Assembly (NCBI GenBank): GCA_039679675.1
Contig: JBDKUN010000059.1
Span: 127,608-191,607 of the forward strand
Reading direction: 5' to 3'
Source of the DNA: Armatimonadota bacterium
GTDB lineage: Bacteria; Armatimonadota; UBA5829; DTLH01
Length of the DNA: 64,000 nt
Shown here in pieces: positions 1 through 64,000 of the stretch. The notes under the pieces were generated by a model. It did no database searches, was not told the origin of the DNA, and was given only the letters and a program-made list of their open reading frames with translations. The position numbers and the translations under genes are program-made. How positions within the stretch are numbered: position 1 is the stretch's first letter; each line of letters opens with the position of its first letter.

Positions 1-368
1 ATTGTCCCATCATACAGCACAGGAAAAGTACTTATCGGACTATCTTTAGATGGAGATAATGTATCAGAGTCGGACTTTTCACGTCCATAGTGCAAATCCA
101 CTCTTCCCCTTACATCTACAACGAGCAAATCGCCGGGGCCAATAAGATAATCCGGGGATAAATAATAAGCTGAACGCGTGCTGTCATCAAGTGAAAGGGA
201 TTTCAAATCGGATGAGATGCTAATTCTATCGCCTGACAGGTCTACCGGGGCAACCACAGTCGGCTTGCTGGCAGTATCGCCGGAATCCGTCTTCTGAGAA
301 AGCGCAGCCGGAACTGCAACAATGGTTACAAGCAATAAGGCCAAGATATATGCTCTTCCCAAGCTCAA
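1..368 (-). CDS. Partial CDS (N-terminal part; the C-terminus runs off the window start): polysaccharide export protein, Poly_export/Wza-like
   Basis: Minus-strand translation from a TTG near 368 gives LSLGRAYILALLLVTIVAVPAALSQ (signal peptide) followed by ...YLSPDYLIGPGDLLVVDVRGRVDLHYGRE..., matching the Poly_export motif (Y-L-I-G-P-GD-L-L-V-V-V). A GAGGTG RBS lies just upstream (plus 372-377). No stop occurs before position 1. Confidence 0.4.
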   Translation of the reverse strand, partial: MSLGRAYILALLLVTIVAVPAALSQKTDSGDTASKPTVVAPVDLSGDRISISSDLKSLSLDDSTRSAYYLSPDYLIGPGDLLVVDVRGRVDLHYGREKSDSDTLSPSKDSPISTFPVLYDGT

Positions 369-597
369 TTTCACCTCAGATATCCCTTTTCACATTTTAA
401 CCCCGTAATATTACGGGCAACCATGGTGATCATAGTATATCAAGCCGGATAAACCAGGTCAAGCTTGACGATGAACCTGCCTGATGATATACTTTGCCTA
501 TTGCGGCGAGTGACGGAGACAGGTATAAAACTCTCCGTCATTTTAATTTATTCGCCATTACGGATCGGGCTTGGGCCCGCATTTGCAGGAGACGAAT

Positions 598-1089
598 TTG
601 ACGGAAGACGTTGACATCAAGCAGGTCGAAGAACTCGTAAAGCTGGTTGAAGAGCATAACCTTGCTGAACTGACCGTCGAAGAACACGGTACAACTATCA
701 CAGTGAAGGGCGTGGTTGAGCACCAGACTCATATCATGCAAATACCGCAGGGATCTGTCCCACATGAACTCGTATACCCGTTCGATGCTGTCGAGCATGA
801 GGAAGCATTCGAAGAGCATTCTACCGAAACGGTTGATTCATCGGACCTCATAACCATTGAATCTCCGATGGTCGGTGTATTTTACCGCGCACAGTCACCG
901 GATATCCCTCCCTTCGTCGAGATAGGCGATATTATCGAAATCGGCCAGACTATCGGACTGATTGAAGCTATGAAGGTCTTCAGTGAGATTCCGGCTGAAG
1001 TTGCGGGAGAAGTCGTTGATGTTCCCGTTGATAACGGAAAGCTGGTCCAGCAGGGACAACCTCTTATCGTCATTCGTCCCGTCCCTTAG
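598..1089 (+). CDS. accB: Biotin carboxyl carrier protein (BCCP; biotinyl/lipoyl domain)
   Basis: C-terminal biotinyl domain with an EAMK motif (GLIEAMKVFSEIPAEVAGEVV) and an acidic N-terminal region typical of AccB. The ORF track starts at TTG 571. TTG 598 is preferred because GGAG sits 5-6 nt upstream. Confidence 0.7.
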   Translation: MTEDVDIKQVEELVKLVEEHNLAELTVEEHGTTITVKGVVEHQTHIMQIPQGSVPHELVYPFDAVEHEEAFEEHSTETVDSSDLITIESPMVGVFYRAQSPDIPPFVEIGDIIEIGQTIGLIEAMKVFSEIPAEVAGEVVDVPVDNGKLVQQGQPLIVIRPVP

Positions 1090-1103
1090 GAGTTTTTAAT
1101 CAG

Positions 1104-2048
1104 ATGACAATCGTTCGATCAACCGATTTGCCGGGAGTCCAAAAGTTTATAACAGGAAAAGTCAGAGATGTATACGACTTGGGAGATTCGCTTCTTCTGG
1201 TAACATCGGACAGGCTTTCTGCTTTCGATGTCGTACTTCCAGACGGTATCCCCGATAAAGGCAAAGTCCTCACACAGCTCTCTCTTTTCTGGTTCGACAT
1301 GACTCGTGATATAGTAAATAATCATCTGATTACAGCAGATGCAGATGAGATTACCTCACGGCTGAAAAAATCTGGAATGTCGAATGCTGATGAATATCGC
1401 GAGACGCTCCGGGGCAGGTCTATGCTTGGCGTAAAAGCAAAATCCATCCCGATAGAATGCGTCGTCAGAGGCTATCTCGCAGGGTCTGCATGGAGTGGAT
1501 ACAAGAAACTCGTCGGTGAAGCCAAAGGCGCTGATTCCGTCACACTTCACGGCGTAACTCTTCCATCCAACCTTATCGAGTCCGACAGGCTTCCTGAGCC
1601 GGTTTTCACGCCATCGACGAAAGAGTCTAACGGTCATGATATAAATATCAGCGCCGCCCAGGCAAGAGATATAGTTGGAAAAGATATTGCAGACGAACTC
1701 GAACGACTGAGCCTGACAATCTATAAAAAAGCTTCCGATTACGCTCTTTCTAAGGGCATCATAATCTCCGACACCAAATTCGAGTTCGGCATACTTGACG
1801 GCAAGATCATCCTGATCGATGAAGCCCTTACCCCGGACTCTTCACGCTTCTGGGACGCCGCTGATTATGAGCCAGGAAGGTCTCAACTTTCGTTCGACAA
1901 GCAGTTTGTCCGCGATTACCTGGAAACTCTTGACTGGAACAAGACATATCCCGGCCCTGAACTGCCTGGGGAGATCATCGAGAAGACCAGCGCCAGATAT
2001 AGAGAAGCATATCGAAGAATAGTCGGCAAAGAATTGCCTGAGGGTTAG
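1104..2048 (+). CDS. purC: Phosphoribosylaminoimidazole-succinocarboxamide synthase (SAICAR synthetase)
   Basis: GKVRDVYDLGDSLLLVTSDRLSAFDVVL plus the whole-length pattern are classic PurC. An AGGAG RBS precedes the ATG. Confidence 0.9.
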   Translation: MTIVRSTDLPGVQKFITGKVRDVYDLGDSLLLVTSDRLSAFDVVLPDGIPDKGKVLTQLSLFWFDMTRDIVNNHLITADADEITSRLKKSGMSNADEYRETLRGRSMLGVKAKSIPIECVVRGYLAGSAWSGYKKLVGEAKGADSVTLHGVTLPSNLIESDRLPEPVFTPSTKESNGHDINISAAQARDIVGKDIADELERLSLTIYKKASDYALSKGIIISDTKFEFGILDGKIILIDEALTPDSSRFWDAADYEPGRSQLSFDKQFVRDYLETLDWNKTYPGPELPGEIIEKTSARYREAYRRIVGKELPEG

Positions 2049-2053
2049 AATTA

Positions 2054-2096
2054 AAAGCCCCCAGCTGGTTAAATTATCAGACTGGGGGCTTTTTTA
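2054..2096. terminator. Bidirectional rho-independent terminator between convergent purC and the glycoside hydrolase gene
   Basis: aaaaGCCCCCAGctggttaaattatcagaCTGGGGGCtttttt forms a GC-rich 9-10 bp stem flanked by an A-run on one side and a T-run on the other. Confidence 0.6.
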
Positions 2097-2100
2097 TCGT

Positions 2101-4395
2101 TTATTGAGCCATTTTCACCGGCAGAAACTCGTCCGGGTTTTTCTTTCCTGCGATACCACCGCCCCACACTGATTGCTTCAACCCGGAGCCAATATCATTC
2201 ACAAGGATCGAAACAGCAAACATCTTCTCACCAACGGGAACGAAAGGCGCAACCTCACTCCACGGAATAGCAATCTCATATACGGTTTTTTTATCGTTCG
2301 AAATAGAGCAGATTACTCTTGCGCTGCTGGCCCTCGGCTTTCCGAATAGCCTGCTAGCAGCTTGGTTAGTCCCATCTGTCGCAAATACAAACTCATGGTC
2401 ATCATCACGATACCCGCCCGACGGGGTCAGCGCACCATCCATTAATGGGTCTATTGCAACACGCACGGAGTCCCCTCTCCATATTTCCAACCCAGAATAG
2501 GGCTGCATATGGACCGGGTCATCCGTCTCTACGCCGATATAAAACGCTTTATCATCATAGGCAAACCGTGCAGTAGATTTGGGCTCCGTCCCGAATGGTA
2601 TGGAAGCAGACTTCCACTCTCCAAGACTACCGTCAACCTTTATTTGCTGCTTGTTAGCCACCGCGGGGGCAACAATATCGAAGGTTTTCACTGGCTTGCC
2701 ATCCATAAGCACCTTCGCCGGGTTCCTGCCGGTTTTGAGGCCGGGAGCTAAAGCTGTAGAAAATGTGAATGTCTCTAGTCCCAAAGGATCGATCTTCGTA
2801 TCGGCTGATGCAGGACTGATTCGCACGCCGTCAGGAAGATCAAAGGCAATGTGAGCCTCTATTTTCTCCTGGTTATGGTTTATGATGGATATACCAAATT
2901 GCGCTGTGCCCGGCATTACCAGGCTCGAAGGCATAACATTGGATTCAACAACCTTACTGGTTCCCATTTCGGTCCGATTGCTTATGCAGTAAGCGCCGCC
3001 CTTCCATTTAAATGAGAGTTTGCCTGTAAAGCACACCTGGCTTCCCGCCAGTTCATCAGGAATAGTTACCGTAAAGTCGTGTTTTATGCGTGTAGTCCCG
3101 TTCAAGACCGACGGAAGCGTACCGCCATCATCCTTAATGAGAACAGACGGATTGTCCGCCTGGAGCGCTATACTCGGCGCTTCGACCGGCTCATCCATCA
3201 CATTATAAACCTCTATGGTGAGTTTGTAGGGAATACCGGGCAGATATGTAAGAGCCGTTCCACTACCGCTTACGCTTCCCTCCATCTCTATCTTCAGGTT
3301 TGTGCCGAGAAGATCGAGTAGATCACCTTTAGGATTTCCATTGATGTCACACAGGCCGGAATTAAAGAGTGTCCGGTCTATATTTGTATCAGCAGGAAGG
3401 CGATAACCGTCGACGAGTATGTAATCTATCTTGCCGTCGCCATCCTCGTCTATCTTTTTTGCATGATCCTTATAGCTCGGCCCGATTTCATAATCACTCA
3501 TAGAATTGAAAAGAGCTCCGAGCACCCATGAAGGGTCGTAGTTTCCATCAGAAGTTGAAAGCTTTCTATAGCCATTCACGAGATAGTTTCGAAGGATATT
3601 CAACTCCCCATTCTGATCGGCGGCACCATCTACGGACTTCGGCCCCCACCCTTCTCCGACGAATATCTGTTTATCGCCATCGCCGTTTCTTTTCATTACC
3701 TGGTGGGCCGATATGATCTGATCGATATCTACACCGAGTTCAGGCTTATCTGTATACGGATGGATTTCCAGGACATCGAAGCAGCCTTTTATTCCGGCTC
3801 GGTAAAGTGCCTGCACATCTTCATCAGCTCCGCCGTAAAGATTGCCTCCGATCACCACATTACCTTTATTAACGGACTTGATTACCGGATATAGATGCGC
3901 GAGTGGCTCGACTACAAGCACCGGCCAATCAGTCCGGTTAAGTCTGTTGTACTCGCTGCCTGCTATGTGGAAATACTTTATTCCCAGCTCATTGCAATGC
4001 TTCGTAAGCTCACGAACGAACTTCTCGGCGACAACCCAATATCCATTCGGATCCTGTTGCTTGAGCTTTTCAGCCCATGGACAGGACAAATCGATGCTTA
4101 TGATCTTCGTCCGGCTGAACTCCATCATCTGATCTGAATCGAGAGCCGACCAGTCATAACTTGACCGAGGGTCCTGTTTCTCTATGTCACCCCATCTGCA
4201 GGTGATCTGAGCGCAAGTTGCATGGGAATTCTTATACACACTTACAATTGCCGTCCTTGAAGACGGACTGGCGACGTTTGATGCGACAATCCCGGCGCCT
4301 ACCATGCTCCGAACATCTACATGGTCTGTTCCGGCCATTACCGGGCCGGAAAAAAGAAGTGAGAGTGCAGTTGCTGCGGTAAGAAGAAAAGGCAC
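2101..4395 (-). CDS. Secreted putative glycoside hydrolase (TIM-barrel-like N-terminal region) with C-terminal CBM9-like carbohydrate-binding domain
   Basis: GTG start with a GGAGGGG RBS 6 nt upstream. N-terminal signal peptide MPFLLTAATALSLLFSGPVMAG. The C-terminal third (GEWKSASIPF...ARFAYDDKAFYIGVETDDP...IWRGDSVRVAIDP...YEIAIPWSEV) resembles CBM9/DOMON-type modules. The catalytic family is not assignable by eye. Confidence 0.55.
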   Translation of the reverse strand: MPFLLTAATALSLLFSGPVMAGTDHVDVRSMVGAGIVASNVASPSSRTAIVSVYKNSHATCAQITCRWGDIEKQDPRSSYDWSALDSDQMMEFSRTKIISIDLSCPWAEKLKQQDPNGYWVVAEKFVRELTKHCNELGIKYFHIAGSEYNRLNRTDWPVLVVEPLAHLYPVIKSVNKGNVVIGGNLYGGADEDVQALYRAGIKGCFDVLEIHPYTDKPELGVDIDQIISAHQVMKRNGDGDKQIFVGEGWGPKSVDGAADQNGELNILRNYLVNGYRKLSTSDGNYDPSWVLGALFNSMSDYEIGPSYKDHAKKIDEDGDGKIDYILVDGYRLPADTNIDRTLFNSGLCDINGNPKGDLLDLLGTNLKIEMEGSVSGSGTALTYLPGIPYKLTIEVYNVMDEPVEAPSIALQADNPSVLIKDDGGTLPSVLNGTTRIKHDFTVTIPDELAGSQVCFTGKLSFKWKGGAYCISNRTEMGTSKVVESNVMPSSLVMPGTAQFGISIINHNQEKIEAHIAFDLPDGVRISPASADTKIDPLGLETFTFSTALAPGLKTGRNPAKVLMDGKPVKTFDIVAPAVANKQQIKVDGSLGEWKSASIPFGTEPKSTARFAYDDKAFYIGVETDDPVHMQPYSGLEIWRGDSVRVAIDPLMDGALTPSGGYRDDDHEFVFATDGTNQAASRLFGKPRASSARVICSISNDKKTVYEIAIPWSEVAPFVPVGEKMFAVSILVNDIGSGLKQSVWGGGIAGKKNPDEFLPVKMAQ

Positions 4396-4586
4396 TGAAT
4401 ACCCCTCCTATATTTTTTATATCTTACTCAAAACGATCTGATCGGTTAATCTATAATAGCACCTGAAAGTAAATTCATAAAGCTGTTAGGACATTCTTAC
4501 ACATAATCGGTGATTTTTCCTTCCAACATGAGGGGTTTGTAATATGTAAGGAATGGCAGGAGCGTTTTCCACCCCTGCCGGGGAGA

Positions 4587-4796
4587 CTACAATTGCTGTC
4601 CACTTTTTTGCCCGGACTGTCCCATCCAGCCTGCAGAATGCTGGTTGTGGGTATACGTATTACAGTCGGCATGGTCCTGATGCAGGTTGACATGCACTGC
4701 ATCAGCGATACATTTTGTGTTTTCATTGTATGCACAATCACGCGCCGAACAAAGCACTACTTTGCCGGAATTTTCCGTTTCCATTGGCCTATCCAT
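4587..4796 (-). CDS. Small Cys-rich DUF1540-like protein
   Basis: VVLCSARDCAYNENTKCIADAVHVNLHQDHADC matches the DUF1540 pattern (C-x3-C...C-x-A-D-x-I). A strong AGGAGGTG RBS lies 6 nt upstream of the ATG. Confidence 0.45.
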   Translation of the reverse strand: MDRPMETENSGKVVLCSARDCAYNENTKCIADAVHVNLHQDHADCNTYTHNQHSAGWMGQSGQKSGQQL

Positions 4797-4945
4797 GACA
4801 TCTCACCTCCTGACCAGTCAACCGTTATATATCGCTAATCCAATCGATAGAGTCGTACCCTCGACCAATTATGATTAAACACAAGCAGTCTGACTGACGT
4901 GAACCCTAAATCCGAGATAGTTTCACAAAATTTACAATCTGTGTA

Positions 4946-4974
4946 TTTACAAACTATGCAGTAGCAGTTATAAT
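4946..4974 (+). promoter_or_regulatory. Sigma70-type promoter for the downstream cold-shock gene (TTTACA-17-TATAAT)
   Basis: TTTACA at 4946-4951, a 17-nt spacer, and TATAAT at 4969-4974. The predicted TSS near 4981 gives a roughly 125-nt 5' UTR, as is typical of csp genes. Confidence 0.5.
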
Positions 4975-5105
4975 CCAAAAGGCAGTTGTAACAAGCTGCC
5001 ATATTGTATCCGTTTAAGTGCAAGCATCTCTGTCGCATTTGGATGGCGTACTGGCATCGCCTTCGACCTTGCTTGAACTTGACGCAGCCGAAGGGGGGTT
5101 GGGGT

Positions 5106-5309
5106 TTGCTAACAGGAACCGTCAAATGGTTCAGCGACGCGAAAGGTTACGGATTCATCTCAACCAGTGATGGGAATGATGTGTTCGTTCACTACTCCGC
5201 GATAAACGGCGCTGGACGGAAAAGTCTTTTTGAGGGGCAACAAGTTGAATTCGAGGTAGCCGAAGGTCCTAAAGGCCCACAAGCTGCCAACGTTTCAATA
5301 GTGGAATAA
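5106..5309 (+). CDS. cspA: Cold-shock protein (CspA family, S1-like cold-shock domain)
   Basis: [62 protein letters not shown] carries the RNP1/RNP2 motifs (KGYGFI, VFVHY). The ORF track starts at TTG 5004, but the conserved domain begins at TTG 5106, which has an AAGGGGGG RBS 7 nt upstream. Confidence 0.85.
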
Positions 5310-5376
5310 TCGTTGATATTTACCCCATGAACCCCCGGCCGAATTCGGCGGGGGTTCTCCCTTGTACAGTGTTTTT

Positions 5377-6120
5377 TCAAATGCTGCGGGCAAGAGTCAG
5401 TACATGAACTTCTGCAGCTCCTGCACTTTTCAAAGCACGTGCGGCAGCATCCGAAGTGCTCCCTGTAGTATATACGTCATCGATCAAAAGGACTTTCATC
5501 CCACTTATTCTTCCTGCCAATCCCGGTTCTACTTCAAAAGCACCTTCAACGTTGCTGTGCCGATCTTCCCTTTTTAGATTTATCTGCGGACGTGTCGGGC
5601 GTGTTCTATTTAGAACATTCATCAACACCGGAAGCCCAAATGCCTTTCCAATCTCTTCTGCAAGTATTTCAGACTGGTTGAACCCACGATAACGTAAACG
5701 GGCCGGATGTATCGGAATAGGGATGATACATCCGACCCGTCTTAACTGATCTCTTTTCCCTCTTAAATAATCGACGACAAACGCCGCGAGTATCGGCCCG
5801 AGTACGCGTTGACCGGAGTATTTGAACCGATGGATAGCTTCTTTCAGTGTTCCATCATAAGCGGCAACGGACCGTGCGCTGTCAAATGCATATTCTACCC
5901 TATTACATTCAAGACACGGCTTTTCGTCTACCGGGTTTCCGCAATATGAGCAAACTGGAGGCTTTATCCAGGCAATACCGGCAAGGCAATCATCGCAAAA
6001 ATACTTTGGCTGCATTTCCCCGCATACGAGACACTTCGGTGGATAGATCAGGTCGAGTAATCCACCCCAAATATCCTTCAGAAGCTGGTTATTCGCTGAT
6101 AAGGTGCCGCTGCCTTTCAT
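5377..6120 (-). CDS. comF: ComF family protein (phosphoribosyltransferase-like with N-terminal Cys4 zinc ribbon)
   Basis: N-terminal CxxC...CxxC...C-x-C pairs and a C-terminal PRTase motif VLLIDDVYTTGSTSDAAARAL. Confidence 0.7.
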   Translation of the reverse strand: MKGSGTLSANNQLLKDIWGGLLDLIYPPKCLVCGEMQPKYFCDDCLAGIAWIKPPVCSYCGNPVDEKPCLECNRVEYAFDSARSVAAYDGTLKEAIHRFKYSGQRVLGPILAAFVVDYLRGKRDQLRRVGCIIPIPIHPARLRYRGFNQSEILAEEIGKAFGLPVLMNVLNRTRPTRPQINLKREDRHSNVEGAFEVEPGLAGRISGMKVLLIDDVYTTGSTSDAAARALKSAGAAEVHVLTLARSI

Positions 6121-6135
6121 GAGCCTCTAAAATTG

Positions 6136-6987
6136 CTATACCGGATCGATTATTGTCTTCTCGACACCCTCGGAATTGCCATATGCAACCGAGAACCCCA
6201 CTTTACTGGCTGCAGCGCCCCACTCGCCTGCTTTGTTAAGCGCCATCACGCAGGATATTTTGTCTCTCATCCGTGGATCGTCCGTAACAGCCCACAGCAT
6301 AGTGGAACGGCATGCCTCCATCGGGCTTGCGCCGTGGCGCATCTCCTCGACCACGCGGAAGCTCATAGCATAGCGCATAATATCCTCGCCCTGTCCCGTG
6401 GATGCCGCCGCACCTATTTCATTGTCACAGTACAGCCCGCCGCCGCAGAGAGGAGTATCCCCCACTCTACCCGGCAGCTTGTATCTTAGTCCGCTTGTAG
6501 ACGTACCCGTGCAGATATCGCCGTTGCTGTCGATGGCAATGACGCAGACCGTGTCATGAGACTCCTCCATGTATCCGGTCTCTTTCCATTGTATCCATTT
6601 TTTTCTGCTGGTTTCAGTAAGCATATTTCTGGGCTTGAAGCCGTTTTCTATAGCAAATTGTTTTGCGCCTTCTCCTGCCAGGAGACAGTGCGGTGTATTT
6701 TCCATCACCAATCTTGCGACAGAGATAGCTTCACCTATGTCTCTCAACGACGCTACGCCCCCTAATCGCCTGCCAGGTCCCCACATCATAGCTGCATCGA
6801 GTTCAACTATACCTTCCGAGTTTGGCGCTCCGCCGTAACCGACTGTTTCTACGCTTGTATCTTCCTCGATAATCCTTATGCCGTGCTCTACGGCATCCAT
6901 TCCATTTGCGCCTGCATGGAGATGTTTCATTGTCTCAGTGCATGCAGCTACTCCGAATCTCCATGTCGCTATTGCTACTGGTTTCAA
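6136..6987 (-). CDS. Ntn-hydrolase asparaginase family (isoaspartyl peptidase / L-asparaginase / glycosylasparaginase-like)
   Basis: HDTVCVIAIDSNGDICTGTSTSGL (autoprocessing Thr region) and the GGG...GAAASTGQGE glycine-rich loop are characteristic of plant-type asparaginase/aspartylglucosaminidase. Confidence 0.7.
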   Translation of the reverse strand: MKPVAIATWRFGVAACTETMKHLHAGANGMDAVEHGIRIIEEDTSVETVGYGGAPNSEGIVELDAAMMWGPGRRLGGVASLRDIGEAISVARLVMENTPHCLLAGEGAKQFAIENGFKPRNMLTETSRKKWIQWKETGYMEESHDTVCVIAIDSNGDICTGTSTSGLRYKLPGRVGDTPLCGGGLYCDNEIGAAASTGQGEDIMRYAMSFRVVEEMRHGASPMEACRSTMLWAVTDDPRMRDKISCVMALNKAGEWGAAASKVGFSVAYGNSEGVEKTIIDPV

Positions 6988-7534
6988 CTCATCTTCCTTT
7001 CAAAAACGACCTTCAATTACACATTCATATATGCAGACAGGCATATTCTCATATGCCTGTGCTTGCACATCTATTTTGCATCACGACGGGCACTCATGGC
7101 AAGTGTTCAGCGTTGATAAATGCAACGTCTTCCATGCTGCATCAGCTCATGTATTTTAATTTGCACTTAAATATTAACATATTGTCTGTTTTAAACTTGA
7201 CAGGCAGTTTGCAATGTGGCATATTACAGTTATAAGGAAGTATACGCTTCTGGTCTACGATTTTTTCGTCGCAACCACTAATTTATCTGTGTCATATCGC
7301 CATAATTATATAGATCATCCAGCTTACCTCGTGAAACAGCTGAGTGGCCTAATATTGATAACAACTCGATTTTATCTACCATCTATTCTTAAGGATGTAG
7401 TGGCCGGAAGGAATTGACTCTGGGGCTGACCGTAACCTAAAACCAGCTATAGCGGTTGGGAAGAGGCAGCCTCGGGGTGGATGGTATCAGATAAAAATAG
7501 AAAGAACAATATCCAAAGAGGAGGCGTAAGGAAA

Positions 7535-10500
7535 ATGCGTAGAAGCAGCTATGCAGCATCAGCGATTAAATCACCGCTGGTTGTATTAGCAATAGTGGCA
7601 CTGATCCTTTGTGCCGGTGTATCATATGCACAGCTTATTGGTACCCCGGTCTGGTCAGACTATCACTATTATGTCAACGTAGACGTAAATACCGGAAACT
7701 GTGCAAGAACAGCTACCCCGGTAGAGCTGAAGATTAACTTTACCAATTATTTAAATGGTACTACATTTGATCCGAACTCTGTAAGAGTTGCAGAGTTTGC
7801 AACCAAAAATGATAGAACCAGTTCACTGAATCCAGTAGAAATCTGGAGCCAGTTTGACCAGGAATCAGGATTCGATCCAGCTGCAAATGCGGTCGGCGAA
7901 GTAGTATGGATCCTTAGAGGGGATTACGGCCATACTAATACCACATTGGATGCATCAATAAACCCTTCAAATAAAACAAGATACTACAGGGTCTATTTCG
8001 ATAACACCAACAACACCAAAGATGCCACGACCTATCCCACAGACCTCAGTTATAATGTTGATCCGACAAACACTTCATTAGTCGATATTACAAACCATTT
8101 CTATACCGCAGGTATTTGGGCTGCGAAAGATTCCATATACAAGTTGTTGAATGCACAAAACGGTGCAAATCTGTGGACTAGCACCACAGATTCCTCAACT
8201 GGATGCGGTATGTATTGGTCAAATACCATGTTTAACGCCGCAAGCGGTGAAGCAGCCGCGCAGCAGTGGGCTAATGCAGTATCGCTTGCTACTAGTGCAT
8301 CCGCTAATAAAGCGATCAGGGTTACTTATAAATCCACCAAGACTGTCAATGTCAATAGCAGTCCATGCACTTTTGATACAGTCCGGAAGTTCTACTCCGG
8401 CGTTCCTTATTTCAAGGAAGATACAACCTTTACCGCTCCATCAAACTATAACCTGTGGCATAATCTGCAGCTTCGATGGAACGACAACGGCTCAAACAAA
8501 AGGACTCGAGTTATAGAAACAACAGAGCCCAGCCCCATCGATCCTTCCGTAAATATGCCTGCAGGAATGATCTATGACTATGCTACAGACATCACAAACG
8601 GCATCGGCGGCATAGGACAATTGTTTGCCGGTTACAGCATGCCGCAGACAATCGGAACTTATTCCAGTACAGATCTCCTGTATTCTGCATATTACAATTA
8701 CACATATGGCGGCTGCTGGAGAAATATAGGGCCGTATACACCGCTATATCTGAGCCATGCGACGATGGTCAACTCTGGAGCAGATGATGCATCTGCCAAA
8801 GCTGAAGTAGAAACAGCCCTTGTAGACTACAGCACTCCTGTCGAAGTAATGATAACAGGAAGCAGCACCAACTCCACAAGCTACGGCGCCATCAAAGGCA
8901 AAGTAACTGATGCCAGCAACGCAAACAGAACAGTTAACGGCGCTATGGTAAGACTGTGGGTGAATAACACCTACTTAGGTAAGACTTACACCTCAGCACG
9001 CGGTGAATATGCATTCTCCAATGTTCCTGCAGGAACAGCGAAGCTGAGCGTCAAGACTGATGGATACGAAACATTGGTAGTAAGCAACGTGGCAATCACA
9101 GCCGGAACAGTAACTACCGATAATATTTCTCTTCCGTCTATCATATTTGATACGACCAAGTCCACGAATCTCTGGGCTGCTTCAACAACCCATAAATGGC
9201 AACTTGTCCTTGATGCGGATGTAAAACAGATAAATGCAGATCCTTCAACCACGACTCAGGCTGAGATCAATGCATTTGCCGGTCCTACTACCGAAGCAGC
9301 TACTACTGACGTCTCTGTTCCAAACGCTGCAAGTGCAATGGGCTTCTTCCCTTATGGTTGGGATGATCTGCAGACAACAGATAAGGTATATGGCTGGTAC
9401 AGAACTACAGTCAATATTCCTTCAAGCTGGACAGCAGCGAAGACCCTTAGATTAAGAGACTTTGTGGTATCTGACTCATGTGAAGTCTACTTCAACGGCA
9501 ACTTAGTCGGAAAAGCAGGCGCTTTTGGCAGTGCTGATATAACCGGCACTCCTTTGAGCTTTGTTATTCCTGCCAGCTATGTCAATACCGGATCTGGTGC
9601 GACTAACGTGCTCGCAATCAAAGTATATGACAATACAAGCACCGGCGGAATCTATGCAGGCGGCCCTACCCTTGAGGTTGCTCCTGATGTGGCAAGTGTA
9701 ACAGTGAATGTCAAGGGGCCTCAGACTTTGGGCGGATCTGCACTTCCCATCCAGGGAGCGGCAGTAACGCTTGCAGGTATCGGTTCAGGTACTACTGACG
9801 TAGACGGCAATTGCACATTTGCATCAGTTCCGGGCGATACCTATACAGTGACAGTCAATCATCCCGATTACGGAACAACGACAGCTACCGCAGATGTCCC
9901 TGAGTCCGGGTCAACTACTGTTCCTGTCACTTACGATTCATTCCTCTGCACGGTAAAAGGTACGGTCACAAGGTATGGTACACCTCTTGCCTATGCCCGT
10001 GTAGTTGTTACCGACAGTGACGGCAATACCAATACTGCTGCTGCGGACGCAACCGGCGCTTATTCTATAAAAGGTAATAAGGTTGGAAGCAGCACGATCA
10101 CAGTCAACGCATTGAATGCTGTCCCAGTAACTAATCAGCCAATTCAGCTGCAGGCAATGACCGTAACGCTGGATAATATCGATCTGGCTTACGCCACACT
10201 TCCTGTATACGATGACTTCTCAGGAACTGATCTTGATACCAGCAAGTGGCAGCTCTACAACGTAGGCACACCTACTGATGGTAGTATTCCAGTAGATTCG
10301 ACATACTCACTTGCAGATGGTATATTGACGCTCACACCAGCACCTGGTCGCGGCGGTCTCTTGAGCAAGACTTCTATGATCCCTGCGAACGGCGTAGGTG
10401 CGTATGAAGTAGCATTCAATCAGAAAGCAACCGGAACAAACCAGGGCTTTGCCCTTTTGGATCCGACATTAGATGATCCTACCAATATCAAATATGTTTC

Positions 10501-12160
10501 ATACGGACATGGCGTCTGCCTTGAACAGCAGAACTGGTTCGTGAAGGCCTTCTTGAACAGCGCCACCAGCCCCAATGGCAACTGGGAAGTTGCAGTTGAC
10601 ACAACTAGTGGCGGCCTTGGATATCCTGCAAGGATCACGATTCTGAGGACTGCTAACTACTACGATGCATACTATAATGGTAAATGGGCATTGACATCTC
10701 AATTAGGTTCTAAGCCTTATGGAGATACCGGATTTGTCGGTAAAATGCCTGTAGACACAAATACTGGTAAGCCATATCTCTCAGATAACACATACATTTA
10801 TCTGAATGGTTACGTTAGCACCACTAATGGCTTAGGTTACACCAAGGGATATTTCGATGAGGTAAGAGCTGGTGATGCAGTTCCTATGCCCGCATCGACA
10901 ATATCAGATGTAAGAAATAGTGATGCCAGCAGTAATAAACTCTACATTAAGGGTGGAATAGTAACTGCCAGCTTTGATGATTGCTACTTCATTGAGAACT
11001 CTGACCGTTCTGCAGGTATCAAGGTTATCTCTACCTCCAAGCCTGCCGTAGGTAAGAGAGTAGAAGTAATAGGAAACGTAGTAAAGGATAATAGAGAAGT
11101 AGCTATCAATCAGCAAGATCTGACAGTTAGCACAGATGCAACAGTTCCTCCTACCGTAGCAATAACAGGCAAGGTAGCAGGAGAGCTGGACAAAGCCGGA
11201 GCAGCCGCACAGGGACTTTATGTAAAGGTTGCCGGCAGAGTCACTGGAGTTACCTATGACACCACTGACACAACTAAGGTCAATGGATACTTCCTTGATG
11301 ACGGCTCAGGCCTGGCAGGAGACAACACAAACAAGGGACTCTACGTAAAAGTAGATCCTGTCTGGGGAGTCTCAGGTGCCATCAATGGTACATTCAAGAC
11401 TGCAGAAGGGGTTCTGACTGTTACAACAGCGGGAGGAAACATTATTCCTTGCGTAAGAACTACAAAATCCGATGTAGCAGAGCCTGCAACATATACAGCC
11501 TATAATGACTGTGGATTTAGAATTGGTTTCTCCTCATCACCGGATGACACCAATGTGACACTCTACCACATAGGAACACCTAGTCCGACTGGTGCTCCAG
11601 CTTCACCAAAGTATGCTACAAGCGGATATCTTTTCGACTATGACACAGGCAATCAGCTTCCTATACTTGCAACGTTTACCTGCACCAGTGTTAGCGCTAC
11701 AACTTGGAATGATGGTAGCAATGCTTGCGGAGCTGATGCCGCTGCTGGCACGGATGCTTACAATGTCTTCTATGGCAAAGTTAACCTGCTTGGATTCGTT
11801 GCTGTAGCCTACCCGAATACAGTAACCATTACTTTCAGCGGGCTCAATCCTAATGGATTGTATGAGTTTGCAACCACAGGAAACAGAGGTGGTGCTGCTA
11901 CTGATGCCAACCGACCAACTAAGTACACGATCAGTGGTGCTCTAGCTTACACAAATACCGGTAGTATTACAGGGACAGGCGTTACATACGGTAACGACTG
12001 GATCACCTTCGACACAAGGAAGAATGTTACTCAAGGATACATCGCAAGATGGACAAATATCCAGCCTTCCGCTAATGGAACATTCTCCATAACCACGCAA
12101 TCAACTACTAATACTACTGTCTATCCGTTGAATGCATTCATGCTGAAGAAACTTCAGTAA
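7535..12160 (+). CDS. Giant secreted surface protein (about 1541 aa) with at least three CarboxypepD_reg-like beta-sandwich modules and a LamG/ConA-like module; Thr/Ser/Asn-rich
   Basis: The ORF track starts at 7481. The in-frame ATG at 7535 has a perfect AGGAGG RBS 8 nt upstream and opens a signal peptide MRRSSYAASAIKSPLVVLAIVALILCAGVSYAQ. Repeats such as GKVTDASNANRTVNGAMVRLWV...GEYAFSNVPAGTAKLSV, AAVTLAGIGSGTTDVDGNCTFASVPGDTYTVTV and RVVVTDSDGNTNTAAADATGAYSI are CarboxypepD_reg-like. The segment DDFSGTDLDTSKWQLYNVG... is LamG/GH16-like. No sortase or C-terminal sorting signal is seen. Confidence 0.65.
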   Translation: MRRSSYAASAIKSPLVVLAIVALILCAGVSYAQLIGTPVWSDYHYYVNVDVNTGNCARTATPVELKINFTNYLNGTTFDPNSVRVAEFATKNDRTSSLNPVEIWSQFDQESGFDPAANAVGEVVWILRGDYGHTNTTLDASINPSNKTRYYRVYFDNTNNTKDATTYPTDLSYNVDPTNTSLVDITNHFYTAGIWAAKDSIYKLLNAQNGANLWTSTTDSSTGCGMYWSNTMFNAASGEAAAQQWANAVSLATSASANKAIRVTYKSTKTVNVNSSPCTFDTVRKFYSGVPYFKEDTTFTAPSNYNLWHNLQLRWNDNGSNKRTRVIETTEPSPIDPSVNMPAGMIYDYATDITNGIGGIGQLFAGYSMPQTIGTYSSTDLLYSAYYNYTYGGCWRNIGPYTPLYLSHATMVNSGADDASAKAEVETALVDYSTPVEVMITGSSTNSTSYGAIKGKVTDASNANRTVNGAMVRLWVNNTYLGKTYTSARGEYAFSNVPAGTAKLSVKTDGYETLVVSNVAITAGTVTTDNISLPSIIFDTTKSTNLWAASTTHKWQLVLDADVKQINADPSTTTQAEINAFAGPTTEAATTDVSVPNAASAMGFFPYGWDDLQTTDKVYGWYRTTVNIPSSWTAAKTLRLRDFVVSDSCEVYFNGNLVGKAGAFGSADITGTPLSFVIPASYVNTGSGATNVLAIKVYDNTSTGGIYAGGPTLEVAPDVASVTVNVKGPQTLGGSALPIQGAAVTLAGIGSGTTDVDGNCTFASVPGDTYTVTVNHPDYGTTTATADVPESGSTTVPVTYDSFLCTVKGTVTRYGTPLAYARVVVTDSDGNTNTAAADATGAYSIKGNKVGSSTITVNALNAVPVTNQPIQLQAMTVTLDNIDLAYATLPVYDDFSGTDLDTSKWQLYNVGTPTDGSIPVDSTYSLADGILTLTPAPGRGGLLSKTSMIPANGVGAYEVAFNQKATGTNQGFALLDPTLDDPTNIKYVSYGHGVCLEQQNWFVKAFLNSATSPNGNWEVAVDTTSGGLGYPARITILRTANYYDAYYNGKWALTSQLGSKPYGDTGFVGKMPVDTNTGKPYLSDNTYIYLNGYVSTTNGLGYTKGYFDEVRAGDAVPMPASTISDVRNSDASSNKLYIKGGIVTASFDDCYFIENSDRSAGIKVISTSKPAVGKRVEVIGNVVKDNREVAINQQDLTVSTDATVPPTVAITGKVAGELDKAGAAAQGLYVKVAGRVTGVTYDTTDTTKVNGYFLDDGSGLAGDNTNKGLYVKVDPVWGVSGAINGTFKTAEGVLTVTTAGGNIIPCVRTTKSDVAEPATYTAYNDCGFRIGFSSSPDDTNVTLYHIGTPSPTGAPASPKYATSGYLFDYDTGNQLPILATFTCTSVSATTWNDGSNACGADAAAGTDAYNVFYGKVNLLGFVAVAYPNTVTITFSGLNPNGLYEFATTGNRGGAATDANRPTKYTISGALAYTNTGSITGTGVTYGNDWITFDTRKNVTQGYIARWTNIQPSANGTFSITTQSTTNTTVYPLNAFMLKKLQ

Positions 12161-12175
12161 TCGACTACTCAATAT

Positions 12176-12250
12176 GATGCTTTCTTAAGAAGCATCATCT
12201 GTTAGAGAAAAGGCCGTTCGGGATAAGTCCCGAGCGGCCTTTTCCGGTAT
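12176..12250 (+). terminator. Tandem hairpins downstream of the giant gene (likely intrinsic terminator)
   Basis: Perfect palindrome GATGCTTTCTTAAGAAGCATC at 12176-12196. A second hairpin aaaGGCCGTTCGGGataagtCCCGAGCGGCCtttt at 12209-12244 is followed by a short T tract. Confidence 0.45.
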
Positions 12251-12296
12251 GCTTGGGGTTTTTACTGGCTATTTGCCTGGTTAGGGGTTGAACCTT

Positions 12297-12821
12297 ATGC
12301 CGCGCAATGGTAGCATGGGTAAGATAAATACAAAGCTTTATGTGAGGCAAGATCAAATGGCAAAAGACAGGCGTCTGAACCTGGATCAGATAGACGACGA
12401 TAATAGCAGCCTAATCAATAAAGACCTGCTGAAGGACGTGATGGAAGCAACCGAGCACGCAAAACGCCAGAAAGCTGACGACAAGGCACGCGACCAGAAG
12501 CAACAGACCCAGGCCAAAGACCAGAAAACAATGATCGCCATAATTTCCGTGGCGACTATCATCATATTCGCTATAGCCTATTGGATGATCTTTATGAGAC
12601 AAGCGCCGCAGCAGGCCATCCAGGCGCCTCCACCATCCCACCAACAGGCAGCGCCAGTACAACAATCCGCGCCACCTCAAAACCAGCCGAATATGGGCAA
12701 CAGCCGGCCTATACCGAATGCGCCAAACAATAATGGCAAAGCGCCTATCGTATCCGACCCTGTCCGCCCTAACGCATCAGATACATATGGAGATCCTCAG
12801 GATACAGGCGGGGGACTGTAA
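12297..12821 (+). CDS. Hypothetical single-pass membrane protein with charged N-terminal region and Pro/Gln-rich C-terminal tail
   Basis: Lys/Asp/Gln-rich N-terminal 80 aa, one TM helix (MIAIISVATIIIFAIAYWMIF), then a PQ-rich low-complexity tail. The track starts at TTG 12288. ATG 12297 has an AGGGG RBS 8 nt upstream. No recognisable family. Confidence 0.35.
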   Translation: MPRNGSMGKINTKLYVRQDQMAKDRRLNLDQIDDDNSSLINKDLLKDVMEATEHAKRQKADDKARDQKQQTQAKDQKTMIAIISVATIIIFAIAYWMIFMRQAPQQAIQAPPPSHQQAAPVQQSAPPQNQPNMGNSRPIPNAPNNNGKAPIVSDPVRPNASDTYGDPQDTGGGL

Positions 12822-13721
12822 TCACCTGAATATTTGAAGCAGCGTGTAAAGCATCAATGTGATCTGAGTTGCATTGCCAATCGACATTTTTCGCTTCTGG
12901 TGCGTTTGCAATTGCGGTATAAATGCAACATCTCCACATTCGACTTTTGTCGCCTGCCTTATGCTCGCGCTGGATGCATCTACAATTCGTGTAGGCCGGT
13001 CTATCCCTTCAAGAGGTGATATTCTGACATTCTTCATGTTGGCTTTTGAGGTAATTCCGCCGGCAGCCTGTATCAGCGCTTCAAGATTATCGGATTTTCC
13101 TGTTATGAGGTTGTAAGTGCCGGGTTGATTGATCTCGCCTGTCACCGATGCCTGATATTCCGGGACTGTCACTATATCGTCTGGTTCCAGCGGAAGTGCA
13201 GATGACAGCTTATCGAGGTTAGCGCTGATCTTTTTACCGTTTCTGGTGACATATGTGGCTTCACGGGCACCTTTCTCGTCTTCTCCGCCCGCAAGCGTCA
13301 GCGCATCAGACGCCGTCATCCCACGATTCAGGTTGTACTCACCAGGAACCTTAACATGGCCTTCGACCCGTATACTTGCGGGCTTTATTATGATCGTATC
13401 ACCCGCTGAAAGCGTAATGGTCTCTTCACCGGACAGGATTGCCTGCAAATTGATGGCAGTCTTATCGTTTTTTGCACTCACAAGTACTGCGGATGTTTTT
13501 TCGTAGCTGTTCTGGAGTCCGCCTGCGAGTTCGATTGCATCTTTTGCCGTCATTCCGGCCTTGAAAGGATATTCACCAGGCTTGTTAACGGAACCCATGA
13601 CAGATATATGTGCTGATGACGGCTGCTGGGCTGATACAGGTATCGATAACATGGTCAGGAAGACCGCCAGCATAGCTGCTATAACAGTAAAAGATGATAT
13701 ATCACTGGAAATGCGTCTCAT
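12822..13721 (-). CDS. Secreted SLBB-domain protein (polysaccharide export / Wza-like periplasmic domains)
   Basis: Signal peptide followed by three repeats of the SLBB pattern (PGEYPFKAGMTAKDAIELAGG; PGEYNLNRGMTASDALTLAGG; PGTYNLITGKSDNLEALIQAAGG). Confidence 0.5.
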   Translation of the reverse strand: MRRISSDISSFTVIAAMLAVFLTMLSIPVSAQQPSSAHISVMGSVNKPGEYPFKAGMTAKDAIELAGGLQNSYEKTSAVLVSAKNDKTAINLQAILSGEETITLSAGDTIIIKPASIRVEGHVKVPGEYNLNRGMTASDALTLAGGEDEKGAREATYVTRNGKKISANLDKLSSALPLEPDDIVTVPEYQASVTGEINQPGTYNLITGKSDNLEALIQAAGGITSKANMKNVRISPLEGIDRPTRIVDASSASIRQATKVECGDVAFIPQLQTHQKRKMSIGNATQITLMLYTLLQIFR

Positions 13722-13841
13722 AGCTTCCTCCTATAGATTTCGGTATTACCGAAAATCTTCCGGGTCTGAAACTTATTCAGGCCAAATCGCACTGTTTCTT
13801 TATAGCACAACTTACCCTGCAATTGGAAGCAAACAGGCGTA

Positions 13842-15257
13842 TTATTCCACGCTTATCACCCGTATGAGACTCGTGTTTCCCGGAACTCCTACAGGCACTC
13901 CGGCTGTCACGACTACTGTGTCCCCCGGACGGACTACCCCGGCTTTTCTGGCAGACCTCACCGCGACATAGATAAGGTCGTCTGTACTGTCCGATGCAGG
14001 GACAGAGAGCGGCATAACGCCCCACGAAAGTGTCAACTGCCCAACTGCTTCAGGTCTCGATACGGCGGCCACGATCAGCGAAGAAGTCCTGTATTTGGAT
14101 ACAAGCCGTGCGGTAGTCCCTGTAGCGGTGCATGTAACGACTGCAGCTACTTTTAGGTCAGCAGCGAGCTCAGCGCTTGCCTGGCCTATCGCCTCAGTCA
14201 CACTCCTTGCAGGCATAGCGGTCCTCTCTCTCAGTTCCTCGGTATATGAGATCGACCGCTCTGCGCGCCTTGCGATTCTGGCCATCATTCTTACCGATTC
14301 TACCGGATAATCACCTGCTGCTGTTTCTCCTGAGAGCATTGTCGCATCTGTACCATCTAGAATCGCATTAGCGACATCCGATGCTTCGGCTCTTGTCGGC
14401 CTGGGGTTGGATATCATCGAGTCCAACATCTGTGTTGCAGTAATTACAGGTTTTCCTGCTGCATTACACTTCTTGATAATAGACTTTTGGATGATCGGCA
14501 CATCATAAATGGCGAGTTCTATGCCCAGATCGCCTCGCGCGACCATTATCCCATCAAACGCATCGATAATCTCATCAATTGCAGCTACTGCTTCAGGGCG
14601 CTCTATCTTCGCTATAAGCGGCCTTTTGATCCCTACACGGCTCATCACTTCATCCGCTGCTGCTCTATCATTCGGAGTCCTTACGAAAGATACAGCCACC
14701 CAGTCCACGCCATGCTTCAACCCGAACTCCAGGTCCGATATGTCCTTCTCAGTGAGTGCGGCTGCGCAAAGCCTGGTACCTGGAACGCTTACGCCTTTTC
14801 TCGAGCTAAGTTCCCCGCCTATCACCACTCTCGTGACTATGTCTGTATCAGTTTTTGAGATAACCCTGAACTGCAGCCTCGCGTCATCGACAAAGATCGT
14901 GCTGCCCTTCTTTACCTGCTCGACAAACTCCGGGTAAGGAAGCGTGACTTCTTTTTCGTTCCCTTCAACCTCGTGAGTTGTGAATACAAACTTCCGGCCT
15001 TCGACCATGTTAACGCTCTTAGCGGCAATCTTCCCCAGCCTGATCTTTGGGCCTGACAAATCCTGCAATATCCCCACAGGCTGGCCGAGCGATGCTGAAA
15101 GTGAGCGTATCATCTCTATACGTTCGGCATGCTCTTCCTGTGTCCCATGCGAGAAATTAAGCCGGGCGACGTTCATCCCGGCCTTTATCAGGTTTTTCAA
15201 GCACTCTTCAGAGGAGCACGCTGGTCCGATTGTGCAAACGATCTTTGTTTTTCTCAT
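13842..15257 (-). CDS. pyk: Pyruvate kinase
   Basis: MRKTKIVCTIGPA...NVARLNFSHG...MVARGDLGIE motifs across the full length. Confidence 0.9.
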   Translation of the reverse strand: MRKTKIVCTIGPACSSEECLKNLIKAGMNVARLNFSHGTQEEHAERIEMIRSLSASLGQPVGILQDLSGPKIRLGKIAAKSVNMVEGRKFVFTTHEVEGNEKEVTLPYPEFVEQVKKGSTIFVDDARLQFRVISKTDTDIVTRVVIGGELSSRKGVSVPGTRLCAAALTEKDISDLEFGLKHGVDWVAVSFVRTPNDRAAADEVMSRVGIKRPLIAKIERPEAVAAIDEIIDAFDGIMVARGDLGIELAIYDVPIIQKSIIKKCNAAGKPVITATQMLDSMISNPRPTRAEASDVANAILDGTDATMLSGETAAGDYPVESVRMMARIARRAERSISYTEELRERTAMPARSVTEAIGQASAELAADLKVAAVVTCTATGTTARLVSKYRTSSLIVAAVSRPEAVGQLTLSWGVMPLSVPASDSTDDLIYVAVRSARKAGVVRPGDTVVVTAGVPVGVPGNTSLIRVISVE

Positions 15258-15274
15258 GGATTTTTAGTCTTCCT

Positions 15275-15345
15275 AAAACGCGAAGGGAGCCACATGGCTC
15301 TTTTATTCACTCCATTGTGGCTCCCATACATTAATATAAGCTTAA
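15275..15345 (-). terminator. Hairpin cluster downstream of eno (putative terminator between eno and pyk)
   Basis: GGGAGCCACA...TGTGGCTCCC (10-bp stem) with an embedded GAGCCACATGGCTC palindrome. On the minus strand it is followed by TTCGCGTTTT. Confidence 0.35.
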
Positions 15346-15355
15346 TTCGGGCTTA

Positions 15356-16672
<1,317 letters not shown>

Positions 16673-16859
16673 TTAATAAAAAGTGCATCCCTGATTATGG
16701 ATACACTAAACTTTATCCTGCCCAAAAGTTATTCGATTATAACAGACGAGAGGGCTTAAAGTAAACCGCAGTTTAGAACAATAAAGATTAGTTCAACCAC
16801 TTTATTTATATGCTAATATATAGCAACTGAACTTATATAATCCACTTTGGAGCTTAAAT

Positions 16860-19202
16860 ATGCGCGTTATAATCAAAGAAGAACCCTTTATTGATCCCGC
16901 CAAACACTGGGCTCAAAGAGGCTATTGGCCTGCCAGGGTTATCTCTCATCCCGAAGTAACTACTGATAAATCATCCGTAATGGCATACCGCCGGTGCTTC
17001 AACCTGCCACAGAACACGAAATTGCGGATTCATGTTACTGCAGATGAGCGGTACGAACTGTTTCTCGACGGCAATCGAATAGGCCGCGGCCCGGAGCGCG
17101 GTGACAGAGATAACTGGTTCTACGAGACATACGATCTGGTTCTCTCTGCAGGAAAACACATGCTGGTTGCACGCACCTGGTGGCTAAGCCCTGACAGTCC
17201 AGCACCGTATGCACAAGTGATGGTCCAGCCGGGGTTCGTCCTTGCTGCAGAAGGAGTCGAACCGGATATTCTAAACACAGGTGTTGCCGAATGGAACACT
17301 AAGATCATCGGCGGATATTCAACTGTTTGCCCTGAAGGCGCAGCCTGGGGAGCCGGTGCAAAGGTACATATAAGAGGCAATGAGTTCGCCTGGGGGTTCG
17401 AAAATGGCGACGGTGACGGTTGGGTCTCTGCAAAAACAATATGCCGTGTAGCTGCAGCATCGTATGCAAACGAATATCCCCATATCTGGATGCTTCGCCC
17501 GGCGGTACTTCCACCGATGATGGAAGAACCCCGAAAAGTAGGAGTAGTGAGGCATATTCAGAAAGTCGATACCGAAGATACTTCCCATATCTGTGTTACA
17601 AGTGCCGACAACATTCCATCTGAAGCAGAAGACTGGAATAAACTTCTTAAGGGCGCAGGCACGGTTATTATTCCGAATAACACCATGCGCCGCGTTATAA
17701 TCGACCTGGAAAACTACTATACAGCCTATCCTGAGATTACCGTATCGGAAGGAAAAGGCTCAAAAATCAGGATACTCTGGGCTGAGGCGCTATACCTCGA
17801 CATAGACAATAGAAGTCTAGGAAAAGGGAACCGCAACGAGGTAGAAGGAAAATACTTCTTCGGAATGGGTGACACTTTCGAACCGGACGGAGGTAAATCC
17901 CGAAGGTTCGACACCCTCTGGTGGGAAGCCGGGCGCTACCTGGAGATTTTCATATCGACGGCTGATCAGCCGCTTGTAATCGAGGACTTTACGCTCCGCG
18001 AGACTCATTATCCTTACGATTTTAAGAGTAAATTTGACGCAAGTGACAACAGACTTGCCGAGGTTGTTCCAATTGCATTGAGAACCCTTGAAATGTGCTC
18101 TCACGAGACCTATATGGACTGTCCGTATTACGAACAGTTGATGTATGTGGGCGATACCAGACTTGAAGTGCTGACTTCGTATGCTACGACCCGCGATGAC
18201 CGCCTTCCAAAGAAAGCACTTTTGATGTTCGACCGCTCTCGAAGGTTATCCGGGCTTACGCAGTCCCGCTATCCGAGCAGGGTGACGCAGATAATCCCGC
18301 CGTTTTCGCTCTGGTGGGTCGGGATGGTCCACGATTTTGCGATGTGGAGAGACGACCCTGAGTTCGTCAAAAGCCTTATCCCCGGCATAAGGACTGTAAT
18401 TGACGCATTTATCGGTTATATCAACGCAGACGGGCTTGTAGAAGGCCCCAGAGGATGGAACTTCACGGACTGGGTGCCGAACTGGTGGGATGGTATCCCG
18501 CCGGACGGACACCTGGGAGTGAGCGGGATTCTCAACTGGCAGACCGCGCTGATACTCGGCCTTGCTGCGGAGTTGGAGAACACCTTCGGGGACCCGGAAA
18601 TCGCCCAGAGGAACCTTAGGATGCGGGACAGGATATCCGCAACATCCAAAGAGGTATTCTGGGACAATGACCGAGGTATATTCGCCGACGATCTTTCGAA
18701 GGAGCACTACAGCGAGCATTCTCAGTGCCTCGCACTCCTTGGGGGAACTGTAGATGGCTACAAACGCGACAGAATGATCGAGGGACTCCTGACTGACCCT
18801 AATCTGGAGCGGACGACCATCTATTTCAGCCATTATCTCTTCGAGACTTACCGGCTGATAGGAAGAATAGATAAACTCTTTGAGCGTATGGGCCTATGGT
18901 TCGATCTAAAGGGTCAAGGCTTCAAGACAACGCTTGAAAAACCGGAGCCGAGCCGCTCTGATTGCCACGCATGGGGCGCACATCCGGTATATCACTACTT
19001 CGCCTCAGTGCTTGGAATCCGGCCTGCATCGCCAGGGTTCAAGACGGTCAAAATAGAGCCGCAGCTAGGGCATCTGAGCTATGCGAAAGGCGAGATGGTG
19101 CATCCTAAAGGGATGATCAAGGTGGAAGTCGAGCAGAAAGACGGTAAGATTTCGAGCAATATAGCACTACCTGATGGGATCGAACTGGTATCAAATACTT
19201 AA
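16860..19202 (+). CDS. Putative six-hairpin glycoside hydrolase (GH78 alpha-L-rhamnosidase-like)
   Basis: METYMDCPYYEQLMYVGDTRLEVL resembles the GH78 catalytic-domain motif (DCP-x-RE-x-LGW-x-GD) and the overall length fits. There is a TATAAT at 16836-16841 and a GGAG RBS 7 nt before the ATG. The family call is tentative. Confidence 0.45.
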   Translation: MRVIIKEEPFIDPAKHWAQRGYWPARVISHPEVTTDKSSVMAYRRCFNLPQNTKLRIHVTADERYELFLDGNRIGRGPERGDRDNWFYETYDLVLSAGKHMLVARTWWLSPDSPAPYAQVMVQPGFVLAAEGVEPDILNTGVAEWNTKIIGGYSTVCPEGAAWGAGAKVHIRGNEFAWGFENGDGDGWVSAKTICRVAAASYANEYPHIWMLRPAVLPPMMEEPRKVGVVRHIQKVDTEDTSHICVTSADNIPSEAEDWNKLLKGAGTVIIPNNTMRRVIIDLENYYTAYPEITVSEGKGSKIRILWAEALYLDIDNRSLGKGNRNEVEGKYFFGMGDTFEPDGGKSRRFDTLWWEAGRYLEIFISTADQPLVIEDFTLRETHYPYDFKSKFDASDNRLAEVVPIALRTLEMCSHETYMDCPYYEQLMYVGDTRLEVLTSYATTRDDRLPKKALLMFDRSRRLSGLTQSRYPSRVTQIIPPFSLWWVGMVHDFAMWRDDPEFVKSLIPGIRTVIDAFIGYINADGLVEGPRGWNFTDWVPNWWDGIPPDGHLGVSGILNWQTALILGLAAELENTFGDPEIAQRNLRMRDRISATSKEVFWDNDRGIFADDLSKEHYSEHSQCLALLGGTVDGYKRDRMIEGLLTDPNLERTTIYFSHYLFETYRLIGRIDKLFERMGLWFDLKGQGFKTTLEKPEPSRSDCHAWGAHPVYHYFASVLGIRPASPGFKTVKIEPQLGHLSYAKGEMVHPKGMIKVEVEQKDGKISSNIALPDGIELVSNT

Positions 19203-19349
19203 GGCTGAAAAGTTGTCGAAAACTCGTGGGTATATGGGGCGAACTGCGATCCCGGAAGATACGAACAGATAGCAAGGGGCATGGATGCCCTGGAGAATGG
19301 GGACCGGGGGATCATGCCCCGGTCCATCAAGATCGCCGAAAGCTAATAG

Positions 19350-20327
19350 CTATCTCGGCACTTCGACTGCTGCGAGGATATTCGTGACTATCCTGTCGGC
19401 TGTAAGGCCTTCTATTTCTGCTTCCGGGCGAAGAATCAGCCTGTGGCGAAGAACTGCGGGCGCTAAGGACTTTATATCATCCGGTATCACGAAGTTCCTG
19501 CCTCTCATTGCAGCTAGAGATTTCCCTGCAAGAAGAAGTGTGATGGATGCGCGCGGGCTGGCTCCCAGAATCAAATTCCTGTCCTGCCTTGTCCGATATA
19601 CAATCTCCCCGATGTAGCGGATAATCGGCTCATCCACGACAACTTTGCTGATTTCCTCGCGGCAGGCGGCAAGATCTGCCTCGCTCACGACAGCGTGGAC
19701 ACCTGCATCTTCGATTTTTATCGGCCTGAACCCTGCATTGTAGTTCTGGAGGATTTTATGCTCTTCGGCTGAATCGGGGTAATCCACCAGAACCTTCATC
19801 ATAAACCTGTCGAGCTGAGCTTCGGGAAGCGGATAAGTTCCCTCATATTCTATAGGGTTTTGCGTTGCCAGCACCATAAAAAGCGGTGGAAGCGGATACG
19901 GCTCTCCGTCTATCGTCACTTTCCGCTCTTCCATTGCCTCCAGAAGCGCTGCCTGTGTCTTAGGCGGCGTCCTGTTGATCTCATCGGCAAGGAGAACGTT
20001 CGTAAACACCGGCCCGCGCCGCATCCTGAACTCTCCCTGTGTAGGGTCGTATACATTCGTCCCGATTACATCCGACGGCATCAGGTCCGGGGTGAACTGC
20101 ACCCGTTTGAAGTCTGCCGAGACAACATGCGAAAGGGTTCTGACGAGCAATGTCTTAGCTATCCCCGGAACACCCTCCAGAAGGACGTGGCCTTCCGCAA
20201 AAAGAGCAACTATCACCTGCTCGATTATGTCTTCCTGACCCACAACAACTTTCCGAAGCTCCTCGCGAATACTATCGGCGGTCGCTGCTACTTTATTATT
20301 TGCTTGTGTTTGATCGGGCAATTCCAA
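19350..20327 (-). CDS. moxR: MoxR-family AAA+ ATPase
   Basis: VVGQEDIIEQVIVALFAEGHVLLEGVPGIAKT (Walker A), LLADEINRTPPKTQAALLEAM (Walker B/sensor) and VLATQNP are diagnostic MoxR signatures. Confidence 0.85.
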   Translation of the reverse strand: MELPDQTQANNKVAATADSIREELRKVVVGQEDIIEQVIVALFAEGHVLLEGVPGIAKTLLVRTLSHVVSADFKRVQFTPDLMPSDVIGTNVYDPTQGEFRMRRGPVFTNVLLADEINRTPPKTQAALLEAMEERKVTIDGEPYPLPPLFMVLATQNPIEYEGTYPLPEAQLDRFMMKVLVDYPDSAEEHKILQNYNAGFRPIKIEDAGVHAVVSEADLAACREEISKVVVDEPIIRYIGEIVYRTRQDRNLILGASPRASITLLLAGKSLAAMRGRNFVIPDDIKSLAPAVLRHRLILRPEAEIEGLTADRIVTNILAAVEVPR

Positions 20328-21459
20328 GCTCCCTTCTTAACTCTTCAATTGATCTTATCAACAATATTGTTTCGCTGTCTGAGACTTCATAGCCCCCCAT
20401 GACGCGCTCGCATCGTTTTATAACCGATTCCAATTTAGATTTATCTACCGATGCAAACCTGAGCACTGCTTCCACGACTTCATTGGGGGGTTCGTGCTGC
20501 TTCACACCAAACTTCATCACAAGCTCTCGCCTGAACGAACTATAAATAGCGGCAAACGCATGCTGCCGCGCATTTGCCCTGTAATACAGTCCTGCCATAG
20601 CGCGGACAAGCTCCCAACCCCTCCGCTGCTCCTTTGCTTCCTTCAGCGGATGGATCTCCCCAAAACGCCGTCCGGCGCTTATCATCACAAGAAGCACGAC
20701 CAGAAGCAGGTTAAATAGCACAAGTTTACCGCCAATTCCAAGCATGGGCGGCATCTCTTCGTCACTCAACGGGTCAGACTTATACTCCGAGAAGAGCACA
20801 CGATCGTTCTTGCCCGCATTTTCGTATATCATATTGGTAGCCAAAACGATATTATCTGTCTTTTTTATGTTGGCGTTTGCGAAGATCATTGGATCACCGA
20901 CAAAGATGATCCTTCCCCTGCCGCTTGGATATTCCGCTGCTATTATAAAACCGTTATTTTCCAGAATAACAGACATTCCGCTTTTACGCCGTGCATACAT
21001 GGGAGTATAGTCTGTGAACACTGTCTTCACATTCGATGTATATCGCCCCGGTTTCGGATGCATTGTATAATAAGGCCGACTTCCGAAATACCTGTTGGCT
21101 TTTATCCCCAGAACATCCATCTGTTTTAGCGGCTTACTGAGCGAGATTATCAGGGTATTTCCTTTTTCGACCCACCTTCTGAGTGTATTTGCATCACGTT
21201 TGGAGAGCATATCCGGGTCCATCATCAGAAGTACCCGTGCGTCGTCTGGAATTTCGGCAAAAGACCTCTTATGCCTGCTCACTTTGAATTTCAGATCCTC
21301 CAGCAGAAGATAAAACGCCTTTGTGCCGTGGGGGCCGGTAGAATAACTGCTTGGCGAATCCATTTTGCCTGCTCTTTTCATCGCAGCCCAGCAGGAGAAT
21401 ATTCCTAGCAGAATTATAATCAGAATCAGCGTCCGGGCGTCACGTGAAAGCCTCATCAC
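20296..21459 (-). CDS. DUF4350-like membrane-anchored protein (MoxR-associated)
   Basis: N-terminal TM (LILIIILLGIFSCWAA) plus a roughly 350-aa domain. Placement between a DUF4129-like gene and moxR with overlapping junctions matches the canonical DUF4129-DUF4350-MoxR neighbourhood. The sequence-level family match was not verified. Confidence 0.4.
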   Translation of the reverse strand: MMRLSRDARTLILIIILLGIFSCWAAMKRAGKMDSPSSYSTGPHGTKAFYLLLEDLKFKVSRHKRSFAEIPDDARVLLMMDPDMLSKRDANTLRRWVEKGNTLIISLSKPLKQMDVLGIKANRYFGSRPYYTMHPKPGRYTSNVKTVFTDYTPMYARRKSGMSVILENNGFIIAAEYPSGRGRIIFVGDPMIFANANIKKTDNIVLATNMIYENAGKNDRVLFSEYKSDPLSDEEMPPMLGIGGKLVLFNLLLVVLLVMISAGRRFGEIHPLKEAKEQRRGWELVRAMAGLYYRANARQHAFAAIYSSFRRELVMKFGVKQHEPPNEVVEAVLRFASVDKSKLESVIKRCERVMGGYEVSDSETILLIRSIEELRRELGIARSNTSK

Positions 21460-22232
21460 TTCGCCTCCGCTGCTTCTACCGACTCATACGCGCGTATGAA
21501 TGACTGGTAGTCACCGTCACAGGCAGACTCATGCCCATACCATTTGCGGTCAAACACCATAGTTACCGGCTTCAGCGTATCGTGGACCTGATGGTATTTT
21601 CTGAGCATAGAAAGGTACTCCCAGTTGGTGCCGGTACGGTCGAACCGAATGAGGTCACGTTCATCCAACCGAAGCAGGATTGCAAGATAGACCAGTCTGA
21701 GTGCTGCGCGGTAATCTCCGCTCACTGCCATCTTCTGAGCTTCATCCAGCGCATTTCGGGGAATAGTGGGGCCTGAATATATGCTGTTATCTTCGTCTTT
21801 TTCTCTGACTTTAGCTGTACGCCTGATATTGATAACATTTGAGGTAATGAGAGCAAGAATACCGATCAGTAGAACTATAGCAATTACAGTGACAATTACC
21901 CCGAATCCATTAGGGACTCCTATCGGTCCTATTCCACTTCCAAATATCCCTCCTAATATCTTATCTATCGCCCTTCCGAACCATTTCAGAAATCTTTCCG
22001 AAAGTGAATAATCGGCACCCGCGAACTCACTCCGCGAGAGAATGGTGTTCAGTTTATCTTTTCGTACCTTTGGGGATGCCTGGACAATCGGGTCCTTTAC
22101 TCGTATGGCTTTTGAGGCAGCGCTGTGCTTAACCGGAGGCTGCACAGGCATAAGTAACTGCCTTGCAGCACCTACCGGCAATACTAAAACTGCCGTTAAA
22201 GCCAATATAGTGATTAGTAGCTTTTTGTTCAT
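21456..22232 (-). CDS. DUF4129-like protein (signal/TM, second TM, cytoplasmic C-terminal domain)
   Basis: C-terminal region ...DRTGTNWEYLSMLRK...FDRKWYGHE... has the T-x-x-EY and WYG pattern remembered for DUF4129. It is translationally coupled to its neighbours (4-nt overlaps). Confidence 0.45.
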   Translation of the reverse strand: MNKKLLITILALTAVLVLPVGAARQLLMPVQPPVKHSAASKAIRVKDPIVQASPKVRKDKLNTILSRSEFAGADYSLSERFLKWFGRAIDKILGGIFGSGIGPIGVPNGFGVIVTVIAIVLLIGILALITSNVINIRRTAKVREKDEDNSIYSGPTIPRNALDEAQKMAVSGDYRAALRLVYLAILLRLDERDLIRFDRTGTNWEYLSMLRKYHQVHDTLKPVTMVFDRKWYGHESACDGDYQSFIRAYESVEAAEAK

Positions 22233-23389
22233 TGCTGCGCGGGAGTATTTTGTTCAGGAGAAGCGGGACAGCCTGGTGTAGTGCATCCTCCGTGTTGGTT
22301 CCAACAGCTTCTATGCAGAACAGATTTGCACGAGGGGCACATCACCCCGTCTTCAAGAGAACGAATCGGATAGTGGCAATGGGCACATACAGGCTCCTGT
22401 GCAATTGCGGGCTGATATTGCACTTGGCCCACATTAGCTGGACTCGGCTTAGGCAGATCGGCTGCATTTCCGGTTCGTGATGCCAGATCGTATGCAAGCA
22501 TCTGAAGGTCGAACCCTTCCTTGCGGATTCTAATATCATAGTAGAGTAAAACAGTTACAATCGGAGATACAGGAGCCACAAGTACTCCAACAATGCCGCA
22601 AATCACCCCTGAAAACAGGCCCATTGCTGTTGTATTATCCCGACCTATGATCGGATAAGCTATGCCAAGGACTCCATATTGGACCATGCTTGAAATGATT
22701 GAGACTATAATGCCAGCGACAAAAGTATAACCCACTATTCTTCCAACATGTCTATCGGCTAAGCGCCAGCTTCTGATAATTGCTTCCTTTTTCGCAACTC
22801 CTTCTACAATAAGCGCCGTATAGCAAAGTGGCAATACTCTCAGTGAGAAACAAGTCACTGCAACAATGGCAGCGATTGTCAACGGTATTCCAATAATCAA
22901 ACCTACCGCTTTATACGTAAACATTAGAGCACAGCCAATTACCCCTATCACGACTAATCCTAAATATACAAGACCTATTAATAATATCGTTAGAAAAACA
23001 GAGCCCAGCCTTTGAAAAACATACTTATACGCATCGCCTATACTGGTAGATACATTCATGTAGCGTTGAGATATTGCATATGTAAATGCACATATGACGA
23101 TTGGGTATGCCAGCATGCAAAGAACATAAACACAGACAATTAAAATGCCTGTAGTTAGTCCTGCATTCGATAAAAACGGGGTAGCTCCTGGACTTGGATT
23201 GCCGCCATGCTGCATATTACCAAGAGTATTGGCGAAATTATTCGCTAGACCGGCGAGGAAGTTCAATGGGAAGAATACCAATGCTCCTATGCCAGCAAGA
23301 AGCGCGAAGTTGTTTTTGTACAGATCGAATGTCTCATCCAGAATATCGCCTAACCCCATCGGCCTAAACCGATTCTTCCGAATTGCCAA
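22229..23389 (-). CDS. Polytopic membrane protein (about 8 TM) with C-terminal prokaryotic-RING-like (Prok-RING_1-type) Cys/His zinc-binding domain
   Basis: Multiple hydrophobic helices throughout. The last 52 aa, CAHCHYPIRSLEDGVMCPSCKSVLHRSCWNQHGGCTTPGC, fit C-x2-C...C-P-x-C...H-R-x-C-W...GGC-x3-GC. It is the first gene of the MoxR operon. Confidence 0.5.
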   Translation of the reverse strand: MAIRKNRFRPMGLGDILDETFDLYKNNFALLAGIGALVFFPLNFLAGLANNFANTLGNMQHGGNPSPGATPFLSNAGLTTGILIVCVYVLCMLAYPIVICAFTYAISQRYMNVSTSIGDAYKYVFQRLGSVFLTILLIGLVYLGLVVIGVIGCALMFTYKAVGLIIGIPLTIAAIVAVTCFSLRVLPLCYTALIVEGVAKKEAIIRSWRLADRHVGRIVGYTFVAGIIVSIISSMVQYGVLGIAYPIIGRDNTTAMGLFSGVICGIVGVLVAPVSPIVTVLLYYDIRIRKEGFDLQMLAYDLASRTGNAADLPKPSPANVGQVQYQPAIAQEPVCAHCHYPIRSLEDGVMCPSCKSVLHRSCWNQHGGCTTPGCPASPEQNTPAQQ

Positions 23390-23441
23390 CTTAGTCCTCC
23401 GTATATCGGCGCCCGCACTGAACTGACGGCAAGGTCTGCCT

Positions 23442-23472
23442 GCATCAAATTATTAAGTATTAATTTGATGCG
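23442..23472. promoter_or_regulatory. Perfect AT-rich inverted repeat (11-bp arms, 8-nt spacer) about 53 nt upstream of the membrane/MoxR operon start
   Basis: GCATCAAATTA ttaagtat TAATTTGATGC. No flanking U-tract, so it is not a classic terminator. The position suits an operator. Confidence 0.3.
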
Positions 23473-23631
23473 GACAGCCATAACTCCTTCATTGTTTCAA
23501 GAATTTGGCATGGTATGTGGGAATGAGGTGATACCTGTCAATTATTGTCAGTTTATAGCAGAAACGACCGTATGAGCCGAGACGAAGCGCGGGGCTTCAT
23601 CGGTTCATTTCCGTTTTCCCGCGCATACGCT

Positions 23632-23847
23632 CTAGACTATGCCGACATTTACTGCCTGTGGGCCCTTCGATCCATCTACAAGCTCAAACTCAACACACTG
23701 CCCTTCACTTAGAGATTTATATCCATCCTTCCGTATTGCAGTGTAATGGACAAATACATCTCTATTTCCATCCACCTCAATGAAACCATATCCCTTGGCA
23801 TCATTGAACCATTTGACCTTCCCGGTCATCATACTGCTCGATTCCAT
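23632..23847 (-). CDS. cspA: Cold-shock protein (CspA family), second copy
   Basis: [38 protein letters not shown]...GPQAVNV. The N-terminus aligns with E. coli CspA MSGKMTGIVKWFN. Confidence 0.85.
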
Positions 23848-23900
23848 ACTCTATTGCTTCCTCCGTTACATGCCAAGCAAGCAGGCTTGTAATGTCACTT

Positions 23901-23929
23901 ATTGTAACATCAGTCAGCCCGCCTGTCAA
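23901..23929 (-). promoter_or_regulatory. Sigma70-type promoter for the second csp gene (TTGACA-17-TACAAT on minus strand)
   Basis: On the minus strand, TTGACA (plus 23924-23929), a 17-nt spacer, then TACAAT (plus 23901-23906). This leaves about 47 nt to the ATG, which is preceded by a GGAGG. Confidence 0.45.
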
Positions 23930-24202
23930 CCATATTTGGAAGAAATCTAGCGTTATTCGTTATAACATTAGGTGTTTTTCATATTCTGCTCGTATTTAAG
24001 AGTGGGACGTGAGCATAAGTGTTCAGATATAATCTTGTTTCTGTATATCTTCGGACATTAACTGAGGTATTCTGCGATTCTATCGTTGCTTCAACAATCT
24101 TGCCAAAGCGAGAATGCGTAACGCCAAGGTGGTAACTTATATCGGCATTTGTAGGACGTATTTATGTTGTTCTATTAAGCGAACGGAGGACGTTATGAGG
24201 TT

Positions 24203-25186
24203 CTATTCGTCTTTTGTATTAGCGAGAGCGCGTATTTCACCGCAGGTTACGGCGGCTACACCGACTTTTCTTACTGCAGCGCCGCCTGCCAGGTTGCCGA
24301 TCTTTGCCGCGGCCACCGGTGATGCTCCTGCCGCAAGGGCAAGACTGATTGCGCTGATTACAGTGTCCCCCGCGCCGGTGACATCATATACTTCTATAGG
24401 GACTGCAGGAAGCGTTGCGTCGAAGTCTTTGCTGAATATAGTAAGTCCAACAGAGCCGCGGGTTACTACCAGGCAATCAAGCGAAAGTTCCGATAACATG
24501 CTCCGCCCTGAGGCCTTGATAATCTCTTCGTCCTTAAATTTCAACCCGGCAACGGTTTCCGCCTCAGACTGGTTGAGTGCAACCAGCCTTGCACCCTGGA
24601 ACCCGCGAATATTGACCGGTTTTGCGTTTGCAGTGCATATCTTCCCCATTCCACTTGCAAGCGCGACAACTCTTGAGGCAACTTCCGGCTTCAGCACGCC
24701 TTTGTTATAATCAGAGAGCACCAGAACATCACAGTCTTTCAGTTTTTCGCGAATATTTTCCAGTATTTCCTCGATAACGGCTTCATCTACGGGATCCTGT
24801 GTCTCTCTATCGACCCTTACAACCTGCTGCCTGTGAGAAACCCATATCCGAGTCTTGCGCGTGGTCACGCGTGACTGGTCAACCACCAACCCGCTTGTGT
24901 CAACACCTGCATTAGAGAGTTTCTTCGCCAGCTCTTCTCCATACGGATCGTTACCGACCACGCCGACTACTGCCACGCTTCCGCCAAGTGCTCTGATGTT
25001 ATTTGCAACATTTGCAGCACCGCCGGGAAGCACTTCAGAGTCGCCATTTGCGTCTACCACGAGCACTGGCGCTTCAGGTGACACGCGGCTGGTTGTCCCC
25101 CAGATGTGCTCATCCACCATCAAATCACCGACGACAAGAGCCCTCAACTGGCCAAATCGTTCGAGAATGTGAGACAAGCTATCCAA
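24203..25186 (-). CDS. hldA: D-glycero-beta-D-manno-heptose-7-phosphate kinase (RfaE domain I / HldA-type PfkB kinase)
   Basis: ALVVGDLMVDEHIWGTTSRVSPEAPVLVV and the C-terminal DVTGAGDT motif. Only the kinase domain is present (327 aa). It is the last gene of the LPS cluster. Confidence 0.7.
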   Translation of the reverse strand: MDSLSHILERFGQLRALVVGDLMVDEHIWGTTSRVSPEAPVLVVDANGDSEVLPGGAANVANNIRALGGSVAVVGVVGNDPYGEELAKKLSNAGVDTSGLVVDQSRVTTRKTRIWVSHRQQVVRVDRETQDPVDEAVIEEILENIREKLKDCDVLVLSDYNKGVLKPEVASRVVALASGMGKICTANAKPVNIRGFQGARLVALNQSEAETVAGLKFKDEEIIKASGRSMLSELSLDCLVVTRGSVGLTIFSKDFDATLPAVPIEVYDVTGAGDTVISAISLALAAGASPVAAAKIGNLAGGAAVRKVGVAAVTCGEIRALANTKDE

Positions 25187-25190
25187 AGAC

Positions 25191-26147
25191 CTAACCCTCC
25201 TGTGACTCTATTACCGCAGCCGCGATTAGCGGCAGCATGATCTCATGATGCCCCACCAGCGATACCGACCTTCCTCCAAGCGCGCGTACCCGCCTAACAA
25301 TCTGTTCTTCTGATCGGTATTGGCGTATAAAGTCTAGGTTTACCGCAAATACTTTATCCATATTGCACCCGATGTTCGTTGCCATTGCAAATGACTTCAA
25401 TGCTACTTCGGGAAGTATTACGGCGGAGCCTACATTAAGGAGCACCCCACCCAACTGCATTAAATCTTCAATTTCGGCTGCGAATATCCTGAAGTCACGT
25501 AGCGAACAATCGCCTATGGCTGAACCATCGGCTCCCGGATGCATATGGACTATGTCCGTACCTATTCCGACATGCACCGTCACCGGAATTTCTGCTCTAC
25601 TTGCCGCAACAAGCAGACTTGAGCCTATACCCGGCGCATTTGACTTTATAAGCCTTTCGCCAAGAGATTCACCAAATCCCCGTTTCGATTCCAGACCGGC
25701 TACAGCCGCAGAGTTCACAAACTGAGCGGTCTCCATGCCCATGCCGAACTTGCCTTCCTTCAGGCCGGCCACTACATCCTCTGATGTACGGCCGTAGAGC
25801 GCCATTTCCGTGTCATGTATCGCGCCTGCGCCGTTCATGGCAAGCCCAGTGATGATCCCTCTGGCAATAAGGTCTGCTATAACCGGAGACAGCCCGCATT
25901 TGATGACATGAGCTCCGATTGAAAGGATAACCGGGCGCTTCTCGTGGGCCGCATCCGAGATGGCTGTTACTGCTGCTTTAATATCCCTGCCTGCCAGAAT
26001 ATCAGGAAAAGATGAAATAAGGTCGGTTATCTTACCGCCCGCTCGCCATGCAGACGCCGCACTTCCAATCTCGACCTTTCTATGCTGTTTTCCGACCTCA
26101 TGAGCCTTTATCCGGCTGCAATCAAATTCTCTAAACTTCGATGACAT
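25191..26147 (-). CDS. Deoxyhypusine synthase-like (DHS-like NAD-binding fold) protein of unknown role
   Basis: GRDIKAAVTAISDAAHEK...LSIGAHVIKCGLSPVIADLIARGIITGLAMNGAGAIHD aligns by eye with human DHPS GRAVQQVNAMIEKK...[38 protein letters not shown], including the shared IKC, and IPVTVHVGIGTDIVHMHP aligns with [21 protein letters not shown]. The assignment is by memory only. Confidence 0.4.
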   Translation of the reverse strand: MSSKFREFDCSRIKAHEVGKQHRKVEIGSAASAWRAGGKITDLISSFPDILAGRDIKAAVTAISDAAHEKRPVILSIGAHVIKCGLSPVIADLIARGIITGLAMNGAGAIHDTEMALYGRTSEDVVAGLKEGKFGMGMETAQFVNSAAVAGLESKRGFGESLGERLIKSNAPGIGSSLLVAASRAEIPVTVHVGIGTDIVHMHPGADGSAIGDCSLRDFRIFAAEIEDLMQLGGVLLNVGSAVILPEVALKSFAMATNIGCNMDKVFAVNLDFIRQYRSEEQIVRRVRALGGRSVSLVGHHEIMLPLIAAAVIESQEG

Positions 26148-26169
26148 CTTTATCTTTCCCTAGAAGCGG

Positions 26170-27132
26170 TCAGCTTTTCTGCCAACTACCGAACAACTTT
26201 ACATACAACCAACTTTCGCGCTTTGGCCTGCCCAATATATACCAGAGAGCAACCAACCCATTTACAACTACCTTTCGGCGGTAATGCTCAGCAAGACCGA
26301 GTGTCACTACAACACCCAACGCATTCAACAGGGCCTGTATCAGCGCATTAGTAAACTGACAGCACCCTACCATCAGCTCAGGGACGATACCGAAATGCTT
26401 ACGCATGTAATAACAACGGCCCCGATTTCGTTCAATATAGGATGCTATACGTTTACACCTTACCGAAACCCCAATAAAATGTATGATCTTCGCTTCAGGT
26501 ACATATTCCATCTGCCAACCGGCATCAGCGATCATCTTGGAGAGGTCCGGGTCTTCGCAATAGAAGAAATATGACTCGTCAAAACCGCCAGCCTCTTTAA
26601 ATGCTGCCTGTCTGACCATAATAGCTGCTGCGCAAAAATATGCAATTCCTGCAAGCTGCTCTTTCCGCTCCACCATACTGGCAATTTTATGTCTGACACT
26701 CTTCCTGGCGCTCGAAAAAAGCACCGTTTTGGGAGTCATCAGCAGTGCCACAACTTCCTGATCCTTGTCATCAGCGTCCACAATCCGAGGCGAAGCTATA
26801 CCTGCTTTTGGGTTAGATTCCAGAGCTGATGCAAGACGTTCAACTGCGTTTGGACATACCAGGGTATCGCTGTTTAGAATGAACAGAAACTCACCCTGTG
26901 CCTCTTTTGCGCCAAGATTATTCGCCCGCCCAAACCCAAGATTTTTACTGCACTTTATTACCTTGACCGATGGAAACCGCTCACAAATAGCCTCAGCAGA
27001 CCCATCGGATGATGCATTGTCTACAACGATTATCTCGTAAGGCCTTGGGGGAACCGTCTTCTCAAGAGATGCTATGCAATCAATTACATGCTGTTTTGTA
27101 TTATGATTGACTATGATAACGCTAATATCCAA
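26170..27132 (-). CDS. Glycosyltransferase family 2 (GT-A fold)
   Basis: MDISVIIVNHNTKQHV...EIIVVDNASSDGS...ILNSDTL is the canonical GT2 N-terminal DxD-type signature. Confidence 0.75.
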   Translation of the reverse strand: MDISVIIVNHNTKQHVIDCIASLEKTVPPRPYEIIVVDNASSDGSAEAICERFPSVKVIKCSKNLGFGRANNLGAKEAQGEFLFILNSDTLVCPNAVERLASALESNPKAGIASPRIVDADDKDQEVVALLMTPKTVLFSSARKSVRHKIASMVERKEQLAGIAYFCAAAIMVRQAAFKEAGGFDESYFFYCEDPDLSKMIADAGWQMEYVPEAKIIHFIGVSVRCKRIASYIERNRGRCYYMRKHFGIVPELMVGCCQFTNALIQALLNALGVVVTLGLAEHYRRKVVVNGLVALWYILGRPKRESWLYVKLFGSWQKS

Positions 27133-27149
27133 TTTATTTCTGCTAATAA

Positions 27150-27920
27150 CTACTGTCTATTCAATTTTTCTTTGCAGTTGTTGCTTTGTAATTCCCACAT
27201 AATGGAGTAATGCACCAACCTGAAAAAAACGGGCATTGCTGAAAATACCAACCCCGGCACTCCGTGCATAAACCCCCGCCACAGGATGTAACGCCTGAAA
27301 AAGAGGTTCGGAAGCTCTGCAAAGTGACGGAATCCTACACGTTTTCCCTTAGCGAAATCGTCTTCTGCGCAGGCTCTTGCATACCGAAGGTTCTTCTCAT
27401 ACCACTCTTTAAGCTCTGTTATATTATAATGTTCAAGATACCCCTTGACCCAGCCGCATTTGCCACCGTAAACAAGCTTTGCATGAGTCGAACGGTCGAT
27501 AAACTTCACTCTATCCCTGCGGAATAGCCTTATCTCAGGCTTGGGGTGCATAACCCCGTATTCAGCCGGTTTATCTCTGTAATAATTTCTTCTGAGCATC
27601 TTGTAAACATCATACTCAGGCTCAGTTTTCAGCAGAGACTGTATGTTCTTCGCAAGCTCAGGAGATACAGCCTCGTCTGCATCTATAAAGACCGTCCAGC
27701 GGTTCGAACACTTGTCTGCAGCAAGCTGCCTCTGCCTGTTGGAACCCGGCCACTCGTTATAGAAAAACTTATCTGTGTATTCCCGGCATATATCTTCGGT
27801 TTTGTCAGTGCTGCCGGAGTCGACAATAACTATCTCATCCGCCCATTTGACCGATTCCAGGCACTCACGTATGCAATTCTCTTCATTCTTCGTAATGATG
27901 ATAACTGAAAGCTTTTCTAT
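27150..27920 (-). CDS. Glycosyltransferase family 2 (LPS-core WaaE/KdtX-like), apparently initiating at a non-canonical ATA codon
   Basis: The ATG ORF (27150..27599) is only the C-terminal half. Extending the same frame upstream gives a stop-free EKLSVIIITKNEENCIRECLESVKWADEIVIVDSGSTDKTEDI..., the conserved GT2 N-terminus. There is no in-frame ATG, GTG or TTG before it. An ATA at 27920-27918 sits 7 nt after a GGAGG and overlaps the upstream gene's TAG (ATAG), and it gives a 256-aa product typical of this family. Confidence 0.55.
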   Translation of the reverse strand: MEKLSVIIITKNEENCIRECLESVKWADEIVIVDSGSTDKTEDICREYTDKFFYNEWPGSNRQRQLAADKCSNRWTVFIDADEAVSPELAKNIQSLLKTEPEYDVYKMLRRNYYRDKPAEYGVMHPKPEIRLFRRDRVKFIDRSTHAKLVYGGKCGWVKGYLEHYNITELKEWYEKNLRYARACAEDDFAKGKRVGFRHFAELPNLFFRRYILWRGFMHGVPGLVFSAMPVFFRLVHYSIMWELQSNNCKEKLNRQ

Positions 27921-29011
27921 TTCTCTTTCCTCCGCTGGGAGATGAGTTCAGATGCAGCATCGAATGCACGATCAACCGTAATAGCCTGAAGACATTTAAA
28001 ATCTCCGCATGTAGGCTTATGTCCGCACGGAGCACATGAAAGTTGCTCCCAGAGCACTTTCGACTTATCGCAGTACGGCCCGGTTATCCTCGGATCAGTC
28101 GGCCCAAAGATCGCAACCACCGGAGTTCCCACTGAAACCGCGAGATGCATCGGCCCTGTATCATTACTGACTACCGCATCGCATTTTTCGAGGACCGCCG
28201 CAAGCTGACCGATCTTCGTGCGCCCAGCAATATCAATCGGCGGGTTCTTTGCCTTCCGCATCACTTCATCTACTGTTTCGCGCTCGGATGCCGACCCTAC
28301 TATTAGCACATTTAGGCCATCTGAGGCAAGCCTGTCCGCCAATGCTGCATACCGGTCAGGGAACCACTGCTTCGCAGCAACACTCGATCCGGGACTGATA
28401 GCTACAGTCGGTCTGTCTTTCGTTATTCCGACGGATTCGAGCAGGTCTGCTGCAAATTCACGTTCCTCTTTCGATGTAAACATCTCCATTTTGGGGTTTC
28501 GGACATCCGCGCCGATCGTCCGCACAAGATCGAGATACCAATCCACCCTGTGGCAGCCGGGCCTGCGTGAAACTGGATGCGTCAGAAACCTTGTCAGCCC
28601 AGGCTCATCGAACCCGACTCTTGTGGTCGCACCGGCCCACTTTCCGAGCGCGGCCATTCTGACGGAACTGAAGGTAAAGAGCACGCTCGTATCGCACCCG
28701 CCGGCGCGCACCTTGGGAATCATCTTGATGATCGAAAGGGGCCCTCTTTTTCGCGTCAGAACCTCATCAACGCATGGATTATGATTGAGAAGGTCCTCCA
28801 TACCGGAAAGGACGACATTGCGAATGCGCGCATCAGGAAAATTTTCTTTCAGTGCCCTTATCGCCGGTGTAGTGAAGAGGATATCACCAATGTGGTTTAG
28901 GTTGAGCAGAAGCAGGCAGCCATGATTGTTATGCAAATCAGGCAACCTCTTTTCGTGTATTTGGTTGAAGCGCGTTCTGCAAAACATCGCGATATACGCG
29001 CAGATTGCCAT
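27917..29011 (-). CDS. waaF: ADP-heptose:LPS heptosyltransferase (GT9; WaaF/RfaF-like)
   Basis: LLLNLNHIGDILFTTPAIRAL (the GT9 N-terminal R-x-SS-x-GD region) and C-terminal VSNDTGPMHLAVSVGTPVVAIFGPT. The true start is probably a later ATG, GTG or TTG than 29011. Confidence 0.7.
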   Translation of the reverse strand: MAICAYIAMFCRTRFNQIHEKRLPDLHNNHGCLLLLNLNHIGDILFTTPAIRALKENFPDARIRNVVLSGMEDLLNHNPCVDEVLTRKRGPLSIIKMIPKVRAGGCDTSVLFTFSSVRMAALGKWAGATTRVGFDEPGLTRFLTHPVSRRPGCHRVDWYLDLVRTIGADVRNPKMEMFTSKEEREFAADLLESVGITKDRPTVAISPGSSVAAKQWFPDRYAALADRLASDGLNVLIVGSASERETVDEVMRKAKNPPIDIAGRTKIGQLAAVLEKCDAVVSNDTGPMHLAVSVGTPVVAIFGPTDPRITGPYCDKSKVLWEQLSCAPCGHKPTCGDFKCLQAITVDRAFDAASELISQRRKEK

Positions 29012-30077
29012 CGACCATCTGATCTACGCTGAATTCAGACTGTACTAACCGGCGGCCGTTTTCACCGAACCGTTTTCCCAGCTCTCTATCACGGAATAAC
29101 TTAAGCACTGATTGCTTAATCGCCTCTGTGTCTTCGGGCTGGATCAAAAACCCGGTTTCCCCATCTCTGACTATCTCAGGAATACCGCCGACAGCCGATG
29201 CAACTATCGGAACACCGGCATACGCAGCCTGCAGCAGCGATACACCAAGCCCTTCACGAAGAGCCGGATGCACTACTACATCCAGATTAGTAAGAATCCT
29301 GTTCATATCTTCTCTGAATCCCGCAAACTGCACTTCTTCCGATATTCCCAGTTCCTGCACCCGGCTTTCAAGTTGAGCTCTGAGCGGGCCTTTACCAAAT
29401 ATCAGAAACCGAGCATCGGGAAACTCCTTCAATATATCCGGTATGACTGAAAAGAAATACCTGTGGCCCTTGCGCTCAATAAGTTGAGCTATTACACCTG
29501 CTACTGGAGCATCCTGAGAAATACCGAATTCTGACTCAAACCACTTTCTATCCCTATCGCACTGAGGTTTTGCCGTTATGATAGCACTGTGGACTAGCTC
29601 AAGCCGTTCTTCATCGATACCACAGTCACTGAGCACTTTTTTTATCCCACCGGAGATAGCTATGATCTTGTCCGGGATCACATTATATTTGAGACGCCCA
29701 AGAGCTCCCAGGCTGATACGGTCATCGACTCGGCGGGACAATACCACTGCGGGGACTCGCGCCATCCTTGCAGCTACCCCGCCCAAAATCTCTGCGCCTC
29801 TCCGGCTGTGGAGATGCACTACATCAGGCTTTACCTTCCGCACCTCACTATAGACTCTCAACACAAGCGAGGGATCACAGTCGCACCATACACTTACGGG
29901 ATGAACGGGTATGCCCGACCGGCGAGCCTCAGTCTCGATAGCGCTTCCCTTCGCGCATACAAGATCGACACCATGCCCTCTCTCGGCCAAGCCGCGCATA
30001 AGATAGACGACCTGCAGAGCTCCGCCGTACATATGCCTGCCGAACTCGATATGCACTGTATTTATACGGCCTTTCAA
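28938..30077 (-). CDS. Glycosyltransferase family 4 (GT-B; WaaG/RfaG-like)
   Basis: GGALQVVYLMRGLAERGHGVDLV... and C-terminal EGLGVSLLQAAYAGVPIVASAVGGIPEIV (the E-x7-E GT4 motif). Confidence 0.7.
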   Translation of the reverse strand: MKGRINTVHIEFGRHMYGGALQVVYLMRGLAERGHGVDLVCAKGSAIETEARRSGIPVHPVSVWCDCDPSLVLRVYSEVRKVKPDVVHLHSRRGAEILGGVAARMARVPAVVLSRRVDDRISLGALGRLKYNVIPDKIIAISGGIKKVLSDCGIDEERLELVHSAIITAKPQCDRDRKWFESEFGISQDAPVAGVIAQLIERKGHRYFFSVIPDILKEFPDARFLIFGKGPLRAQLESRVQELGISEEVQFAGFREDMNRILTNLDVVVHPALREGLGVSLLQAAYAGVPIVASAVGGIPEIVRDGETGFLIQPEDTEAIKQSVLKLFRDRELGKRFGENGRRLVQSEFSVDQMVDGNLRVYRDVLQNALQPNTRKEVA

Positions 30078-31132
30078 CTCTCTGCTCCCTCAAAACTGTG
30101 CGGAAATATGGCTGACTGCGCCGCCGATAAAACTTCCTCCGGCGTTACATCCGTTATGCACTCAAAACGTTCGCATGTCGGCTTTTTAAAGCATGGTACA
30201 CAGTCCATATCTTTTCTGACAACTGCGAAATTATCCCGATTAATATGGTTCTGCCAGGCGGTTGTCGGACCGAATATTCCTATAGATTGCTTTCCGATTG
30301 CAACGCCGGTGTGAAGAAGCCCTGTGTCGACCGCAACTACCAGAGAGCAACTGTCCTGAACTGCCACAGCCTGTTTAAGCGTTGTGCAGCCTGCTATATT
30401 AATCGCAGGGGCCTCTATTTTTGCCAAGATCCTATCGATCATCTCGCGGTCTTTTTTCACGCCAAGGAATATACTCCTCATGCCCATCTCATTCCACAAA
30501 AGATCCGCAAGTTTCGACCATCCTTCTTCAGACCAATGCTTGTTAGCCCTTGTAGTCGCAGGACAAAGGGCTGCCGCCTTTTCTCCTACGTTCAATCCAG
30601 CTTCTATTAATATCTTCGATGCTGACTCTCGTTCCTCATCACTGATAACCACCCGCATATCCCCGTCCTGGTCATCAGGAATGATCCCAAGCGGTTCAAG
30701 AAGCCTCATATAGCAGGCCATACCGTGACGGCAACGGCGTTTCGGAGCAGTTTTTTCGCAAGCTACGGTCTCATTGTAGGCTACTCCGCTGAACTCTCTG
30801 CTGTCAGCATAACCTATCCGGCGTTTTGCTCCCGATGCCGCAGTTACGAGGGCGCTCCGCGCTAATCCCTGGAAATCAAGAGCCACATCAAACTGGCGTT
30901 TTCTCAACACTTGCGTGAGTTTCAGAAAAGATGCCGGGCCGCTCCTGTCAAAGTTAATCGTCTCATCCACATCCGGATTGCCCTCAAGGATTCCAGCCGA
31001 TTTAGACTCGACTACCCAGGTAATCCTGGCATCCGGTATACGCCGTCTGAGCATGCGTACAGCAGCCGTAGTCATAACTACGTCCCCTATCGCACTCAGT
31101 CTGACGATCAATATGGATAAGTTGTTTGACAT
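30074..31132 (-). CDS. waaC: ADP-heptose:LPS heptosyltransferase (GT9; WaaC/RfaC-like)
   Basis: MSNNLSILIVRLSAIGDVVMTTAAVRMLR and C-terminal VAVDTGLLHTGVAIGKQSIGIFGPT. ATGA overlap with the downstream GT4 gene. Confidence 0.7.
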   Translation of the reverse strand: MSNNLSILIVRLSAIGDVVMTTAAVRMLRRRIPDARITWVVESKSAGILEGNPDVDETINFDRSGPASFLKLTQVLRKRQFDVALDFQGLARSALVTAASGAKRRIGYADSREFSGVAYNETVACEKTAPKRRCRHGMACYMRLLEPLGIIPDDQDGDMRVVISDEERESASKILIEAGLNVGEKAAALCPATTRANKHWSEEGWSKLADLLWNEMGMRSIFLGVKKDREMIDRILAKIEAPAINIAGCTTLKQAVAVQDSCSLVVAVDTGLLHTGVAIGKQSIGIFGPTTAWQNHINRDNFAVVRKDMDCVPCFKKPTCERFECITDVTPEEVLSAAQSAIFPHSFEGAES

Positions 31133-31153
31133 AATAAGGATTCAACCGGTTAC

Positions 31154-31894
31154 TTAATCGAACTCTTTCTGCTCCACTCCCGTATTAACAGTGATATCCT
31201 TTGTTTCTGTTGTCGCTGCCAGTTTTCCTTCACTGTTGTATACCTCAGCCTTGCATGGAGTCCAAATCCCGTTTACCTTGATATGGTTGAAGTATAGCGT
31301 CTTCACCTTGAGCGAGTCATCTCCGAACATCCTGTCGCGCCTCAACAATTTATAATCCTTACCGTCAATCCAGATCAATTGATACTTGCTGCTCTTGGCT
31401 GTCTTCAGCTTCAGAACATAAGCAAGTGAACCGTCTTCGTTCTTTTCAGTCCGGACCAGGCTGATATTGTAAATATCCCAGATGACATCAGATACTACGC
31501 CCACATCCAGCGGGCTCATTCGTTTTTCCTGCTCTTTCGATATATCTTCACGTTTTTTGTATCTCATAGACGGGATTCTAATGTGCCGGACATTACCTGC
31601 GGTGATGAATTCAACCTTCATCATACCCAGCACACCGTTTATCTTGAGGCTATCGGGGGCCTTAAACACTACTTTGGCGCTTTTAAACTCATAAAGCTCC
31701 GCGAAGACTTTGCCCATTTTCTGAAGCTCTCGCTGGTTGGAATTGACAACGACCAGATTGCAGCTAAGATCTTTCAGTCCACCTGCAGCCTTATGGACAT
31801 GAGTCTTGAGACTTTCCAGCTCATCTGCTGCGAAAAGCGTGGATGATATTGTTATCAAAGCTATAATTACTGCGAATCCGAATAACTTTTTCAA
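31154..31894 (-). CDS. Secreted LolA-like / outer-membrane lipoprotein-sorting-like protein (hypothetical)
   Basis: Signal peptide MKKLFGFAVIIALITISSTLFAA. The mature part has an alternating beta-strand pattern and is embedded in the LPS cluster. The family is not confidently assigned. Confidence 0.3.
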   Translation of the reverse strand: MKKLFGFAVIIALITISSTLFAADELESLKTHVHKAAGGLKDLSCNLVVVNSNQRELQKMGKVFAELYEFKSAKVVFKAPDSLKINGVLGMMKVEFITAGNVRHIRIPSMRYKKREDISKEQEKRMSPLDVGVVSDVIWDIYNISLVRTEKNEDGSLAYVLKLKTAKSSKYQLIWIDGKDYKLLRRDRMFGDDSLKVKTLYFNHIKVNGIWTPCKAEVYNSEGKLAATTETKDITVNTGVEQKEFD

Positions 31895-32820
31895 CTACTT
31901 GTCTCCATCGATTCCTTGACTGCTTCCGATGCCCGTTTCCATCTGTCGTGGAGCCACAGCCACTGAGACGGGTCTTTTCTGATCTCATCTTCTATTGCCG
32001 TGGTTATTGCCTGCGTCAGCATGTGAATATCTTCTTTTTCATTACCTGTATGAGTTACAGTAATAGGCGGGTATATTCTTGCCCTAAACCGGCCTTCTTC
32101 ATCCCTGCGCGCAAACCCACAGACAACTGGAGCGCCTGTTCTAAGTGCAAATACGGCAGGGCCTGTTGCAGTAGCACAGGGTTTGCCGAAAAAGTCTACA
32201 AATATACCGGTGAACGTGTTCTGGTCCGGCAGTATTCCCAAAACCTCATTTCTCTTAAGCGACCTGACAGCCGGAAGTGCTGAGTTGTCCCTGTCCAGCA
32301 CGTGATATCCGGCTGTCTCACGCATTTTGTTGGCAATGCCGGTCATCGCCGGGTCGTCGCTATTGCGGGCTATCACGTTCACTTTATAGCCGGATAGAAC
32401 CAGTTTTCGGGCAAATATCTCCCAGTTGCCCAGATGAGCCGTTATAAGAATAACGCCATGTCCCTTGGCAAGAGCTTCATCCATATATTCTTTTCCATCA
32501 AGATCAATCCAGGCATCAAGTTCCTCAGGCGGCAGGTGCAGAATATGCAAGAACTCCAGCATGCCTTTTGCAAAGTGCCTGCAGGTGTTTCTGGCAGTTG
32601 CGCGGACCTTCTCACTGCTCCATTCTGGATATGCCGCTGTGAGATTTTTTATAGCTACCCGCCTGTATCTTCGGGACATAAGAAACATAAAGTCTCCAAG
32701 TCTCCTGCCCCACCGGCCTATATTCGATTTGTTCAACCTGCTCGAAAAGCGAAGGAAAACCCATGCAGCTATCCTTCCGCCCAGAAATTCCAGTCTTTTT
32801 CTCAGCTTTCGGCGCGTCAT
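31891..32820 (-). CDS. lpxL: Lipid A biosynthesis late acyltransferase (LpxL/HtrB/MsbB family)
   Basis: Length, the N-terminal basic/TM region and the ITAHLGNWE (H-x4-E-type) acyltransferase motif. Confidence 0.7.
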   Translation of the reverse strand: MTRRKLRKRLEFLGGRIAAWVFLRFSSRLNKSNIGRWGRRLGDFMFLMSRRYRRVAIKNLTAAYPEWSSEKVRATARNTCRHFAKGMLEFLHILHLPPEELDAWIDLDGKEYMDEALAKGHGVILITAHLGNWEIFARKLVLSGYKVNVIARNSDDPAMTGIANKMRETAGYHVLDRDNSALPAVRSLKRNEVLGILPDQNTFTGIFVDFFGKPCATATGPAVFALRTGAPVVCGFARRDEEGRFRARIYPPITVTHTGNEKEDIHMLTQAITTAIEDEIRKDPSQWLWLHDRWKRASEAVKESMETSS

Positions 32821-35210
32821 AAACCAATCACCCTATCCAAAAGCCGATCCATGTTATCTATCATAAGTTCAATGTCCAACACATACATGTTCTCTAGACG
32901 CAGTTTTACGGCATCTTTTGCCGTTGTGACTATAGCTTGTGCACCACTTGACTCAAATGCCCGCTGAACAGCATTCACCCTCTCTTGAGAATACGAACAG
33001 TGGTCTCCAAAGCTTATTCTTTCCTTTATATCCGCGCCGCACTCTCTGAGTAGTATATCGAATGATTCAGGGCTTGCAATGCCGGATACCGCCACTATCG
33101 CCATTCCCTGAAGCCTAGATGTATCAAGTCGCTCGCCCGTTTCACAGTCGATCAAAGCGCTCGGAACTTTACCTGCGGTAAATATTTCCGCATCAGGCGC
33201 ACGATAAGCCAACTCAGCCTTAAGACCGGCTGCGCGGTCGGAATCAACCAGTTCTTTACCAGTGATCATGACCGCGTCGGCTCGTTTAATCCCGCTTACG
33301 GGTTCCCGAAGATCCCCAGCAGGCAATAACATGTTCATTCCATACGGTTTGTCCGCTCGCACAAGTATTATTTCGACATCTCGGTGAAGCTGCCAATACT
33401 GCATTCCGTCATCGAGCACTATCACATCCGGGCTGAACCTTTCCATCAGAATCAGCCCCATTTTGCGCCTGTCTTTTCCGATTGCTACAGGCACTCCGGG
33501 GAGCGCATTAGCAAGAAGCGCCGGTTCATCCCCGCATTCATGTGCATCCAGATACCGTGTAATGCCGTCCGACACTACAGCACCAACCTTACACAGACTT
33601 CCACCATGCCCCCGGCTGAGTATTGCGGGTTTCAGTCCACGGCGCAATAAACCTTCACATATTGACCGTACCGCAGGGGATTTCCCTGTTCCTCCGAACG
33701 TCAGGTTCCCAACGCTCACGACACGGCAGGGGAGTTTATATCGCAGCCTTAGTCCAGTTTTATAGGGCAATAAATACACCCACAGTCCAAGCCCATAGAG
33801 CCAGGAAAAGGGCAAAAGCAGGATACTGGGGGATAGCAAGTGTTCAGATACTCCGCGATCCTTCTGTTCTCTGTTCCCTGCTCCCTGTTTACTCGCCTCT
33901 ACTATCTTCTCCGCATATCTCCTTGACGCGCCCCTGTTTGCATTCATCATCTCAAGAGCATATTTTCGTATATCATCCAGTGCAGGACCGTGTGTTTGCA
34001 GATTTGTTATGTGTTTCGCAAGCTCTTCTTTATCCTTGACTTCAAAACCAACTCCAGCATCCACAGCCTGTCTGACCAGATCGCGCGCTTTAAAAGTGTA
34101 AGGACCGAAAAGGACAGGTTTTCCCTGCGCTATCGGCTGGAGGATATTGTGGCCACCTTTCGGGATCAGGCTTCCCCCGACGAACGCCGCGTAACCAACC
34201 GCATAGACAGTGGCAAGCTCACCGAAGGTATCAAGGATGATAATATCCTCTTTTCCTGATATGTTCTCAGACTGGCTTCTTCTGCCACAGGACAGACCGC
34301 GAGCACTCGCCATTTCGACTATTTCATCGGCGCGTTCTATCTGCCTTGGTGCCAATATCATTCTGAGATCGGGAACAGACTGCCGCGCTAGCTTAAATGC
34401 ATCCAAAACCGGCTCATCTTCGCCTGGATTAATGCTTCCTGCTACAAACACACTCTGGCCTTTTATTAATCCGAAGCGCTTTCTTATTTCATCGATCTCC
34501 GGTTTAGTAAGCGGGTCGGACTCCTGATCAAACTTACAGTTACCGATGACCTCTACACGCTTTTCTGAAGCTCCAAGCCCGATTATCCGCTCGGCATCGG
34601 TATCTGTCTGCATGAGCATCGTCTGAACGTTGGAAAGAGCCCACTTATAGAACGGCTTTATCTTTCTACCATTCTTTACGGTGCGGTCGGAGACAATCCC
34701 ATTTACTATCAGCGTTCGGACACCGATTCTTCTTGCAAATTCGAGGAAATTCGGCCAAATCTCGCTTTCCATGCTTACAAAGACATCAGGATCGACTACA
34801 TCCAGCGACTTTATCACGGAAAATGCAGTATCCAGCGGAAAATATATGATATGATCCGCCTCAGGAAGAGATTTCCGGGCCATTTCCTGGCCTGTAATGG
34901 TCGTGGTGGAAACTATAATTTCCGCATCAGGGCAAATAGCTTTTATCTCGCGGAGTATCGGTGCGCTTGCGACTACTTCGCCGACAGATACAGCTTGAAT
35001 CCAGATACGCGGCCGTGTTTTTGATCTTCTGTGGACACTTTCGGGGAAAATACCCAGCTGCTGCCGCCATGCATTGCGGGATTTCCCTGACCCCAAGACT
35101 CTCCAGATGTAATATACGGCTAGAACCGGACTGAGCAGAAGGAGCAGGAGATTATAAACAATCGGCATCCTGCTTTCCCTTTCCAAACAGTTCCTCAGCG
35201 GCTCTTTCAT
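32817..35210 (-). CDS. waaA-lpxK: Fusion protein: Kdo transferase (WaaA/KdtA, N-terminal about 440 aa) + tetraacyldisaccharide 4'-kinase (LpxK, C-terminal about 350 aa)
   Basis: The N-terminal half has IWIQAVSVGEVVASAPILREI...IIVSTTTITGQEMA and ...GGHNILQPIAQGKPVLFGP (KdtA). The C-terminal half has VVSVGNLTFGGTGKSPAVRSI...ILSRGHGG (LpxK P-loop) and ...FGDHCSYSQERV...IVTTAKDAVKL (LpxK C-terminus). It is one continuous 797-aa ORF. The likely start is the MPIVYNLLL Met near 35168. Confidence 0.8.
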   Translation of the reverse strand: MKEPLRNCLERESRMPIVYNLLLLLLSPVLAVYYIWRVLGSGKSRNAWRQQLGIFPESVHRRSKTRPRIWIQAVSVGEVVASAPILREIKAICPDAEIIVSTTTITGQEMARKSLPEADHIIYFPLDTAFSVIKSLDVVDPDVFVSMESEIWPNFLEFARRIGVRTLIVNGIVSDRTVKNGRKIKPFYKWALSNVQTMLMQTDTDAERIIGLGASEKRVEVIGNCKFDQESDPLTKPEIDEIRKRFGLIKGQSVFVAGSINPGEDEPVLDAFKLARQSVPDLRMILAPRQIERADEIVEMASARGLSCGRRSQSENISGKEDIIILDTFGELATVYAVGYAAFVGGSLIPKGGHNILQPIAQGKPVLFGPYTFKARDLVRQAVDAGVGFEVKDKEELAKHITNLQTHGPALDDIRKYALEMMNANRGASRRYAEKIVEASKQGAGNREQKDRGVSEHLLSPSILLLPFSWLYGLGLWVYLLPYKTGLRLRYKLPCRVVSVGNLTFGGTGKSPAVRSICEGLLRRGLKPAILSRGHGGSLCKVGAVVSDGITRYLDAHECGDEPALLANALPGVPVAIGKDRRKMGLILMERFSPDVIVLDDGMQYWQLHRDVEIILVRADKPYGMNMLLPAGDLREPVSGIKRADAVMITGKELVDSDRAAGLKAELAYRAPDAEIFTAGKVPSALIDCETGERLDTSRLQGMAIVAVSGIASPESFDILLRECGADIKERISFGDHCSYSQERVNAVQRAFESSGAQAIVTTAKDAVKLRLENMYVLDIELMIDNMDRLLDRVIGL

Positions 35211-35847
35211 CCGCCGCGCTTATAGCTTTTCCTATCATTTCAGACCACTTAGTCCGGTCTTCATCCGTCTCACATTTCCCGACATGTATCGGATCACCGA
35301 ATACGATACATGCCTTTGAAAACGGCTTTGGAACCTCGTGTTTATCCCATGAGTTGAACTGCCACACTCGTGAGCAAGCAATACCTACTGGCAAAATGCT
35401 GCAACCTGACCGTTCAGCCATCAGGACTATTCCAGGCTGCACCACCTTTGCCGGACCACGTGGCCCGTCCGGTGTAATAGTTATAATTCCGTCGTCTTTT
35501 ATGCGCTTCACTGATTCGAGCAGCGCTTTTGCGCCGTGTGCACGGCTGGAACCATGGACTATCCTATATCCGCGAGATTGAAGAAGCCTTGACTGCAGCT
35601 CACCGTCTTTTGACACCGAAACAATCGCCCAAAACCCCATATGACGGCAAAAGTATATCGGGAGTATAGTCGTTCCATGCCATGTAGCTATTACGCCACC
35701 ATGTCCTGAACTGCGCATATCTTCAAGCCGGTCTATTCCTACCGGCTTGATTCTCACAGTGCAGGCGATACCGGTGGAAACAAGCCACAAAAGCCGCCAG
35801 ATTATCTCAGTTCTGAGTTTTTTCCAGATGTCCTTCACTGGAAGCAA
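35152..35847 (-). CDS. DUF374 domain protein (lipid A/Kdo-associated lysophospholipid acyltransferase-like)
   Basis: Sits between msbA and waaA, where DUF374 genes typically occur. Contains ATWHGT and ITPDGPRGP motifs. Confidence 0.5.
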   Translation of the reverse strand: MLPVKDIWKKLRTEIIWRLLWLVSTGIACTVRIKPVGIDRLEDMRSSGHGGVIATWHGTTILPIYFCRHMGFWAIVSVSKDGELQSRLLQSRGYRIVHGSSRAHGAKALLESVKRIKDDGIITITPDGPRGPAKVVQPGIVLMAERSGCSILPVGIACSRVWQFNSWDKHEVPKPFSKACIVFGDPIHVGKCETDEDRTKWSEMIGKAISAADERAAEELFGKGKQDADCL

Positions 35848-37576
35848 CTACCTCTTCTTTTTTTAAATCGAACTGTGTGTGATACAACCTAGCAAAAGCG
35901 CCTTCATGCTGCATCAGTTCATCAAAACTTCCCTGCTCGACTATTCTGCCGTCTCCAAGGACGATAATCAGATCAGCCTGCTTTATGGTAGACAACCTGT
36001 GTGCTATTACAAGCGTCGTTCTCCCTACCATGAGCTTATCCAGCGCTTCCTGCACCAGTCGCTCGGAAGTGGCATCGAGAGAACTCGTGGCCTCATCGAG
36101 GATCAATATGCGTGGGTCTTTCAGAATCGCTCTTGCGATGGCAATCCGTTGTCTTTCACCACCCGAAAGCCTTGCGCCCCGTTCGCCGATCACCGTCTTA
36201 TAGCCGTCTTCGAACTGGCTGACAAACATATGAGCATTTGCAGCGCGAGCAGCCTGTTCAACTTCCTCGTCCGTAGCATCCGGCCTTCCGTAAGCGATGT
36301 TGTCCCTTATTGTCCCGCTGAACAGTATCGTTTCTTGCGGAACTATACCTATGTGCTTCCTAAGCGACTCCAAAGTCACACAACGAATATCATGGTCATC
36401 GACCAATACCGCACCGCCTGAAACCTCGTAGAACCTTGGTACTAGATTCGCAACAGTAGACTTTCCGGCGCCGCTCGGCCCTACAACGGCGACCGCTTTG
36501 CCCGGTTCCATCGTGAAAGAAATGTTTTTCAGAACCTGTTCGCCGGTCTGATAAGAGAATGAGACATTTTTGAACGCGACGTGGCCGGTTATTTCGCCAA
36601 GGTCAACAGCATCAGGAGAATCAGCAATGTCCGGTTCTTCATCAAGAACCTCGAAAATGCGATCAATACCGGCCATTGTCTGATGGTATGTAACATTCAA
36701 TCGCCCGATCTTCTTTGCGGAACTGGCGACATAAAACGCTATGCCTCCGAACTCGACTATTGAACCGTATGGAATCTGGTGCGACGTTACCAGATAGCCA
36801 CCGAGCAGCATTATCGCTACTACAACGATTGTGCCAAAGAACTCTGTTATCGGAGTAACTAATGCGCTTCTCCGAGCGCTCTTTAGGGCAGCCTTCAGGC
36901 TGGCCAAGTTCTGCTCAAAAAATCGCTGTATTTCATTTTTCTCCATGCCAAACGATTTGACTACTCTGATCCCAACAATTGTCTCCTCGAGGACAGCAAT
37001 CACATCGGCCAGCTTCAATTGAAGGTTTATCGTCAGTTTCCGCATTTTGCGTGTAATTCTACTGATCAAAACGCCCATACCCGGCACAAAAAGTATAAAT
37101 ATACCTGCCAGGACCCAATTGATCATAAACATCCTGGCAATTCCACCGATAACAGTCAGAGGAGCATTGATGACATCCGTAATAGCACCGGAACCATTTT
37201 GTATGAGGCCTACATCATTGGTCATCCGCGACATCAGGTGCCCAACCTTATTCCGCTCGAAAAAGCTCAAGGTCATTGAATGCAGGTGAGCATATATGCG
37301 GTTTCTGATATCTGTAGCAATACGATTTGTTGCAGATGCAATTAGGTAGGATTGCCCATAATTCGCCACACCCTTCGGCAACTGTACAATGACAAACGCC
37401 AAGGCAATCATTTTGATCATGTTCCAGTTGTCCAGCTTGACTGCATTGAGGAATTTGCCGGCCAGAAACGGCGTCAGTAGATCACCACAAGTAACAACTC
37501 CGCCTAATATTGATCCTAAGATAAACTGCCACTTATACGCTAATATGTATTGGACGAGTTTTTTACGATTATCCAA
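35807..37576 (-). CDS. msbA: Lipid A export ABC transporter, permease/ATPase fusion
   Basis: Six-TM N-terminal half. C-terminal NBD with GPSGAGKST (Walker A), LSGGERQRIAIARAIL (signature) and ILILDEATSSLD (Walker B). Located within the lpx/waa cluster. Confidence 0.8.
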   Translation of the reverse strand: MDNRKKLVQYILAYKWQFILGSILGGVVTCGDLLTPFLAGKFLNAVKLDNWNMIKMIALAFVIVQLPKGVANYGQSYLIASATNRIATDIRNRIYAHLHSMTLSFFERNKVGHLMSRMTNDVGLIQNGSGAITDVINAPLTVIGGIARMFMINWVLAGIFILFVPGMGVLISRITRKMRKLTINLQLKLADVIAVLEETIVGIRVVKSFGMEKNEIQRFFEQNLASLKAALKSARRSALVTPITEFFGTIVVVAIMLLGGYLVTSHQIPYGSIVEFGGIAFYVASSAKKIGRLNVTYHQTMAGIDRIFEVLDEEPDIADSPDAVDLGEITGHVAFKNVSFSYQTGEQVLKNISFTMEPGKAVAVVGPSGAGKSTVANLVPRFYEVSGGAVLVDDHDIRCVTLESLRKHIGIVPQETILFSGTIRDNIAYGRPDATDEEVEQAARAANAHMFVSQFEDGYKTVIGERGARLSGGERQRIAIARAILKDPRILILDEATSSLDATSERLVQEALDKLMVGRTTLVIAHRLSTIKQADLIIVLGDGRIVEQGSFDELMQHEGAFARLYHTQFDLKKEEVVASSEGHLEKTQN

Positions 37577-37735
37577 AGTTGTTTCCTAACTGCTTAAAGA
37601 GTTTCGGGTAATGATTGTAACAATCCTACGGACACATAACCAGTCAATGATAATGCTGCATCTGTTGTTTTTCGCTTACACCCGAAACTCTCCCGGAAGG
37701 AGTTTTGGCTGAAACGATATCTACTACTCGCTACA

Positions 37736-38248
37736 TCAGCTACCAAAACTCTGTAGCACCATTTTTATGGCGAAAGCAATCACTATGACTACTGTTCCCA
37801 TAATCGTTTTGACTTCTTTGTTCAGCTTGGCCTGCTTGAATGAGAACTTGTGGGTATCTGAAGTGATCCTGGCAGATAGACTGGGTATTATTCTCGGCAC
37901 TCTTTTGCAGTACACTTTGAAATCATCCCCAAACTGCTCGATCAGGAACCGTTCTTCCCATATCACAGCTGCGCCATGGAATGCAAAGAAAAGCGGTATC
38001 ACGATAGCCCAGACCAGCCATCCGCCGGTCATTGTAGAGTAGCCGCACGTTATGAAAAAGCTGCCGATGTAAAGCGGATTTCTGACATGGGCGAAAGGGC
38101 CTGAAACCGTCAGCACTTCTGATTTAACAAGATGTCCTGCTGACCATACTCTGATTGCCTCGCCAAATACAACCAAAACAAACCCTGCAAGTAAAGTCGA
38201 AAGCACGGGTTTTCCGAATACGAACATTATTATGGGCGCAACTAACAA
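37736..38248 (-). CDS. Isoprenylcysteine carboxyl methyltransferase (ICMT)/phospholipid methyltransferase-family membrane protein
   Basis: The SGPFAHVRNPLYIGSFF motif (ICMT/PEMT family) plus multiple TM helices. The ORF-track N-terminal about 80 aa overlap lpxB in another frame and are discarded. The likely start is TTG near 38248 or ATG 38227, just after the lpxB stop. Confidence 0.5.
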   Translation of the reverse strand: MLVAPIIMFVFGKPVLSTLLAGFVLVVFGEAIRVWSAGHLVKSEVLTVSGPFAHVRNPLYIGSFFITCGYSTMTGGWLVWAIVIPLFFAFHGAAVIWEERFLIEQFGDDFKVYCKRVPRIIPSLSARITSDTHKFSFKQAKLNKEVKTIMGTVVIVIAFAIKMVLQSFGS

Positions 38249-38280
38249 GAAGAAAGTCCTGCGTCTGAAAAGAAAGAAGC

Positions 38281-39504
38281 TCAGGCTCTTGGCTGCAGGC
38301 CCGCCGCCGCCAATACCACTTTCGCGGCTCTGCCTGTCCCTCCAGGTGCGCCAAGTACCTCCCGCGCGGACTGGAGTGCCACCCTCATTCTCTGAAGCTC
38401 CACCGGTTCCTTCAGATACTTTACAGCAAGCTCCGCTATCTTCTCGGGTGACGCCTGGTCCCCTAGTAATTCCGGACATATTTCCCTCCCAGCAACAATG
38501 TTGGGCATCCCAATAAATTGCTCAAGTATACTTTTTCGAAAAAGATATTCCAATTTCATAAGTGAGGAACCACGGTAAACGATGATCATCGGGGTTGTCA
38601 GTATCATCGCCTCAAGAGTCGCGGTCCCCGAACAACTGATTAAAAGGTCTGAATTGGCCATCACATCGTATGTTCGGCCTCGTGAAACATAAATATTCTC
38701 TGTAATTAAATCTGCACCGGCTTCGAAATCATTCAGTATCTGATTTATCTTTCGAGTGGCTTTATCGGACCCGGCAGCGATTATAAAGCAGCACTTGTAA
38801 GGAACTTCATCTTCAATAATCGACGCGGCTTCCAGCATTGCGGGCAGTATGTTGTCGATTTCATGCGTTCTACTCCCAGGCAATATCCCAACTATCCGCG
38901 CACCTTTGGGTATCTCATATTTTGGATCAAGAACATCGATCAACTGATCTACATCCATCGAAGGCACTACCTGGTCCAAAAGTGGATGTCCTAAAAAAAG
39001 AGCATCCGCACCCACTTTGGTCAGTATTTCAGCAGACCACGGGAACGGTGTAATAATCCTGTCCGATGCTGCCAGAAGACTGGAATTTTTACCGGGCCGT
39101 TTTCGCCATGAACCGGGCGGAAAATAGTAAACTGTAGGAATCCCCTGTTCTCTTACGAACCTGCCGAGTTTTACGTTAAAAGCGCCGAAATCTATCGGCA
39201 CGAATACATCAGGTTGCCGTTTGCAGAACTCTTTCTTTAGTCTTGCCAGTTCGCATAGGAGCCTTGGGACCATTTTCAGCGATTCTACTATCCCTATTGC
39301 GCCAACACTCGAAAAGTCCGAGACTAGTTCGACACCAGCGGCACGCATCTTTGGTCCGCCTGCTCCCCAGATAGTAATATCCGGGCAAAGCTTCCGAAGT
39401 TCAACGGCTAAAGCACTGCCGCTCGCATCTCCGGAGGCTTCACCGGCTACTATTGCTATCGATGGTGTAGTGACCTTAGCCACGGTGCTCTGTTTGCCTG
39501 CCAT
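38281..39504 (-). CDS. lpxB: Lipid-A-disaccharide synthase
   Basis: IAIVAGEASGDASGSALAVELRK (N-terminal GT19 motif) and overall length. Confidence 0.85.
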   Translation of the reverse strand: MAGKQSTVAKVTTPSIAIVAGEASGDASGSALAVELRKLCPDITIWGAGGPKMRAAGVELVSDFSSVGAIGIVESLKMVPRLLCELARLKKEFCKRQPDVFVPIDFGAFNVKLGRFVREQGIPTVYYFPPGSWRKRPGKNSSLLAASDRIITPFPWSAEILTKVGADALFLGHPLLDQVVPSMDVDQLIDVLDPKYEIPKGARIVGILPGSRTHEIDNILPAMLEAASIIEDEVPYKCCFIIAAGSDKATRKINQILNDFEAGADLITENIYVSRGRTYDVMANSDLLISCSGTATLEAMILTTPMIIVYRGSSLMKLEYLFRKSILEQFIGMPNIVAGREICPELLGDQASPEKIAELAVKYLKEPVELQRMRVALQSAREVLGAPGGTGRAAKVVLAAAGLQPRA

Positions 39505-40300
39505 TATGGCCGCACTTTATTTGCTTGACGAAGTTAAGGAGATACTGCAACTCTTCGCAGGGCTCCACTTCGGCCTCAATCCTCTCCACCGCTTGGGTTA
39601 TATTGAGCGATGATCTGTAAAGCAGCTTGTAGCTCTGCCTTAACGACGCACGCGATCTTGGTGCTACGCCGTTCCTACGCAGTCCGATCACATTGAGATC
39701 GTAGACTTTGATAGGCCTTCCATCCGCCAGCATAAACGGCGGAACATCCTGCACTACTTTTGACATTCCACCGACCATGGCAAGTTTCCCTATGCGCACA
39801 TTCTGATGTACGCCAGCCATACCGCTCAAGATCACCTTATCTTCGACCTGGACATGACCGCTGATTCCTGCCATATTCGCCATTGTGATGTTGTTGGCAA
39901 GTTTGCAGTTATGAGCAACATGACAGTATGCCATCAGCATATTGTTGTTACCTATAATCGTGCTGGTTCCTTCTCCGCTTGCGCGGTGGATCGTGCAGAA
40001 TTCCCTTATGATATTTTCATCGCCGATTGTTAGAAAACTTTTTTCTCCGTGGAACTTATAGTCCTGAGGTGCGCCACCAAGCACTGCACTTACACCGATA
40101 TGGCAATTTCGGCCAATCGTCGTATTGCACTCTATCACGGCATGGTGCTCAATCCTGGTCCCATCGCCTATTTTCACGTCAGGACCGATGACGCAGTATG
40201 ATCCAATTACGACACCCTCACCGATCTCCGCTGATGGATCGATTATCGCTGTTGGATGTATCCCGGTCGCAACTTCCGGATTCATCATTCCATTCCTCAC
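39476..40300 (-). CDS. lpxA: Acyl-ACP--UDP-N-acetylglucosamine O-acyltransferase
   Basis: IHPTAIIDPSAEIGEGVVIGSYCVIG hexapeptide repeats and the LpxA C-terminal helical domain. Confidence 0.85.
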   Translation of the reverse strand: MRNGMMNPEVATGIHPTAIIDPSAEIGEGVVIGSYCVIGPDVKIGDGTRIEHHAVIECNTTIGRNCHIGVSAVLGGAPQDYKFHGEKSFLTIGDENIIREFCTIHRASGEGTSTIIGNNNMLMAYCHVAHNCKLANNITMANMAGISGHVQVEDKVILSGMAGVHQNVRIGKLAMVGGMSKVVQDVPPFMLADGRPIKVYDLNVIGLRRNGVAPRSRASLRQSYKLLYRSSLNITQAVERIEAEVEPCEELQYLLNFVKQIKCGHNGRQTEHRG

Positions 40301-40830
40301 TCATGCACACTGCCGACTGCATTGTCGACCTGTTGTTTATTCTTTTTTCTTTCAACAAGAGCGAAGATAAACTCACCTTCAGCTACGACTTCATTGTCGA
40401 CGCTGGAAACTGCTTTAACTCTTCCGATGGTTCCACGAGTCTTGAGTAGTTCTACTTCGGTGATAAGAGTATCTCCAGGCAAAACCGGCTTTCGGAACCG
40501 CATATTATCCACACCACCAAGGTATGCGAGCTTGCCGACATTTCCGGTAAGTGATAAAAGGAGGACTCCCCCAACCTGTGCCATAGCCTCTATTACCAGT
40601 ACACCAGGCATAACAGCATGTCCTGGAAAATGTCCCTGGAAGAACTCCTCGTTAATAGTTACATTTTTTAATCCGACAATCTTCTTGGTGCCTTCGACTT
40701 TCAAAATCTTGTCAACTAAAAGAAACGGATATCTGTGTGGCAGAATACCTCTGATTTCCTCGATCTCGATCAACGCTCTCGCCCCCTGTTTACTATCTTT
40801 ACGCCGCTTGTTTGCTCTCTCCACCGGCAA
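40297..40830 (-). CDS. fabZ: 3-hydroxyacyl-ACP dehydratase
   Basis: ILPHRYPFLLVDKI...GHFPGHAVMPGVLVIEAMAQ motif. Confidence 0.85.
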   Translation of the reverse strand: MPVERANKRRKDSKQGARALIEIEEIRGILPHRYPFLLVDKILKVEGTKKIVGLKNVTINEEFFQGHFPGHAVMPGVLVIEAMAQVGGVLLLSLTGNVGKLAYLGGVDNMRFRKPVLPGDTLITEVELLKTRGTIGRVKAVSSVDNEVVAEGEFIFALVERKKNKQQVDNAVGSVHE

Positions 40831-41653
40831 AGTGCCTCATCAGCTCTTGCGCAAACACGACATTTAAAGCATGTCCGGATTTCACTGCTAGAATTTCGGC
40901 ATTCATCCGCCCGCCAATCAGTGCCAGATCACCGATTATGTCCAATATCTTATGCCTGGACAACTCATCTTTAAATCGCAAATCCGATGAATATCTGTCC
41001 TGCCATATCACTATTGCATTATCTATACTGCCGCCGCGGGCAAGATGCTGTGACAGAAGAGCTGCTATCTCTTCATACATCACAAATGTCCGCGCAGGAG
41101 CTATTTCTTTCGTAAATCCTTCCTCGCTGAGCTCGAATGTTGAAGTTTGCAGCCCTATCATAGGATGATCGTATTTGAGCACATAAGTAATCTTCATACG
41201 GTCCGACGGTACTGCCAGAATGAAGCTGTCATTTCGGCTCGCATAGACGGGCTCAGTCAATTTGAAGATATTTCGCGGTTTATGAAGAGTAACGGTACCA
41301 GCAGAGAGGATAGCCTCGACATACGGCATAGAGCTGCCGTCCAGAGCAGGCATCTCGGGGCCAAGGACTTCGACAAGGCTGTTGTCTACGCCCAGGCCGT
41401 TAAGTGCGGCCATAAGGTGCTCTATTGTCCGATATTTCGTCCCATTATACCCAAGAGTCGTGCCTCTAGCCGTCTCAACAACATTCGTTGCAAGTCCTGC
41501 GACCTGTTCTCCGTTCCCGATAAATACAATACCTGTGTCTTCTTCAGCCGGATGCAGAATTACCTCGCACCTGTCTCCGCTGTGGAGGCCGGTACCGCGT
41601 ATATTCACCTTCTTGCTAAGTGTCCGCTGTAGATTACTTTGCTTACGACTCAA
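40799..41653 (-). CDS. lpxC: UDP-3-O-acyl-N-acetylglucosamine deacetylase
   Basis: [27 protein letters not shown] and conserved His/Asp zinc-site residues throughout. Confidence 0.85.
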
Positions 41654-42702
41654 ATATCTTCACCGCCCAACTGAGCTAACCGTCGAGTCAACTGCTCGAC
41701 TTCTTTCTTCAGCATTTCAACAGTCTTTTGTAATTCCGGCAGCCTTAACTGCGCTGCCTGCGCCCTTAATGCATCTTTATGGGGCCTGGCCGGATATCCC
41801 GAATACATACCACCCGGCTGCAGATCACCGAAAACACCGGCTTGACCAGCAACTGCAGCACCATCGCCTATCTTAACGTGGTTCTTTACTCCAGCTTGCC
41901 CAGCAAGCGTTGCTCCGTTTCCTATCTCAACGCTACCTGCTATTCCGACCTGCGCAACAATAACGGAGGACTTACCGATCTTTACGTTATGCGCGATCTG
42001 CACAAGGTTGTCGATCTTGGTTCCCCGTCCGATTCTTGTCGATCCTGTTTTTGCGCGGTCTATGGTAGTGCATGAGCCTATTTCTACGTCATCTTCGATA
42101 ACGACGTTACCGATCTGCGGGACCTTGCTCAATCCACCGTCTACGGGAATATAACCGAACCCGTCACTACCTATCACAGTACCTGCATGCACGATAACAT
42201 TCGACCCCAGCACACAGCCAGGGTATATCGTAACATTCGGGTGTATTATGCAGCCGGCTCCGATACTAACACCATCTCCCAGGAATACAAGCGGCTGGAT
42301 GACCGTACCATCGCCTATAGATACATCATCACCGATGAAAGACCCGTACCCGACAGATACGCCTTCGCCTACAGTGGCCCGATCCCCTACCCTGCAGCTT
42401 GGATCAATCCCGGCTTTTGGTGCAGTGCTGACCGGTTCGAATGCTTTGAGAATCTCGACAAAAGCTTTTCGAGGATTATTTACATGGATAACAGATTTCC
42501 CCTCACAGGTCCCGCTTTCAGCCAGAATAGCCGAAGCGCTGCACCTGATCGCAGAATCAAAGTATCTTCCGTTCTCCGCGAGAACGATATCACCCTGTAC
42601 CGCATCTGTTATACTCGCAGCACCTGTAATCGGTATATCATCCGGTCCTTCGACCGATCCGCCGACTATCTCTGCAAGCTCATGAACTCTAATGCCTGTC
42701 AT
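41650..42702 (-). CDS. lpxD: UDP-3-O-acylglucosamine N-acyltransferase
   Basis: N-terminal domain plus a long run of left-handed beta-helix hexapeptide repeats. Located directly upstream of lpxC/fabZ/lpxA. Confidence 0.85.
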
Positions 42703-43819
42703 CCTTTTTCACCCGGCTCGGAAGATACGGGAGTCTCTCCCGAAACCAGTCGGTCCTATCCTCTACCTCTCCAGTATTTTTGAACACCACATTCATGCCG
42801 TTCTGCCGTGCAATTCTCCGCACAACGGTTTCAAGCTCAGAATGGATTCTACAGCGAAGCGATTTCTCCAGAGCGCTCGCTTCATCACCGCCCTTAATAG
42901 CGGAATATTTCAATACAAGCTCCGCCGGAGCACAGCTCACTACTGCATTTTCTCTGCCATATTCAGTAGAGCACGAACCAATCAACTGCATTCTAGCATC
43001 GTTGAAGTTGTTTTTCACCAACTCATATCTGAACCGTTCGCGCTTTTTCCTAATTAAATCGTTTATCCTCCGCGTTTCGTCATCGCGGATAGATTCCAGT
43101 TCATTTTCAGCTGATTTCCGGCGTTCTTCTCCTACTTTTAATGACTTCGCAGCCATCCTAGAAACAAGATCATTCTCATTCTGAGTCAGCTTTGCCTTTA
43201 TACTGTCAAACTCACTCTCTCTTGAAGCAATAGACTGTTTTACTGCATCAGAAGAAAGGCCCTCTACTGAAAGCTGCGCTTTCAATGCGTACAACTTTAT
43301 TGCTGTATCTACACGCTCATATTGCTGTTCTTCATTCAGGGCGCGCAGGTCAACCGCAAGCTTCTGCTCGGATTTTCGTCTTTCTTCAGCCTCGGCGGCA
43401 CTTGCCTGAGCTTCAAGATCCTGCCGCCGCTCGTTCAGCCTCTTTTCAAGAGCATTTTCTAGCTGTAAACGTATTAACTGCATCTCCTGCTGAGACCTTT
43501 TTTCAAGCCTCGACTGCAGAGATGCCCTCGACTCCGATAACACAGCCGGTTCCCGGAACTCGAAATCCATGCCGCGAGATAGAGATGCGTTGCCGTTTTT
43601 GAACCGGACACTCCGCTCATTACGCAACATCATCTCTCGGACCAGAACTAACTGTTTCCACGCAGGATGGCTTGATACTAACTCATCCAGGTTGCAATAA
43701 ACCTGTTTTTTTGCGACTTCAGGCGCTCTCTGACTTTCAATATACCAGCCGAAGCCAGCAATAGTCAGAGCGATTATGCAAACAACACCCAGTGATCCAT
43801 ACAGAACTCGTAGATTCAC
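42689..43819 (-). CDS. Hypothetical membrane-anchored coiled-coil protein (possible second OmpH/Skp-like periplasmic protein)
   Basis: N-terminal TM ([16 protein letters not shown]), then about 250 aa of strongly heptad-like charged sequence, then a small C-terminal globular region. It occupies the slot between skp and lpxD where OmpH-family genes occur. Confidence 0.35.
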
Positions 43820-43835
43820 GGGTAACCTGTCCAGT

Positions 43836-44477
43836 CTAGTTCTTTTTGCCGTTTAGCTTGTCAATCACCGGCTGTGTCAGATCGACACCACCATAGTAAA
43901 CAGCTACTTTATCTATGACAACGTCTATTTTCTTCTGCTTCGCGACTTCCTCAATGACTTTCATAATATCGTTGCGGAGATCAGTGAACACGCTGTCTCT
44001 CTTTGCTGTGAAATCTGTTTCTGCCGACTGGCTCATTTTTTTGCAATTATCTTCAGATTTGGACGCCATATCCATCAGTTCCTTCTGCCGGGCTTTTTCC
44101 TGGTCAGTAGGTTCTGTTTTAGCCTGGAGAGATTTAAGTTCGGCATCAAGGGTCTTCTCTTTATCCTGAAGTTCCTTTATCCGTGCTTTTTCGCTCTCAG
44201 TCGGGTTTTGCTTGATGACGAGCGCTAAAAGCTCCTTTGAATCGTTATCATCCAGCATCTTGTTCGCATCAAGGGTCTTCAACTGCAGATCAAGCTGCTT
44301 GGCAAATGCTTCGAGATCTGCTTTTGCCTTTTCAGTCTTCGTATACTTCTCGAAAACCGTTGCAGCATCCACATATCCCAGGGATGCAGAAGTATCTGCT
44401 GCCTTTGCAGGCGTAAAAGACAACGCTACCATTGCTAATACAGCGGCGATTACCAGTTCGAATGATCGTTTTACCAT
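43836..44477 (-). CDS. skp: OmpH/Skp-family periplasmic chaperone
   Basis: Signal peptide, a coiled-coil-rich Lys/Glu body, and a C-terminal ...IDVVIDKVAVYYGGVDLTQPVIDKLN typical of Skp. Located immediately downstream of bamA. Confidence 0.6.
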   Translation of the reverse strand: MVKRSFELVIAAVLAMVALSFTPAKAADTSASLGYVDAATVFEKYTKTEKAKADLEAFAKQLDLQLKTLDANKMLDDNDSKELLALVIKQNPTESEKARIKELQDKEKTLDAELKSLQAKTEPTDQEKARQKELMDMASKSEDNCKKMSQSAETDFTAKRDSVFTDLRNDIMKVIEEVAKQKKIDVVIDKVAVYYGGVDLTQPVIDKLNGKKN

Positions 44478-44758
44478 TTCTGGTTGATTCCCCTTTTAAA
44501 TAATCAATGACGGAGGACGACCGATGCCTTTCGCGCTCGATTACCGCCTCCGCCGTCTGCATTATAACAGAAACGGCAGGGCTGGGACAAGCGCAGTTGG
44601 GTCGACCGCGTCTCCGTCTATAGATAGACGAGTCATCAAGACAAGCATTGCCGGGATGGAATCAGGTTTGAGGATTTGTGATACAGAATTTGAAAAGGCC
44701 CTGAATTTGTAGATCAGGGCCTTGTGAATATCTCAGTCAATGTTAAGTAAGTATAAGA

Positions 44759-46645
44759 TTAGAACGCCTGGCCTATACTGAAATGGGTCCTGGCTCCGTC
44801 GCTTCCTATTCCGTAATCGAAACGAAGGTTTCCTATAGGTGTATTTACTCGAAGACCTATGCCTGTTCCGATACTCGGGCTGAACCCTGAGTGCTGGTCA
44901 AGATCATCGGATATACTGTATGTTCTTGGAGCACCCCAGGCATCCCCATAATCCAAGAACAAAACGCCGGTCAACCCCTGGGATACCGGATGGCGGTATT
45001 CAATGCTCAAAACAGCCATCTTATCACCCCAGAATCTGTCTTCCCTGTAACCCCTAAGGCTTTCAGCACCTCCGACAAAGAATTGCTCGAAGAACGGAAG
45101 GTCTCCGTTCGATACGCCGGCAAGCAGCCTCGCTGCGAGGGTAACTCGTTTGTCAGTCGGGGCTTCTTTACGGCCGCCCTTGCTCCAGTAATGTCTGATA
45201 TCGATCTGCAGTTTCTGGAACGGCCCTTTGATATTCGCTTCATTTACAACCAAGCCGTTTTCGTTTGCAGGCGGAACATTCAGATCCTTCGCAGTATACT
45301 GCTCAACCACATCCGCATTACCGGCTTCAAACGACACGGACCTATACCAACCTACTGCCGGGTCACTATCAAAATCCCTTGTATTATTAACAATTCTGCT
45401 CGTTGCACTGTGCACGGGGCCACTCTGTGCGACAAACCTGTTCACATCACTCGGCTGCAAACTGCTTATATTAAGGGTTGTAGTGTCTACAGTTTCCGTC
45501 CTTAGTGTAATATAACCTCTTGTATAATCACTGATAGGCCTGCTCAAACCAAGGGTGCCACCCTTACGCCGTTCATCATATGTCTGGCCGTCTACATCGC
45601 CGTCATTTCCGAAAAGCGCGGATGAAAACCTGTAAAGCAGCTTGTCGAACACGTTCACTGAAAGCGAAGTATGATATTTGTCGATCCACGGTTCGTGGAA
45701 CCCGACCTCGTAACTGTTCGAGCCGCCAATCCCGTCACTTGTGCCGGTCTCCCACAGAAGTGTCAGGCCCTGTCCAAGCCCACGGAAGTTGGTTTCCGTC
45801 ATTTCAGCCCGTCCTACTAACCTGCTTCGTGAGTTGTAACCTACACCAACCGATACATTTCCGGTCTTCTTTTCAGTCACCGGTATCGCAACACCGATTT
45901 TGCCTATTGAAGAACCTGGTTCTATCTTTGGGGCCTGCACATCCTCTAAAATGTCCAGATTCCAGATTCGAGCGATGTCGTCTCGAAGAGTCTTCATATT
46001 AAAGTAATCACCCGGCTTCTCTTTCATTTCGCGGGTGAACACTTCTATCCTGGTTTTCTTGTTTCCGACTATATCTATCTTCTCGACCGTGCTCACAAGT
46101 ATTGCGATTGTCAATGTCCCGGTCTTCGGATCTATACCACTATCTTCCGTAACGTGCGCAACATATCCCAGGTCGCGATAGTAGTCCTGAATAGCTGATA
46201 TATCTATATCGACAGTGTTTGTGTTCAACACCTGGTTCGGCTTCGTCCTCATGATGTTGAGGATTGTATCTTTCCCAACCGGTTCCGAACCGACTATGTT
46301 TATCTCTTTGACCAATGGGTTTTCCACAACATCAAAGATCACCCTTACTCCCTCAGGAGTGTCCTCTGTCCGTACAGGGACCGCGCTGAAGTAACCAAGC
46401 GCGCTTATAGCCTCACGATCCTTCTCTACAGCCTCCTTTGTGTATGTCGCGCCCGGAGCCAGTTTGATAACGTTTTCAACCGTTTCCTTGTTGATATTCC
46501 GGTTACCTGTGATGACTATCTGAGTCACCTTAGCCCCTTCCTGCGCAAAGGCGGAAAGGCTCAGAGAGAAGATCAGTGCCGTGGTCACTGCCAGAACCAG
46601 TACCAGGGCCGATTTCCGTCCGATTTGAGATTTACTGCATAACAT
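44759..46645 (-). CDS. bamA: Outer membrane protein assembly factor BamA (Omp85 family), short form with about 3 POTRA domains
   Basis: Signal peptide, then POTRA repeats (ITGNRNINKETVENVIKLAPGATYTKEAVEKDREAISALGYF...), then a C-terminal beta-barrel ending in ...IGQAF (terminal aromatic). Only 628 aa. Confidence 0.8.
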   Translation of the reverse strand: MLCSKSQIGRKSALVLVLAVTTALIFSLSLSAFAQEGAKVTQIVITGNRNINKETVENVIKLAPGATYTKEAVEKDREAISALGYFSAVPVRTEDTPEGVRVIFDVVENPLVKEINIVGSEPVGKDTILNIMRTKPNQVLNTNTVDIDISAIQDYYRDLGYVAHVTEDSGIDPKTGTLTIAILVSTVEKIDIVGNKKTRIEVFTREMKEKPGDYFNMKTLRDDIARIWNLDILEDVQAPKIEPGSSIGKIGVAIPVTEKKTGNVSVGVGYNSRSRLVGRAEMTETNFRGLGQGLTLLWETGTSDGIGGSNSYEVGFHEPWIDKYHTSLSVNVFDKLLYRFSSALFGNDGDVDGQTYDERRKGGTLGLSRPISDYTRGYITLRTETVDTTTLNISSLQPSDVNRFVAQSGPVHSATSRIVNNTRDFDSDPAVGWYRSVSFEAGNADVVEQYTAKDLNVPPANENGLVVNEANIKGPFQKLQIDIRHYWSKGGRKEAPTDKRVTLAARLLAGVSNGDLPFFEQFFVGGAESLRGYREDRFWGDKMAVLSIEYRHPVSQGLTGVLFLDYGDAWGAPRTYSISDDLDQHSGFSPSIGTGIGLRVNTPIGNLRFDYGIGSDGARTHFSIGQAF

Positions 46646-46764
46646 TGGTCAACGCACCTCCAGCGTATTATCCATCATATCCTGAACCATAACAAAAAGA
46701 AACCTATTTTTGCAGACGTTCGCATCGAATAGATATAGCCAACTGATCAGCCATAAGTTCACAA

Positions 46765-49700
46765 TCAGAATCTCCGGTTGTACGACATTTCCAGCACACC
46801 CAGGCGGCGGGAGTCAGTTACGTATGAAAATTCCAGCCAGTCACGAATCCTGTAACTCAGAGTCAACGAATACGTCGCTCCGGTTATCGTCTGAGCGCCG
46901 GTCACAATCCTCCAGTATGAAAGATAGAAATTATCGAACAATTCCCTCGATAAAAATACGGCAAGTGGCTGCTCAAAACCGTATTCAATAGAAAAATCTT
47001 CAAGACCAAGAGCTTCTATGAACGTTGTTTCCAACGGGTCGAACAGGCGGGGAGATACCGCCACGCTGAACAACTCTCTAAGCTGGTCTCTTAACTCGGT
47101 CTCTCCCGTTCCGAAAATGTCTTCAAAGTGGCCCAGCGCTGCCAATATCTGCGTTCTGGTCAATCCTGCCGGATCACTCTTGAGTGAGATATTTTCAGGC
47201 TCAAGCTTGTCCAGTGGGCCTGAAACATCAAGGGTAATCTTATATCGCTGCTGTGTTCCCAGCCCTGAGGTCGCTGTAATGGTTGTCTGAGCATGCAGAT
47301 CAACAGTCACGCCTGCTGTCTGTCTGCCAGGAGTCCAATTGACATTGATATTTCCGCGTGTAATCCTCATTCTCGTTGTCGGGAATCGCAGAGTCCCGCT
47401 ATCAATACGTATTCCTGCTGTTATGAGCGGCTTCTCCAAAGAACCCGCGACCTGCCCGCTTCCGCGTAAAAGCGCGATAATACTTGGGTTTCTGAACCAG
47501 ACATTATCTCCTATGTTAAACCCGATATTAAACTTCGGATTTATAACATACCTGGCAATCCCTGTTGGGCTGACTGCTGGAACGCGGGATAGGATAACCG
47601 ATGCATCGCTTAATGCAACCTGTCCTGAAATCAGAGGCTCCGTAACGGATCCTGAAACAGCAAGCCCGTTTACCGTTGAGAATGTGCTTGTCACGCGCTC
47701 CTGATAACCCAGCAGGTTCTGCTCAACAAGTTTCAGATTGTTGAGGTTCAGAACCAGGTTTATAGCTCCTCGCTGACTGCCGGAAGCGGGCTTGAATAAA
47801 TTATGCAGCGATATTGTACCGCCTGGAACCGCATCGAATGTCCCGCCGCCGCTCGATCCGCCAGACAGTGTCTCCACTCGGACCAAATCCTGATCGAATA
47901 CAAGATTTGCCTGTATATTTGTAAACTCCGTCTGAAAATTCCTGACGTTGATGTTGCCGTCCTTAATAACCATCTGCCCGCCAAGATTTGGATTACTTAT
48001 TGAACCAGTGAGGTCCAGCGTCGCAGAAATAAGCCCAGGGTTCTTTGTGTCAGCAGTGACAGCATCCGATAACAGGGTAAGCACTTCTAGCGTCTGCTCT
48101 TCCAGTGCCGCGTGGAACGCAATCGGCTGGTCTGTAGGTATGGTGAATGTCTGCCAGTTCCAGGGAAGTGTTCCGAAGAATGCCGCGGATTGCGAGTCCC
48201 TCGTCACAAGTGCCCGGCTGATTTCAATAGTATTGCGCCCGATAGTTATCTGGCTGGCACGAAGCCTGTCAAATGAAATACCGGAGATTACCGGGTTTAC
48301 GACTTCAGCTGATGCCGTAACGAGCGGTGCATCAATAGGCCCTTTCACTGTTGCACGGACAGTAGCTGTGCCGCTGATGTGCGTCGGCCCGGCAGCGGGA
48401 GTAAGTGCATCCAAGTCCACGTTGTAAGCATCTATTTCAAGATCAGTCTGTCCGTTGGCGATCAAAGTACCTTGTGCTGATACGCTCAGAGCCTCAGCTG
48501 TAGCTTCGAACGACTCCAGTATGAGCTCGCCCCGGCGCGAAACCGCAGAAAGATCGATTCGAGCGTTTTTAATCTCCGAAATGTCAACATCCTGAGCTGT
48601 AAGGCTGAACTTGGCTTCCGGCTCATCTATCGGCCCTGATGCGGAAAATGATGCTGAAAGAATTCCTGTATCTGGACGCCTTAACTTCGCGAGAAGCGAT
48701 CTCAATCCCTCGCCTCCGGGCTGACCGATATATGGACTCTCCGACACAGCCGTGTAGATAACGGGATATGAGAAGTTTTTCAATACGCCGCCATCTATCT
48801 GCACTGTTCTTTTTTCAGTATCCAATGACGCGCGCTCTACAGAAAGGACACCGCTCGCCGACTGAAGGTTAACATCCGCGATAACAAGTGATTTTCCACT
48901 CCATTTGACCTCAGATGCGAACCTGTCGAATTTCACTGTGTTGATTACAGGATTATTTGAGACAACAGTTGCCTCCACCCTTGGATTACCTACCGTACCG
49001 GCTATACGGCCTTTTGCGTCCACTGTCCCAGAGAGAAGCGCATACGGTTTTGTGTACTGGCTCAATTGAACAAGGGCGATGTTGTTTGCAATAAAGTTGA
49101 AGGAGATATTGCCTTTAGCGTCTATCACTCCATCAGCGCTGAATACCGCGTTATCGCTTTGAGCCAGAAGACCGGTTAACCGAAGCTGCTTGTCGGAATA
49201 AGAAAATCCTGCGCGAGCCTGTGTGACCGGATACCCGGCGAATGAACCATCCGACAGTCTCAATGTCCCCGCTGCTGTTATGTTCGGAGCAGTGCCTCGT
49301 ATTACTACGCTCCCTGTAACACTGCCGGTAATATCTGCTTTAACCTGCAGTAGTGAGAGTATTCGCTCAGCCGGAGCTTCTGAGACATCGATATTGAAAT
49401 TAATGGTCGGTGAGGGTGTGCCTATTCCGCCTATTTTACCGTGGAGCGCTACTTCAGCAGGTAAAACACGGATAACCGCATCTTCCAGGGTAATACCGGA
49501 CGATGTTGCTACGAGTCGGCCTCTTGCATAATCAAACGCAAAACGCTGGAAGCGGCCGTTGAACACTTCCGCTCTTCCCGTTACTACCGGATTACTGAAA
49601 GGCCCTTTAACACTGCCGTTAAAATCAACTATTCCTTTATAACCCGTCAGACCGAAAGGTTTCTGCAAGATACTCAGGTCTACTCCCACGGCAGACACGC

Positions 49701-51327
49701 GTAGATCCATCTTCGCCGGAGTTATCTCTCCTGATGCCCTTATGACCCCGCTTGCAACGGAACCCGCCATGCTCTTTATACTTACATGGCTGTCCCTGAT
49801 CGTCAGCTGTGCTACGGCATCCCTATATGCAACATTGTCCAGGGTTCCACGTGAAACTTGAACATTAGCACCAAGTACCGGACTTGATGATAGCCCGATC
49901 ACAGTAAAATGCCCCGTTGCGGTACCTCTCAGCCCGGATTTTCGCAATTGAGGTATCCGGCTGAGCTCCACACCGGCACCTGTACCGGAAAGCGCCAATC
50001 TTGCGGCTCCATTAATGATCGTAACAGAGCCGGACGCTGTTATTCTTCCATTCAGCGCCCGCGCGGACGCGCTTTGCACAAGTATTGATCTCTCTGCATA
50101 AGTGGCTCTAATGTTAATACCTGCCGCATGGTAGCCGTTGAATCCTACCGATGGGATTTTGCCTCTTACAGCTATGACGATATGTTTGCTGGGCCCGATA
50201 ATATCGAGAGAAAGCGGGCCATGGCCTGAAATCATGATTCTGTTCAGATTGGCTGGGGATTTAAAATCTTCGATAACCCTGGAATAATCGAAGCTGCCGG
50301 ATGTAATGCGTAAATCGAACCGGGGATTCGCAAACCCTGCCATTGTGCCGTTCATGCGCATCTGAGAACCCGTAATAGAGCCTGCAAGATTGAAATCCAG
50401 TGTCTGATTTACCAGCCTTATCCTGCCTTTGATGCTAGTAGCAGGTTTTCTCAGACCTGAAACAACCGCCTGAGCGTTCCTGATATCCGCTGATCCCGCA
50501 TAACTCCAGATTCTTCTGCCCTTTACCAACCGTCCGGTCACGCTCAACCGTGCATCGCCGCGCCCGCTTCGGACTCTAACCGCTCCCTGCTTTATGAAAT
50601 AGTCCATCCAGTAGGAAGCCGCCGCATTTTCGGCTGTTATATCCGTTGCTACCACGCCTGCAGTGTTGTCAATGGAGCCAGATATTCTGACTATATTAAA
50701 GAGCTTCATACCCGGCCCTTTAGCAGAGAGGTTATATTCATAAAAAGGAGCATTTGACGCATCGAACGTCCCATTGATATTGACAGCTTTTGTAACTGCC
50801 GGTTTCGGGCCCGGTGTACGCGCCAGCCAGTCTCTGAACACGAGTGTGCCGTCCGTAATATCGACTACACCAATGAATGGAGGGCGGCGAGGGCCAGGCT
50901 TTCTTTTAAAGAGATCGCTGATATTGAGGCGTCCGTTTCTGAAGCGCTCCAGCAGAATAGTTGGGGAAATGAGTTTGATAGAATCCACGCTTTGTATGGC
51001 CGGGACTCGTCTGAACACAATGTCTCTCAGGCGGAAGTTGACGATAACCTGCTTGGTTTCGAGCAGCGTGCCTTTTTTGAATGATTCACCATTAGCGATT
51101 CGCAGGCCGTGTATGGTAGCAGTGCCTTTTAATGGAGATACGTCCACTTTGCCAACTTCGACTGCGCGGTTTGTCTGCTGCTCTATCTGTTCGACGAGTA
51201 TTACATCTATATGCCGGATCGTATACCTGACCTGGTTTATTATGTAGAACACAGCGGCGGCGAGAAACACCGTGAGCGGGATCACGATAAGCAAAAAGAT
51301 TGTCAGGCGCCGCCGTCTTGAATTCAT
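46765..51327 (-). CDS. tamB: TamB/AsmA-family translocation and assembly module protein (DUF490 C-terminus)
   Basis: 1520 aa, N-terminal signal-anchor (RLTIFLLIVIPLTVFLAAAVFYI), and a long beta-rich periplasmic body. Located immediately upstream of bamA in the same orientation. Confidence 0.7.
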   Translation of the reverse strand: MNSRRRRLTIFLLIVIPLTVFLAAAVFYIINQVRYTIRHIDVILVEQIEQQTNRAVEVGKVDVSPLKGTATIHGLRIANGESFKKGTLLETKQVIVNFRLRDIVFRRVPAIQSVDSIKLISPTILLERFRNGRLNISDLFKRKPGPRRPPFIGVVDITDGTLVFRDWLARTPGPKPAVTKAVNINGTFDASNAPFYEYNLSAKGPGMKLFNIVRISGSIDNTAGVVATDITAENAAASYWMDYFIKQGAVRVRSGRGDARLSVTGRLVKGRRIWSYAGSADIRNAQAVVSGLRKPATSIKGRIRLVNQTLDFNLAGSITGSQMRMNGTMAGFANPRFDLRITSGSFDYSRVIEDFKSPANLNRIMISGHGPLSLDIIGPSKHIVIAVRGKIPSVGFNGYHAAGINIRATYAERSILVQSASARALNGRITASGSVTIINGAARLALSGTGAGVELSRIPQLRKSGLRGTATGHFTVIGLSSSPVLGANVQVSRGTLDNVAYRDAVAQLTIRDSHVSIKSMAGSVASGVIRASGEITPAKMDLRVSAVGVDLSILQKPFGLTGYKGIVDFNGSVKGPFSNPVVTGRAEVFNGRFQRFAFDYARGRLVATSSGITLEDAVIRVLPAEVALHGKIGGIGTPSPTINFNIDVSEAPAERILSLLQVKADITGSVTGSVVIRGTAPNITAAGTLRLSDGSFAGYPVTQARAGFSYSDKQLRLTGLLAQSDNAVFSADGVIDAKGNISFNFIANNIALVQLSQYTKPYALLSGTVDAKGRIAGTVGNPRVEATVVSNNPVINTVKFDRFASEVKWSGKSLVIADVNLQSASGVLSVERASLDTEKRTVQIDGGVLKNFSYPVIYTAVSESPYIGQPGGEGLRSLLAKLRRPDTGILSASFSASGPIDEPEAKFSLTAQDVDISEIKNARIDLSAVSRRGELILESFEATAEALSVSAQGTLIANGQTDLEIDAYNVDLDALTPAAGPTHISGTATVRATVKGPIDAPLVTASAEVVNPVISGISFDRLRASQITIGRNTIEISRALVTRDSQSAAFFGTLPWNWQTFTIPTDQPIAFHAALEEQTLEVLTLLSDAVTADTKNPGLISATLDLTGSISNPNLGGQMVIKDGNINVRNFQTEFTNIQANLVFDQDLVRVETLSGGSSGGGTFDAVPGGTISLHNLFKPASGSQRGAINLVLNLNNLKLVEQNLLGYQERVTSTFSTVNGLAVSGSVTEPLISGQVALSDASVILSRVPAVSPTGIARYVINPKFNIGFNIGDNVWFRNPSIIALLRGSGQVAGSLEKPLITAGIRIDSGTLRFPTTRMRITRGNINVNWTPGRQTAGVTVDLHAQTTITATSGLGTQQRYKITLDVSGPLDKLEPENISLKSDPAGLTRTQILAALGHFEDIFGTGETELRDQLRELFSVAVSPRLFDPLETTFIEALGLEDFSIEYGFEQPLAVFLSRELFDNFYLSYWRIVTGAQTITGATYSLTLSYRIRDWLEFSYVTDSRRLGVLEMSYNRRF

Positions 51328-51336
51328 TGCAGGTTA

Positions 51337-52053
51337 TTATCCTAACCCATCCTTGAGGTTCAGAAAATTTGTAAAATGAGCCACAATCCGTTCTTTCACT
51401 GTTTTCATATCCGGCGCGGGCTCAAGAAGCCGTTTGAGCGAGGTAATCTGCTCGGATTGAAGCCCACACGGATTGATAAAACCGAAGTGACTCAGGTTCG
51501 GATCGACGTTGAATGCGAAACCGTGATAGGTTACGCCTCCACGAATTGCGATTCCTATGGAACATACCTTCTTGCCGCATGTCCAAACCCCTGCAAGGCC
51601 ATTGTTGCATCCTTCCAGACCGAAATCGGCAAGTGTCGAGATGATTATACTTTCTATAAGACGCAGAAAGCTGTGTACATCGCTCTTTATAAGGCGAAGA
51701 TCGATTATAAGATAGCCGGTAAGCTGCCCTGGGCCGTGATATGTAACGTCTCCGCCTCGGTCTGTCTTTACTATTTCTATCCCATTTTTCTTGAGTATAC
51801 TCTCAGAAACCAGAAGATTTTCAGCATGGGTGCTGACTCCGAGGGTCATCACGGGATAATGCTCCAGGAGCACCAACGCGCCGCCGATTTTTTTGGCTTT
51901 GACATCCGCATGAAGCGACAACTGCAGATCAAGCGCATCTCTGTATCTCATCAGTCCTGCATCTATGACTTTAAACTGGGAATTTCCGGCATCTGACTGG
52001 CGGATATAAGATCTTTCCAAAAACTTGTTCAAGTGGGTTTTCTCCGAGCGCAA
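51337..52053 (-). CDS. lipB: Octanoyltransferase (lipoyl(octanoyl) transferase)
   Basis: KTDRGGDVTYHGPGQLTGYLIIDL is the LipB signature. Conserved catalytic Cys region present. Confidence 0.8.
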   Translation of the reverse strand: MRSEKTHLNKFLERSYIRQSDAGNSQFKVIDAGLMRYRDALDLQLSLHADVKAKKIGGALVLLEHYPVMTLGVSTHAENLLVSESILKKNGIEIVKTDRGGDVTYHGPGQLTGYLIIDLRLIKSDVHSFLRLIESIIISTLADFGLEGCNNGLAGVWTCGKKVCSIGIAIRGGVTYHGFAFNVDPNLSHFGFINPCGLQSEQITSLKRLLEPAPDMKTVKERIVAHFTNFLNLKDGLG

Positions 52054-52192
52054 TCATTATCGCATTAATAACGACCTACCTAGTATACCCAGCAGTATGA
52101 GGCTGGTCAACCAAACAGGCGATTTTGGGCAGTCTCTCGTTTGACACAATAAGGCATTTTGGCTAATATCATGTGGAGGAGCAATAAATAAA

Positions 52193-53446
52193 ATGACCAG
52201 GTTCAGTGCGCCGCGGGGAACGCAGGATGTCTTACCGTCTGCAACCCCGCGTTGGCAGTTTATTGAGAATAAATTCAGAGAAATATGCAGGCTTTTCGAC
52301 TTCAGGGAGATACGGACTCCGACATTCGAAGAGACTGAACTTTTCACACGCCACACGGGCAAGACTACGGACATCGTCACGAAGCAGATGTATACCTTCA
52401 CCGATCAGGGAGGTCGAAGCCTGACACTTAAACCGGAAGGTACGCCTCCCACAGTAAGGGCTTATCTCGAACACAACCTCGGTGCAGAGCTTCCCGTATC
52501 TAAACTTTATTATTTCAGCCGGATTTTCCGCTACGAGCGGCCTCAGTCCGGGCGTTATAGAGAGCACAACCAGATGGGACTTGAAATGATCGGCGCTTCC
52601 GACCCATCAGCGGATGTTGAAGTCATCTCTCTTGCTTGGAAGTTCTTCAAAGACCTCGGAATAACCGGCGTGGAGCTGCGGCTGAACTCTATCGGCGGCC
52701 CTGAAGACCGCCCGACTTACAGAGAGGCGCTCCGCAAGTTCGCAGCCCCTTTCGTTCATGAGCTTTGCCCGACATGCCAGGTGAGATATGAGCAAAACCC
52801 GCTAAGAATGCTTGACTGCAAGGATGAACATTGTAAGGAACTCCTCGCCGATGCTCCTGCGATTGTAGATATTATCTGCGATGACTGCAAGGCACACTTC
52901 GAGACGGTAAAGAGCTATCTGAAGGCGCTGGATATCCCGTACGTACTCGACCCGCACCTTGTTCGAGGATTGGATTACTACACGAGGACGATTTTCGAGT
53001 TTCAGACTCCTCACCTCGGCGCGCAGAACACTATCTGCGGCGGCGGGCGGTACGATATGATGATAGAGGAAATGGGCGGCTCCCCCACTCCATCGCTCGG
53101 CTTCGGGCTAGGAATGGAAAGGCTCCTCCTTACCCTCGAAAAGCTCGGAATCGAGCTTGAGGTAGATACAAGACCGGGTATTTTCCTCGCTGTTATGGGA
53201 AGCGAAGCGCGTGAAGCGGCAATCAGGCTTATTTACGACCTGAGAGATAATGGTATATCGGCTGAAACCGATTTCACCGGAAGGAGCCTCAAGTCGCAGA
53301 TGAAACTTGCTGACAAACTTGGCGCGAAGTTCGTATTGATAATCGGTGAAGATGAGATCAAAAAGGGCGTAGTATCCTTGAGAGACATGCTCGCTAAAGA
53401 GCAGCGGGAAGTCCCTATCGATAAAGTTGTGGAGGCAGTATGCTAA
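52193..53446 (+). CDS. hisS: Histidyl-tRNA synthetase
   Basis: GTQDVLP...RYERPQ.GRYREH class-II aaRS motifs plus the C-terminal anticodon-binding domain. A GAGGAG RBS precedes the ATG. Confidence 0.9.
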   Translation: MTRFSAPRGTQDVLPSATPRWQFIENKFREICRLFDFREIRTPTFEETELFTRHTGKTTDIVTKQMYTFTDQGGRSLTLKPEGTPPTVRAYLEHNLGAELPVSKLYYFSRIFRYERPQSGRYREHNQMGLEMIGASDPSADVEVISLAWKFFKDLGITGVELRLNSIGGPEDRPTYREALRKFAAPFVHELCPTCQVRYEQNPLRMLDCKDEHCKELLADAPAIVDIICDDCKAHFETVKSYLKALDIPYVLDPHLVRGLDYYTRTIFEFQTPHLGAQNTICGGGRYDMMIEEMGGSPTPSLGFGLGMERLLLTLEKLGIELEVDTRPGIFLAVMGSEAREAAIRLIYDLRDNGISAETDFTGRSLKSQMKLADKLGAKFVLIIGEDEIKKGVVSLRDMLAKEQREVPIDKVVEAVC

Positions 53447-55215
53447 AAAGAACGGTGTGGTGCGGTGAAGTTACAGCCGATCAGACAGGCCAGGAAGTGC
53501 GGCTTAACGGCTGGGTACAGCGAATTCGTGACCATGGAGGACTGATATTCATCGACCTCCGCGACAGGACAGGAATCATCCAGACGGTCATCGACCCCGT
53601 AAAGACTCCTGATGCATTTAAAGTCGCAGAAGGCGTGCGCGGCGAATATGTTCTGGAAATCACCGGTAAAGTAAGGCCCAGGCCGGAAGGGACTGAGAAC
53701 CCGCACTTGAAGACAGGCGAAGTCGAGGTGGAAGTAACCGCTATCGAGGTGCTAAACGTCGCCAAGACGCCGCCGTTCCCTATTTCCGACCAGATCGACG
53801 TGGACGAGATGATCAGACTGAAGTACCGTTATCTCGACCTGCGCCGTTCCAGTATGCAGCACAAGATATTCCTCCGCCACAAGATCGTAAAGCTCATCAG
53901 GGACTTCATGGACGAGCACGAGTTTATCGAAGTCGAGACACCTGTTCTCATCAAGAGCACACCTGAGGGTGCACGTGACTATCTCGTACCTGCAAGGCTC
54001 TATCCGGGTTCGTTCTACGCGCTTCCGCAGTCTCCACAGCAGCTCAAACAGCTTCTGATGGTTGCAGGGTTCGAGCGCTACTTCCAGATAGCCAGATGTT
54101 TCAGGGATGAGGACCCAAGGGCAGACCGCCAGCCTGAGTTCACACAGCTCGACCTTGAGATGAGTTTCATCAAGCAGGAAGATGTTTTCGAGCTTATGGA
54201 CGATCTTTATTCTCAGATGGTCGAAAAGCTCTCTGATAAGAAGCTCAAGTTCCCTATTCCGTTCCCTAGATATTCTTATAACGAAGTAATGGAGCGCTAC
54301 GGCTCGGATAAACCAGACCTCAGGTTCGGGATGGAGCTTTATAACCTTACGGATATTGCTGCTACAACCGATTTTCAAGTATTCAAGAGCACTGCAGAGT
54401 CCGGCGGACAGGTCAAAGGCATTACTCTCCCCGGCTGCGCCGGCTACAGCCGAAAAGAGATAGATGAGCTTACCCAGTTTGCAAAGACATTCGGCGCAAA
54501 GGGTCTTGTTACGATTGCGGTCCTTGAAGACGGCGTCAAATCATCTATTGCCAAGTTCCTGACGGATGAGCAGATGGATGCTATCATCGAGCGGGCACAG
54601 GCAAAGACCGGCGATCTCTTGGCAATCGTTGCCGACAAGCCTGATGTTGTCGCTGCTGCACTCGGACGGTTGAGGGCTGAGATGGGCAAGCGGCTCGGAC
54701 TTGCCAGCAAGGACGAAATGGCGTTCTGCTGGGTAGTAGACTTCCCGCTGGTCGAGTGGGACGAGGATGGGAAACGCTGGGATGCTATGCACCATCCGTT
54801 CACATCGCCGCATGAGGACGATATGCAGTATCTCGACACCGACCCGGCGAGAGTCCGGGCGTGGTGTTATGATTTGGTCTGCAACGGTTTCGAGCTCGGT
54901 TCAGGCAGCATAAGAATACACAGACGGGATGTTCAGACGAAGGTCTTCGAGCTTATGAACTACAGCGAAGAGGCTGCACAGGAGAGATTTGGGCATATGC
55001 TGGAAGCTTTCGAATACGGCGCGCCGCCGCACGGGGGGTTCGCGTCGGGAATCGACCGGACAGTGACGCTATTCACGGACGACGATAGCATCCGGGAGGT
55101 AATCGCCTTCCCGAAGACATCTACTGGAATCGATCCAATGACCGCTGCCCCAGCGCCTGTTGACGATGCACAGCTTGAAGAACTGCATATACAGGTTGTT
55201 GAAGAAGAGGAATAG
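53440..55215 (+). CDS. aspS: Aspartyl-tRNA synthetase
   Basis: N-terminal OB-fold (GWVQRIRDHGGLIFIDLRDRTG), FRDEDPRADRQPEFTQLD (motif 2), GAPPHGGFASGIDR (motif 3). Overlaps the hisS stop by 7 nt. Confidence 0.9.
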   Translation: MLKRTVWCGEVTADQTGQEVRLNGWVQRIRDHGGLIFIDLRDRTGIIQTVIDPVKTPDAFKVAEGVRGEYVLEITGKVRPRPEGTENPHLKTGEVEVEVTAIEVLNVAKTPPFPISDQIDVDEMIRLKYRYLDLRRSSMQHKIFLRHKIVKLIRDFMDEHEFIEVETPVLIKSTPEGARDYLVPARLYPGSFYALPQSPQQLKQLLMVAGFERYFQIARCFRDEDPRADRQPEFTQLDLEMSFIKQEDVFELMDDLYSQMVEKLSDKKLKFPIPFPRYSYNEVMERYGSDKPDLRFGMELYNLTDIAATTDFQVFKSTAESGGQVKGITLPGCAGYSRKEIDELTQFAKTFGAKGLVTIAVLEDGVKSSIAKFLTDEQMDAIIERAQAKTGDLLAIVADKPDVVAAALGRLRAEMGKRLGLASKDEMAFCWVVDFPLVEWDEDGKRWDAMHHPFTSPHEDDMQYLDTDPARVRAWCYDLVCNGFELGSGSIRIHRRDVQTKVFELMNYSEEAAQERFGHMLEAFEYGAPPHGGFASGIDRTVTLFTDDDSIREVIAFPKTSTGIDPMTAAPAPVDDAQLEELHIQVVEEEE

Positions 55216-55236
55216 TTAGCAAATCTAAAAAAATAG

Positions 55237-55270
55237 AGAAGGCCGGGGCAAATCCTGGCCTTCTTTTTTA
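55237..55270 (+). terminator. Rho-independent terminator after aspS (also serves the convergent AI-2E transporter gene)
   Basis: agaaGGCCGGGGcaaatCCTGGCCttcttttttat: a GC-rich stem followed by a T-run. Confidence 0.7.
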
Positions 55271-55276
55271 TGGGAT

Positions 55277-56440
55277 TTACTTCTGTTTTTTCACCCGATC
55301 CTTTATTCTGGCAAAGAGTGACGGCTTTTTCGGCTTTTCTTCCTCCTTCGGGCCTCTCAGTGGCGGATAGAACTCCAAAACAAGTATCTGGATGCTCGCC
55401 GCGACCGGAACGGAGATTATCATGCCGACAAACCCGAACATTCTCGCACCGATCAGAAGAGAAATTATCGAAAGTGCAGGATGAAGTCCTACAGCTTTGC
55501 CGACGATCTTGGGAGTAACGGCGTTATCGAAAGCCTGGTTCATAACAAGAATGGCAAGAGCAGCCCATATGCCCATCATAGGGTTCCCGCTTGCTACCAT
55601 CGCAACGGTACCGGCCAAAATCACAGTGCTTATCGTGCCTATGTATGGAACGAGCGACAAAACACCCGCTGCAGCTCCTAAAATCACAGCATACGGCACA
55701 CCCAAAATCCGAATAACAACGCCACAGGCTATGCCGTACAGGACTGCTACAGTTAAAAGCCCCCGGATGTAAGCTCCAAACACACGGCCCACAGAGTTTG
55801 CAAGTGAAGCTGTCCGTTCCCTATGCCGCTCCGGCGCAAGAAGCAGCGCCTTTGCCTTGATCTTGTCGATGTCTATCAGAAGGAAAATCGTGACGATAGG
55901 GATAATCACCAGCCATACGATGCTGGATAACAGTCCTCCGAGCCACGTCCCGACTCGCGAAAATGATGCAGCAGCAATATTTTCGATCTGGCTTCCATAA
56001 CGGGTTGAAATATCTTCCATAGAGGTCGGCAGATGGACGCGCTCAAGCAGGCTGCGATGATTTGACATGAACCCATTAATATAAGTTCCGGCCTCGCGTG
56101 TATATGTCGGCGCATTTTTCGCCAGTTCTTTCGCCTGATCGATCAGTGCAGGTATCAGAAAAACTGCTGATATAACGATTACGGCTACGAAAGCAAGCGC
56201 TACAATCCCTACGGCTGCGCCGCGGGATATACCTCGCCGCTGTATCCGGTCGATAGTGGAATCAAGAAGAAGTGCCAGCGCAAATGCGAAAGAAAGAGGC
56301 AGCAGTACATCGAGGACAGGCTTGATGACCGGCAGATATAGTATTTGAATGATGTGAAGCGCTGCTGCGACTGCCAGAAGCACGGCAGCCCATGAAGTAA
56401 TACGAAGCCAACTGCGTGTAGTCATAGTGTGAGATACCAA
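55277..56440 (-). CDS. AI-2E family transporter (PerM/YhhT-like, UPF0118)
   Basis: Eight hydrophobic helices across 387 aa and a conserved glycine-rich region typical of the family. Confidence 0.65.
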   Translation of the reverse strand: MVSHTMTTRSWLRITSWAAVLLAVAAALHIIQILYLPVIKPVLDVLLPLSFAFALALLLDSTIDRIQRRGISRGAAVGIVALAFVAVIVISAVFLIPALIDQAKELAKNAPTYTREAGTYINGFMSNHRSLLERVHLPTSMEDISTRYGSQIENIAAASFSRVGTWLGGLLSSIVWLVIIPIVTIFLLIDIDKIKAKALLLAPERHRERTASLANSVGRVFGAYIRGLLTVAVLYGIACGVVIRILGVPYAVILGAAAGVLSLVPYIGTISTVILAGTVAMVASGNPMMGIWAALAILVMNQAFDNAVTPKIVGKAVGLHPALSIISLLIGARMFGFVGMIISVPVAASIQILVLEFYPPLRGPKEEEKPKKPSLFARIKDRVKKQK

Positions 56441-56492
56441 TTAATGGCGGAGGGCATTTATGTACCCTCCGCCCTATTGTGAATGCGGTCTT

Positions 56493-57281
56493 TTATTCGC
56501 TTAACAGGTCTTTCAACCGTTTCAGTGCTTTTTGCTGAAGTCTGGAAACATGCATCTGAGAGATGTTCAGCCTCCGCGCGACCTCAGTCTGAGACATATC
56601 CTTAAAGAAGCGATAGTAAATAATCGCCTTTTCTCTTGGTTCAAGGCATTCCATCGCCTGTTTCAAGTCACCGTAAGTATCTATATTCTGCAGCGACCCA
56701 TCCATCCCGCCGACGAACTCTGCGAGAGTGAGCGGTGCGGATTCTCCCTCATGAGACAGCTTGCTGTCCAGAGAAACTGTGTCATAGGCGTTTCCCAGCT
56801 CTATTGCTTCGAGCGTCTCTTCTTCCGTCGCTCCTACTTCTTTGGCAATGTCCTGGATGGTGGGTGGGCGGCCGAGTGATTGACTCAGCCTCTCCGCGGC
56901 CTTATTTGCAGCAAGGTTCAACTCCTGCAGGCGGCGGGGCACTTTCAAACTCCATGCTTTGTCGCGGAAATGGCGTCTGATTTCACCTACAATTGTTGGG
57001 GTCGCATAAGTCGAGAACTTGGTTCCCCGTTCAGGATCGAACCTGTCAATCGCGTTTATAAGCCCGATGACACCGACCTGAACGAGGTCTTCAAGCGCCT
57101 CGCCCCTGTTCGCAAACTTGCCCGCCAAAAAGCGCACCAGGTTCTGGTGCATTATGACAAGCTGATCGCGAATTTCAGGGTCTCGCGTCCTGGTATAACG
57201 ACGAAACAATTGCTCAGTTTCTTCGTCTGTCCATTCCGCAACGCTACCCTTTCTTCGCGTTGCCATAGCATTAACCCGCAT
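56493..57281 (-). CDS. sigB: Alternative sigma factor, SigB/SigF-like (sigma-70 family group 3)
   Basis: DLVQVGVIGLINAIDRFDPERGTKFSTYATPTIVGEIRRHFRD (region 2) and a region-4 HTH (MSQTEVARRLNISQMHVSRLQQKAL). Encoded directly after the anti-sigma and antagonist genes. Confidence 0.75.
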   Translation of the reverse strand: MRVNAMATRRKGSVAEWTDEETEQLFRRYTRTRDPEIRDQLVIMHQNLVRFLAGKFANRGEALEDLVQVGVIGLINAIDRFDPERGTKFSTYATPTIVGEIRRHFRDKAWSLKVPRRLQELNLAANKAAERLSQSLGRPPTIQDIAKEVGATEEETLEAIELGNAYDTVSLDSKLSHEGESAPLTLAEFVGGMDGSLQNIDTYGDLKQAMECLEPREKAIIYYRFFKDMSQTEVARRLNISQMHVSRLQQKALKRLKDLLSE

Positions 57282-57822
57282 ACTTTACCATCTTGACATG
57301 TGTTCCGCCGTTAAGCGGTGTCACAGTAACCTCGTCAACGAGCAGCGTTATAAGAAGCGCGCCAAGACTTTCAGGTTCGTTTTCGTTATCCTGATCATCA
57401 GACACTTCCCGCCGCTCACCTGAACTGTCGATGATATCCACTGTCAGCTTCGTATCAGCGATACTGCTTCTGACAACGATATCAGTATCTGCCCGATTAT
57501 TCTTTGTGGCCCACTCAACCGATGTCGTGCAGGCCTCACCGACAGCAAGCCTGACATCTTCCACCTGGTCGTATGAGAATTTCATTCTGCTTGCAACGCC
57601 AAGTAATGCCAGTCTTGCGACGCCGACATATTCAGGTCTGCAAGGTATCCTTAGCTCGACAACAGCGGGCTCACTTTGAGCTTCCACCGAACCACGCTCC
57701 CTTCTCTCGTACTGCAAACCGCCGGGACGCAATGCCCCCGCCGGATATGCCGATCCTCTGTATTGATCACGGAACCAATTGGATAGCAATTTTTGCTTCA
57801 TCTGCGCTATTGTAGATATCAA
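57271..57822 (-). CDS. rsbW: Anti-sigma factor serine kinase (RsbW/SpoIIAB family, HATPase_c)
   Basis: VELRIPCRPEYVGVARLALLGVASRM aligns with the RsbW N-terminus, and the C-terminal GG.H.....Y G-box is present. The true start is probably internal (GTG near 57687). Confidence 0.7.
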   Translation of the reverse strand: MISTIAQMKQKLLSNWFRDQYRGSAYPAGALRPGGLQYERRERGSVEAQSEPAVVELRIPCRPEYVGVARLALLGVASRMKFSYDQVEDVRLAVGEACTTSVEWATKNNRADTDIVVRSSIADTKLTVDIIDSSGERREVSDDQDNENEPESLGALLITLLVDEVTVTPLNGGTHVKMVKYAG

Positions 57823-58120
57823 AAATCTTGTCCAGTCCGGTTATCTCAAAAACCCGGCGGATTCTTGGGTTCGGACATATCAGCGACAAGTTGCCGTCAC
57901 GTTCCCTCATCCGTTTGAGGCCCCCGATCAGCACGCCGAGCGCAGTGCTGTCGAAATACTCGACTTCAGTAAGATCAATGAGAATCTGATTTGCGCCTGC
58001 TTCAAGCATTCCGATCATCTGCTGCTTGAGCTGCGGCGCGGTATAAACATCGACTTCACCGGTCAGTTTTATAACCGGCACACCACTTTCCATATTGTAT
58101 GTGTCTATACTGAAATTCAC
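57767..58120 (-). CDS. rsbV: Anti-sigma factor antagonist (STAS domain; RsbV/SpoIIAA family)
   Basis: VIKLTGEVDVYTAPQLKQQM...ILIDLTEVEYFDSTALGVLIGG with the conserved phosphorylatable Ser in the DST motif. The true start is likely GTG near 58120 or ATG 58093, not 58156. Confidence 0.7.
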   Translation of the reverse strand: MNFSIDTYNMESGVPVIKLTGEVDVYTAPQLKQQMIGMLEAGANQILIDLTEVEYFDSTALGVLIGGLKRMRERDGNLSLICPNPRIRRVFEITGLDKIFDIYNSADEAKIAIQLVP

Positions 58121-58251
58121 TTTGATATCACTCCATTCTGCCCAAAAATGGACCACAGCACGGTAGTGAATCCTACTCTAATCATTCCCCTGAAAGCCTA
58201 CGTATATCCCAAATGCAAACGTTCCATTTGGCGGAGTTTTCAGACTTTATT

Positions 58252-58518
58252 TTAAGCCTCTCCTGACTCTTCTTCGGCTCGTCTTTTATTTATAGTCTCC
58301 TGAACCTTGGCCTTTGCGGATTCGACCATCTCTGCGCTCTTTCTGCGAAAGTCTTCAGTCGATTTCGATAGTTCATGCATTGCGCTTTTGATGTCTTCGC
58401 GAGTCTCGGTACCTGATTTTGGAGCAAACAGCAGCGCTACTCCCGCGCCGATTATTGCACCTATGCCAATTCCTGCCAGAAAGTTCAGAGCAACGCCCTT
58501 TTCCTCATTATTACTCAT
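58252..58518 (-). CDS. YtxH-like general stress protein (DUF883/YtxH family)
   Basis: GVALNFLAGIGIGAIIGAGVALLFAPKSGTETREDI is the YtxH N-terminal helix motif, followed by a Lys/Glu-rich coiled tail. Confidence 0.5.
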   Translation of the reverse strand: MSNNEEKGVALNFLAGIGIGAIIGAGVALLFAPKSGTETREDIKSAMHELSKSTEDFRRKSAEMVESAKAKVQETINKRRAEEESGEA

Positions 58519-58524
58519 TTATCC

Positions 58525-58944
58525 CTAATCCTCCTTTGTTTTGCCTGCGAATGAATGAAATACCCGCAGAGCCTCCTTGATTCCGGCCAGTACACCGGCG
58601 GCTGTGGAATGTGTACCTTTGACCACCTTTATAGCGGCGTCTGCGACAGTTGCGCCCCTAAGAAGCCTGTCCATCGATGACAGAATATCATCCACCCTGT
58701 AAAGCTCCTCAGTGGTCCTGTCTGCCAGCCTGTCTACTGACCTCAGCGTACTCTGGGCTGCCCGCAGCGTATCGTTCGCTGTCTGAATTGTTGACGGCAG
58801 CTCATCACGAACACTATTTATCGAATCTTCCGCTGCATCCGCAGCTCTGCTGATCCTTTTCGCGATCAGAATTCCTGCTATGACCATAACCAGCAGGACC
58901 AGGCTGTTTATTACTACAGCGGCAACTAACAAACCTTGCAGCAC
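58525..58944 (-). CDS. DUF948-like membrane protein (general-stress associated)
   Basis: Single N-terminal TM then a helical domain. Commonly paired with YtxH genes. Confidence 0.4.
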   Translation of the reverse strand: MLQGLLVAAVVINSLVLLVMVIAGILIAKRISRAADAAEDSINSVRDELPSTIQTANDTLRAAQSTLRSVDRLADRTTEELYRVDDILSSMDRLLRGATVADAAIKVVKGTHSTAAGVLAGIKEALRVFHSFAGKTKED

Positions 58945-59061
58945 TTGCCAATGCCTCCAAATGAAAGAAGAAAACAGAATTTAGATGAATTAGCGAAGAT
59001 TTCTGCTTCAGACTGCCGAAGCATATCTGCACTATTCTCCATAAATCTTTTCTTTCGCCCT

Positions 59062-60213
59062 TTATTCCCTGTTTCCTATCTCTTCTTTCGTGTTTTCTCC
59101 CTTGCGTGCGTTCGTGAGAGAAATTATCTCCCCGGCTTCCCGTTCGTCGGCGATTGTCCCGCCTCCGACCACGATCTCACCCTGATACATCACGACAGCC
59201 TGCCCCGGAGTTACCGCTCTTTGCGGTTGCTCGAATACAACTTCGGCCATATTTTTGAACAGCCCGCGAACGACTGCCGGCGAATCTTTCGTATTATATC
59301 TGATCTTTGCGGTAACGGCAAGGGTAGCAGGCAGACTCTCAATCGAGATCAGATTCAGATCTTTTGCTATAAGTGTTCCAGCAAACAGGTCCTCGTTCGC
59401 CCCGACTACGACTGTATTCGTATTACTGTCCACCCTCACTACGTATCTTGGTTCGTGCGAACTGATACCAAGCCGCTTACGCTGCCCGACAGTATAAAAA
59501 GCTATACCCTGGTGCTGGCCAAGCACTTTGCCGTCCATATCGACAACGGGACCCGGCTGTACCAACTCAGGAGCAACGGTTCTCAGGAAAGCCGGATAGT
59601 CCCTACCCGGCACAAAGCAAATCTCCTGACTGTCGGGCTTGTCGGCCACTCTCAGTCCGAGTTCTGCCGCATACTTTCGCGTATCGGCTTTCTTCATCCC
59701 GCCAAGCGGAAATAAAACCCTCTCCAATTGCGGCTGCGTAAGCGCGTAAAGTGCGTAAGCCTGGTCCTTCGACCTGTCCTTACCGCGCAAAAGCAGCCAC
59801 CTGCCGAGTTCTTCGTCATATCTGACTCCGGCATAATGCCCGGTTGCTATCCTGTCCGCCCCGACCGATTTTGCCCAATCAATCAGCACATCAAATTTAA
59901 GAAACCTGTTGCACCTTATGCATGGGTTCGGGGTATGGCCCCGCTTGTATTCCTCTATGAAATTATTTATAACGAATTTATCGAACTGTTCCTGCATCGG
60001 AATGACGTAATGGCTGATCCCGAGCTTGGCAGCGACTCTTCTCGCATCTTCAACTGACTCCGGCGTGCAGCATGCGCCTGTAGACCGTTCCAAATTCCCT
60101 TTAAGCAGGCACATCGTGACACCGATTACTTCATAACCCTGCTCGACAAGGAGTGCCGCGGCAACGGAGCTATCGACTCCGCCGCTCATGGCTATTGCTA
60201 CTCGATTGTTCAT
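59062..60213 (-). CDS. mnmA: tRNA-specific 2-thiouridylase
   Basis: VAIAMSGGVDSSVAA (PP-loop SGGxDS) and the conserved C-x2-C catalytic cysteines. Confidence 0.9.
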   Translation of the reverse strand: MNNRVAIAMSGGVDSSVAAALLVEQGYEVIGVTMCLLKGNLERSTGACCTPESVEDARRVAAKLGISHYVIPMQEQFDKFVINNFIEEYKRGHTPNPCIRCNRFLKFDVLIDWAKSVGADRIATGHYAGVRYDEELGRWLLLRGKDRSKDQAYALYALTQPQLERVLFPLGGMKKADTRKYAAELGLRVADKPDSQEICFVPGRDYPAFLRTVAPELVQPGPVVDMDGKVLGQHQGIAFYTVGQRKRLGISSHEPRYVVRVDSNTNTVVVGANEDLFAGTLIAKDLNLISIESLPATLAVTAKIRYNTKDSPAVVRGLFKNMAEVVFEQPQRAVTPGQAVVMYQGEIVVGGGTIADEREAGEIISLTNARKGENTKEEIGNRE

Positions 60214-61589
60214 TGCCCCTCGACTTCCTCTGTTCCCTTTCTTATTGCTTCAAGCCGCTTTTTGAACTTTGCCTCATGGCCTCTTTCCGTCGGTTCATAA
60301 TACCTGCCGCTTTTAGCATCGTCAGGAACGTACTCCTGAGGAGCGTATCCGCCTGGGAAATCGTGAGGATACTTGTAGCCCTTGCCATGCCCCAATTTTT
60401 TCGCCCCCGGATAGTTCGCATCCCGTAAATGTATCGGAACCGGAGCCGGACGCATATCAACAACATCCGTCATAGCCCGGTTGATCCCCATATAGCTTGC
60501 GTTGCTCTTCGGCGCGCAGGCCAGATAAATCGCAGCCTGTGCCAGCGGTATCTTCGCTTCCGGCATACCGACATACTCAACCGCCTGAGCCGCCGCAGTA
60601 GCAACTACAAGTGCCATCGGGTCTGCGTTACCTATGTCTTCCGCGGATTGGATGACTATCCTCCTGGCGATAAACCTCGGATCTTCGCCCGCATGCAGCA
60701 TCCGTGCAAGCCAGTAAAGGGCCGCGTCCGGGTCGGAGCCTCTCATCGATTTTATAAATGCAGAGATCGTATCATAATGGTTATCCCCATTTTTGTCGTA
60801 GTTCAACACTCTCTGCTGTATAGCTTCCTCAGCAATTTGCAAAGTTACCCGCCGCGTGCCGGCTTCACCCGGAGTCGTCGTCATAACTGCAAGTTCAAGC
60901 GCGTTCAGCGCGTTCCTGGCATCTCCGGCAGCCACATTTACGATATGATCCAGCGCATCCTGATCAATCTCTACTTTCAGACTGCCAAGCCCTCTTTCGG
61001 TGTCCGAAACGGCAGTTGATATGATCTTTTTGATGTGGTCATCCTTAAGCTGTTCGAATTTAAATATGCGTGAACGCGATATGAGCGGTGAATTGACCTC
61101 AAAGTAAGGGTTTTCCGTAGTCGCGCCTATCAGGACTATTGTGCCGCTTTCCACATGCGGCAAAAACGCGTCCTGCTGCGCTTTGTTGAAGCGATGTATC
61201 TCATCGACGAATAAAATCGTTTTCTGCCCGTAGGCTTTGCGGCGTTCTTCGGCTTTTGCTACGGCTTTCCTAACGTCCGCGATCCCGGATATGACCGCGC
61301 TGAAGTTTTCGAACACCGACTGGCTCGTATTTGCAATGATGCCCGCCAGTGTGCTCTTTCCGCAGCCTGGAGGCCCCCAAAATATAACCGAAGTAAGCTC
61401 GTCACGCTCTATGGCACGCCTGAGCAGTTTGTCCGGGCCGAGTATATGCTCCTGCCCCAGGAATTCATTCAGAGTCCTCGGACGCATCCTTGCTGCAAGC
61501 GGCGCACCTGAATCAATCTTGTCTGCCTGATCATCAAATAACGGCATTTTTGCACTGCTTTCCATAAACAACGGGAAAGCGTACCACAA
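60210..61589 (-). CDS. rarA: Replication-associated recombination protein A (AAA+ ATPase)
   Basis: [13 protein letters not shown] Walker [13 protein letters not shown] Walker B, and the C-terminal MgsA domain. Confidence 0.85.
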
Positions 61590-61619
61590 TTCCGGTAAAA
61601 CATCAAGCAGATCTCTTTT

Positions 61620-62459
61620 TCACTTTCTGCTCCGCAGTGTGAAGACAGTCACTTCGGGCCTGCATAGGAACCGGACCGGTACGACAGCCATACCGATTCC
61701 TCTGTTCACATACATTTGAGCGTTGCCTTCCCGGTACCATCCGCTGATGTAGGGCGAACCTCTAAGCCCAGGAAGCTTGTTTCTGGGGATAAACGGGATA
61801 GTGTACTGCCCGCCATGAGTATGGCCTGTCAGTGCAAGGCAGTTTTTATCTCTGAAGAGAGGCATGGCAAGCGGCGAATGAGAGAGAAGTATCTGACCTG
61901 CATTTTCGTCAACGCCGGACCATGCGCGATTAACATCGGGATGTCCCGTCCAGACGTCATCAATTCCAATAACATATAATCCGGGTGCTATACGGTGGTT
62001 TTTATTGGTCAGAACATGAATCCCTTTTGATTCGAGCGCGCGAGTCACCTTATCAGCCCCGTACCAGCAATCATGGTTGCCCATCACTGCATATACGCCC
62101 TTAGGTGCTTTCAGTTTTGACAGCATCTCCGCACAAGGCTTCGCGTTTTCGATACCTTTGTTGATAAAATCTCCGGTTATGACGACTATATCGGGAGATT
62201 CTCTGTTGGCCAGCTTTACAGCTTTCTTAATGATGGAGTCGGGTGTTTTGTGGTTTCTATGTGTATCACTGAGCTGCACCACTTTGAGCCCATCGAGCGA
62301 ACTCGGCAACCCGTTAAGCTGCACATCATACCGTGTCACCTGTATCCAGCGCGGCTCTATCTTCCTTGCATAAACATGAAGGACAGCCGCAAGTATCAGC
62401 AGGGCAATTACTACCCGCCCTCTCGTGATGAATCGCCCTTTTCGCCTGTTTAATAGCAA
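61620..62459 (-). CDS. Membrane-anchored calcineurin-like metallophosphoesterase
   Basis: N-terminal TM (VVIALLILAAVLHVYA), then DTH...GDFINKG...GNHD...GHTHGGQ metallophosphatase motifs. Confidence 0.7.
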   Translation of the reverse strand: MLLNRRKGRFITRGRVVIALLILAAVLHVYARKIEPRWIQVTRYDVQLNGLPSSLDGLKVVQLSDTHRNHKTPDSIIKKAVKLANRESPDIVVITGDFINKGIENAKPCAEMLSKLKAPKGVYAVMGNHDCWYGADKVTRALESKGIHVLTNKNHRIAPGLYVIGIDDVWTGHPDVNRAWSGVDENAGQILLSHSPLAMPLFRDKNCLALTGHTHGGQYTIPFIPRNKLPGLRGSPYISGWYREGNAQMYVNRGIGMAVVPVRFLCRPEVTVFTLRSRK

Positions 62460-62661
62460 TGTCCGGTTCTCCTCAGATGTTGTGTACGATTATATCAGGA
62501 ATAGCTTGCCGATAGCTATTTCCCCTGTAAAGATTTACAGGTGCCCCGCCGATAATTACAAACAGCTAAGCCCGGCAATATTACCGGCTTCGGAACTCGC
62601 GTCATTGACACGAATTTTCAGTCCGTCTAGTAAAGGCGGTACTGTAAGGAGGCGCATATCA

Positions 62662-63753
62662 TTGCAAGCAGTGATTCTGGCAGGAGGTAACGGTACACGG
62701 TTGCATCCGCTCACCATGAGTGCACCCAAACCGCTGCTTCCACTATTCAGCAAGCCCGTCATGGAGCACTCTATTGACCTATTGTGCAGGCATGGGATTC
62801 AAGACATCATTGTTGCGCTCTCCGCAGAATCCCAGGAGATCGCAGAACACTTCGGCGATGGCTCCAAATGGGGTGTAAATATCCGTTATTCCCTTGAGGA
62901 TGAACCAAAAGGCACAGCAGGTGCAGTCAAGCTCGTTCAGCCTTACATAGATGATACATTCATTGTCGTTTCCGGAGATGCCGTCACAGATTTCGATCTT
63001 ACAGCGGCGCTCGATTTCCATAAACGCAAGTCAGCCATTGCAACAATGCTTCTTCATCAAGTGGAAGACCCTACCGACTTCGGTATCGTCCAGCATGAGC
63101 CTGACGGCAGGATTACCAGGTTCCTCGAAAAGCCGAGGTCCAGTGAAGTTTTTTCTTCCACTATCAATGCAGGAATTTATATACTTGAGCCTGAAGCATT
63201 GAGCTGCATTCCATACTTTACGGTATATGATTTTGCGCGCGACCTGTTCCCCAGGATGCTCCGCAATATGGAGCCCGTTTATGGCTGCCATCTTCCGGGT
63301 TACTGGTGTGACGTCGGTAACCTTAACCAGTACAGAAACGCCCACTTCGATGCATTGACGGGCAAAGCGCAACTGGATATAACAGGTTCCGAAGTAGAAC
63401 CCGGTGTCTGGATCGGCGAAGATGCAGAGGTGCATCAGACCGCTGAGCTGGTGGGACCGCTTTTCCTCGGCACAGGCGCTGAAGTAAGGAAAAACGCGAC
63501 GCTGAAACCGTTCGCCGTAATCGGTGAAAACAGCCTCGTGGACGAGGCAGCAAGTGTCGCAAGAAGCATAGTGGGAAGCGGCGCGCTGATCGGCAAAGGA
63601 ACGAGGATTACCGACTGCGTTATCGGCTGCGGTCTAAAGGTAAATGAATTGCAGAGGATGACAAATAGAGTTGTTCATGAGGATTCCCAGATAGCAATAC
63701 TTGGCGCCGAACCGATCAATCAGCCGTTAGACTTGAAAATCCCGGCATATTAA
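62662..63753 (+). CDS. NDP-sugar pyrophosphorylase (mannose-1-phosphate guanylyltransferase-like nucleotidyltransferase + C-terminal left-handed beta-helix)
   Basis: AVILAGGNGTRLHPLTMSAPKPLLP (G-x-G-T-R-L) plus C-terminal hexapeptide repeats. The ORF-track start (62425) overlaps the convergent phosphoesterase. TTG 62662 is preferred because AAGGAGG lies 8 nt upstream. Confidence 0.7.
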   Translation: MQAVILAGGNGTRLHPLTMSAPKPLLPLFSKPVMEHSIDLLCRHGIQDIIVALSAESQEIAEHFGDGSKWGVNIRYSLEDEPKGTAGAVKLVQPYIDDTFIVVSGDAVTDFDLTAALDFHKRKSAIATMLLHQVEDPTDFGIVQHEPDGRITRFLEKPRSSEVFSSTINAGIYILEPEALSCIPYFTVYDFARDLFPRMLRNMEPVYGCHLPGYWCDVGNLNQYRNAHFDALTGKAQLDITGSEVEPGVWIGEDAEVHQTAELVGPLFLGTGAEVRKNATLKPFAVIGENSLVDEAASVARSIVGSGALIGKGTRITDCVIGCGLKVNELQRMTNRVVHEDSQIAILGAEPINQPLDLKIPAY

Positions 63754-63807
63754 CAGATATACTCCCAGGGCCCGATCGTCTCCCTCCCCCTTCGACCGGG
63801 CCTTCCT

Positions 63808-64000
63808 TTTACATTACTAAAACTTCATTCCCAGCTTTGCTGTTGCTTTGCATTCCCCATCCGGTAAAAGTGAGTCCTGTGTAGAATGCATCAGCTCACC
63901 GGTTATGGACAGATTGAAACGTGAACCAAGATCGTGCGTGTAACCTATCGAGTAGGTCTTCGTCAATTGGTCCAGGTCAGCGATAGCTTCAGAGAACTTG
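63808..64000 (-). CDS. Partial CDS (C-terminal part; the N-terminus lies beyond the window end): putative outer-membrane beta-barrel protein ending in a C-terminal Phe
   Basis: Stop-free minus-strand frame ...IGYTHDLGSRFNLSITGELMHSTQDSLLPDGECKATAKLGMKF* with an alternating hydrophobic pattern and a terminal F typical of OMP C-termini. No family assignment. Confidence 0.3.

Follow-up and report, generated by a model that had tools for sequence, protein, structure and literature searches.

What does a bacterium of the phylum Armatimonadota use a giant secreted protein for, and why should the gene of this protein be preceded by a leader of some 300 nt? The question is raised by a plus-strand gene in a 64-kb stretch of DNA that was analysed as a whole (the window, to which all positions refer). 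Like all sequences considered here, it comes from a MAG. Armatimonadota are widespread and have barely been cultivated, and the literature that was searched gave no account of surface proteins or of cis-regulatory RNAs from this phylum. The analysis gives about an even chance to the reading that the protein belongs to a candidate S-layer-like coat or adhesin family, all paralogs of which would be controlled by a leader RNA.

The gene and its transcription unit

The coding sequence extends from an ATG at 7535 to the stop codon at 12160 on the plus strand and encodes 1541 amino acids. A longer ORF that is found mechanically (7481-12160) begins at a start at 7481 that has no Shine-Dalgarno sequence and is not conserved. 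The ATG at 7535 is the real start, because a GAGGAGG (7518..7524) is found 10 nt upstream and all homologues start at MRR. This Shine-Dalgarno sequence is part of the block AAAGAGGAGGCGWAAGGAAAAUG, which is invariant in an alignment of five loci and was found also in L012, L013, and L138. The nearest gene is that of a divergently encoded Asparaginase_2 (6136-6987, minus strand). The region 5' of the coding sequence is AT-rich and non-coding, as had been stated in an earlier note on this DNA, but with 547 bp (6988-7534, GC 0.36-0.43) it is longer than the approximately 490 bp given there. The flanking genes are housekeeping genes in divergent or convergent orientation, and there is no synteny between the loci of homologous genes. 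The 64-kb window contains no second member of the family, and its other giant ORF (46765-51327) codes for the unrelated TamB. The gene has the lowest Nc (49.3) among 42 ORFs in the window; the bias of its codon usage is weak, and its low GC3 (0.41) may have other causes.

A sigma-70-type promoter is recognizable at 7197..7225 on the plus strand, with a -35 element TTGACA (7197-7202), a 17-nt spacer that ends with the TGG of an extended -10 region, and a -10 element CATATT (7220-7225). In a consensus scan it reaches 10/12 with the TG, a score that alone is not above chance, but the pattern TTGAyw-17-TGG-yATAyA is present at equivalent positions in six homologous loci (L002, L004, L005, L012, L134, and L138), and this conservation strengthens the earlier proposal of an extended -10 promoter with a leader of about 300 nt. 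Transcription would start near 7232, which results in a predicted 5' leader of about 303 nt (7232..7534, plus strand) with a weakly conserved 5' half and a 3' half that consists of a structured element, an A-rich spacer, and the ribosome-binding site. The leaders of the homologous loci have lengths of 192-303 nt. A second promoter candidate at 7355-7382, which would place the first hairpin of the structured element at the 5' end, is not conserved in other loci. Also a missed short ORF does not account for the leader, as no ORF with a ribosome-binding site is present in it; two ORFs of 67 and 21 codons start 5' of the point at which transcription is inferred to begin, and neither of them is conserved.

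At the other end of the gene, two tandem hairpins follow the stop codon (12174..12244, plus strand), one with a 10-bp stem (12174-12198) and one with a GC-rich 17-bp stem (12207-12244) that is followed by UUUUCC. The pair folds with an MFE of -44.9 kcal/mol (z -5.8), which was not reached by any of 200 shuffled sequences, and it probably serves as terminator or 3' stabiliser. A simple terminator scan missed these hairpins because the stem is followed by no more than four U. The locus would thus be a monocistronic unit of promoter, leader of about 300 nt, strong ribosome-binding site, coding sequence, and a double terminator hairpin.

A two-hairpin RNA in the leader

The 3' half of the leader contains a two-hairpin RNA at 7385-7477. 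The first hairpin, P1 (7385..7414, plus strand), has a 6-bp stem (7385-7390 with 7409-7414) and an 18-nt loop that ends with the near-invariant GUAGUGGCCGGA and contains GGCC and CCGG palindromes. The second hairpin, P2-P3 (7418..7477, plus strand), begins with the P2 stem (7418-7428 with 7467-7477), followed by a bulged A at 7429, two CC/GG pairs (7430-7431 with 7465-7466), and an invariant internal loop in which GUAA (7432-7435) faces AAGA (7461-7464). It is closed by P3 (7436-7460), a hairpin that differs in length between loci, being shrunk to CC-GAAUAAA-GG in L012 and having a compensated base (CUG/CAG) in L138. The P1 stem occurs in the versions AUUCCG/CGGAAU, AUUCUU/AGGAAU, AUUCUG/UAGAAU, and ACUACA/UGUAGU. 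P1 is kept alone at three paralog loci (L134/L135 and L137); in L137 and L134 the loop sequence is retained, and alternative stems can be drawn there by eye. Between the motif and the Shine-Dalgarno sequence lies an A-rich spacer of 35-50 nt, and this interval contains neither a conserved hairpin with U-run nor an anti-Shine-Dalgarno helix. The distance of the motif from the inferred 5' end is about 150 nt, which is unusual for a 5'-terminal stabiliser.

Several known types of RNA structures were considered for this element. A K-turn at the GUAA/AAGA loop was rejected, as by eye neither orientation sets tandem G.A pairs beside a 3-nt bulge. The P1 loop resembles the D-loop of class-II tRNAs, and ARAGORN found no tRNA-like gene. 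The GCCUC of the P2 3' strand, a potential anti-Shine-Dalgarno sequence, is present in four loci and absent from L003, L005, L012, and L138, and is thus not a conserved one. An intramolecular complement of the P1 loop that is conserved was detected neither in the leader nor in the first 150 nt of the coding sequence. The comparison with Rfam that the earlier note had proposed gave no match: in a search of 6900-7700 (plus strand) against Rfam 15 no family was found at E<=10, and with permissive thresholds the leader of L004 produced only meaningless lncRNA fragments.

The element is found upstream of eight homologous genes in several Armatimonadota assemblies, including genes of the half-length paralog family described below, and these eight loci are matched by a covariance model (R1) with 59-111 bits. 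When seven loci were folded independently, the MFE structures had the same P2-P3 architecture. In P1, 47 of the 48 stem cells of the eight loci are canonical, compared to 40.4 +/- 1.8 with permuted partners. These pairs were counted by a scripted anchor-based extraction, because the MAFFT and covariance-model alignments put gaps into the stem, by which the 5' strand of P1 is shifted out of place in L012, L013, and L138. In an unfitted MAFFT alignment 80 % of the cells pair, versus 24-52 % when the partners are slid. The covariation score is 0.279 versus 0.203 and was reached by 4 of 500 shuffles, with eight full instances that include four from a single MAG (the others being the window, L012, L013, and L138), and the covariation statistics are therefore modest (p~0.04 for P2b as well as for P3). 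Compensatory changes are present in P1, P2, and P3. The core of the element has an identity of 0.77, compared to 0.44 in the spacer and 0.57 in the upstream leader, while the encoded proteins have identities of about 46-54 % in the alignment of the family; also the region that encodes the signal peptide is conserved at the nucleotide level (0.72). The leader thus harbours a conserved, covarying structured RNA that is absent from Rfam and had escaped the earlier note.

The window contains a single copy of this RNA, and there is none elsewhere in the approximately 0.86 Mb of loci that were searched. A metagenome-wide search with the pattern GTGGCYGNAN{15,45}GTAACN{5,35}GGAAGAGGC matched 120 loci, none of which has the TGACYGTAAC core. 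In 100 of them that were searched with the covariance model there was no credible match either, for which reasons the 120 loci are regarded as matching by chance, with a pattern too loose for this database.

The protein and its modules

The protein begins with a signal peptide (residues 1-33), the sequence of which, MRR...LILCAGVSYA|Q, is near-invariant in the family. A lipobox at LILC was rejected, as the position -1 to the Cys is occupied by Leu. With the start codon and the N-terminus confirmed, the earlier description as a secreted product of 1541 residues holds. The mature protein has a mass of about 160 kDa and a pI of 4.8. Its Thr (13.5 %) and Asn (7.5 %) contents are high in comparison with the window background (6.0 % and 4.0 %), so that the richness in these residues noted before is real, and Met and Cys are low. 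The N-x-S/T sequons, on the other hand, which had been described as extensive, are an effect of this composition: there are 20 versus 22.5 +/- 4.1 in shuffled sequences, and as they are not enriched, the hint at N-glycosylation that had been drawn from them is unsupported.

The mature protein can be divided into an N1 beta-sandwich (residues 34-175), an N2 mutarotase-like supersandwich (176-445, structure models), a first CarboxypepD_reg domain (446-536, Pfam), a galactose-binding-like domain (537-716), the second and third CarboxypepD_reg domains (717-886, Pfam), a ConA/GH16-like jelly roll (887-1115, structure models), an OB-like module (1116-1310), and a C-terminal beta-sandwich (1311-1541) that ends with ...AFMLKKLQ. 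The at least three CarboxypepD_reg repeats that had been expected were recovered by Pfam as three stretches of PF13620, with 85.8 bits against a gathering threshold of 32.3. This places the protein near other envelope proteins with CarboxypepD_reg domains, and an identical protein at NCBI is named "carboxypeptidase-like regulatory domain-containing protein", but unlike in such proteins PF13620 covers only about 17 % of the length. There is no Pfam family for N1, N2, the OB-like, and the C-terminal modules, and NCBIfam gave no match to the protein. The galactose-binding-like domain matches PF02837 (GH2_N type) with 25.5 bits, which is under the cut-off of 28 bits; with the family profile, the insert domain of the sialate O-acetylesterase 7kmm (E 3.9e-9) and GH2 N-domains (about 1e-4) were found in the PDB. 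All modules of the protein also serve as accessory modules of carbohydrate-active enzymes.

The ConA-like segment that had been suspected from the sequence has a GH16/ConA-like beta-jelly-roll fold in the structure models. Among the proteins with such jelly rolls is the catalytically dead mycobacterial "pseudo beta-1,3-glucanase" Rv0315, which was matched by Foldseek (4wzf). The identity to such jelly rolls is 14-18 %, a conserved ExDxxE catalytic strand is absent, and the domain is here one part of a far larger protein that is not an enzyme. The candidate strand for the GH16 ExDx(x)E motif is GHGVCLEQQ, and its sole Glu is replaced by Q in P0004 and by Y in P0010; Pfam gave no GH16 match. A known enzyme family does not cover most of the length, and searches with Pfam, NCBIfam, and PDB sequences did not detect any catalytic family. 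Also the earlier view that there is no recognizable anchor has been borne out, as at E<=1 neither Pfam nor NCBIfam found an LPXTG motif, T9SS CTD, autotransporter, SLH, CWB2, or RsaA-type LPS-binding N-terminus.

Relatives and host

As far as these searches go, the protein family is small and confined to Armatimonadota, with about a dozen proteins and the eight RNA instances coming from few assemblies; the NCBI homologues P0004, P0006, P0007, P0010, and P0013 could not be placed on contigs. Four paralogs are encoded in one MAG. N1 (identity 0.64) and the OB-like module (0.67) are well conserved within the family, whereas N2 is the least conserved module (0.35) and has no invariant Glu. Giant surface-type proteins of archaea also contain the N1 module. 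The C-terminal half exists also as separate proteins of about 735 residues, and at least one of these (P0014) has the full leader. Glycosylation machinery, for which the earlier note had suggested to look, is not encoded next to the gene in the window; in another assembly, a half-length paralog gene adjoins genes for Wzy_C, GT4, and a flippase. P0018, the most divergent relative, has neither the leader motif nor the C-terminal domain, and its gene lies in an operon with genes for a sugar-binding ABC protein and a pseudopilin-like protein. The host is a diderm with an LPS outer membrane, as its genome encodes Lpx enzymes, MsbA, BamA, TamB, and Skp.

A candidate surface coat and the alternatives

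Genes of S-layer proteins are known to have long stabilising 5' UTRs, and S-layer proteins are characterized by a low pI, a small content of sulphur amino acids, strong expression, codon bias, and paralogs that are multiple or silent (PMC3666127). The system described here resembles S-layer genes, e.g. slpA of Lactobacillus acidophilus, in being monocistronic, with a consensus promoter, a long structured 5' UTR, a strong Shine-Dalgarno sequence, and a strong putative terminator, and in being the most codon-biased gene of its neighbourhood. Also like S-layer proteins, the product has a signal peptide, is acidic (pI 4.8) and poor in Met and Cys, and has several divergent paralogs, four of them in one MAG. 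It differs from them by the absence of SLH, CWB2, or any other known anchor and by its LPS-diderm host. Its leader differs from those of S-layer genes in that it is more than a generic hairpin for stabilisation, having loops of invariant sequence that are common to paralogs and species. On indirect signals, an S-layer or adhesin identity is plausible and the best guess. Against it count the occurrence of all its modules in carbohydrate-active enzymes, the operon in which the gene of P0018 lies, the absence of a known envelope anchor, and the weakness of the codon bias. The acidic, Thr/Asn/Tyr-rich 160-kDa protein, exported by Sec and made solely of beta-sandwich and OB-type modules of kinds that bind glycans, would be an abundant coat (S-layer-like) or adhesin subunit at the cell surface. 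Assembly, or attachment to a surface glycan, may be the task of the conserved N1 and OB-like/C-terminal modules, and the supersandwich N2, which is variable, may be the part that is exposed and diversifies. One regulatory cassette would drive the whole family of long and half-length paralogs, with the leader RNA acting in cis and post-transcriptionally, stabilising the mRNA and/or docking a trans-acting factor that sets the rate of translation or decay for all paralogs. The conserved OB-like and C-terminal modules could be a new anchor, and it is conceivable, if rather doubtful, that a new class of regulatory RNA (protein site or aptamer) coordinates alternative S-layer proteins that are held by such an outer-membrane/LPS anchor; if this is true, it would be the first surface-layer system with its control circuit for Armatimonadota. 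The locus can be regarded as a candidate for a major envelope protein family with a modular logic of conserved ends and a variable middle.

The protein might instead capture or process polysaccharides, either as an envelope-bound or secreted multi-CBM binder, or as a cryptic enzyme with N2 or the GH16-like domain as the catalytic part, and the strong cassette would then indicate nutritional importance rather than a structural coat, and mark genes for which this importance is high. Such a function is possible but on the unlikely side, as catalytic families were not found by the searches mentioned, the catalytic strand of GH16 shows no conservation, N2 is the module that varies most and lacks an invariant Glu, and there is no sugar-utilisation operon in the window or at the other loci with visible neighbours; divergent paralogs under a common leader are also better in line with surface variation than with a single substrate specificity. 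It is quite improbable that the conserved leader has no function as RNA and reflects a 5' cassette that paralogs share through recent duplication or through gene conversion, or an operator at the DNA level. Four of the eight full instances do come from one MAG, the conservation of the signal-peptide coding region (0.72) would fit with a homogenised 5' cassette, and the palindromes in the P1 loop likewise speak for this reading. However, at least four other assemblies or samples contribute instances, and their proteins share only about 35-54 % identity with the window protein, the stems change by compensation while the loops are fixed and P3 length and spacer vary, just as the structure predicts, and the site is about 170 nt 3' of the promoter.

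The leader element could also be a riboswitch in which an aptamer that binds a small molecule or a second messenger, e.g. a cyclic dinucleotide, switches translation of the family, which is improbable as well, though a little less so. Cyclic dinucleotides control adhesins elsewhere, and conserved loops between covarying stems are the usual signature of RNAs that bind ligands or factors. It speaks for a riboswitch that highly conserved stretches which the model leaves unpaired (GUAGUGGCCGGA, the bulged A, and GUAA/AAGA) are framed by covarying stems, with P3 being variable in length, and that every full instance is positioned in a 5' UTR. It speaks against it that no Rfam riboswitch was found even at E<=10, that neither a terminator nor an anti-Shine-Dalgarno helix is conserved 3' of the motif, that the occurrence of P1 alone at three paralog loci would be odd for a single aptamer, and that the very narrow distribution, restricted to one protein family, is a more typical trait of leaders that bind proteins or serve autoregulation.

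Examples of such protein-bound leaders, belonging to abundant secreted structural proteins, are known from other bacteria. The hag leader of Bacillus subtilis is bound by CsrA, with FliW as partner in the switching, and the slpA 5' UTR of Thermus thermophilus is bound by regulators. The leader of the surface-protein candidate shares with hag and slpA the hairpins in the 5' UTR, a GGA-containing loop (CCGGA), and a GGA-rich Shine-Dalgarno region. The comparison is purely by analogy; the leader has no evident CsrA consensus (the sequence ANGGA in the loop of a short hairpin that overlaps the Shine-Dalgarno sequence), and no regulator gene is linked to it. The conserved loops without intramolecular complement suggest a trans-acting partner, and the RNA of about 95 nt with its invariant loops is a handle by which one can look for this regulator, screen MAGs for surface genes that are co-regulated, and test how an uncultured diderm controls the mass production of an exported protein.

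A conserved transcription unit

The gene of the secreted beta-sandwich protein corresponds to a mechanical ORF at 7481-12160 on the plus strand. Its likely start is ATG 7535, with GAGGAGG (7518-7524) 10 nt upstream, which gives the claimed product of 1541 aa, and at the equivalent position all homologs start with MRR. The N-terminus (MRR...LILCAGVSYA/Q) is, as had been proposed, a classical Sec signal peptide that is nearly invariant across the family; a lipobox reading is ruled out because a Leu occupies position -1 relative to the Cys. The upstream gap, which the earlier note had described as about 490 bp of AT-rich DNA, is indeed non-coding, with GC down to 0.36-0.43, but as the divergent Asparaginase_2 gene occupies 6136-6987 (minus strand), the gap comprises 547 bp (6988-7534).

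The promoter assigned earlier recurs when the window and four paralog loci are aligned, with TTGAyw, 17 nt ending in TGG, and yATAyA in register, and scripts and direct reading extended the pattern to three further loci (L012, L134 and L138). It predicts a leader of 303 nt in the window, in line with the claimed 300 nt, and of 192-303 nt over the loci, and the ribosome-binding block (AAAGAGGAGGCGWAAGGAAAAUG) shows no variation. Inside the leader, no ORF is preceded by a ribosome-binding site, so a missed short ORF does not account for it; ORFs of 67 aa and 21 aa start upstream of the predicted transcription start and lie in the poorly conserved part. A second promoter-like site at 7355-7382 (TTGATA-16-TACCAT), from which transcription would begin at about 7389, at the foot of the first leader hairpin, was discarded as weak and not conserved in the other loci. 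The stop codon is followed by two perfect hairpins (12174-12198 and 12207-12244; -44.9 kcal/mol, z -5.8), which end the transcription unit as a probable terminator or 3' stabilizer. With its conserved promoter, structured leader, strong Shine-Dalgarno sequence and probable terminator, the gene forms a monocistronic unit. Among the 42 window ORFs, its effective codon number is the lowest (49.3), a weak signal because GC3 is unusual as well (0.41).

Beyond the terminator hairpins lies an ORF without family assignment (12288-12821, plus strand) for a protein of low complexity that is rich in Gln, Pro and Asn and has a single predicted membrane-spanning helix (IAIISVATIIIFAIAYWMIF). Beside the asparaginase gene, the divergent promoter region contains a perfect 10-nt inverted repeat, ACAGGCATAT-TCTC-ATATGCCTGT (7037-7060), which could be an operator or a leader hairpin of the minus-strand gene and is the source of weak Bacteroides-1 and mir-4657 noise matches in Rfam.

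The leader RNA motif

Within the leader, positions 7385-7477 have a mean pairwise identity of 0.77, as compared to 0.44 in the spacer before the Shine-Dalgarno sequence and 0.57 in the upstream leader, and the encoded proteins share only about 46-54 % in the family alignment. Independent MFE folds of seven loci gave a single architecture: hairpin P1 (7385-7414, plus strand) with a 6-bp stem and an 18-nt loop ending in GUAGUGGCCGGA, a short A-rich linker, and a long hairpin (7418-7477, plus strand) in which a bulged A and two C-G pairs separate P2 from an invariant GUAA/AAGA internal loop, with P3 of variable length beyond it. The covariance model R1 scores 98-111 bits on leaders of the long family, 67.5 bits on that of the short paralog in L012, and 59.2 bits on the distant member L138, the protein of which is 38 % identical; no further copy was detected in the 64-kb window or in the roughly 0.86 Mb of loci searched. 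In two paralog leaders (L003 7841-7950 and L005 342-451), the P3 loop carries a second GAAGAGG, which repeats the internal loop's conserved 3' strand.

In P1, the stems read AUUCCG/CGGAAU, AUUCUU/AGGAAU and AUUCUG/UAGAAU, and ACUACA/UGUAGU in L138; 47 of 48 cells are canonical, versus 40.4 +/- 1.8 with permuted partners (p~0.002). The inner helix of P2 (GGYUG/CRRCC) varies between C-G, U-A and U-G and also from G-C to A-U, and the base of P3 changes from CCU/AGG to CUG/CAG, P3 being reduced to CC-GAAUAAA-GG in L012. These changes are compensatory. On an unfitted MAFFT alignment, P2-P3 pairing reaches 80 % versus 24-52 % with slid partners, and the covariation score was exceeded by only 4 of 500 shuffles. 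As GUAGUGGCCGGA is kept in three paralog loci (L134/L135 and L137), for which alternative P1 stems (AUGCC/GGCAU, UUAU/AUAA) were drawn by eye, P1 appears to be a unit of its own.

Gene conversion or a DNA operator might also conserve such a region, and the statistics are modest, as one MAG supplies four of the eight motif instances, but the compensatory changes stem from several independent assemblies, which makes this explanation unlikely. The leader had no match in Rfam 15 even at E<=10 and no tRNA-like gene by ARAGORN. No conserved intramolecular complement of the invariant loops was found, and the motif is not followed by a conserved terminator or anti-Shine-Dalgarno helix. The RNA is therefore preferably regarded as a site where a trans-acting factor would dock to tune the mRNA stability or the translation of all paralogs in concert, possibly with simple stabilization in addition; a ligand-binding riboswitch is less likely.

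A modular beta protein and its family

Pfam detects the claimed CarboxypepD_reg modules in three stretches (85.8 bits, cut-off 32.3), and these domains are already named in public annotation: the identical NCBI protein, from an Armatimonadota MAG (209,680-bp contig), is a "carboxypeptidase-like regulatory domain-containing protein". A GH2_N sugar-binding match is sub-threshold, and an NCBIfam scan gave no match of any kind. Searched with its profile, the family matches the galactose-binding-like insert in the sialate O-acetylesterase 7kmm (E 3.9e-9) and also GH2 N-domains. Residues 1116-1310 are mostly beta-strand in the model, with a weak OB-fold match (RPA14, E 0.26), and the C-terminal 230 residues form an additional beta-sandwich with no classified relative. 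Domain searches found no enzyme family that spans the protein, and it is not a GH16 enzyme, as it lacks the conserved catalytic motif. The protein is a Sec-exported, non-enzymatic, modular beta protein, and the Pfam and NCBIfam scans bear out that it has no recognizable anchor or secretion-tag family. The mature protein (about 160 kDa, pI 4.8) is rich in Thr (13.5 %), Asn (7.5 %) and Tyr (5.8 %) as compared to 6.0, 4.0 and 2.8 % in other window ORFs. Its supposedly extensive sequons are at chance level (20 N-x-S/T observed, 22.5 +/- 4.1 expected) and therefore carry no information.

A word-indexed search returned only nine further relatives, all from Armatimonadota or unnamed, with 38-49 % identity in best local alignments. 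When 1.84 billion cluster representatives were scanned exhaustively by HMMER, with residues 34-445 as the query, the complete N-terminal region occurred in only six 50 % clusters. Its first 140 or so residues, N1, are a wider module that matched 57 representatives, including proteins from archaeal MAGs (among them Aenigmarchaeota, Methanosarcinales and a 3355-aa Altiarchaeota ORF), and no Pfam family covers N1 in the ten bacterial and archaeal relatives scanned. N1 (residues ~43-167, motif NAxGEVVWIL...YYRVYFD) lies within giant archaeal surface-type proteins at L006 2445-12512 (Altiarchaeota MAG), L007 and L008. Four long paralogs belong to a single MAG, GCA_039680575, where each has its own contig (L002-L005). 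These contigs are short (4.7-17 kb), and as two of the paralogs extend past the contig end, breaks in the assembly seem to fall at these genes.

Mean pairwise identity among seven full-length members is 0.67 for the signal peptide, 0.64 for N1, 0.35 for the N2 supersandwich, 0.60 for CarboxypepD_reg 1, 0.47 for both the galactose-binding-like and the ConA-like domain, 0.67 for the OB-like domain and 0.55 for the C-terminal sandwich, the ends being conserved and N2 variable. Separate secreted proteins of about 735 aa (P0012-P0014) correspond to the C-terminal half (from residue ~805), and the terminal sandwich alone occurs within other architectures (P0015, P0016). The conserved modules may be assembly or attachment parts, and N2 may be the exposed, diversifying part. 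The half-length paralog P0014 (L012 1-12214, Logan SRR15035646) has the same leader motif and is flanked by TamB/LplA/DUF72/GH38C and by a block of Wzy_C (O-antigen-ligase/O-OTase-like), GT4 and flippase genes, whereas TamB/LplA in the window are followed by HisRS/AspRS; the L012 neighbourhood offers a lead on glycan attachment or glycosylation in this family.

Possible function at the diderm envelope

S-layer genes generally encode proteins of low pI with few sulphur amino acids and are very highly expressed; codon bias, long 5' UTRs that form stabilizing structures, and paralogs that are multiple or silent are further traits (PMC3666127). The features of the gene are in keeping with this description, and high expression and a role at the envelope surface may be expected. 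The leader resembles long S-layer-type leaders in its likely role but differs by loops that are sequence-invariant across paralogs and species. As it has no known anchor, the protein cannot, on its sequence, be filed as an S-layer protein; it is a new member of the broad group of secreted, modular envelope proteins built from beta-sandwiches. No literature on S-layers or RNA motifs of Armatimonadota was found, and the leader motif is the part worth pursuing, its narrow distribution and small sample being the main limits.

The strongest competing explanation is a glycan-capture or cryptic carbohydrate-active protein: all folds are those typically seen in carbohydrate-active enzymes, the neighbourhood includes a rhamnosidase-like and a CBM9 gene, and the divergent relative P0018 (1216 aa), which has neither leader motif nor C-terminal sandwich, is in an apparent operon with genes for a pseudopilin-like and an ABC sugar-binding protein. 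This operon (L136 907-8029) comprises, in this order, an HTH regulator, a prepilin-type N_methyl/SBP_bac_10 protein, P0018 and the sugar-binding protein.

As the window also encodes LpxA, LpxB, LpxC, LpxD, LpxL, a KdtA-LpxK fusion, MsbA, heptosyltransferases, Skp, BamA and TamB, the host is a diderm with an LPS outer membrane. A surface location would require a route across this membrane, and an LPS or glycan receptor is a natural candidate for the anchor. The large LPS and outer-membrane biogenesis cluster (26170-51327, minus strand) includes GT2, two GT9 heptosyltransferases, GT4, a LolA-like gene and an MsbA-like ABC gene, together with the genes of the five Lpx enzymes (LpxL, LpxB, LpxA, LpxC, LpxD), Skp, BamA and TamB. 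The fusion, a single 797-aa ORF (32817-35210, minus strand), has a Kdo transferase N-domain (Glycos_transf_N) at residues 47-229 and the tetraacyldisaccharide 4'-kinase LpxK at residues 462-793 and joins two consecutive lipid A steps.

Follow-up and report, generated by a model that had tools for sequence, protein, structure and literature searches.

The characterised MoxR-family AAA+ ATPases work together with a vWA partner, as in RavA-ViaA, CbbQ-CbbO and NorQ-NorD, and in these systems as well as in the Bat system substrates are engaged through the vWA protein as adaptor. A neighbouring vWA or DUF58 gene is thus usual for a MoxR ATPase, though it does not strictly define the family. The 64-kb stretch of Armatimonadota DNA analysed here (the window) contains a moxR operon whose DUF58/vWA slot is empty and whose first gene encodes a membrane protein with a RING-like finger. 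This raises the question of what kind of system such an operon represents, and whether the RING-like membrane protein has taken the place of the vWA partner, as a preliminary description of the locus had proposed. We consider it most plausible, with a probability of roughly 0.7, that the locus represents a reduced form, specific to its lineage, of a widespread, uncharacterised membrane-associated MoxR operon (the Rv3689-Rv3695 type), in which the finger serves as an interaction module.

Organization of the operon

The operon consists of four overlapping ORFs on the minus strand, the previously proposed coordinates of which were confirmed. Gene A (22229..23389) encodes a 386-aa polytopic membrane protein, gene B (21456..22232) a 258-aa bitopic DUF4129 protein, gene C (20296..21459) a 386/387-aa DUF4350 protein, and gene D (19350..20327) a MoxR-family AAA+ ATPase of 323–325 aa. 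The overlap is 4 nt (ATGA) at the A/B junction, 1–4 nt at B/C and 24–32 nt at C/D, which is consistent with the translational coupling suggested earlier. For gene A, the start codon TTG at 23389 is preferred over the ATG at 23359 of the public gene call, since GGAGGA lies 5 nt upstream of it and the added residues RKNRFRP align with the conserved N-terminus KRRFRP of the homologues. Downstream of moxR there is indeed a convergent glycosidase gene, a GH78 rhamnosidase-like gene on the plus strand (16860..19202). The 147-nt gap between the two genes contains GC-rich inverted repeats (19276..19325), which are probably a shared terminator region; a simple terminator scan did not flag them, since they lack a T-run. 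Dozens of independent metagenomic loci have the gene order A-B-C-MoxR as well, so the arrangement is not due to chance, and of the 66 distinct loci in which sequence beyond A is available downstream, 60 have B after A. When the operon was compared with the PADLOC defence-system models, only generic weak AAA+ matches were obtained (TRIP13, 6e-4; DolB, 5e-3).

The assignment of the four products to the RING-like, DUF4129, DUF4350 and MoxR families held in the Pfam HMM check, all of them scoring above the gathering threshold. The product of gene D, a MoxR of the COG0714, MoxR-proper type, matches AAA_3 with 221.6 bits and AAA_lid_2 with 79.3 bits, and its motifs are intact (Walker A GVPGIAKT, Walker B LLADE, sensor-1 TQN, the Arg finger in QLDRF and sensor-2 GASPR). 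The gene B product matches DUF4129 (PF13559) over the full model length with 28.3 bits (gathering threshold, 24.8). Hydropathy places a signal or anchor at its N-terminus and a single TM segment in its centre; the DUF4129 domain (residues 182–250; 21483..21689, minus strand) is C-terminal and predicted to be cytoplasmic. The gene C product covers positions 1–180 of the 181 positions of the DUF4350 model (PF14258) with 76.5 bits (gathering threshold, 30.4). Hydropathy here indicates an N-terminal anchor before the DUF4350 domain (residues 38–210; 20830..21348, minus strand; predicted periplasmic) and a TM segment after it, beyond which lies a C-terminal domain that is conserved, helical and predicted to be cytoplasmic. 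In the DUF4350 domain, a family related to GldG/flavodoxin-like domains (PMC5898192), none of the Cys and His positions is invariant in the homologue alignment. Homology of the C-terminal domain of C to DUF4129 was suspected but did not reach significance (hhalign E 0.054).

The empty DUF58/vWA slot and the history of the locus

In many phyla the canonical order of this operon is A, DUF4129, DUF4350, MoxR, DUF58, SpoIIM and RDD, and the operon also occurs in Acidobacteriota, Planctomycetota and soil metagenomes. Among 27 informative distinct loci, DUF58 is located directly after MoxR in 19, often with overlapping or abutting ORFs, and SpoIIM and RDD are present in 15 and 16 of these 19 loci, respectively. 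The operon-type DUF58 proteins of the canonical loci start with a two-TM hairpin followed by basic residues, from which we take them to be membrane-anchored, and they are probably cytoplasmic adaptors. The idea that the RING-like membrane protein replaces the vWA partner had to be abandoned in its original form, because the A family itself heads the canonical operon in the 19 loci where DUF58 is present. As far as the compared sequences tell, the only novelty relative to the canonical operon is the added finger, the membrane-protein family being the standard head of the operon.

The remaining eight loci, the window included, have no DUF58, SpoIIM or RDD in the surroundings of the operon, which were covered up to 10 kb on each side for the related loci and over 64 kb for the window genome. 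The absence of DUF58 from its usual slot, noted before for this operon, was thus confirmed here, and each of the eight related lineages that were sampled has the slot empty. The ORFs scanned in the 64-kb window, those of the operon included, showed no DUF58 (PF01882) or vWA domain (partly from precomputed Pfam matches, 23.4–33 kb). Neither is a DUF58/vWA domain fused within or overlapping the ORFs of A, B, C and D, as hhalign of each family against the DUF58 alignment gave a probability of at most 0.2% (self control, 100%). The genes following MoxR differ among the eight loci and include those for MoeA, a metallophosphatase, an FGE-sulfatase/PEP-CTERM protein and GH78, a PEP-CTERM-like ORF and then an SDR, a MurJ fragment in convergent orientation, and ORFs without a Pfam match. 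These loci form one clade of Armatimonadota, with NJ bootstrap support of 200/200 for MoxR and 199/200 for MoxR and DUF4350 combined; the clade is not recovered with DUF4350 by itself, the distances of which are saturated.

The best surviving alternative is that the system is functionally canonical and that DUF58/vWA, perhaps together with SpoIIM and RDD, has been relocated in the genome and acts in trans, in which case the empty slot would be a matter of gene order and not of mechanism. It fits the dependence of the characterised MoxR ATPases on vWA partners, and the absence of DUF58 was seen within 64 kb of a genome, while the family is common, as a profile search found more than 5000 proteins across phyla. 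However, none of the eight independent lineages has DUF58, SpoIIM or RDD in the flanks of up to 10 kb on each side, DUF58 directly follows MoxR in the 19 other loci, and the joint loss of three genes looks like the deletion of a module. Moreover, no Armatimonadota protein is among the 120 best matches to the operon-type DUF58 profile, although Acidobacteriota crowd these 120. We regard a trans-acting DUF58 as possible, if on the unlikely side.

The Prok-RING_1 finger of A (residues 334–375; 22265..22390, minus strand; predicted cytoplasmic) was found in the window, in L002-4, L014 and L015, and in the closest database homologues, but nowhere else. The limitation of the finger to a subclade within the DUF58-less clade indicates that it was gained after the loss of DUF58. 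The history suggested by these sequences is that one Armatimonadota clade lost DUF58, SpoIIM and RDD, and that the subclade of the window then added the finger, carried on a flexible linker, to the predicted cytoplasmic C-terminus of A. As to the co-occurrence of Prok-RING membrane proteins with missing DUF58, for which a neighbourhood survey had been proposed, the finger occurs only within the DUF58-less clade, but four related loci (L005, L007, L016 and L026) have neither the finger nor DUF58, so the finger is not a general solution to the loss of DUF58. Furthermore, the close relative L010 has no gene A and keeps B-C-MoxR, which means that A and the finger are not essential to the B-C-MoxR core. 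That the finger newly evolved as a replacement for the lost vWA adaptor appears doubtful to us; if true, the locus would be a natural example of a vWA-independent MoxR.

The membrane domain of A

The gene A product is a 6-TM membrane protein followed by a disordered linker and the C-terminal finger, and its membrane domain belongs to a DUF7847/GPDPase_memb-like family. After the last TM helix lies the juxtamembrane motif YYDIRIRKEGFDLQMLA (22493..22543, minus strand), which is invariant or nearly so among 16 and among 74 family members and forms helix 283–295 in the predicted model. The membrane domain is predicted to adopt a CysZ/choline-transporter-like (CTL/SLC44) fold, as the confident model of A matches solved CysZ/CTL structures at about 10% identity; in a Pfam search at E<=1, A matched neither EI24/CysZ nor Choline_transpo. 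The likeness to the CysZ sulfate permease and to CTL/SLC44 proteins (PNS1, CTL1) is one of predicted fold only, and the function is not transferable.

The fold could be read as a sign of a transport or secretion apparatus, in which A would be a permease or channel, the GldG-like, periplasmic DUF4350 domain would bind substrate or act as a scaffold, and MoxR would energise or gate the complex. Such an apparatus would correspond to the novel secretion system that has been proposed for the archaeal DUF4350-MoxR-vWA module. We hold this to be quite unlikely, considering that the match comes from a predicted model at such low identity, that it is a matter of dispute whether CTL proteins transport at all (PMC13160678), and that L010 keeps B-C-MoxR without A. 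The linkage to LPS is probably only local synteny, as the neighbourhoods differ in L002, L005 and L013.

The Prok-RING_1 finger

The finger, of about 45 residues, matches Prok-RING_1 (PF14446) with 33.9 bits (gathering threshold, 29.1), and 141 of its 142 nearest relatives are Prok-RING_1. Its ligand pattern is C-x2-C-x13-C-x2-C-x4-H-x2-C-x6-C-x4-C, in which all eight ligands are invariant among the finger-bearing loci and the closest database homologues, and a cross-brace binuclear zinc finger is predicted. The order of the ligands, C4HC3, is that of PHD or RINGv fingers, and the sequence scores against PHD and C1 domains at least as well as against RING-H2. Between C1 and C2 it has Ala-His/Tyr, where E2-binding RINGs typically carry a hydrophobic residue. 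Neither the ORFs scanned in the 64-kb window nor the homologous loci contained a Ubl, E1, E2 or JAB domain, and none of the 25 commonest Pfam families among the 142 finger relatives is a ubiquitin-system domain. Compared with Prok-RING_1, eukaryotic RING, PHD, C1 and ZZ fingers, that of A sits outside any ubiquitin-system context and gives no indication of E3 activity; it is most likely a tethered cytoplasmic interaction domain.

Of the suggested uncharacterised membrane-associated system the membrane-associated MoxR operon stands, whereas ubiquitin-like signalling is left without support, given the missing partner domains and the PHD/C1 scores. The same observations make it very improbable that a membrane-anchored RING E3 or ligase-like recruiter cooperates with the AAA+ ATPase in a bacterial counterpart of ERAD (Hrd1/Doa10 with Cdc48), in which a ubiquitin-like modifier would be encoded elsewhere, the finger would mark membrane proteins and MoxR would extract or remodel them. 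In addition, the finger is a late addition missing from sister lineages with the same operon, and MoxR is not known to be a threading unfoldase like Cdc48, since its AAA+ clade is that of the remodelling chaperones RavA, CbbQ and NorQ. A decaying, functionless remnant of the canonical operon is hardly credible: the locus is short of three canonical genes, and A too has been lost in one relative, but the four overlapping ORFs and the MoxR motifs are intact, lineages with as little as 34–46% identity in A and 41–72% in C retain all four genes, and the finger ligands are invariant.

Proposed mechanism and relation to known systems

The locus is therefore most likely a reduced membrane-anchored MoxR remodelling module. 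We propose that A, B and C would form an inner-membrane complex, with the flavodoxin/GldG-like DUF4350 domain of C facing the periplasm, as hydropathy and the predicted model suggest, and with three modules on the cytoplasmic side, namely the DUF4129 domain of B, the helical domain at the C-terminus of C, and the two ends of A together with the finger. A MoxR hexamer might dock directly onto these cytoplasmic modules, and ATP hydrolysis would then assemble, remodel or gate the complex, the CysZ/CTL-fold protein A being a possible target. The finger would act here as a zinc-stabilised protein-protein interaction module, that is, an extra tethered docking or regulatory site and not a ubiquitin E3. 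The window MoxR is of the AAA+ clade (AAA_3 plus AAA_lid_2) found in RavA-ViaA, CbbQ-CbbO, NorQ-NorD and the Bacteroides Bat operon, and by analogy it presumably shares the remodelling or maturation logic of these MoxR-vWA chaperone pairs. In contrast to them, no vWA or DUF58 gene is present in the window locus, the scanned ORFs of the 64 kb or the flanks of seven related loci.

A new kind of system was considered and rejected in favour of a reduced operon of the Rv3689-Rv3695 type, related to an archaeal DUF4350-MoxR-vWA module. The mycobacterial moxR2 locus (M. tuberculosis Rv3689-Rv3695 and its M. chelonae/M. abscessus homologues) has the same A-B-C-MoxR order, the same four families and tight packing, where Rv3689 and Rv3690 were matched to the A and B families by annotation and position. 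The homologues of Rv3689, 3691, 3692, 3693, 3694c and 3695 are annotated as membrane protein, DUF4350, MoxR, DUF58, SpoIIM and RDD, respectively, and are co-regulated (PMC8191103). The main difference is that the mycobacterial locus has DUF58, SpoIIM and RDD, all of which are missing in the window, while A of the window carries the added finger. The archaeal module, for which a role in secretion or membrane remodelling has been predicted (Makarova et al. 2015, PMC5898192), shares with the window a membrane-anchored protein with an extracytoplasmic DUF4350/flavodoxin-like domain (arCOG01314 in archaea) beside a COG0714 MoxR ATPase. In addition it comprises S-layer or Ig-like proteins and an Ig-vWA protein of the DUF58 type, whereas the DUF4129 protein, the A-family protein and the finger, which are not part of the archaeal module as described, are all present in the window.

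Gene organization of the operon

The four minus-strand genes of the operon, termed A (22229..23389, 386 aa), B (21456..22232, 258 aa), C (20296..21459, 387 aa) and D (19350..20327, 325 aa), encode a membrane protein with a C-terminal zinc finger, a DUF4129 protein, a DUF4350 protein and the MoxR ATPase, respectively. They are arranged as the preliminary description had it, and they overlap by 4 nt (ATGA) at the A/B junction, 1–4 nt at B/C and 24–32 nt at C/D, as is typical of translational coupling. The domains proposed there were searched for with HMMs and all lie above the curated Pfam thresholds: Prok-RING_1 (PF14446) at residues 334–375 of A (33.9 bits, threshold 29.1), DUF4129 in B (28.3 bits, threshold 24.8), DUF4350 in C (76.5 bits, threshold 30.4), and AAA_3 (221.6 bits) and AAA_lid_2 (79.3 bits) in D, whose translation contains the catalytic motifs GVPGIAKT, LLADE, TQN, QLDRF and GASPR. 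Moreover, the TTG start suggested for A is preferable to the publicly annotated one, with GGAGGA lying 5 nt upstream and the extra N-terminal residues RKNRFRP matching the conserved KRRFRP N-terminus of the homologues. The convergent glycosidase gene noticed after moxR is a GH78 rhamnosidase-like gene (16860..19202, plus strand), separated from it by a 147-nt gap with GC-rich inverted repeats.

A DUF58-less form of a known MoxR operon

The locus is a DUF58-less, finger-bearing new form of a MoxR membrane operon that is already known, widespread and uncharacterised as to function, and the reduced operon is no new kind of system. The homologues of A are membrane proteins of the DUF7847 (PF25231), GPDPase_memb or YciC type, the named ones being mostly from Armatimonadota. 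Analysis of their genomic contexts and of 80 metagenomic loci with iterated HMMs placed the A family at the head of a widespread conserved operon, A-DUF4129-DUF4350-MoxR-DUF58, usually followed by genes for SpoIIM-like and RDD membrane proteins. This canonical form is present in many phyla, including Mycobacterium tuberculosis (the moxR2 locus), and the named matches among those listed include Acidobacteriota, Planctomycetota and Eremiobacterota. The mycobacterial set tabulated in PMC8191103 consists of Rv3689 (membrane protein), Rv3691 (DUF4350), Rv3692 (MoxR2), Rv3693 (DUF58), Rv3694c (SpoIIM) and Rv3695 (RDD), and the M. chelonae homologues of the Rv3689–Rv3695 set show strong co-regulation (PMC8191103). 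No demonstrated function for the canonical operon was found in the literature consulted. A peptide pattern derived from the DUF4350 alignment proved too specific, returning 2 loci in a scan of genome contigs. In addition, six A-family genes (in the loci L017, L025, L029, L030, L054 and L089) are not followed by a DUF4129 gene, so this membrane family also exists outside the MoxR operon.

Among the 27 distinct loci in which MoxR is complete and the downstream DNA long enough, DUF58 lies directly 3' of MoxR in 19, and these also carry SpoIIM (15/19) and RDD (16/19). The other eight, namely the window and the loci L002, L005, L007, L010, L015, L016 and L026, are without DUF58, SpoIIM and RDD. This survey of MoxR neighbourhoods agrees with the preliminary description as to the absence of DUF58, but the finger-bearing membrane protein does not take the place of DUF58, since the A family heads the DUF58-bearing operon too. 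The slot in the window is indeed empty: no DUF58 or vWA domain was found in the four products, in 34 further ORFs (mostly of at least 170 aa) or in the precomputed Pfam annotation of 23.4–33 kb. Nor is such a domain hidden in or fused within A to D, as profile-profile comparison with a DUF58 alignment gave at most 0.2% probability against 100% in the self control. Should these genomes really be devoid of DUF58, they would represent a rare case of MoxR acting without a vWA adaptor.

Predicted topology and mode of action

The AF2 model of A (pLDDT 88.8) has six long transmembrane (TM) helices, and the protein carries an invariant juxtamembrane helix, YYDxRIRKEGFDL. Given the even number of TM helices and the basic character of the N-terminus, the two ends of the protein and the finger are predicted to lie in the cytoplasm, a side that would suit a Cys-rich zinc site. 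The predicted CysZ/CTL fold offers a first structural handle on a large membrane family of unknown function (DUF7847, GPDPase_memb, YciC-like), and it may link CysZ to the eukaryotic SLC44 fold. B has a signal or anchor at its N-terminus, a single long hydrophobic segment in the middle and DUF4129 at the C-terminus. C consists of an N-terminal anchor, the DUF4350 domain, in which no Cys or His is invariant, a TM segment and, at the C-terminus, a conserved helical domain of basic character. The last of these was considered as a second DUF4129-like domain, an idea without support; the expected regions align, at a non-significant hhalign E value of 0.054, and the domain has no Pfam match. The DUF58 proteins of the canonical operons have a two-TM hairpin and then basic residues at their N-terminus; they are membrane-anchored adaptors, probably on the cytoplasmic side.

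In the proposed mechanism, A, B and C form an inner-membrane complex that has DUF4350 on the periplasmic side and, on the cytoplasmic side, the termini of A together with DUF4129 and the C-terminal domain of C. A MoxR hexamer would dock on the cytoplasmic modules, and its use of ATP would serve the assembly, remodelling or gating of the complex. In most lineages the contact with MoxR would be mediated by the membrane-anchored DUF58 vWA-like protein, and in the DUF58-less clade it would be either direct or supplied in trans, while the finger on its flexible tether may act as an additional zinc-stabilised interaction site. A DUF58 protein acting in trans is a possible though unlikely explanation of the empty slot; the DUF58 profile search is uninformative on Armatimonadota DUF58 genes or shared contigs, its listed matches being dominated by Acidobacteriota relatives. 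The natural clade keeping A-B-C-MoxR alone (B-C-MoxR alone in one case) defines a minimal core, which suggests that MoxR may contact the cytoplasmic DUF4129 or C-terminal domains directly and can guide interaction and structural studies. The window locus poses the question of vWA-independent MoxR action. That the complex is a transport or secretion apparatus appears rather improbable to us; a prediction of this kind, a secretion or membrane-remodelling complex, was made by Makarova et al. (2015) for the archaeal DUF4350-MoxR-vWA module (PMC5898192), of which the haloarchaeal plasmid locus L012 is an example.

The zinc finger

The finger of A is a genuine member of Prok-RING_1, with a predicted cross-brace fold. 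All eight ligand positions of C-x2-C-x13-C-x2-C-x4-H-x2-C-x6-C-x4-C are invariant in 13 homologues, and the AF2 model is confident (pLDDT 85–96 in full-length A and 80.8 for the finger alone), showing a pair of short strands plus a helix, preceded by a disordered linker. The prokaryotic RING families were reportedly defined by Burroughs, Iyer and Aravind in 2011. In a profile search of PDB sequences, the Pygopus PHD (2.4e-4) and C1 domains (4.5e-4) both came ahead of RING-H2 (about 5e-3). A full HMMER search with the finger profile (E ≤ 1e-3) retrieved 4500 representative proteins, many with 2–4 tandem copies; among the best 142 of them (database proteins P0134–P0275), 141 have Prok-RING_1, and the co-occurring domains are zinc ribbons, RDD, DUF4190 and WD40. 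No ubiquitin-system domain is found among the 25 most frequent families in these 142 proteins, which makes the ubiquitin-like signalling of the preliminary interpretation unlikely, while its membrane MoxR operon without DUF58 holds. Nothing here marks the finger as an E3, and an ERAD-like E3 built on it is highly improbable. RDD, a membrane family of the canonical operon that is missing from the window operon, is fused to the finger in five of the 142 relatives.

History of the reduced operon

In neighbour-joining trees the eight DUF58-less loci group as a single clade, with bootstrap values of 200/200 for MoxR and 199/200 for MoxR plus DUF4350. The clade is not recovered on DUF4350 only, where the distances are saturated and partly undefined, and we therefore rely on MoxR and the concatenated alignment. 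The genes after MoxR vary among the eight loci: MoeA, a metallophosphatase, an FGE-sulfatase/PEP-CTERM protein, a PEP-CTERM-like ORF followed by an SDR, a convergent MurJ fragment, ORFs without Pfam match, and GH78. The loss of DUF58 is old and stable, and an assembly artefact is excluded; that the operon is a decaying remnant is scarcely credible. A defence system was also considered and rejected, PADLOC giving no support.

The finger is restricted to a subclade of the DUF58-less clade (the window, L002–4, L014, L015 and the database homologues P0002–P0013), and A is without it in L005, L007, L016 and L026, of which L007 shares the LPS genes, PfkB and csp with the window in synteny. DUF58, SpoIIM and RDD were hence lost first, and the finger was gained later. 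In the close relative L010 (C 50% identical), csp is followed by an unrelated 153-aa ORF without Pfam match (L010:6664-7125) and then by B-C-MoxR (L010:7223-10150). A is missing there, which leaves B-C-MoxR as the core of the reduced operon. In the DUF58-less locus L005 (GCA_039683595.1), B-C-MoxR is preceded by two A-family paralogues in tandem (L005:10001-11811), both fingerless.

Upstream region and genomic surroundings

The cold-shock protein gene csp (23632..23847, minus strand) lies directly upstream of the operon in the window and in L007, with one unrelated ORF between csp and B in L010. A strong sigma-70-like promoter candidate with a near-consensus extended -10 (TTGACA-17-TACAAT with TG; 23929..23901, minus strand) precedes csp, and no good promoter was found between csp and A in the promoter scan of the window. 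The position of csp in the three loci and the lone upstream promoter suggest co-transcription or a cold/stress linkage. The sole regulatory RNA match in Rfam is a sub-threshold cspA thermoregulator over csp (23578..23912, minus strand; 46.3 bits against 78). An AT-rich palindrome with 20-nt arms (23436..23477, CTGTCCGCATCAAATTAATA..TATTAATTTGATGCAGGCAG on the coding strand), a possible operator or RNA hairpin, ends 47 nt before the start of A and is not conserved ahead of the operon in 8 related loci.

The operon stands at the end of a same-strand block for lipid-A, LPS-core and outer-membrane biogenesis (26170..51327, minus strand), which in this Armatimonadota region comprises LpxA/B/C/D, FabZ, Skp, BamA, TamB (1520 aa), a KdtA-LpxK fusion (32817..35210, minus strand) and heptosyltransferases. 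After the block come PfkB, csp and the operon, then GH78, enolase and pyruvate kinase. L007 has the LPS-core part of this arrangement in common with the window, and more distant relatives do not share it. A 318-aa protein (25191..26147, minus strand), encoded between the genes for a GT2 glycosyltransferase and PfkB, has weak sub-threshold matches alone, to deoxyhypusine-synthase-like and ArgZ-like Rossmann domains; a 318-aa ORF without Pfam match is found at the corresponding place in L007, and the window protein is a member of the LPS-core cluster.

Follow-up and report, generated by a model that had tools for sequence, protein, structure and literature searches.

The locus raises the question of what holds a 28-kb run of outer-membrane (OM) and lipopolysaccharide (LPS) genes together on one strand, and whether that run is a single co-regulated unit. 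In the ORF listing of the window (the whole 64-kb stretch of DNA analysed), positions 24203-52053 hold 23 consecutive minus-strand ORFs. The first-pass annotation had counted twenty-four genes; the consecutive run stands, but the number falls by one because waaA and lpxK, counted separately, are fused into a single 797-aa ORF (24 functions in 23 ORFs). Spacing measured over the run showed overlaps or gaps of ≤ 22 bp at 19 of the 22 junctions, six of which overlap by 4 bp; wider gaps separate bamA from skp (281 bp), the methyltransferase gene from msbA (159 bp) and tamB from bamA (119 bp).

Together with the ORFs, Pfam and NCBIfam searches upheld nearly all of the proposed gene labels and confirmed the same-strand gathering of most OM/LPS genes; the enzyme activities named below are those predicted from such matches. 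In transcription order, the head and OMP-assembly part comprises:

51337..52053, minus strand: lipB, lipoyl(octanoyl) transferase, first in the run (Pfam LplA-B_cat 157.8 bits; NCBIfam TIGR00214 162 bits, cutoff 83.6)
46765..51327, minus strand: tamB, AsmA-like, inner-membrane-anchored, envelope-spanning, 1520 aa (Pfam TamB 120 bits, DUF748 70.6 bits)
44759..46645, minus strand: bamA, Omp85 insertase, 628 aa (Pfam Omp85 126.7 bits, three POTRA domains detected)
43836..44477, minus strand: skp/ompH periplasmic chaperone (Pfam OmpH 67.8 bits, cutoff 32.4)
42689..43819, minus strand: membrane-anchored coiled-coil protein, 376 aa, proposed to be long-armed and Skp/OmpH-like

The annotation had treated lipB as part of an envelope run, a role that is not obvious for this gene. 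Nevertheless, tamB is preceded by lipB in related loci L025, L030 and L031 and by lipA in L032 and L033, and a lipoate gene of one kind or the other is kept at the head of the cluster throughout the phylum. The genes for lipid A synthesis, export and Kdo transfer follow:

41650..42702, minus strand: lpxD (TIGR01853 332.6 bits, cutoff 242.5)
40799..41653, minus strand: lpxC (TIGR00325 230.2 bits, cutoff 187)
40297..40830, minus strand: fabZ (Pfam FabA 119.4 bits)
39476..40300, minus strand: lpxA (TIGR01852 319 bits, cutoff 231)
38281..39504, minus strand: lpxB (TIGR00215 223.9 bits, cutoff 190)
37736..38248, minus strand: ICMT/PEMT-type membrane methyltransferase (Pfam PEMT 34.3 bits, cutoff 25)
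35807..37576, minus strand: msbA-like lipid A/LPS flippase, ABC exporter (top NCBIfam match TIGR02203 MsbA 518 bits, under its cutoff of 602)
35152..35847, minus strand: DUF374 (PF04028) protein, LpxJ family (Pfam DUF374 71.8 bits, cutoff 26.8)
32817..35210, minus strand: waaA-lpxK fusion, Kdo transferase plus tetraacyldisaccharide 4'-kinase, 797 aa (Pfam Glycos_transf_N at residues 47-229, LpxK at 462-793)
31891..32820, minus strand: lpxL-family lipid A secondary acyltransferase (Pfam Lip_A_acyltrans 194.5 bits)
31154..31894, minus strand: secreted LolA_like (PF17131) protein without a lipobox (Pfam 33.1 bits, cutoff 30)

LpxD, LpxC, LpxA and LpxB all exceeded their NCBIfam equivalog cutoffs (4/4), as did the LpxK half of the fusion (TIGR00682, 221.8 bits against 92). 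Both halves of the fusion were matched in most of the 24 loci listed, and WaaA is separate in L030-L032. DUF374 had been carried as a label without function, but the family was renamed LpxJ and is already characterised, with biochemical evidence from Helicobacter, Campylobacter, Wolinella and Rickettsia (PMC6148475); by family membership, the protein encoded here is a predicted late (3' secondary) lipid A acyltransferase. The run ends with the core-assembly genes:

30074..31132, minus strand: GT9 heptosyltransferase, nearest WaaC (type I) (Pfam Glyco_transf_9 130.5 bits; TIGR02193 151.6 bits, under its cutoff of 185)
28938..30077, minus strand: GT4 glycosyltransferase (Pfam Glycos_transf_1 138.5 bits)
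27917..29011, minus strand: GT9 heptosyltransferase, nearest WaaF (type II) and type III (Pfam 155 bits; TIGR02195 133.0 bits, cutoff 134.6)
27150..27920, minus strand: GT2 glycosyltransferase, beginning at a non-canonical ATA codon that overlaps the stop of the GT9 gene (top NCBIfam matches GT2-type, all far under cutoffs)
26170..27132, minus strand: second GT2 glycosyltransferase (Pfam Glycos_transf_2 92.1 bits)
25191..26147, minus strand: GSU2086-family protein, deoxyhypusine-synthase-like fold (NF052581 350.9 bits, cutoff 250)
24203..25186, minus strand: hldA-like D-glycero-beta-D-manno-heptose-7-phosphate kinase (PfkB), the final gene (TIGR02198 rfaE_dom_I 320.3 bits, slightly under its cutoff of 345)

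Scores under the curated NCBIfam cutoffs were thus obtained for BamA (TIGR03303, 234.5 bits against 297), MsbA, WaaA, HldA and both GT9 proteins. The ORF finder listed the first GT2 gene only in part: no ATG, GTG or TTG occurs between 27947 and 27600, and the ATA codon is preceded, 8 nt upstream, by GGAGG. L001 is arranged in the same way, and L004 has TTG at the homologous codon.

The window derives from the MAG of an uncultured Armatimonadota bacterium: its 376-aa coiled-coil and GSU2086-family proteins have 100% identity to proteins on a 209,680-bp contig of an Armatimonadota MAG. Comparison with related genomes, which the first-pass annotation had proposed as a check, showed that gene order is kept across Armatimonadota loci. 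The complete order is identical in JBDKSP010000095.1; at 87% amino-acid identity, a relative shares the gene order. A recurrent core (tamB, bamA, skp, X, lpxD, lpxC, fabZ, lpxA, lpxB, msbA, DUF374, waaA, lpxK, lpxL, GT9) is shared by Armatimonadota and Abditibacteriota, its order being kept in L002-L004, L008, L011, L012 and L022-L024 and also in L030-L033, at 40-63% BamA identity. Atribacterota share the backbone tamB-bamA-skp-lpxD-lpxC-lpxA.

The annotation had further contrasted this consolidation with model proteobacteria, where the same functions were said to be scattered. This is true in part: E. coli lpxC, msbA-lpxK, waaA, lpxL/M, the waa core genes, hldE and tamB lie at other loci (the segment examined was 194-206 kb). 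Yet rseP-bamA-skp-lpxD-fabZ-lpxA-lpxB is contiguous in E. coli K-12, matching our cluster in six genes in the same order, and belongs to the σE envelope-stress regulon. In both cases a component of an ECF sigma pathway is found just upstream of bamA, namely RseP in E. coli and the ECF sigma gene itself in the Armatimonadota relatives.

The contrast is further reduced by large OM clusters that were already published (PMC5007114, PMC5167688). In the Negativicutes and Halanaerobiales, which are diderm Firmicutes, such a cluster served annotation by synteny and was read as an ancestral locus (Antunes et al., 2016; PMC5007114). As there, tamB, bamA and at least one skp are adjacent and co-oriented, lpxD/C/A/B and fabZ stand directly downstream, late lipid A and Kdo-transfer genes (lpxK, waaA, waaM/lpxL) are in the locus together with several Skp-type genes and conserved hypothetical proteins, and order is conserved with variable flanks. 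Unlike the Firmicute cluster, the present cluster lacks lpxI, kdsABCD, lpt, TolC and flagellar ring genes as well as OmpM-type SLH-porin tether genes, and no SLH or porin domain was found in the cluster or flank proteins scanned. Its extras are an LmtA-like methyltransferase, LpxJ, the WaaA-LpxK fusion, heptosyltransferases, HldA, GSU2086-family and LolA_like proteins, a lipoate gene at the head and, in relatives, the ECF sigma gene. The 10-gene cluster of Dictyoglomus, TamB-BamA x2-Skp x2-LpxD-LpxC-LpxA-FabZ-LpxB (PMC5167688), shares the backbone order and, between bamA and lpxD, a pair of Skp-type genes; it ends after the lpxB-like gene, whereas the present cluster runs 14 kb further into export, late acylation and core assembly. 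The present cluster is a phylum-specific version of one that other unusual bacteria with two membranes were already known to have.

The spacers hold the following features:

52082..52110, minus strand: sigma-70-type promoter-like site before lipB, TTGACC-N17-TATACT (motif scan)
46646..46764, minus strand: tamB-bamA spacer, 119 bp, with an apparent ECF sigma-gene fossil (~46700-46744) and a weak promoter-like site (46695-46667)
44692..44723, minus strand: intrinsic-terminator-like hairpin, 10-bp stem then UUUU, 36 nt past the bamA stop (dG -17.8 kcal/mol)
44626..44652, minus strand: GGCAAT-N16-CGTCT, ECF-sigma-promoter-like by inferred function, kept upstream of skp
44561..44590, minus strand: predicted sigma-70-type promoter with an extended -10, serving skp and the genes after it, TTGTCC-N18-TG-T-TATAAT (motif scan and alignment)
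44509..44554, minus strand: 5' leader hairpin CGGAGGC ... GCCTCCG at the predicted skp transcript start (predicted fold and alignment)
37577..37735, minus strand: ~145-bp lineage-specific insertion in the methyltransferase-msbA gap, with a 13-bp inverted repeat at its bounds

Upstream of lipB, a TTGACC...GGTATA(C/A)T block is kept in L025, L030 and L031. The translated remnant SWLYLFDANVCKNRF in the tamB-bamA spacer matches TWLYRIAVNVCKNRF of the ECF sigma factor encoded between tamB and bamA in L030-L033; judging by this match, the sigma gene was lost in the present lineage and its fossil remains in the spacer. None of 200 shuffles was as stable as the hairpin after bamA (z -6.35), which has a short U-tract of 4 U. 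By eye, and not folded, a similar hairpin with a T-run was seen at the same place after bamA in L025 and L031. Within the bamA-skp spacer, GCAAT-N16-CGTCT is equivalently placed upstream of skp in L001, L002, L003, L004, L025, L030 and L031, and the stricter GGCAAT form in the same seven loci minus L002. In the putative skp promoter, six aligned loci agree throughout in the TTG and TGnTATAAT columns; L002 and L008 likewise have TGnTATAAT before skp, and the promoter is kept in at least eight relatives. The stem sequence of the leader hairpin is invariant in five loci, its loop varies in length and sequence, and no compensatory changes were found across these five. The insertion before msbA (inverted-repeat arms at 37680-37692 and 37597-37609) is missing from L025, where the gap is 10 bp.

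Could replication-strand bias and inertia of gene order account for most of the run, without any selection to keep its functions together? Same-strandedness is weak evidence by itself, because the minus strand holds ∼40 of the 48 ORFs of ≥ 150 aa in the 64-kb window (∼83%) and GC skew is negative across all of it; the run also continues beyond hldA to 19350 through unrelated genes (csp and a MoxR-type operon), and it includes lipB. Chance would not be expected to give packing this tight or functions this coherent, nor, most of all, the synteny: order is kept down to ∼40% BamA identity and the backbone across three phyla, while the flanks differ in every locus compared. Functional coupling is indicated by the overlapping frames and by the fusions (waaA-lpxK here; fabZ-lpxA in L030 and L031). 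We thus regard strand bias as a highly improbable explanation. Horizontal acquisition of an LPS/OM island, for which one could cite the frequent mobility of large LPS-core/O-antigen loci and the inverted repeats of the insertion, is hardly credible. GC content is 0.45-0.525 within the cluster and similar in its flanks, a uniformity that argues against an island; no tRNA or other RNA genes were found at the flanks and no mobility genes in the scan of cluster and flanks, and the cluster is present in all related Armatimonadota loci examined, with divergence following BamA identity.

A single strongly co-regulated, operon-like unit with its sole promoter upstream of lipB, as 'uninterrupted' had implied, would account for the common strand, the close junctions and the conserved site at 52.1 kb. 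It would also fit the generic scans, in which no intergenic gap of the cluster contained a terminator-like site and promoter-like sites showed no excess over shuffles. However, the terminator scan missed the hairpin after bamA because its loop is 9 nt, and this hairpin is followed by the conserved putative skp promoter and leader hairpin. Moreover, in relatives the cluster itself carries a sigma-factor gene, which implies internal regulation. Transcription of all 28 kb as one unit is therefore unlikely; to judge from the predicted internal terminator and the conserved predicted promoter, the cluster is not a single operon. In L011, L012 and L032 the bamA-skp gap is short, which leaves room for read-through or co-transcription in some members of the phylum. 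Very probably, then, the region is the Armatimonadota version of a conserved OM-biogenesis cluster of deep-branching two-membrane bacteria, composed of co-localised units. There would be at least two units and probably three or more: lipB-tamB(-bamA), from the conserved promoter to the terminator after bamA; skp to at least the lpx genes, with the extended -10 promoter, the upstream ECF-like motif and a stabiliser-type 5' hairpin; and possibly msbA onwards, started from the lineage-specific insert.

The expectation that guilt by association would help with the poorly characterised members was borne out, as the neighbourhood yields readings for the methyltransferase, coiled-coil and DHS-like proteins. 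The 376-aa coiled-coil protein probably resembles Skp, but with long arms and a membrane anchor. Compared with Skp/OmpH (PDB 1SG2; SkpA in 8GL8) it is about twice as long, with helical arms of ∼90 residues, and bears an N-terminal TM helix anchor. It had no match to Pfam OmpH (PF03938); 9 of 60 relatives match that family weakly (best E 0.0053), and hhalign against OmpH gave E ∼1e-3 and a probability of 18-22% over only 51-53 C-terminal columns. The family is small (82 representatives in 1.84 billion). Its counterparts in L032 and L033 have instead an apparent lipoprotein-type cysteine signal, judged by eye.

LmtA is the lipid A 1-phosphate O-methyltransferase of Leptospira, and like LmtA the cluster methyltransferase is a polytopic membrane enzyme of the ICMT/PEMT superfamily (E 8.7e-5 with the ICMT of PDB 4a2n). 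We consider it a candidate lipid A phosphate methyltransferase: LmtA_Leptospira (TIGR04571) was its top NCBIfam match (E 5.8e-13), and its slot between lpxB and msbA is kept in L030, L031 and L033 at 40-52% identity. Equivalence to LmtA was ruled out by the score (49.1 bits against a cutoff of 325), and the protein is shorter (∼160-170 aa against a 252-position model); its longest ORF, reaching 38479 and overlapping lpxB, is probably too long.

The LolA_like gene overlaps lpxL by 4 bp, and its family also occurs in LPS-core clusters L028 and L037 and adjoins GSU2086 in L029. The DHS-like protein belongs by its NF052581 score to the uncharacterised GSU2086 family, which adjoins heptose and LPS-core genes, not polyamine or arginine genes, in two phyla. 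Deoxyhypusine synthase itself was rejected (TIGR00321 19.4 bits against 304; PF01916 21.1 against 27), leaving a common fold only. Identity to deoxyhypusine synthase, the C-terminal ornithine cyclodeaminase of AgrE-ArgZ and the LOR-SDH fold is only 13-19%, and unlike these references the family has its own invariant His/Asp/Glu set.

The annotation had also asked whether the remaining pathway genes lie elsewhere. By Pfam and NCBIfam, none of lpxH/I/G, kds, lpt, gmhA/B or hldC/D is among the 23 cluster genes, and kdsABCD, lpxI and Lpt genes are not among the annotated ORFs of ≥ 150 aa in the remainder of the window. A candidate for the missing UDP-2,3-diacylglucosamine hydrolase lies outside the cluster, 9.6 kb upstream, and scores below both cutoffs:

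61620-62459: LpxG/YaeI-like phosphoesterase (LpxG 166 bits, cutoff 350; YaeI 155.5 bits, cutoff 188)

Since the cluster itself lacks an LpxH/I/G-type hydrolase, Lpt, genes for Kdo synthesis and the other steps of the ADP-heptose route, it is not a self-sufficient module.

Collectively, the ancestral backbone tamB-bamA-skp-lpxD-lpxC-fabZ-lpxA-lpxB would combine β-barrel insertion and a trans-envelope AsmA-like protein with the early lipid A steps. Downstream extension in this phylum would have added a methyltransferase that modifies lipid A, the MsbA flippase and the late acyltransferases LpxJ and LpxL, as well as the fused Kdo-transferase/4'-kinase and a core block in which heptosyltransferases and further glycosyltransferases are joined by HldA, the heptose kinase. 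Inside the blocks, the overlapping stop and start codons suggest translational coupling, which probably links the pathway enzymes in their stoichiometry.

The minus-strand run at 24203-52053 comprises 23 consecutive ORFs, as determined by listing the ORFs across 22-54.5 kb and translating them. The first-pass annotation had described 24 genes; the same-strand run is real, and the count was one too high, the fused waaA-lpxK gene having been counted twice. Junction analysis showed that 19 of the 22 junctions overlap or are at most 22 bp apart, with 4-bp overlaps at lpxD/lpxC, fabZ/lpxA, lpxK/lpxL, lpxL/LolA-like, GT9/GT4 and GT9/GT2. Three gaps are larger: bamA-skp (281 bp), methyltransferase-msbA (159 bp) and tamB-bamA (119 bp). 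Same-strandedness alone is unremarkable in this window, because approximately five-sixths of its large ORFs lie on the minus strand, its GC skew is negative throughout, and the minus-strand run extends past the cluster to 19350. The cluster starts at a divergent promoter region that it shares with hisS-aspS.

Nearly all gene labels proposed from the sequence were upheld by Pfam and NCBIfam. LipB, LpxD, LpxC, LpxA, LpxB and LpxK scored above curated NCBIfam equivalog cutoffs. Clear family-level Pfam matches were obtained for TamB, BamA (three POTRA domains plus Omp85), Skp/OmpH, FabZ, the WaaA domain, an LpxL-family acyltransferase, two GT9, one GT4 and two GT2 proteins. MsbA was a best NCBIfam match that scored under its cutoff (518 versus 602), and HldA (320 versus 345) and heptosyltransferase II (133.0 versus 134.6) were best matches just below theirs. 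Scanning the entire window for Rfam families and tRNAs gave no matches.

To place the arrangement in its phylum, all cluster proteins were mapped by tblastn onto 24 loci that a genome-collection scan had returned with the WaaA-LpxK fusion as query, most of them from Armatimonadota and Abditibacteriota; genes were also called for the closest relative (L001 and L025; 87% identity on the fusion). In this relative, the order from lipB through hldA is wholly identical, and the core bamA-skp-X-lpxD-lpxC-fabZ-lpxA-lpxB-msbA-DUF374-waaA/lpxK-lpxL-GT9, X being the coiled-coil protein gene discussed below, is kept in the related loci L002-L004, L008, L011, L012 and L022-L024. TamB peptides recovered no relative in a metagenome scan; BamA homologues gave access to the upstream synteny instead and, at 40-63% identity, led to four further, more distant loci (L030-L033). 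There, the genes run lipoate gene, tamB, ECF sigma, bamA, skp, X, lpxD, lpxC, fabZ, lpxA, lpxB, (PEMT), msbA, DUF374, waaA, and an Atribacterota locus has tamB-bamA-skp-lpxD-lpxC-lpxA. The waaA-lpxK fusion (32817-35210 in the window) is shared by many loci from Armatimonadota and Abditibacteriota and by a single Thermodesulfobacteriota locus; WaaA stands alone, unfused, in L030-L032, and fabZ and lpxA are fused in L030 (15869-17179) and L031 (15906-17204). A lipoate-biosynthesis gene lies directly upstream of tamB in every locus listed:

Window 51337-52053, minus strand: lipB
L030 3923-4600: lipB
L031 3818-4528: lipB
L032 3879-4787: lipA-like radical SAM gene
L033 3188-4132: lipA-like radical SAM gene

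Beyond the lipoate gene the flanks vary, and flanking genes differ among all loci compared. Conserved order within varying flanks therefore indicates that the arrangement is under selection and is not an island; horizontal acquisition as an island was ruled out by composition, the GC content of the cluster being that of its flanks, together with the presence of the cluster across the phylum.

The proposal that the run forms one co-regulated, uninterrupted unit did not hold, because sequence predictions place a terminator-like hairpin after bamA and a conserved promoter before skp, in a highly structured and conserved spacer:

44478-44758, minus strand: bamA-skp spacer, with, in order after bamA, a terminator hairpin, GGCAAT-N16-CGTCT, an extended -10 promoter and a leader hairpin

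The first of these elements, 36 nt past the bamA stop, is a GC-rich hairpin with a 10-bp stem and a trailing UUUU (dG -17.8 kcal/mol, z -6.35); its stability was matched by none of 200 shuffles, and L025 and L031 each have a comparable hairpin and T-run, recognized by eye in unfolded sequence, at this position. GCAAT-N16-CGTCT recurs at the equivalent point of the spacer in L001, L002, L003, L004, L025, L030 and L031, and its stricter GGCAAT form in all of these except L002; we take the motif to resemble ECF-sigma promoters (-35 with AA(C/T), -10 CGTC). In the predicted skp promoter, TTGTCC-N18-TG-T-TATAAT, the TTG and TGnTATAAT columns are invariant among six aligned loci; TGnTATAAT is also found upstream of skp in L002 and L008, and the promoter is kept in at least eight loci of the phylum. 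The leader hairpin, CGGAGGC...GCCTCCG, carries GGAGG on its 5' arm and CCUCC on its 3' arm. A covariation test of this hairpin gave no compensatory changes, since the stem is sequence-invariant; loop length and sequence vary. The fixed stem around a loop of varying length is the one observation that argues for a predicted RNA hairpin, e.g. a 5' stabiliser such as that carried by E. coli ompA mRNA, rather than a dimeric operator.

A second predicted promoter, TTGACC-N17-(G)GTATA(C/A)T, is conserved before lipB in the window, L025, L030 and L031. Given this promoter and the elements of the bamA-skp spacer, we read the locus as at least two predicted units, lipB-tamB-bamA and skp onwards. A third predicted unit may start in an insert before msbA:

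37577-37735, methyltransferase-msbA: lineage-specific insert of about 145 bp, bounded by a 13-bp inverted repeat (37680-37692/37597-37609)

The insert is missing from the 87% relative (L025) and contains TG-T-TACAAT, which is extended -10-like. Possibly it is a mobile element of small size or MITE-like type; the window has no second copy.

All four of the more distant loci have an ECF sigma gene (181-284 aa) between tamB and bamA, an interval of only 119-141 bp in the window and L025:

L030 9400-9957: ECF sigma gene
L031 9251-9796: ECF sigma gene
L032 9400-9966: ECF sigma gene
L033 9064-9918: ECF sigma gene
Window 46646-46764, remnant about 46700-46744: sigma fossil, by translated match to intact sigma proteins

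Translated, the spacer reads SWLYLFDANVCKNRF in the window and, in L025, WLYLHCKNVCKNRFR; the corresponding stretch of the sigma proteins is TWLYRIAVNVCKNRF. Because these translated remnants match sigma proteins, the spacer is a sigma-gene fossil, and the window and its close relative have lost the ECF sigma, keeping a short remnant. A search of the window for GGC(A/T)AT-N16-CGTCT yielded two matches versus 0.19 expected. The match in the tamB-bamA spacer was considered as a shared ECF promoter and rejected: it codes for WLYLFDANV, a remnant of the lost sigma, and in L030 the homologous motif falls within the intact sigma gene. The motif upstream of skp is therefore the sole ECF-promoter candidate. 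There is a parallel in E. coli, where rseP, encoding the protease that activates sigma-E, is directly upstream of bamA, the place at which the Armatimonadota relatives have an ECF sigma gene. Another sigma gene lies approximately 4.4 kb upstream of the cluster and, not being ECF, is no obvious replacement for the lost factor:

56493-57822, minus strand: SigB/SigF-type sigma (regions 2, 3 and 4) and adjacent RsbW-like anti-sigma kinase

The first-pass annotation also held that these functions are scattered in model proteobacteria. This is true of lpxC, msbA-lpxK, the waa genes, lpxL/M and tamB, but not of the backbone, as rseP-bamA-skp-lpxD-fabZ-lpxA-lpxB are contiguous in E. coli K-12. Both the backbone and the concept of an outer-membrane (OM) cluster are already published. 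Negativicutes and Halanaerobiales possess a large locus for LPS synthesis and transport with TamB, BamA, up to three Skp, OmpM and conserved hypotheticals, and lpxABCD synteny is very widely conserved (Antunes et al., 2016; PMC5007114); Dictyoglomus has TamB-BamA x2-Skp x2-LpxD-LpxC-LpxA-FabZ-LpxB (PMC5167688). Relative to the Firmicute cluster, that of Armatimonadota has no kds, lpxI, lpt or OmpM genes and has gained genes for late acylation, modification and the heptose core. Thus, the locus is the Armatimonadota member of a recognized class of conserved OM-biogenesis loci and not a new type of system.

The cluster is also incomplete for the pathway. LpxH/LpxI/LpxG, Kdo synthesis, Lpt, GmhA/GmhB and HldC/HldD were found neither in it nor among the window's annotated ORFs of ≥ 150 aa. 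For lpxH/lpxI/lpxG, kdsA/B and gmhA/B, whose presence elsewhere the earlier reading had proposed to check, these ORFs offered one sub-cutoff LpxG/YaeI-like match, the sole candidate in the window for a UDP-2,3-diacylglucosamine hydrolase:

61620-62459, minus strand: calcineurin-like phosphoesterase (best NCBIfam matches LpxG, 166 bits versus cutoff 350, and YaeI, 155.5 versus cutoff 188)

In locus L036, a Metallophos gene adjoins KdsD/KdsC-like genes. Overall, the first interpretation described a real arrangement and annotated it well, and is tempered by the known class, the several predicted transcription units and the incomplete pathway.

DUF374 is the LpxJ family of 3' secondary acyltransferases, which replaces LpxM in many bacteria (PMC6148475), and together with the LpxL-family gene the cluster therefore encodes both late acylations. 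The ICMT-like gene probably starts near 38248, not 38479, because the relative's product has 160 aa and the long N-terminus overlaps lpxB. Its product has a PEMT domain (Pfam), and its best NCBIfam match, far below cutoff (49 bits versus 325; E 5.8e-13), is Leptospira LmtA, which we take to be the lipid A 1-phosphate methyltransferase of that genus. In L025, L030, L031 and L033, the lpxB-msbA slot holds this gene, with identities of 40-52%. Its likeliest function is that of a lipid A (phosphate) methyltransferase, an assignment to which we give an even chance. The LolA_like protein has a signal peptide without a lipobox cysteine, and its gene, overlapping that of lpxL by 4 bp, accompanies LPS-core genes in L008, L010, L024, L028, L029 and L037. 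Terrabacteria are reported to lack the canonical Lol pathway (PMC10665443); a putative periplasmic acyl-chain-binding role is plausible.

One of the GT2 genes has an unusual start:

27150-27920, minus strand: GT2, frame open from 27947, with no ATG, GTG or TTG before 27599

The homologous first codon is ATA, which overlaps the stop codon TAG of the upstream GT9 (AATAGAA; 27917-27947) and has GGAGG 8 nt upstream. The 87% relative shares the ATA (L001 17280-17300) and the more distant L004 has TTG there (17248), which points to a true non-canonical start or to coupling by termination-reinitiation rather than to an error in sequencing. Just downstream of hldA lie two further features:

23632-23847, minus strand: cold-shock protein gene, with promoter 23929-23901 and terminator-like 23579-23565
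19350-23389, minus strand, downstream of csp: RING/DUF4129/DUF4350/MoxR operon

The cold-shock gene has the region's best sigma-70 match (TTGACA-17-TACAAT, with TG), and in L028 and L037 a CSD gene follows the end of the LPS-core block with one to three genes between. The operon is unrelated to the OM/LPS cluster; its products are a polytopic membrane protein that bears a prokaryotic RING finger at its C-terminus, DUF4129 and DUF4350 proteins, and an AAA ATPase of the MoxR type.

The 376-aa coiled-coil protein (42689-43819), 100% identical to hypothetical protein ABFD64_12340 of an Armatimonadota MAG, had no family match. Wherever an examined locus of Armatimonadota or Abditibacteriota spans the skp-lpxD slot, a gene of similar size and architecture occupies it. 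The products have in common an N-terminal TM helix, which in L032 and L033 is replaced by what looks by eye like a cysteine signal of the lipoprotein type; a strand motif, V-Y-V-D/N..L...HP.W; an extended coiled coil; and, at the C-terminus, the motif R-I...V...A...G..V.F.....D.T..F. Only 82 representatives, nearly all of 350-410 aa, emerged from an exhaustive profile search of 1.84 billion proteins. Several weak, independent signals point to Skp: hhalign weakly aligned the C-terminal 51-53 columns with the cluster's Skp family (E about 1e-3); OmpH was the sole Pfam family recurrently, if weakly, matched (9 of 60 members); in the AF2 model (mean pLDDT 69.6, rising above 85 in the arms and in the C-terminal body), the elements seem to follow the order seen in Skp, with arms of ∼90 residues; and multiple Skp genes after bamA are the rule in Negativicutes (PMC5007114) and Dictyoglomus (PMC5167688). 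On these signals we lean slightly towards a membrane-anchored, long-armed Skp-like protein. It could be an inner-membrane- or lipid-anchored Skp paralogue whose arms hand nascent OMPs straight to BamA; if so, arms that we estimate at ∼13 nm, assuming 0.15 nm per helical residue, could span the periplasm.

The DHS-like protein (25191-26147), 100% identical to hypothetical protein ABFD64_12255 of an Armatimonadota MAG, is a member of the NCBIfam GSU2086 family (350.9 bits versus cutoff 250) and has a DHS-type fold. The family is large (> 6,000 clusters at E ≤ 1e-5) and has many invariant His/Asp/Glu residues; the best 120 of these clusters, mostly from Armatimonadota, share 40-90% identity with the window protein. 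Its contexts were consistently LPS-core in the loci examined. The gene adjoins a heptose kinase gene in the window, L001, L004, L024, L027 and L037, and in L027 also an HldC/KdsB-like gene and kdsA; in L028 and L037 it follows lpxL-GT9-GT9-(GT4)-GT2-LolA_like-methyltransferase, and in L036 KdsD/KdsC-like, metallophosphoesterase and PMT_2 transferase genes are near. The Geobacter sulfurreducens gene GSU2086 is flanked by hldE and gmhA, and its electrode Tn-seq fitness of -3.2 compares with -3.1 and -3.7 for hldE and gmhA (PMC5585712). Characterized members of the fold group use NAD (TIGR00300 description), and its ornithine cyclodeaminase uses a nickel-pincer dinucleotide, according to PMC13524815, which cites Desguin 2025; these cofactors serve transient oxidation. 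Given the NAD-type cofactors and the LPS-core contexts, a predicted hydride-shuttling step on heptose or a core sugar is a reasonable guess, and the protein could, e.g., replace ADP-heptose 6-epimerase in a non-SDR form or make a new core modification. If true, this heptose/inner-core step would be common to Armatimonadota and Geobacter. That the conserved members lacking an assigned function are real, undescribed envelope machinery of deep-branching diderms, in the form of an anchored Skp paralogue and a GSU2086 hydride-shuttling core step, we consider unlikely.

Armatimonadota are a poorly studied two-membrane phylum whose envelope bears on the debate about the antiquity of the LPS-OM and its loss in Gram-positive lineages, and in which the ancestral tamB-bamA-skp-lpx backbone persists. 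The locus provides a near-complete lipid A parts list for the phylum; the lipid A is probably hexa-acylated through LpxL and LpxJ, possibly phosphate-methylated, and would carry a heptose-containing core. It offers three leads as targets for experiment: the putative anchored Skp-like proteins, the GSU2086 family, and the ECF sigma with the conserved skp promoter region, the sigma being embedded in the cluster of most relatives. Its value lies in phylum-level annotation and comparative work.

Follow-up and report, generated by a model that had tools for sequence, protein, structure and literature searches.

A conserved ATA codon as the probable start of a GT2 glycosyltransferase gene in Armatimonadota

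Where does the synthesis of a bacterial glycosyltransferase begin, if the conserved N-terminus of the protein is encoded in a reading frame devoid of ATG, GTG and TTG? This question is raised by a GT2 gene on the minus strand of a 64,000-nucleotide stretch of DNA from an Armatimonadota bacterium, which was analysed as a whole and is termed “the window” throughout. Read directly on the minus strand, the GT2 frame follows an in-frame TGA (27950-27948), is stop-free from position 27947 and reads THLPAEEREIEKLSVIIITKNEE.... None of the 9 codons between this TGA and an ATA triplet at 27920-27918 is a start, and no ATG, GTG or TTG occurs in the frame before the ATG at 27599-27597, which represents codon 108 if the count begins at the ATA. 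Translated from the latter (ATA GAA AAG CTT TCA GTT ATC ATC ATT ACG AAG AAT GAA GAG), the frame yields 256 amino acids plus a stop. The frame of the preceding gene, which codes for a GT9 heptosyltransferase, ends with ...CAG CGG AGG AAA GAG AAA TAG; its stop (27919-27917) and the ATA triplet share the letters TA and thus form the tetranucleotide ATAG. The last GT9 codons (CGG AGG) also harbour a Shine-Dalgarno motif, GGAGG, at 27933-27929. The elements of this junction are the following:

27150..27920, minus strand: GT2 glycosyltransferase CDS read from ATA (translation, PF00535 match, NCBI MEN6372772.1, dN/dS)
27918..27920, minus strand: ATA, the proposed initiation codon (column shared with orthologues)
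27917..27919, minus strand: TAG stop of GT9, overlapping the ATA (direct reading; ATAG in 8 of 9 distinct ATA-bearing sequences)
27929..27933, minus strand: Shine-Dalgarno motif GGAGG (GGAGG or GAGG kept in every ATA orthologue)
27948..27950, minus strand: in-frame TGA closing the GT2 frame upstream (direct reading and translation)
27597..27599, minus strand: first canonical in-frame ATG, codon 108; would yield only 149 residues and miss the half that contains the nucleotide-binding region and DxD
27917..28936, minus strand: GT9 heptosyltransferase, probable TTG start, 339 amino acids (PF01075, E 2.9e-45)

A first-pass annotation of the window had noted that the conserved GT2 N-terminus is without a canonical start in a frame open to 27947, and had pointed out that an ATA overlapping the heptosyltransferase TAG as ATAG would give a 256-residue product; reading of the minus strand and translation bear out both observations. 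The GGAGG described there is present as well, but the spacer to the ATA comprises 8 nt rather than 7. Similarly, the ATG ORF at 27150..27599, which had been taken for the annotated gene, does encode only the C-terminal part of the protein (149 amino acids), but is not the annotation of NCBI, where the product has 256 residues.

The Pfam GT2 profile PF00535 matches residues 5-137 of the 256-residue product from profile position 1 (E 4.8e-22; 79.1 bits versus a gathering cut-off of 23.3), and therefore the 149-residue ATG ORF is without the catalytic half. In the GT2 frame 116 codons lie between the upstream stop and the first canonical start, versus at most 23 in every other real gene of the window, and among 46 long non-overlapping window ORFs the GT2 gene alone has no canonical start close to the 5' end. 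A genome-wide habit of non-canonical starts was considered and rejected, since the remaining long ORFs of the window do without them. GGAG or GAGG is found near a start in 24 of the 46 window genes, compared to a background of 6%. The window is devoid of tRNA genes and so gives no indication for or against a special initiator tRNA.

The public databases hold two versions of the gene. The NCBI protein MEN6372772.1 from an Armatimonadota MAG corresponds exactly to the window sequence and comprises 256 residues, with Met replacing the ATA-encoded residue; public annotation therefore already treats the ATA as the start codon. The NCBI start is also at the ATA in protein P0001 (256 amino acids, 91% identical), which belongs to the orthologous locus L001. 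The 149-residue ORF, on the other hand, is the output of gene callers limited to ATG, GTG and TTG, and the Logan call of the window sequence (P0121) consists of this fragment only. Such callers produced six wrong models of one and the same family, either truncated or extended into GT9: the Logan/ENA models have 235 (L002), 181 (L003), 182 (L004), 246 (L091), 301 (L092) and 149 amino acids (L096). In practical terms, callers restricted to the three canonical codons cut short or mis-extend this GT2 gene, while the NCBI pipeline obtains 256 amino acids.

Orthologues carrying the ATA were retrieved via these truncated or mis-extended gene calls, and they stem from different samples, runs and assemblers. 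ATA occupies the homologous codon in nine further distinct orthologous sequences, which are 62-91% identical to the window at the amino acid level; in the alignment it is invariant among the window, L001, L002, L003, L004, L088/L089, L090, L091 and L092. The closest distinct relative, L001 (GCA_039680575.1, an NCBI MAG), shows 91% amino acid identity and reads GGAGGAAAGAAAAATAGAAAAGC at the junction, followed by L004 (80%), L003 (78%), L002 (76%), L091 (65%), L088/L089 (64%), L090 (63%) and L092 (62-64%). In four more distant orthologues the same column holds TTG (L006), GTG (L093 and L095) or ATG (L094). Glu2, the residue after the start, is present in 12 of 13 orthologues. A scan of genome contigs identified 3 loci, two of which are Armatimonadota MAGs, and a scan of metagenome contigs yielded distant homologues only (32-45% identity), which served as a baseline. 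In all 80 of these distant homologues a canonical start is no more than a few codons away from the aligned position, and therefore the protein normally begins there.

The signals around the ATA are shared by its relatives. GGAGG or GAGG precedes the ATA by 5-9 nt in all ATA orthologues, a spacer of 8 nt being the most frequent (six of nine distinct sequences), and the motif is kept although the GT9 C-terminal residues encoded by it vary. In L003 and L004 the GT2 frame is closed only 3 codons (TGA) and 5 codons (TAG) before the ATA, and no near-cognate codon lies between; because of these stops, ATA is the only plausible start in both. The first of the readings offered by the first-pass annotation, genuine initiation at ATA, thus gains support from three sides, namely the ATA or canonical codons found at the start column once orthologues are compared (ATA in nine, one of the three canonical codons in four), the Shine-Dalgarno motif in all of them that carry ATA and the upstream stops of L003 and L004.

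L003 (Logan SRR13001968) is peculiar in other respects. A frame difference of 1 nt at the 3' end of its GT9 gene lets GT9 run 10 codons past the ATA, and its GT2 has lost the WADEIVVVDSGSTD nucleotide-binding region to an in-frame deletion of about 27 codons. The locus may represent a decaying copy or an assembly artefact.

Initiation might instead occur at another codon, be it a GTG at position -3 in some lineages, one of the downstream ATC/ATT codons for Ile7-9 or the ATG at codon 108. In L088, L089 and L090 a GTG is indeed located 3 codons before the ATA within GGAGGTG, and judging from its position it could be the actual start in L088-L090; in L092 a GTG is found 25 codons before the ATA. 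Moreover, ATT and ATC are near-cognate codons, too. However, among starts that would retain the domain, a canonical codon upstream of the ATA is absent in the window, L001, L002, L003, L004 and L091. The codons for Ile7-9 lie at least 26 nt from the Shine-Dalgarno motif, and their use would truncate the GT2 fold, which Pfam recognizes from residue 5, in its first beta-strand. Finally, the ATG at codon 108 would leave a fragment of 149 residues without the whole catalytic domain, at odds with the purifying selection on codons 2-107. We therefore regard a start at any of these codons as very improbable.

The strength of this selection is apparent from codons 2-107, where dN/dS relative to the window amounts to 0.045 (L001), 0.086 (L002) and 0.114 (L091). 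Between the window and L001 dS is 0.63-0.79, and it is saturated for the other relatives; likewise, deep ATA lineages agree with one another at a fraction of 0.16-0.41 of their 4-fold sites, which is near saturation. A dN/dS of 0.045 at a dS of 0.63, together with the deeper saturation, implies that the N-terminal region has been coding over long times.

These values also bear on the two other readings that the first-pass annotation had listed, a sequencing or assembly error that conceals a true ATG, and a recent point mutation, which would leave an inactivated gene. ATA is a single transition away from ATG, and metagenome-assembled genomes do contain errors. Against an error, the Logan assembly of SRR15035648 matches the window at every position (100%) along 441 nt that span the junction with its ATAG; the ATA recurs in nine other distinct sequences, which stem from different runs and different assemblers; and an ATG at the junction would abolish the stop codon of GT9. 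Against a recent mutation, dS to the closest relative has already reached the range given above, and deeper lineages are saturated. While a pseudogene would be recognized by a dN/dS near 1 and a lesion confined to a single genome, we find N-terminal ratios of 0.045-0.11 and an ATA common to lineages with saturated dS. Both readings are contradicted by these data, and the chance that either applies appears extremely small. The putative ATA start can be regarded as a real, modestly unusual feature and not as a sequencing error, because many distant relatives share the ATA arrangement.

As for the codon itself, 105 degenerate codon columns have an invariant residue in 8 ATA sequences, but only 3 of them hold a single codon throughout, and the ATA column is among these 3; internal Ile columns in the same sequences mix ATA, ATC and ATT. 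In L004 (CCA) and L091 (CGA) the first A of ATA coincides with a 4-fold third position of GT9, and the A is retained in both. Conservation of the third base of ATA constitutes no independent proof of start function, because it is partly forced by the overlapping TAG. Neighbour-joining groups the window clade with a bootstrap value of 99%, L088 with L090 (100%) and L006, which has TTG, with L092, which has ATA (74%). The deeper branching of ATA and canonical-start sequences receives 8-38% and gives neither a direction of change nor an ancestral state.

Taken at face value, the locus is probably a complete and functional GT2 gene of the LPS core cluster, which would be initiated at AUA with the aid of a conserved Shine-Dalgarno motif, is presumably coupled to GT9 and would give a low output of GT2. 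From the sequence comparison we infer AUA as the codon actually used, and likewise coupling, low expression and an evolutionary lock on the codon. The initiator fMet-tRNA would read the AUA at 27920-27918 by the first two positions, with a mismatch at the third base, while the conserved GGAGG 8 nt upstream would hold a 30S or 70S particle in register. Ribosomes translating GT9 would terminate at the UAG and be released one nucleotide from the AUA (AUAG), where they most likely restart by termination-reinitiation coupling. The outcome would be a small amount of GT2, dependent on the translation of GT9.

Several observations bear on the coupling step. The ATAG overlap is present in 8 of 9 distinct ATA-bearing sequences (the window and 7 others, L003 being the exception), and it is absent in all four orthologues with a canonical start (L006, L093, L094 and L095). 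This association may indicate that coupling compensates for the weak codon, or that the overlap traps the codon. Alternatively, the AUA might be selected by ordinary de novo binding of 30S subunits driven by the Shine-Dalgarno motif, the ATAG overlap being an incidental result of gene packing. The strong, well-spaced and conserved GGAGG would suit such a mechanism, as would the retention of ATA in L003 in spite of a GT9 frame extending 10 codons beyond it and the lack of a structure occluding the start site; furthermore, the contribution of the Shine-Dalgarno motif to coupling is described as differing widely among gene pairs (PMC6728339). However, the tie between ATA and ATAG, along with canonical codons wherever the overlap is missing among the four, is expected if coupling compensates, and of the 14 pairs with 4-nt stop/start overlaps that Huber et al. 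2019 tested, 13 are reported to be strictly coupled (PMC6728339). Initiation independent of GT9 hence seems rather unlikely to us. Reinitiation requires that the initiator tRNA be formylated, and an excess of IF3 diminishes it (PMC2268962).

A conserved RNA structure enforcing the coupling was also considered and rejected: the RNA fold at the junction is no better than that of shuffled sequences (z = +1.03), with no significant structure of this kind. A small hairpin, UCUCC-CAGC-GGAGG at 27929-27942 on the minus strand, pairs the Shine-Dalgarno motif with the ELIS-coding CUCC just upstream. Its core (CUCC-N4-GGAG) is found in the window, L001 and L004 and is absent in the remaining ATA lineages.

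With coupled initiation at AUA as the preferred reading, the overlap would in addition lock the codon. With ATG instead of ATA, the GT9 stop TAG would become TGG and GT9 would be 29 residues longer in the window, and the route from ATAG to an ATGA junction needs a substitution of Glu2 by Lys. We propose that ATA persists because its conversion to ATG would destroy the GT9 stop.

A start codon for GT2 would be unnecessary altogether, if ribosomes reaching the end of GT9 underwent programmed -1 frameshifting and thereby generated a GT9-GT2 fusion protein. GT2 is read in the -1 frame with respect to GT9, and in L001 the sequence GAA AAA TAG would let tRNA-Lys re-pair on AAA in this frame beside a slow stop. 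Yet the slippery site is not conserved, as the corresponding positions read GAG AAA TAG in the window, CGG CCA TAG in L004, GAA CGA TAG in L091 and GGG TAA TAG in L092. The frame relation is different in L003, and GT2-frame stops 3-5 codons before the ATA leave little room for slippage in L003 and L004. Fusions of GT9 and GT2 are absent among the 120 homologues listed, all of which are stand-alone proteins of about 250 residues, and orthologues carry their own ATG, GTG or TTG at the start column. Frameshifting is thus highly unlikely. Transcriptional slippage was rejected as well, since runs of A are only 3-5 nt long and are missing in L004 and L091.

Known cases of initiation at AUN codons provide a frame for the AUA start proposed here. 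In E. coli reporters, AUA supports about 1-2% of the expression obtained with AUG (range 0.02-3%; bioRxiv 10.1101/063800); elsewhere, 7.5% was found in one system, and AUG-like activity with optimised mRNA in vitro (PMC5499595). AUN triplets are occasional bacterial start codons, and the AUU of E. coli infC is a target of IF3 autoregulation (PMC5499595). An ATA start is known from hopF2 of Pseudomonas syringae pv. tomato DC3000, where it is native and is reported to limit expression, other pathovars having ATG (PMC11641854). The GT2 gene resembles hopF2 (ATA) and infC (AUU) in that a rare AUN codon replaces AUG, which in those two genes limits or tunes expression. Unlike them, however, its ATA is conserved across saturated lineages, is fused to a stop as ATAG and is located in an LPS core operon, and it is not known to have a regulatory role such as feedback by IF3.

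Mutations of ATG to ATA illustrate the expected effect. The change is reported to lower expression by approximately 85% in phage T4 rIIB (PMC5499595), and a corresponding SNP in rpoS of E. coli O104:H4 to reduce RpoS (PMC12864459). The codon change and the expected drop in output are the same as for GT2, but the rIIB and rpoS alleles are recent mutations of single strains, in contrast to the old and conserved state of the GT2 ATA. With ATGA-type coupled pairs the GT9-GT2 junction has in common that the genes are co-directional, that stop and start overlap by 4 nt and that the Shine-Dalgarno motif lies within the upstream coding sequence. It differs from ATGA and GTGA pairs by the tetranucleotide ATAG, with a non-canonical restart codon and TAG as the stop, and by a coupling that is deduced from sequence.

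On this comparative basis, the locus can be considered a new case among the rare but known AUA starts; it is well supported, conserved to an unusual depth and combined with an ATAG overlap. It does not represent a new kind of mechanism or system. Its value lies in providing a clean natural bacterial AUA start that persists until synonymous sites saturate, in a column occupied by ATG, GTG, TTG or ATA among relatives. It further suggests a double effect of stop/start overlaps, which can make up for a weak start codon and at the same time lock this codon, and the ATAG junction is suited for asking whether reinitiating ribosomes accept AUA better than ribosomes initiating de novo. A more far-reaching idea, which we put forward tentatively and hold to be possible rather than probable, is that in an old Armatimonadota lineage selection, in addition to the constraint imposed by the overlap, keeps AUA as a throttle, which together with the AUAG restart would set GT2 in LPS core synthesis to a very low, GT9-dependent level sensitive to IF3 or the growth state. 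If so, the codon would rank among the most deeply conserved bacterial AUA initiation codons known, and the junction would be a natural test case for the acceptance of non-canonical restart codons by post-termination ribosomes.

The product of the gene was assigned to the LPS core GT2 enzymes already in the first-pass annotation, which agrees with the PF00535 match and with the LPS core gene cluster around it. Like the GT2 LPS core beta-1,4-glucosyltransferases WaaE, KdtX and LgtF, the protein comprises about 255 amino acids with an N-terminal GT2 domain, and its gene clusters with genes for heptosyltransferases, KdtA-LpxK and a lipid A acyltransferase. Its best homologues come from Armatimonadota MAGs, and a homologue that is 44% identical (P0020) was named waaE by the submitter. 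No curated WaaE/LgtF model matches the product, whose NCBIfam matches are all far below cut-off; the best relative of solved structure is GmaR (E 8.8e-21). The candidate label WaaE/KdtX is therefore based on the LPS-core gene context and the submitter's name for the 44%-identical protein.

The GT9-GT2 pair is part of a larger co-directional arrangement:

24203..35219, minus strand: lipid A / LPS core cluster containing the GT9-GT2 pair (Pfam matches)

According to Pfam, the cluster is composed of a KdtA-LpxK fusion, a lipid A acyltransferase, a LolA-like protein, GT9, GT4 and a second GT9, followed by GT2 (the ATA gene), a second GT2, a conserved protein without a family and a PfkB-type kinase. 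L001 shows the same gene order, and so do L002, L088, L090 and L091 over shorter stretches. Regarding the GT9 gene that precedes the ATA, its mechanical ORF starts at an ATG at 29011, codes for 364 amino acids and would share 74 nt with the GT4 gene upstream. If GT9 begins instead at the TTG at 28936, which GAGG precedes, it has 339 amino acids, and the orthologue in L001 is annotated with 339 amino acids, beginning 2 nt past the GT4 gene. Judged by these positions, the real GT9 start in the window is probably TTG 28936.

Two further members of the cluster deserve mention. The KdtA-LpxK fusion is a 797-residue ORF (32817-35219, minus strand) with PF04413 at residues 47-229 and PF02606 at residues 462-793; this combination of KdtA (Kdo transferase) and LpxK (lipid A 4'-kinase) is present in L001 as well. 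The conserved LPS core cluster member at 25191-26147 (minus strand) has 318 amino acids and is without a Pfam family above cut-off, showing only weak deoxyhypusine-synthase-like or Rossmann matches (E ~2e-4). In L001, L002, L003, L088, L090 and L091 it is conserved in the same place, with the GT2 genes on one side and the PfkB kinase on the other.
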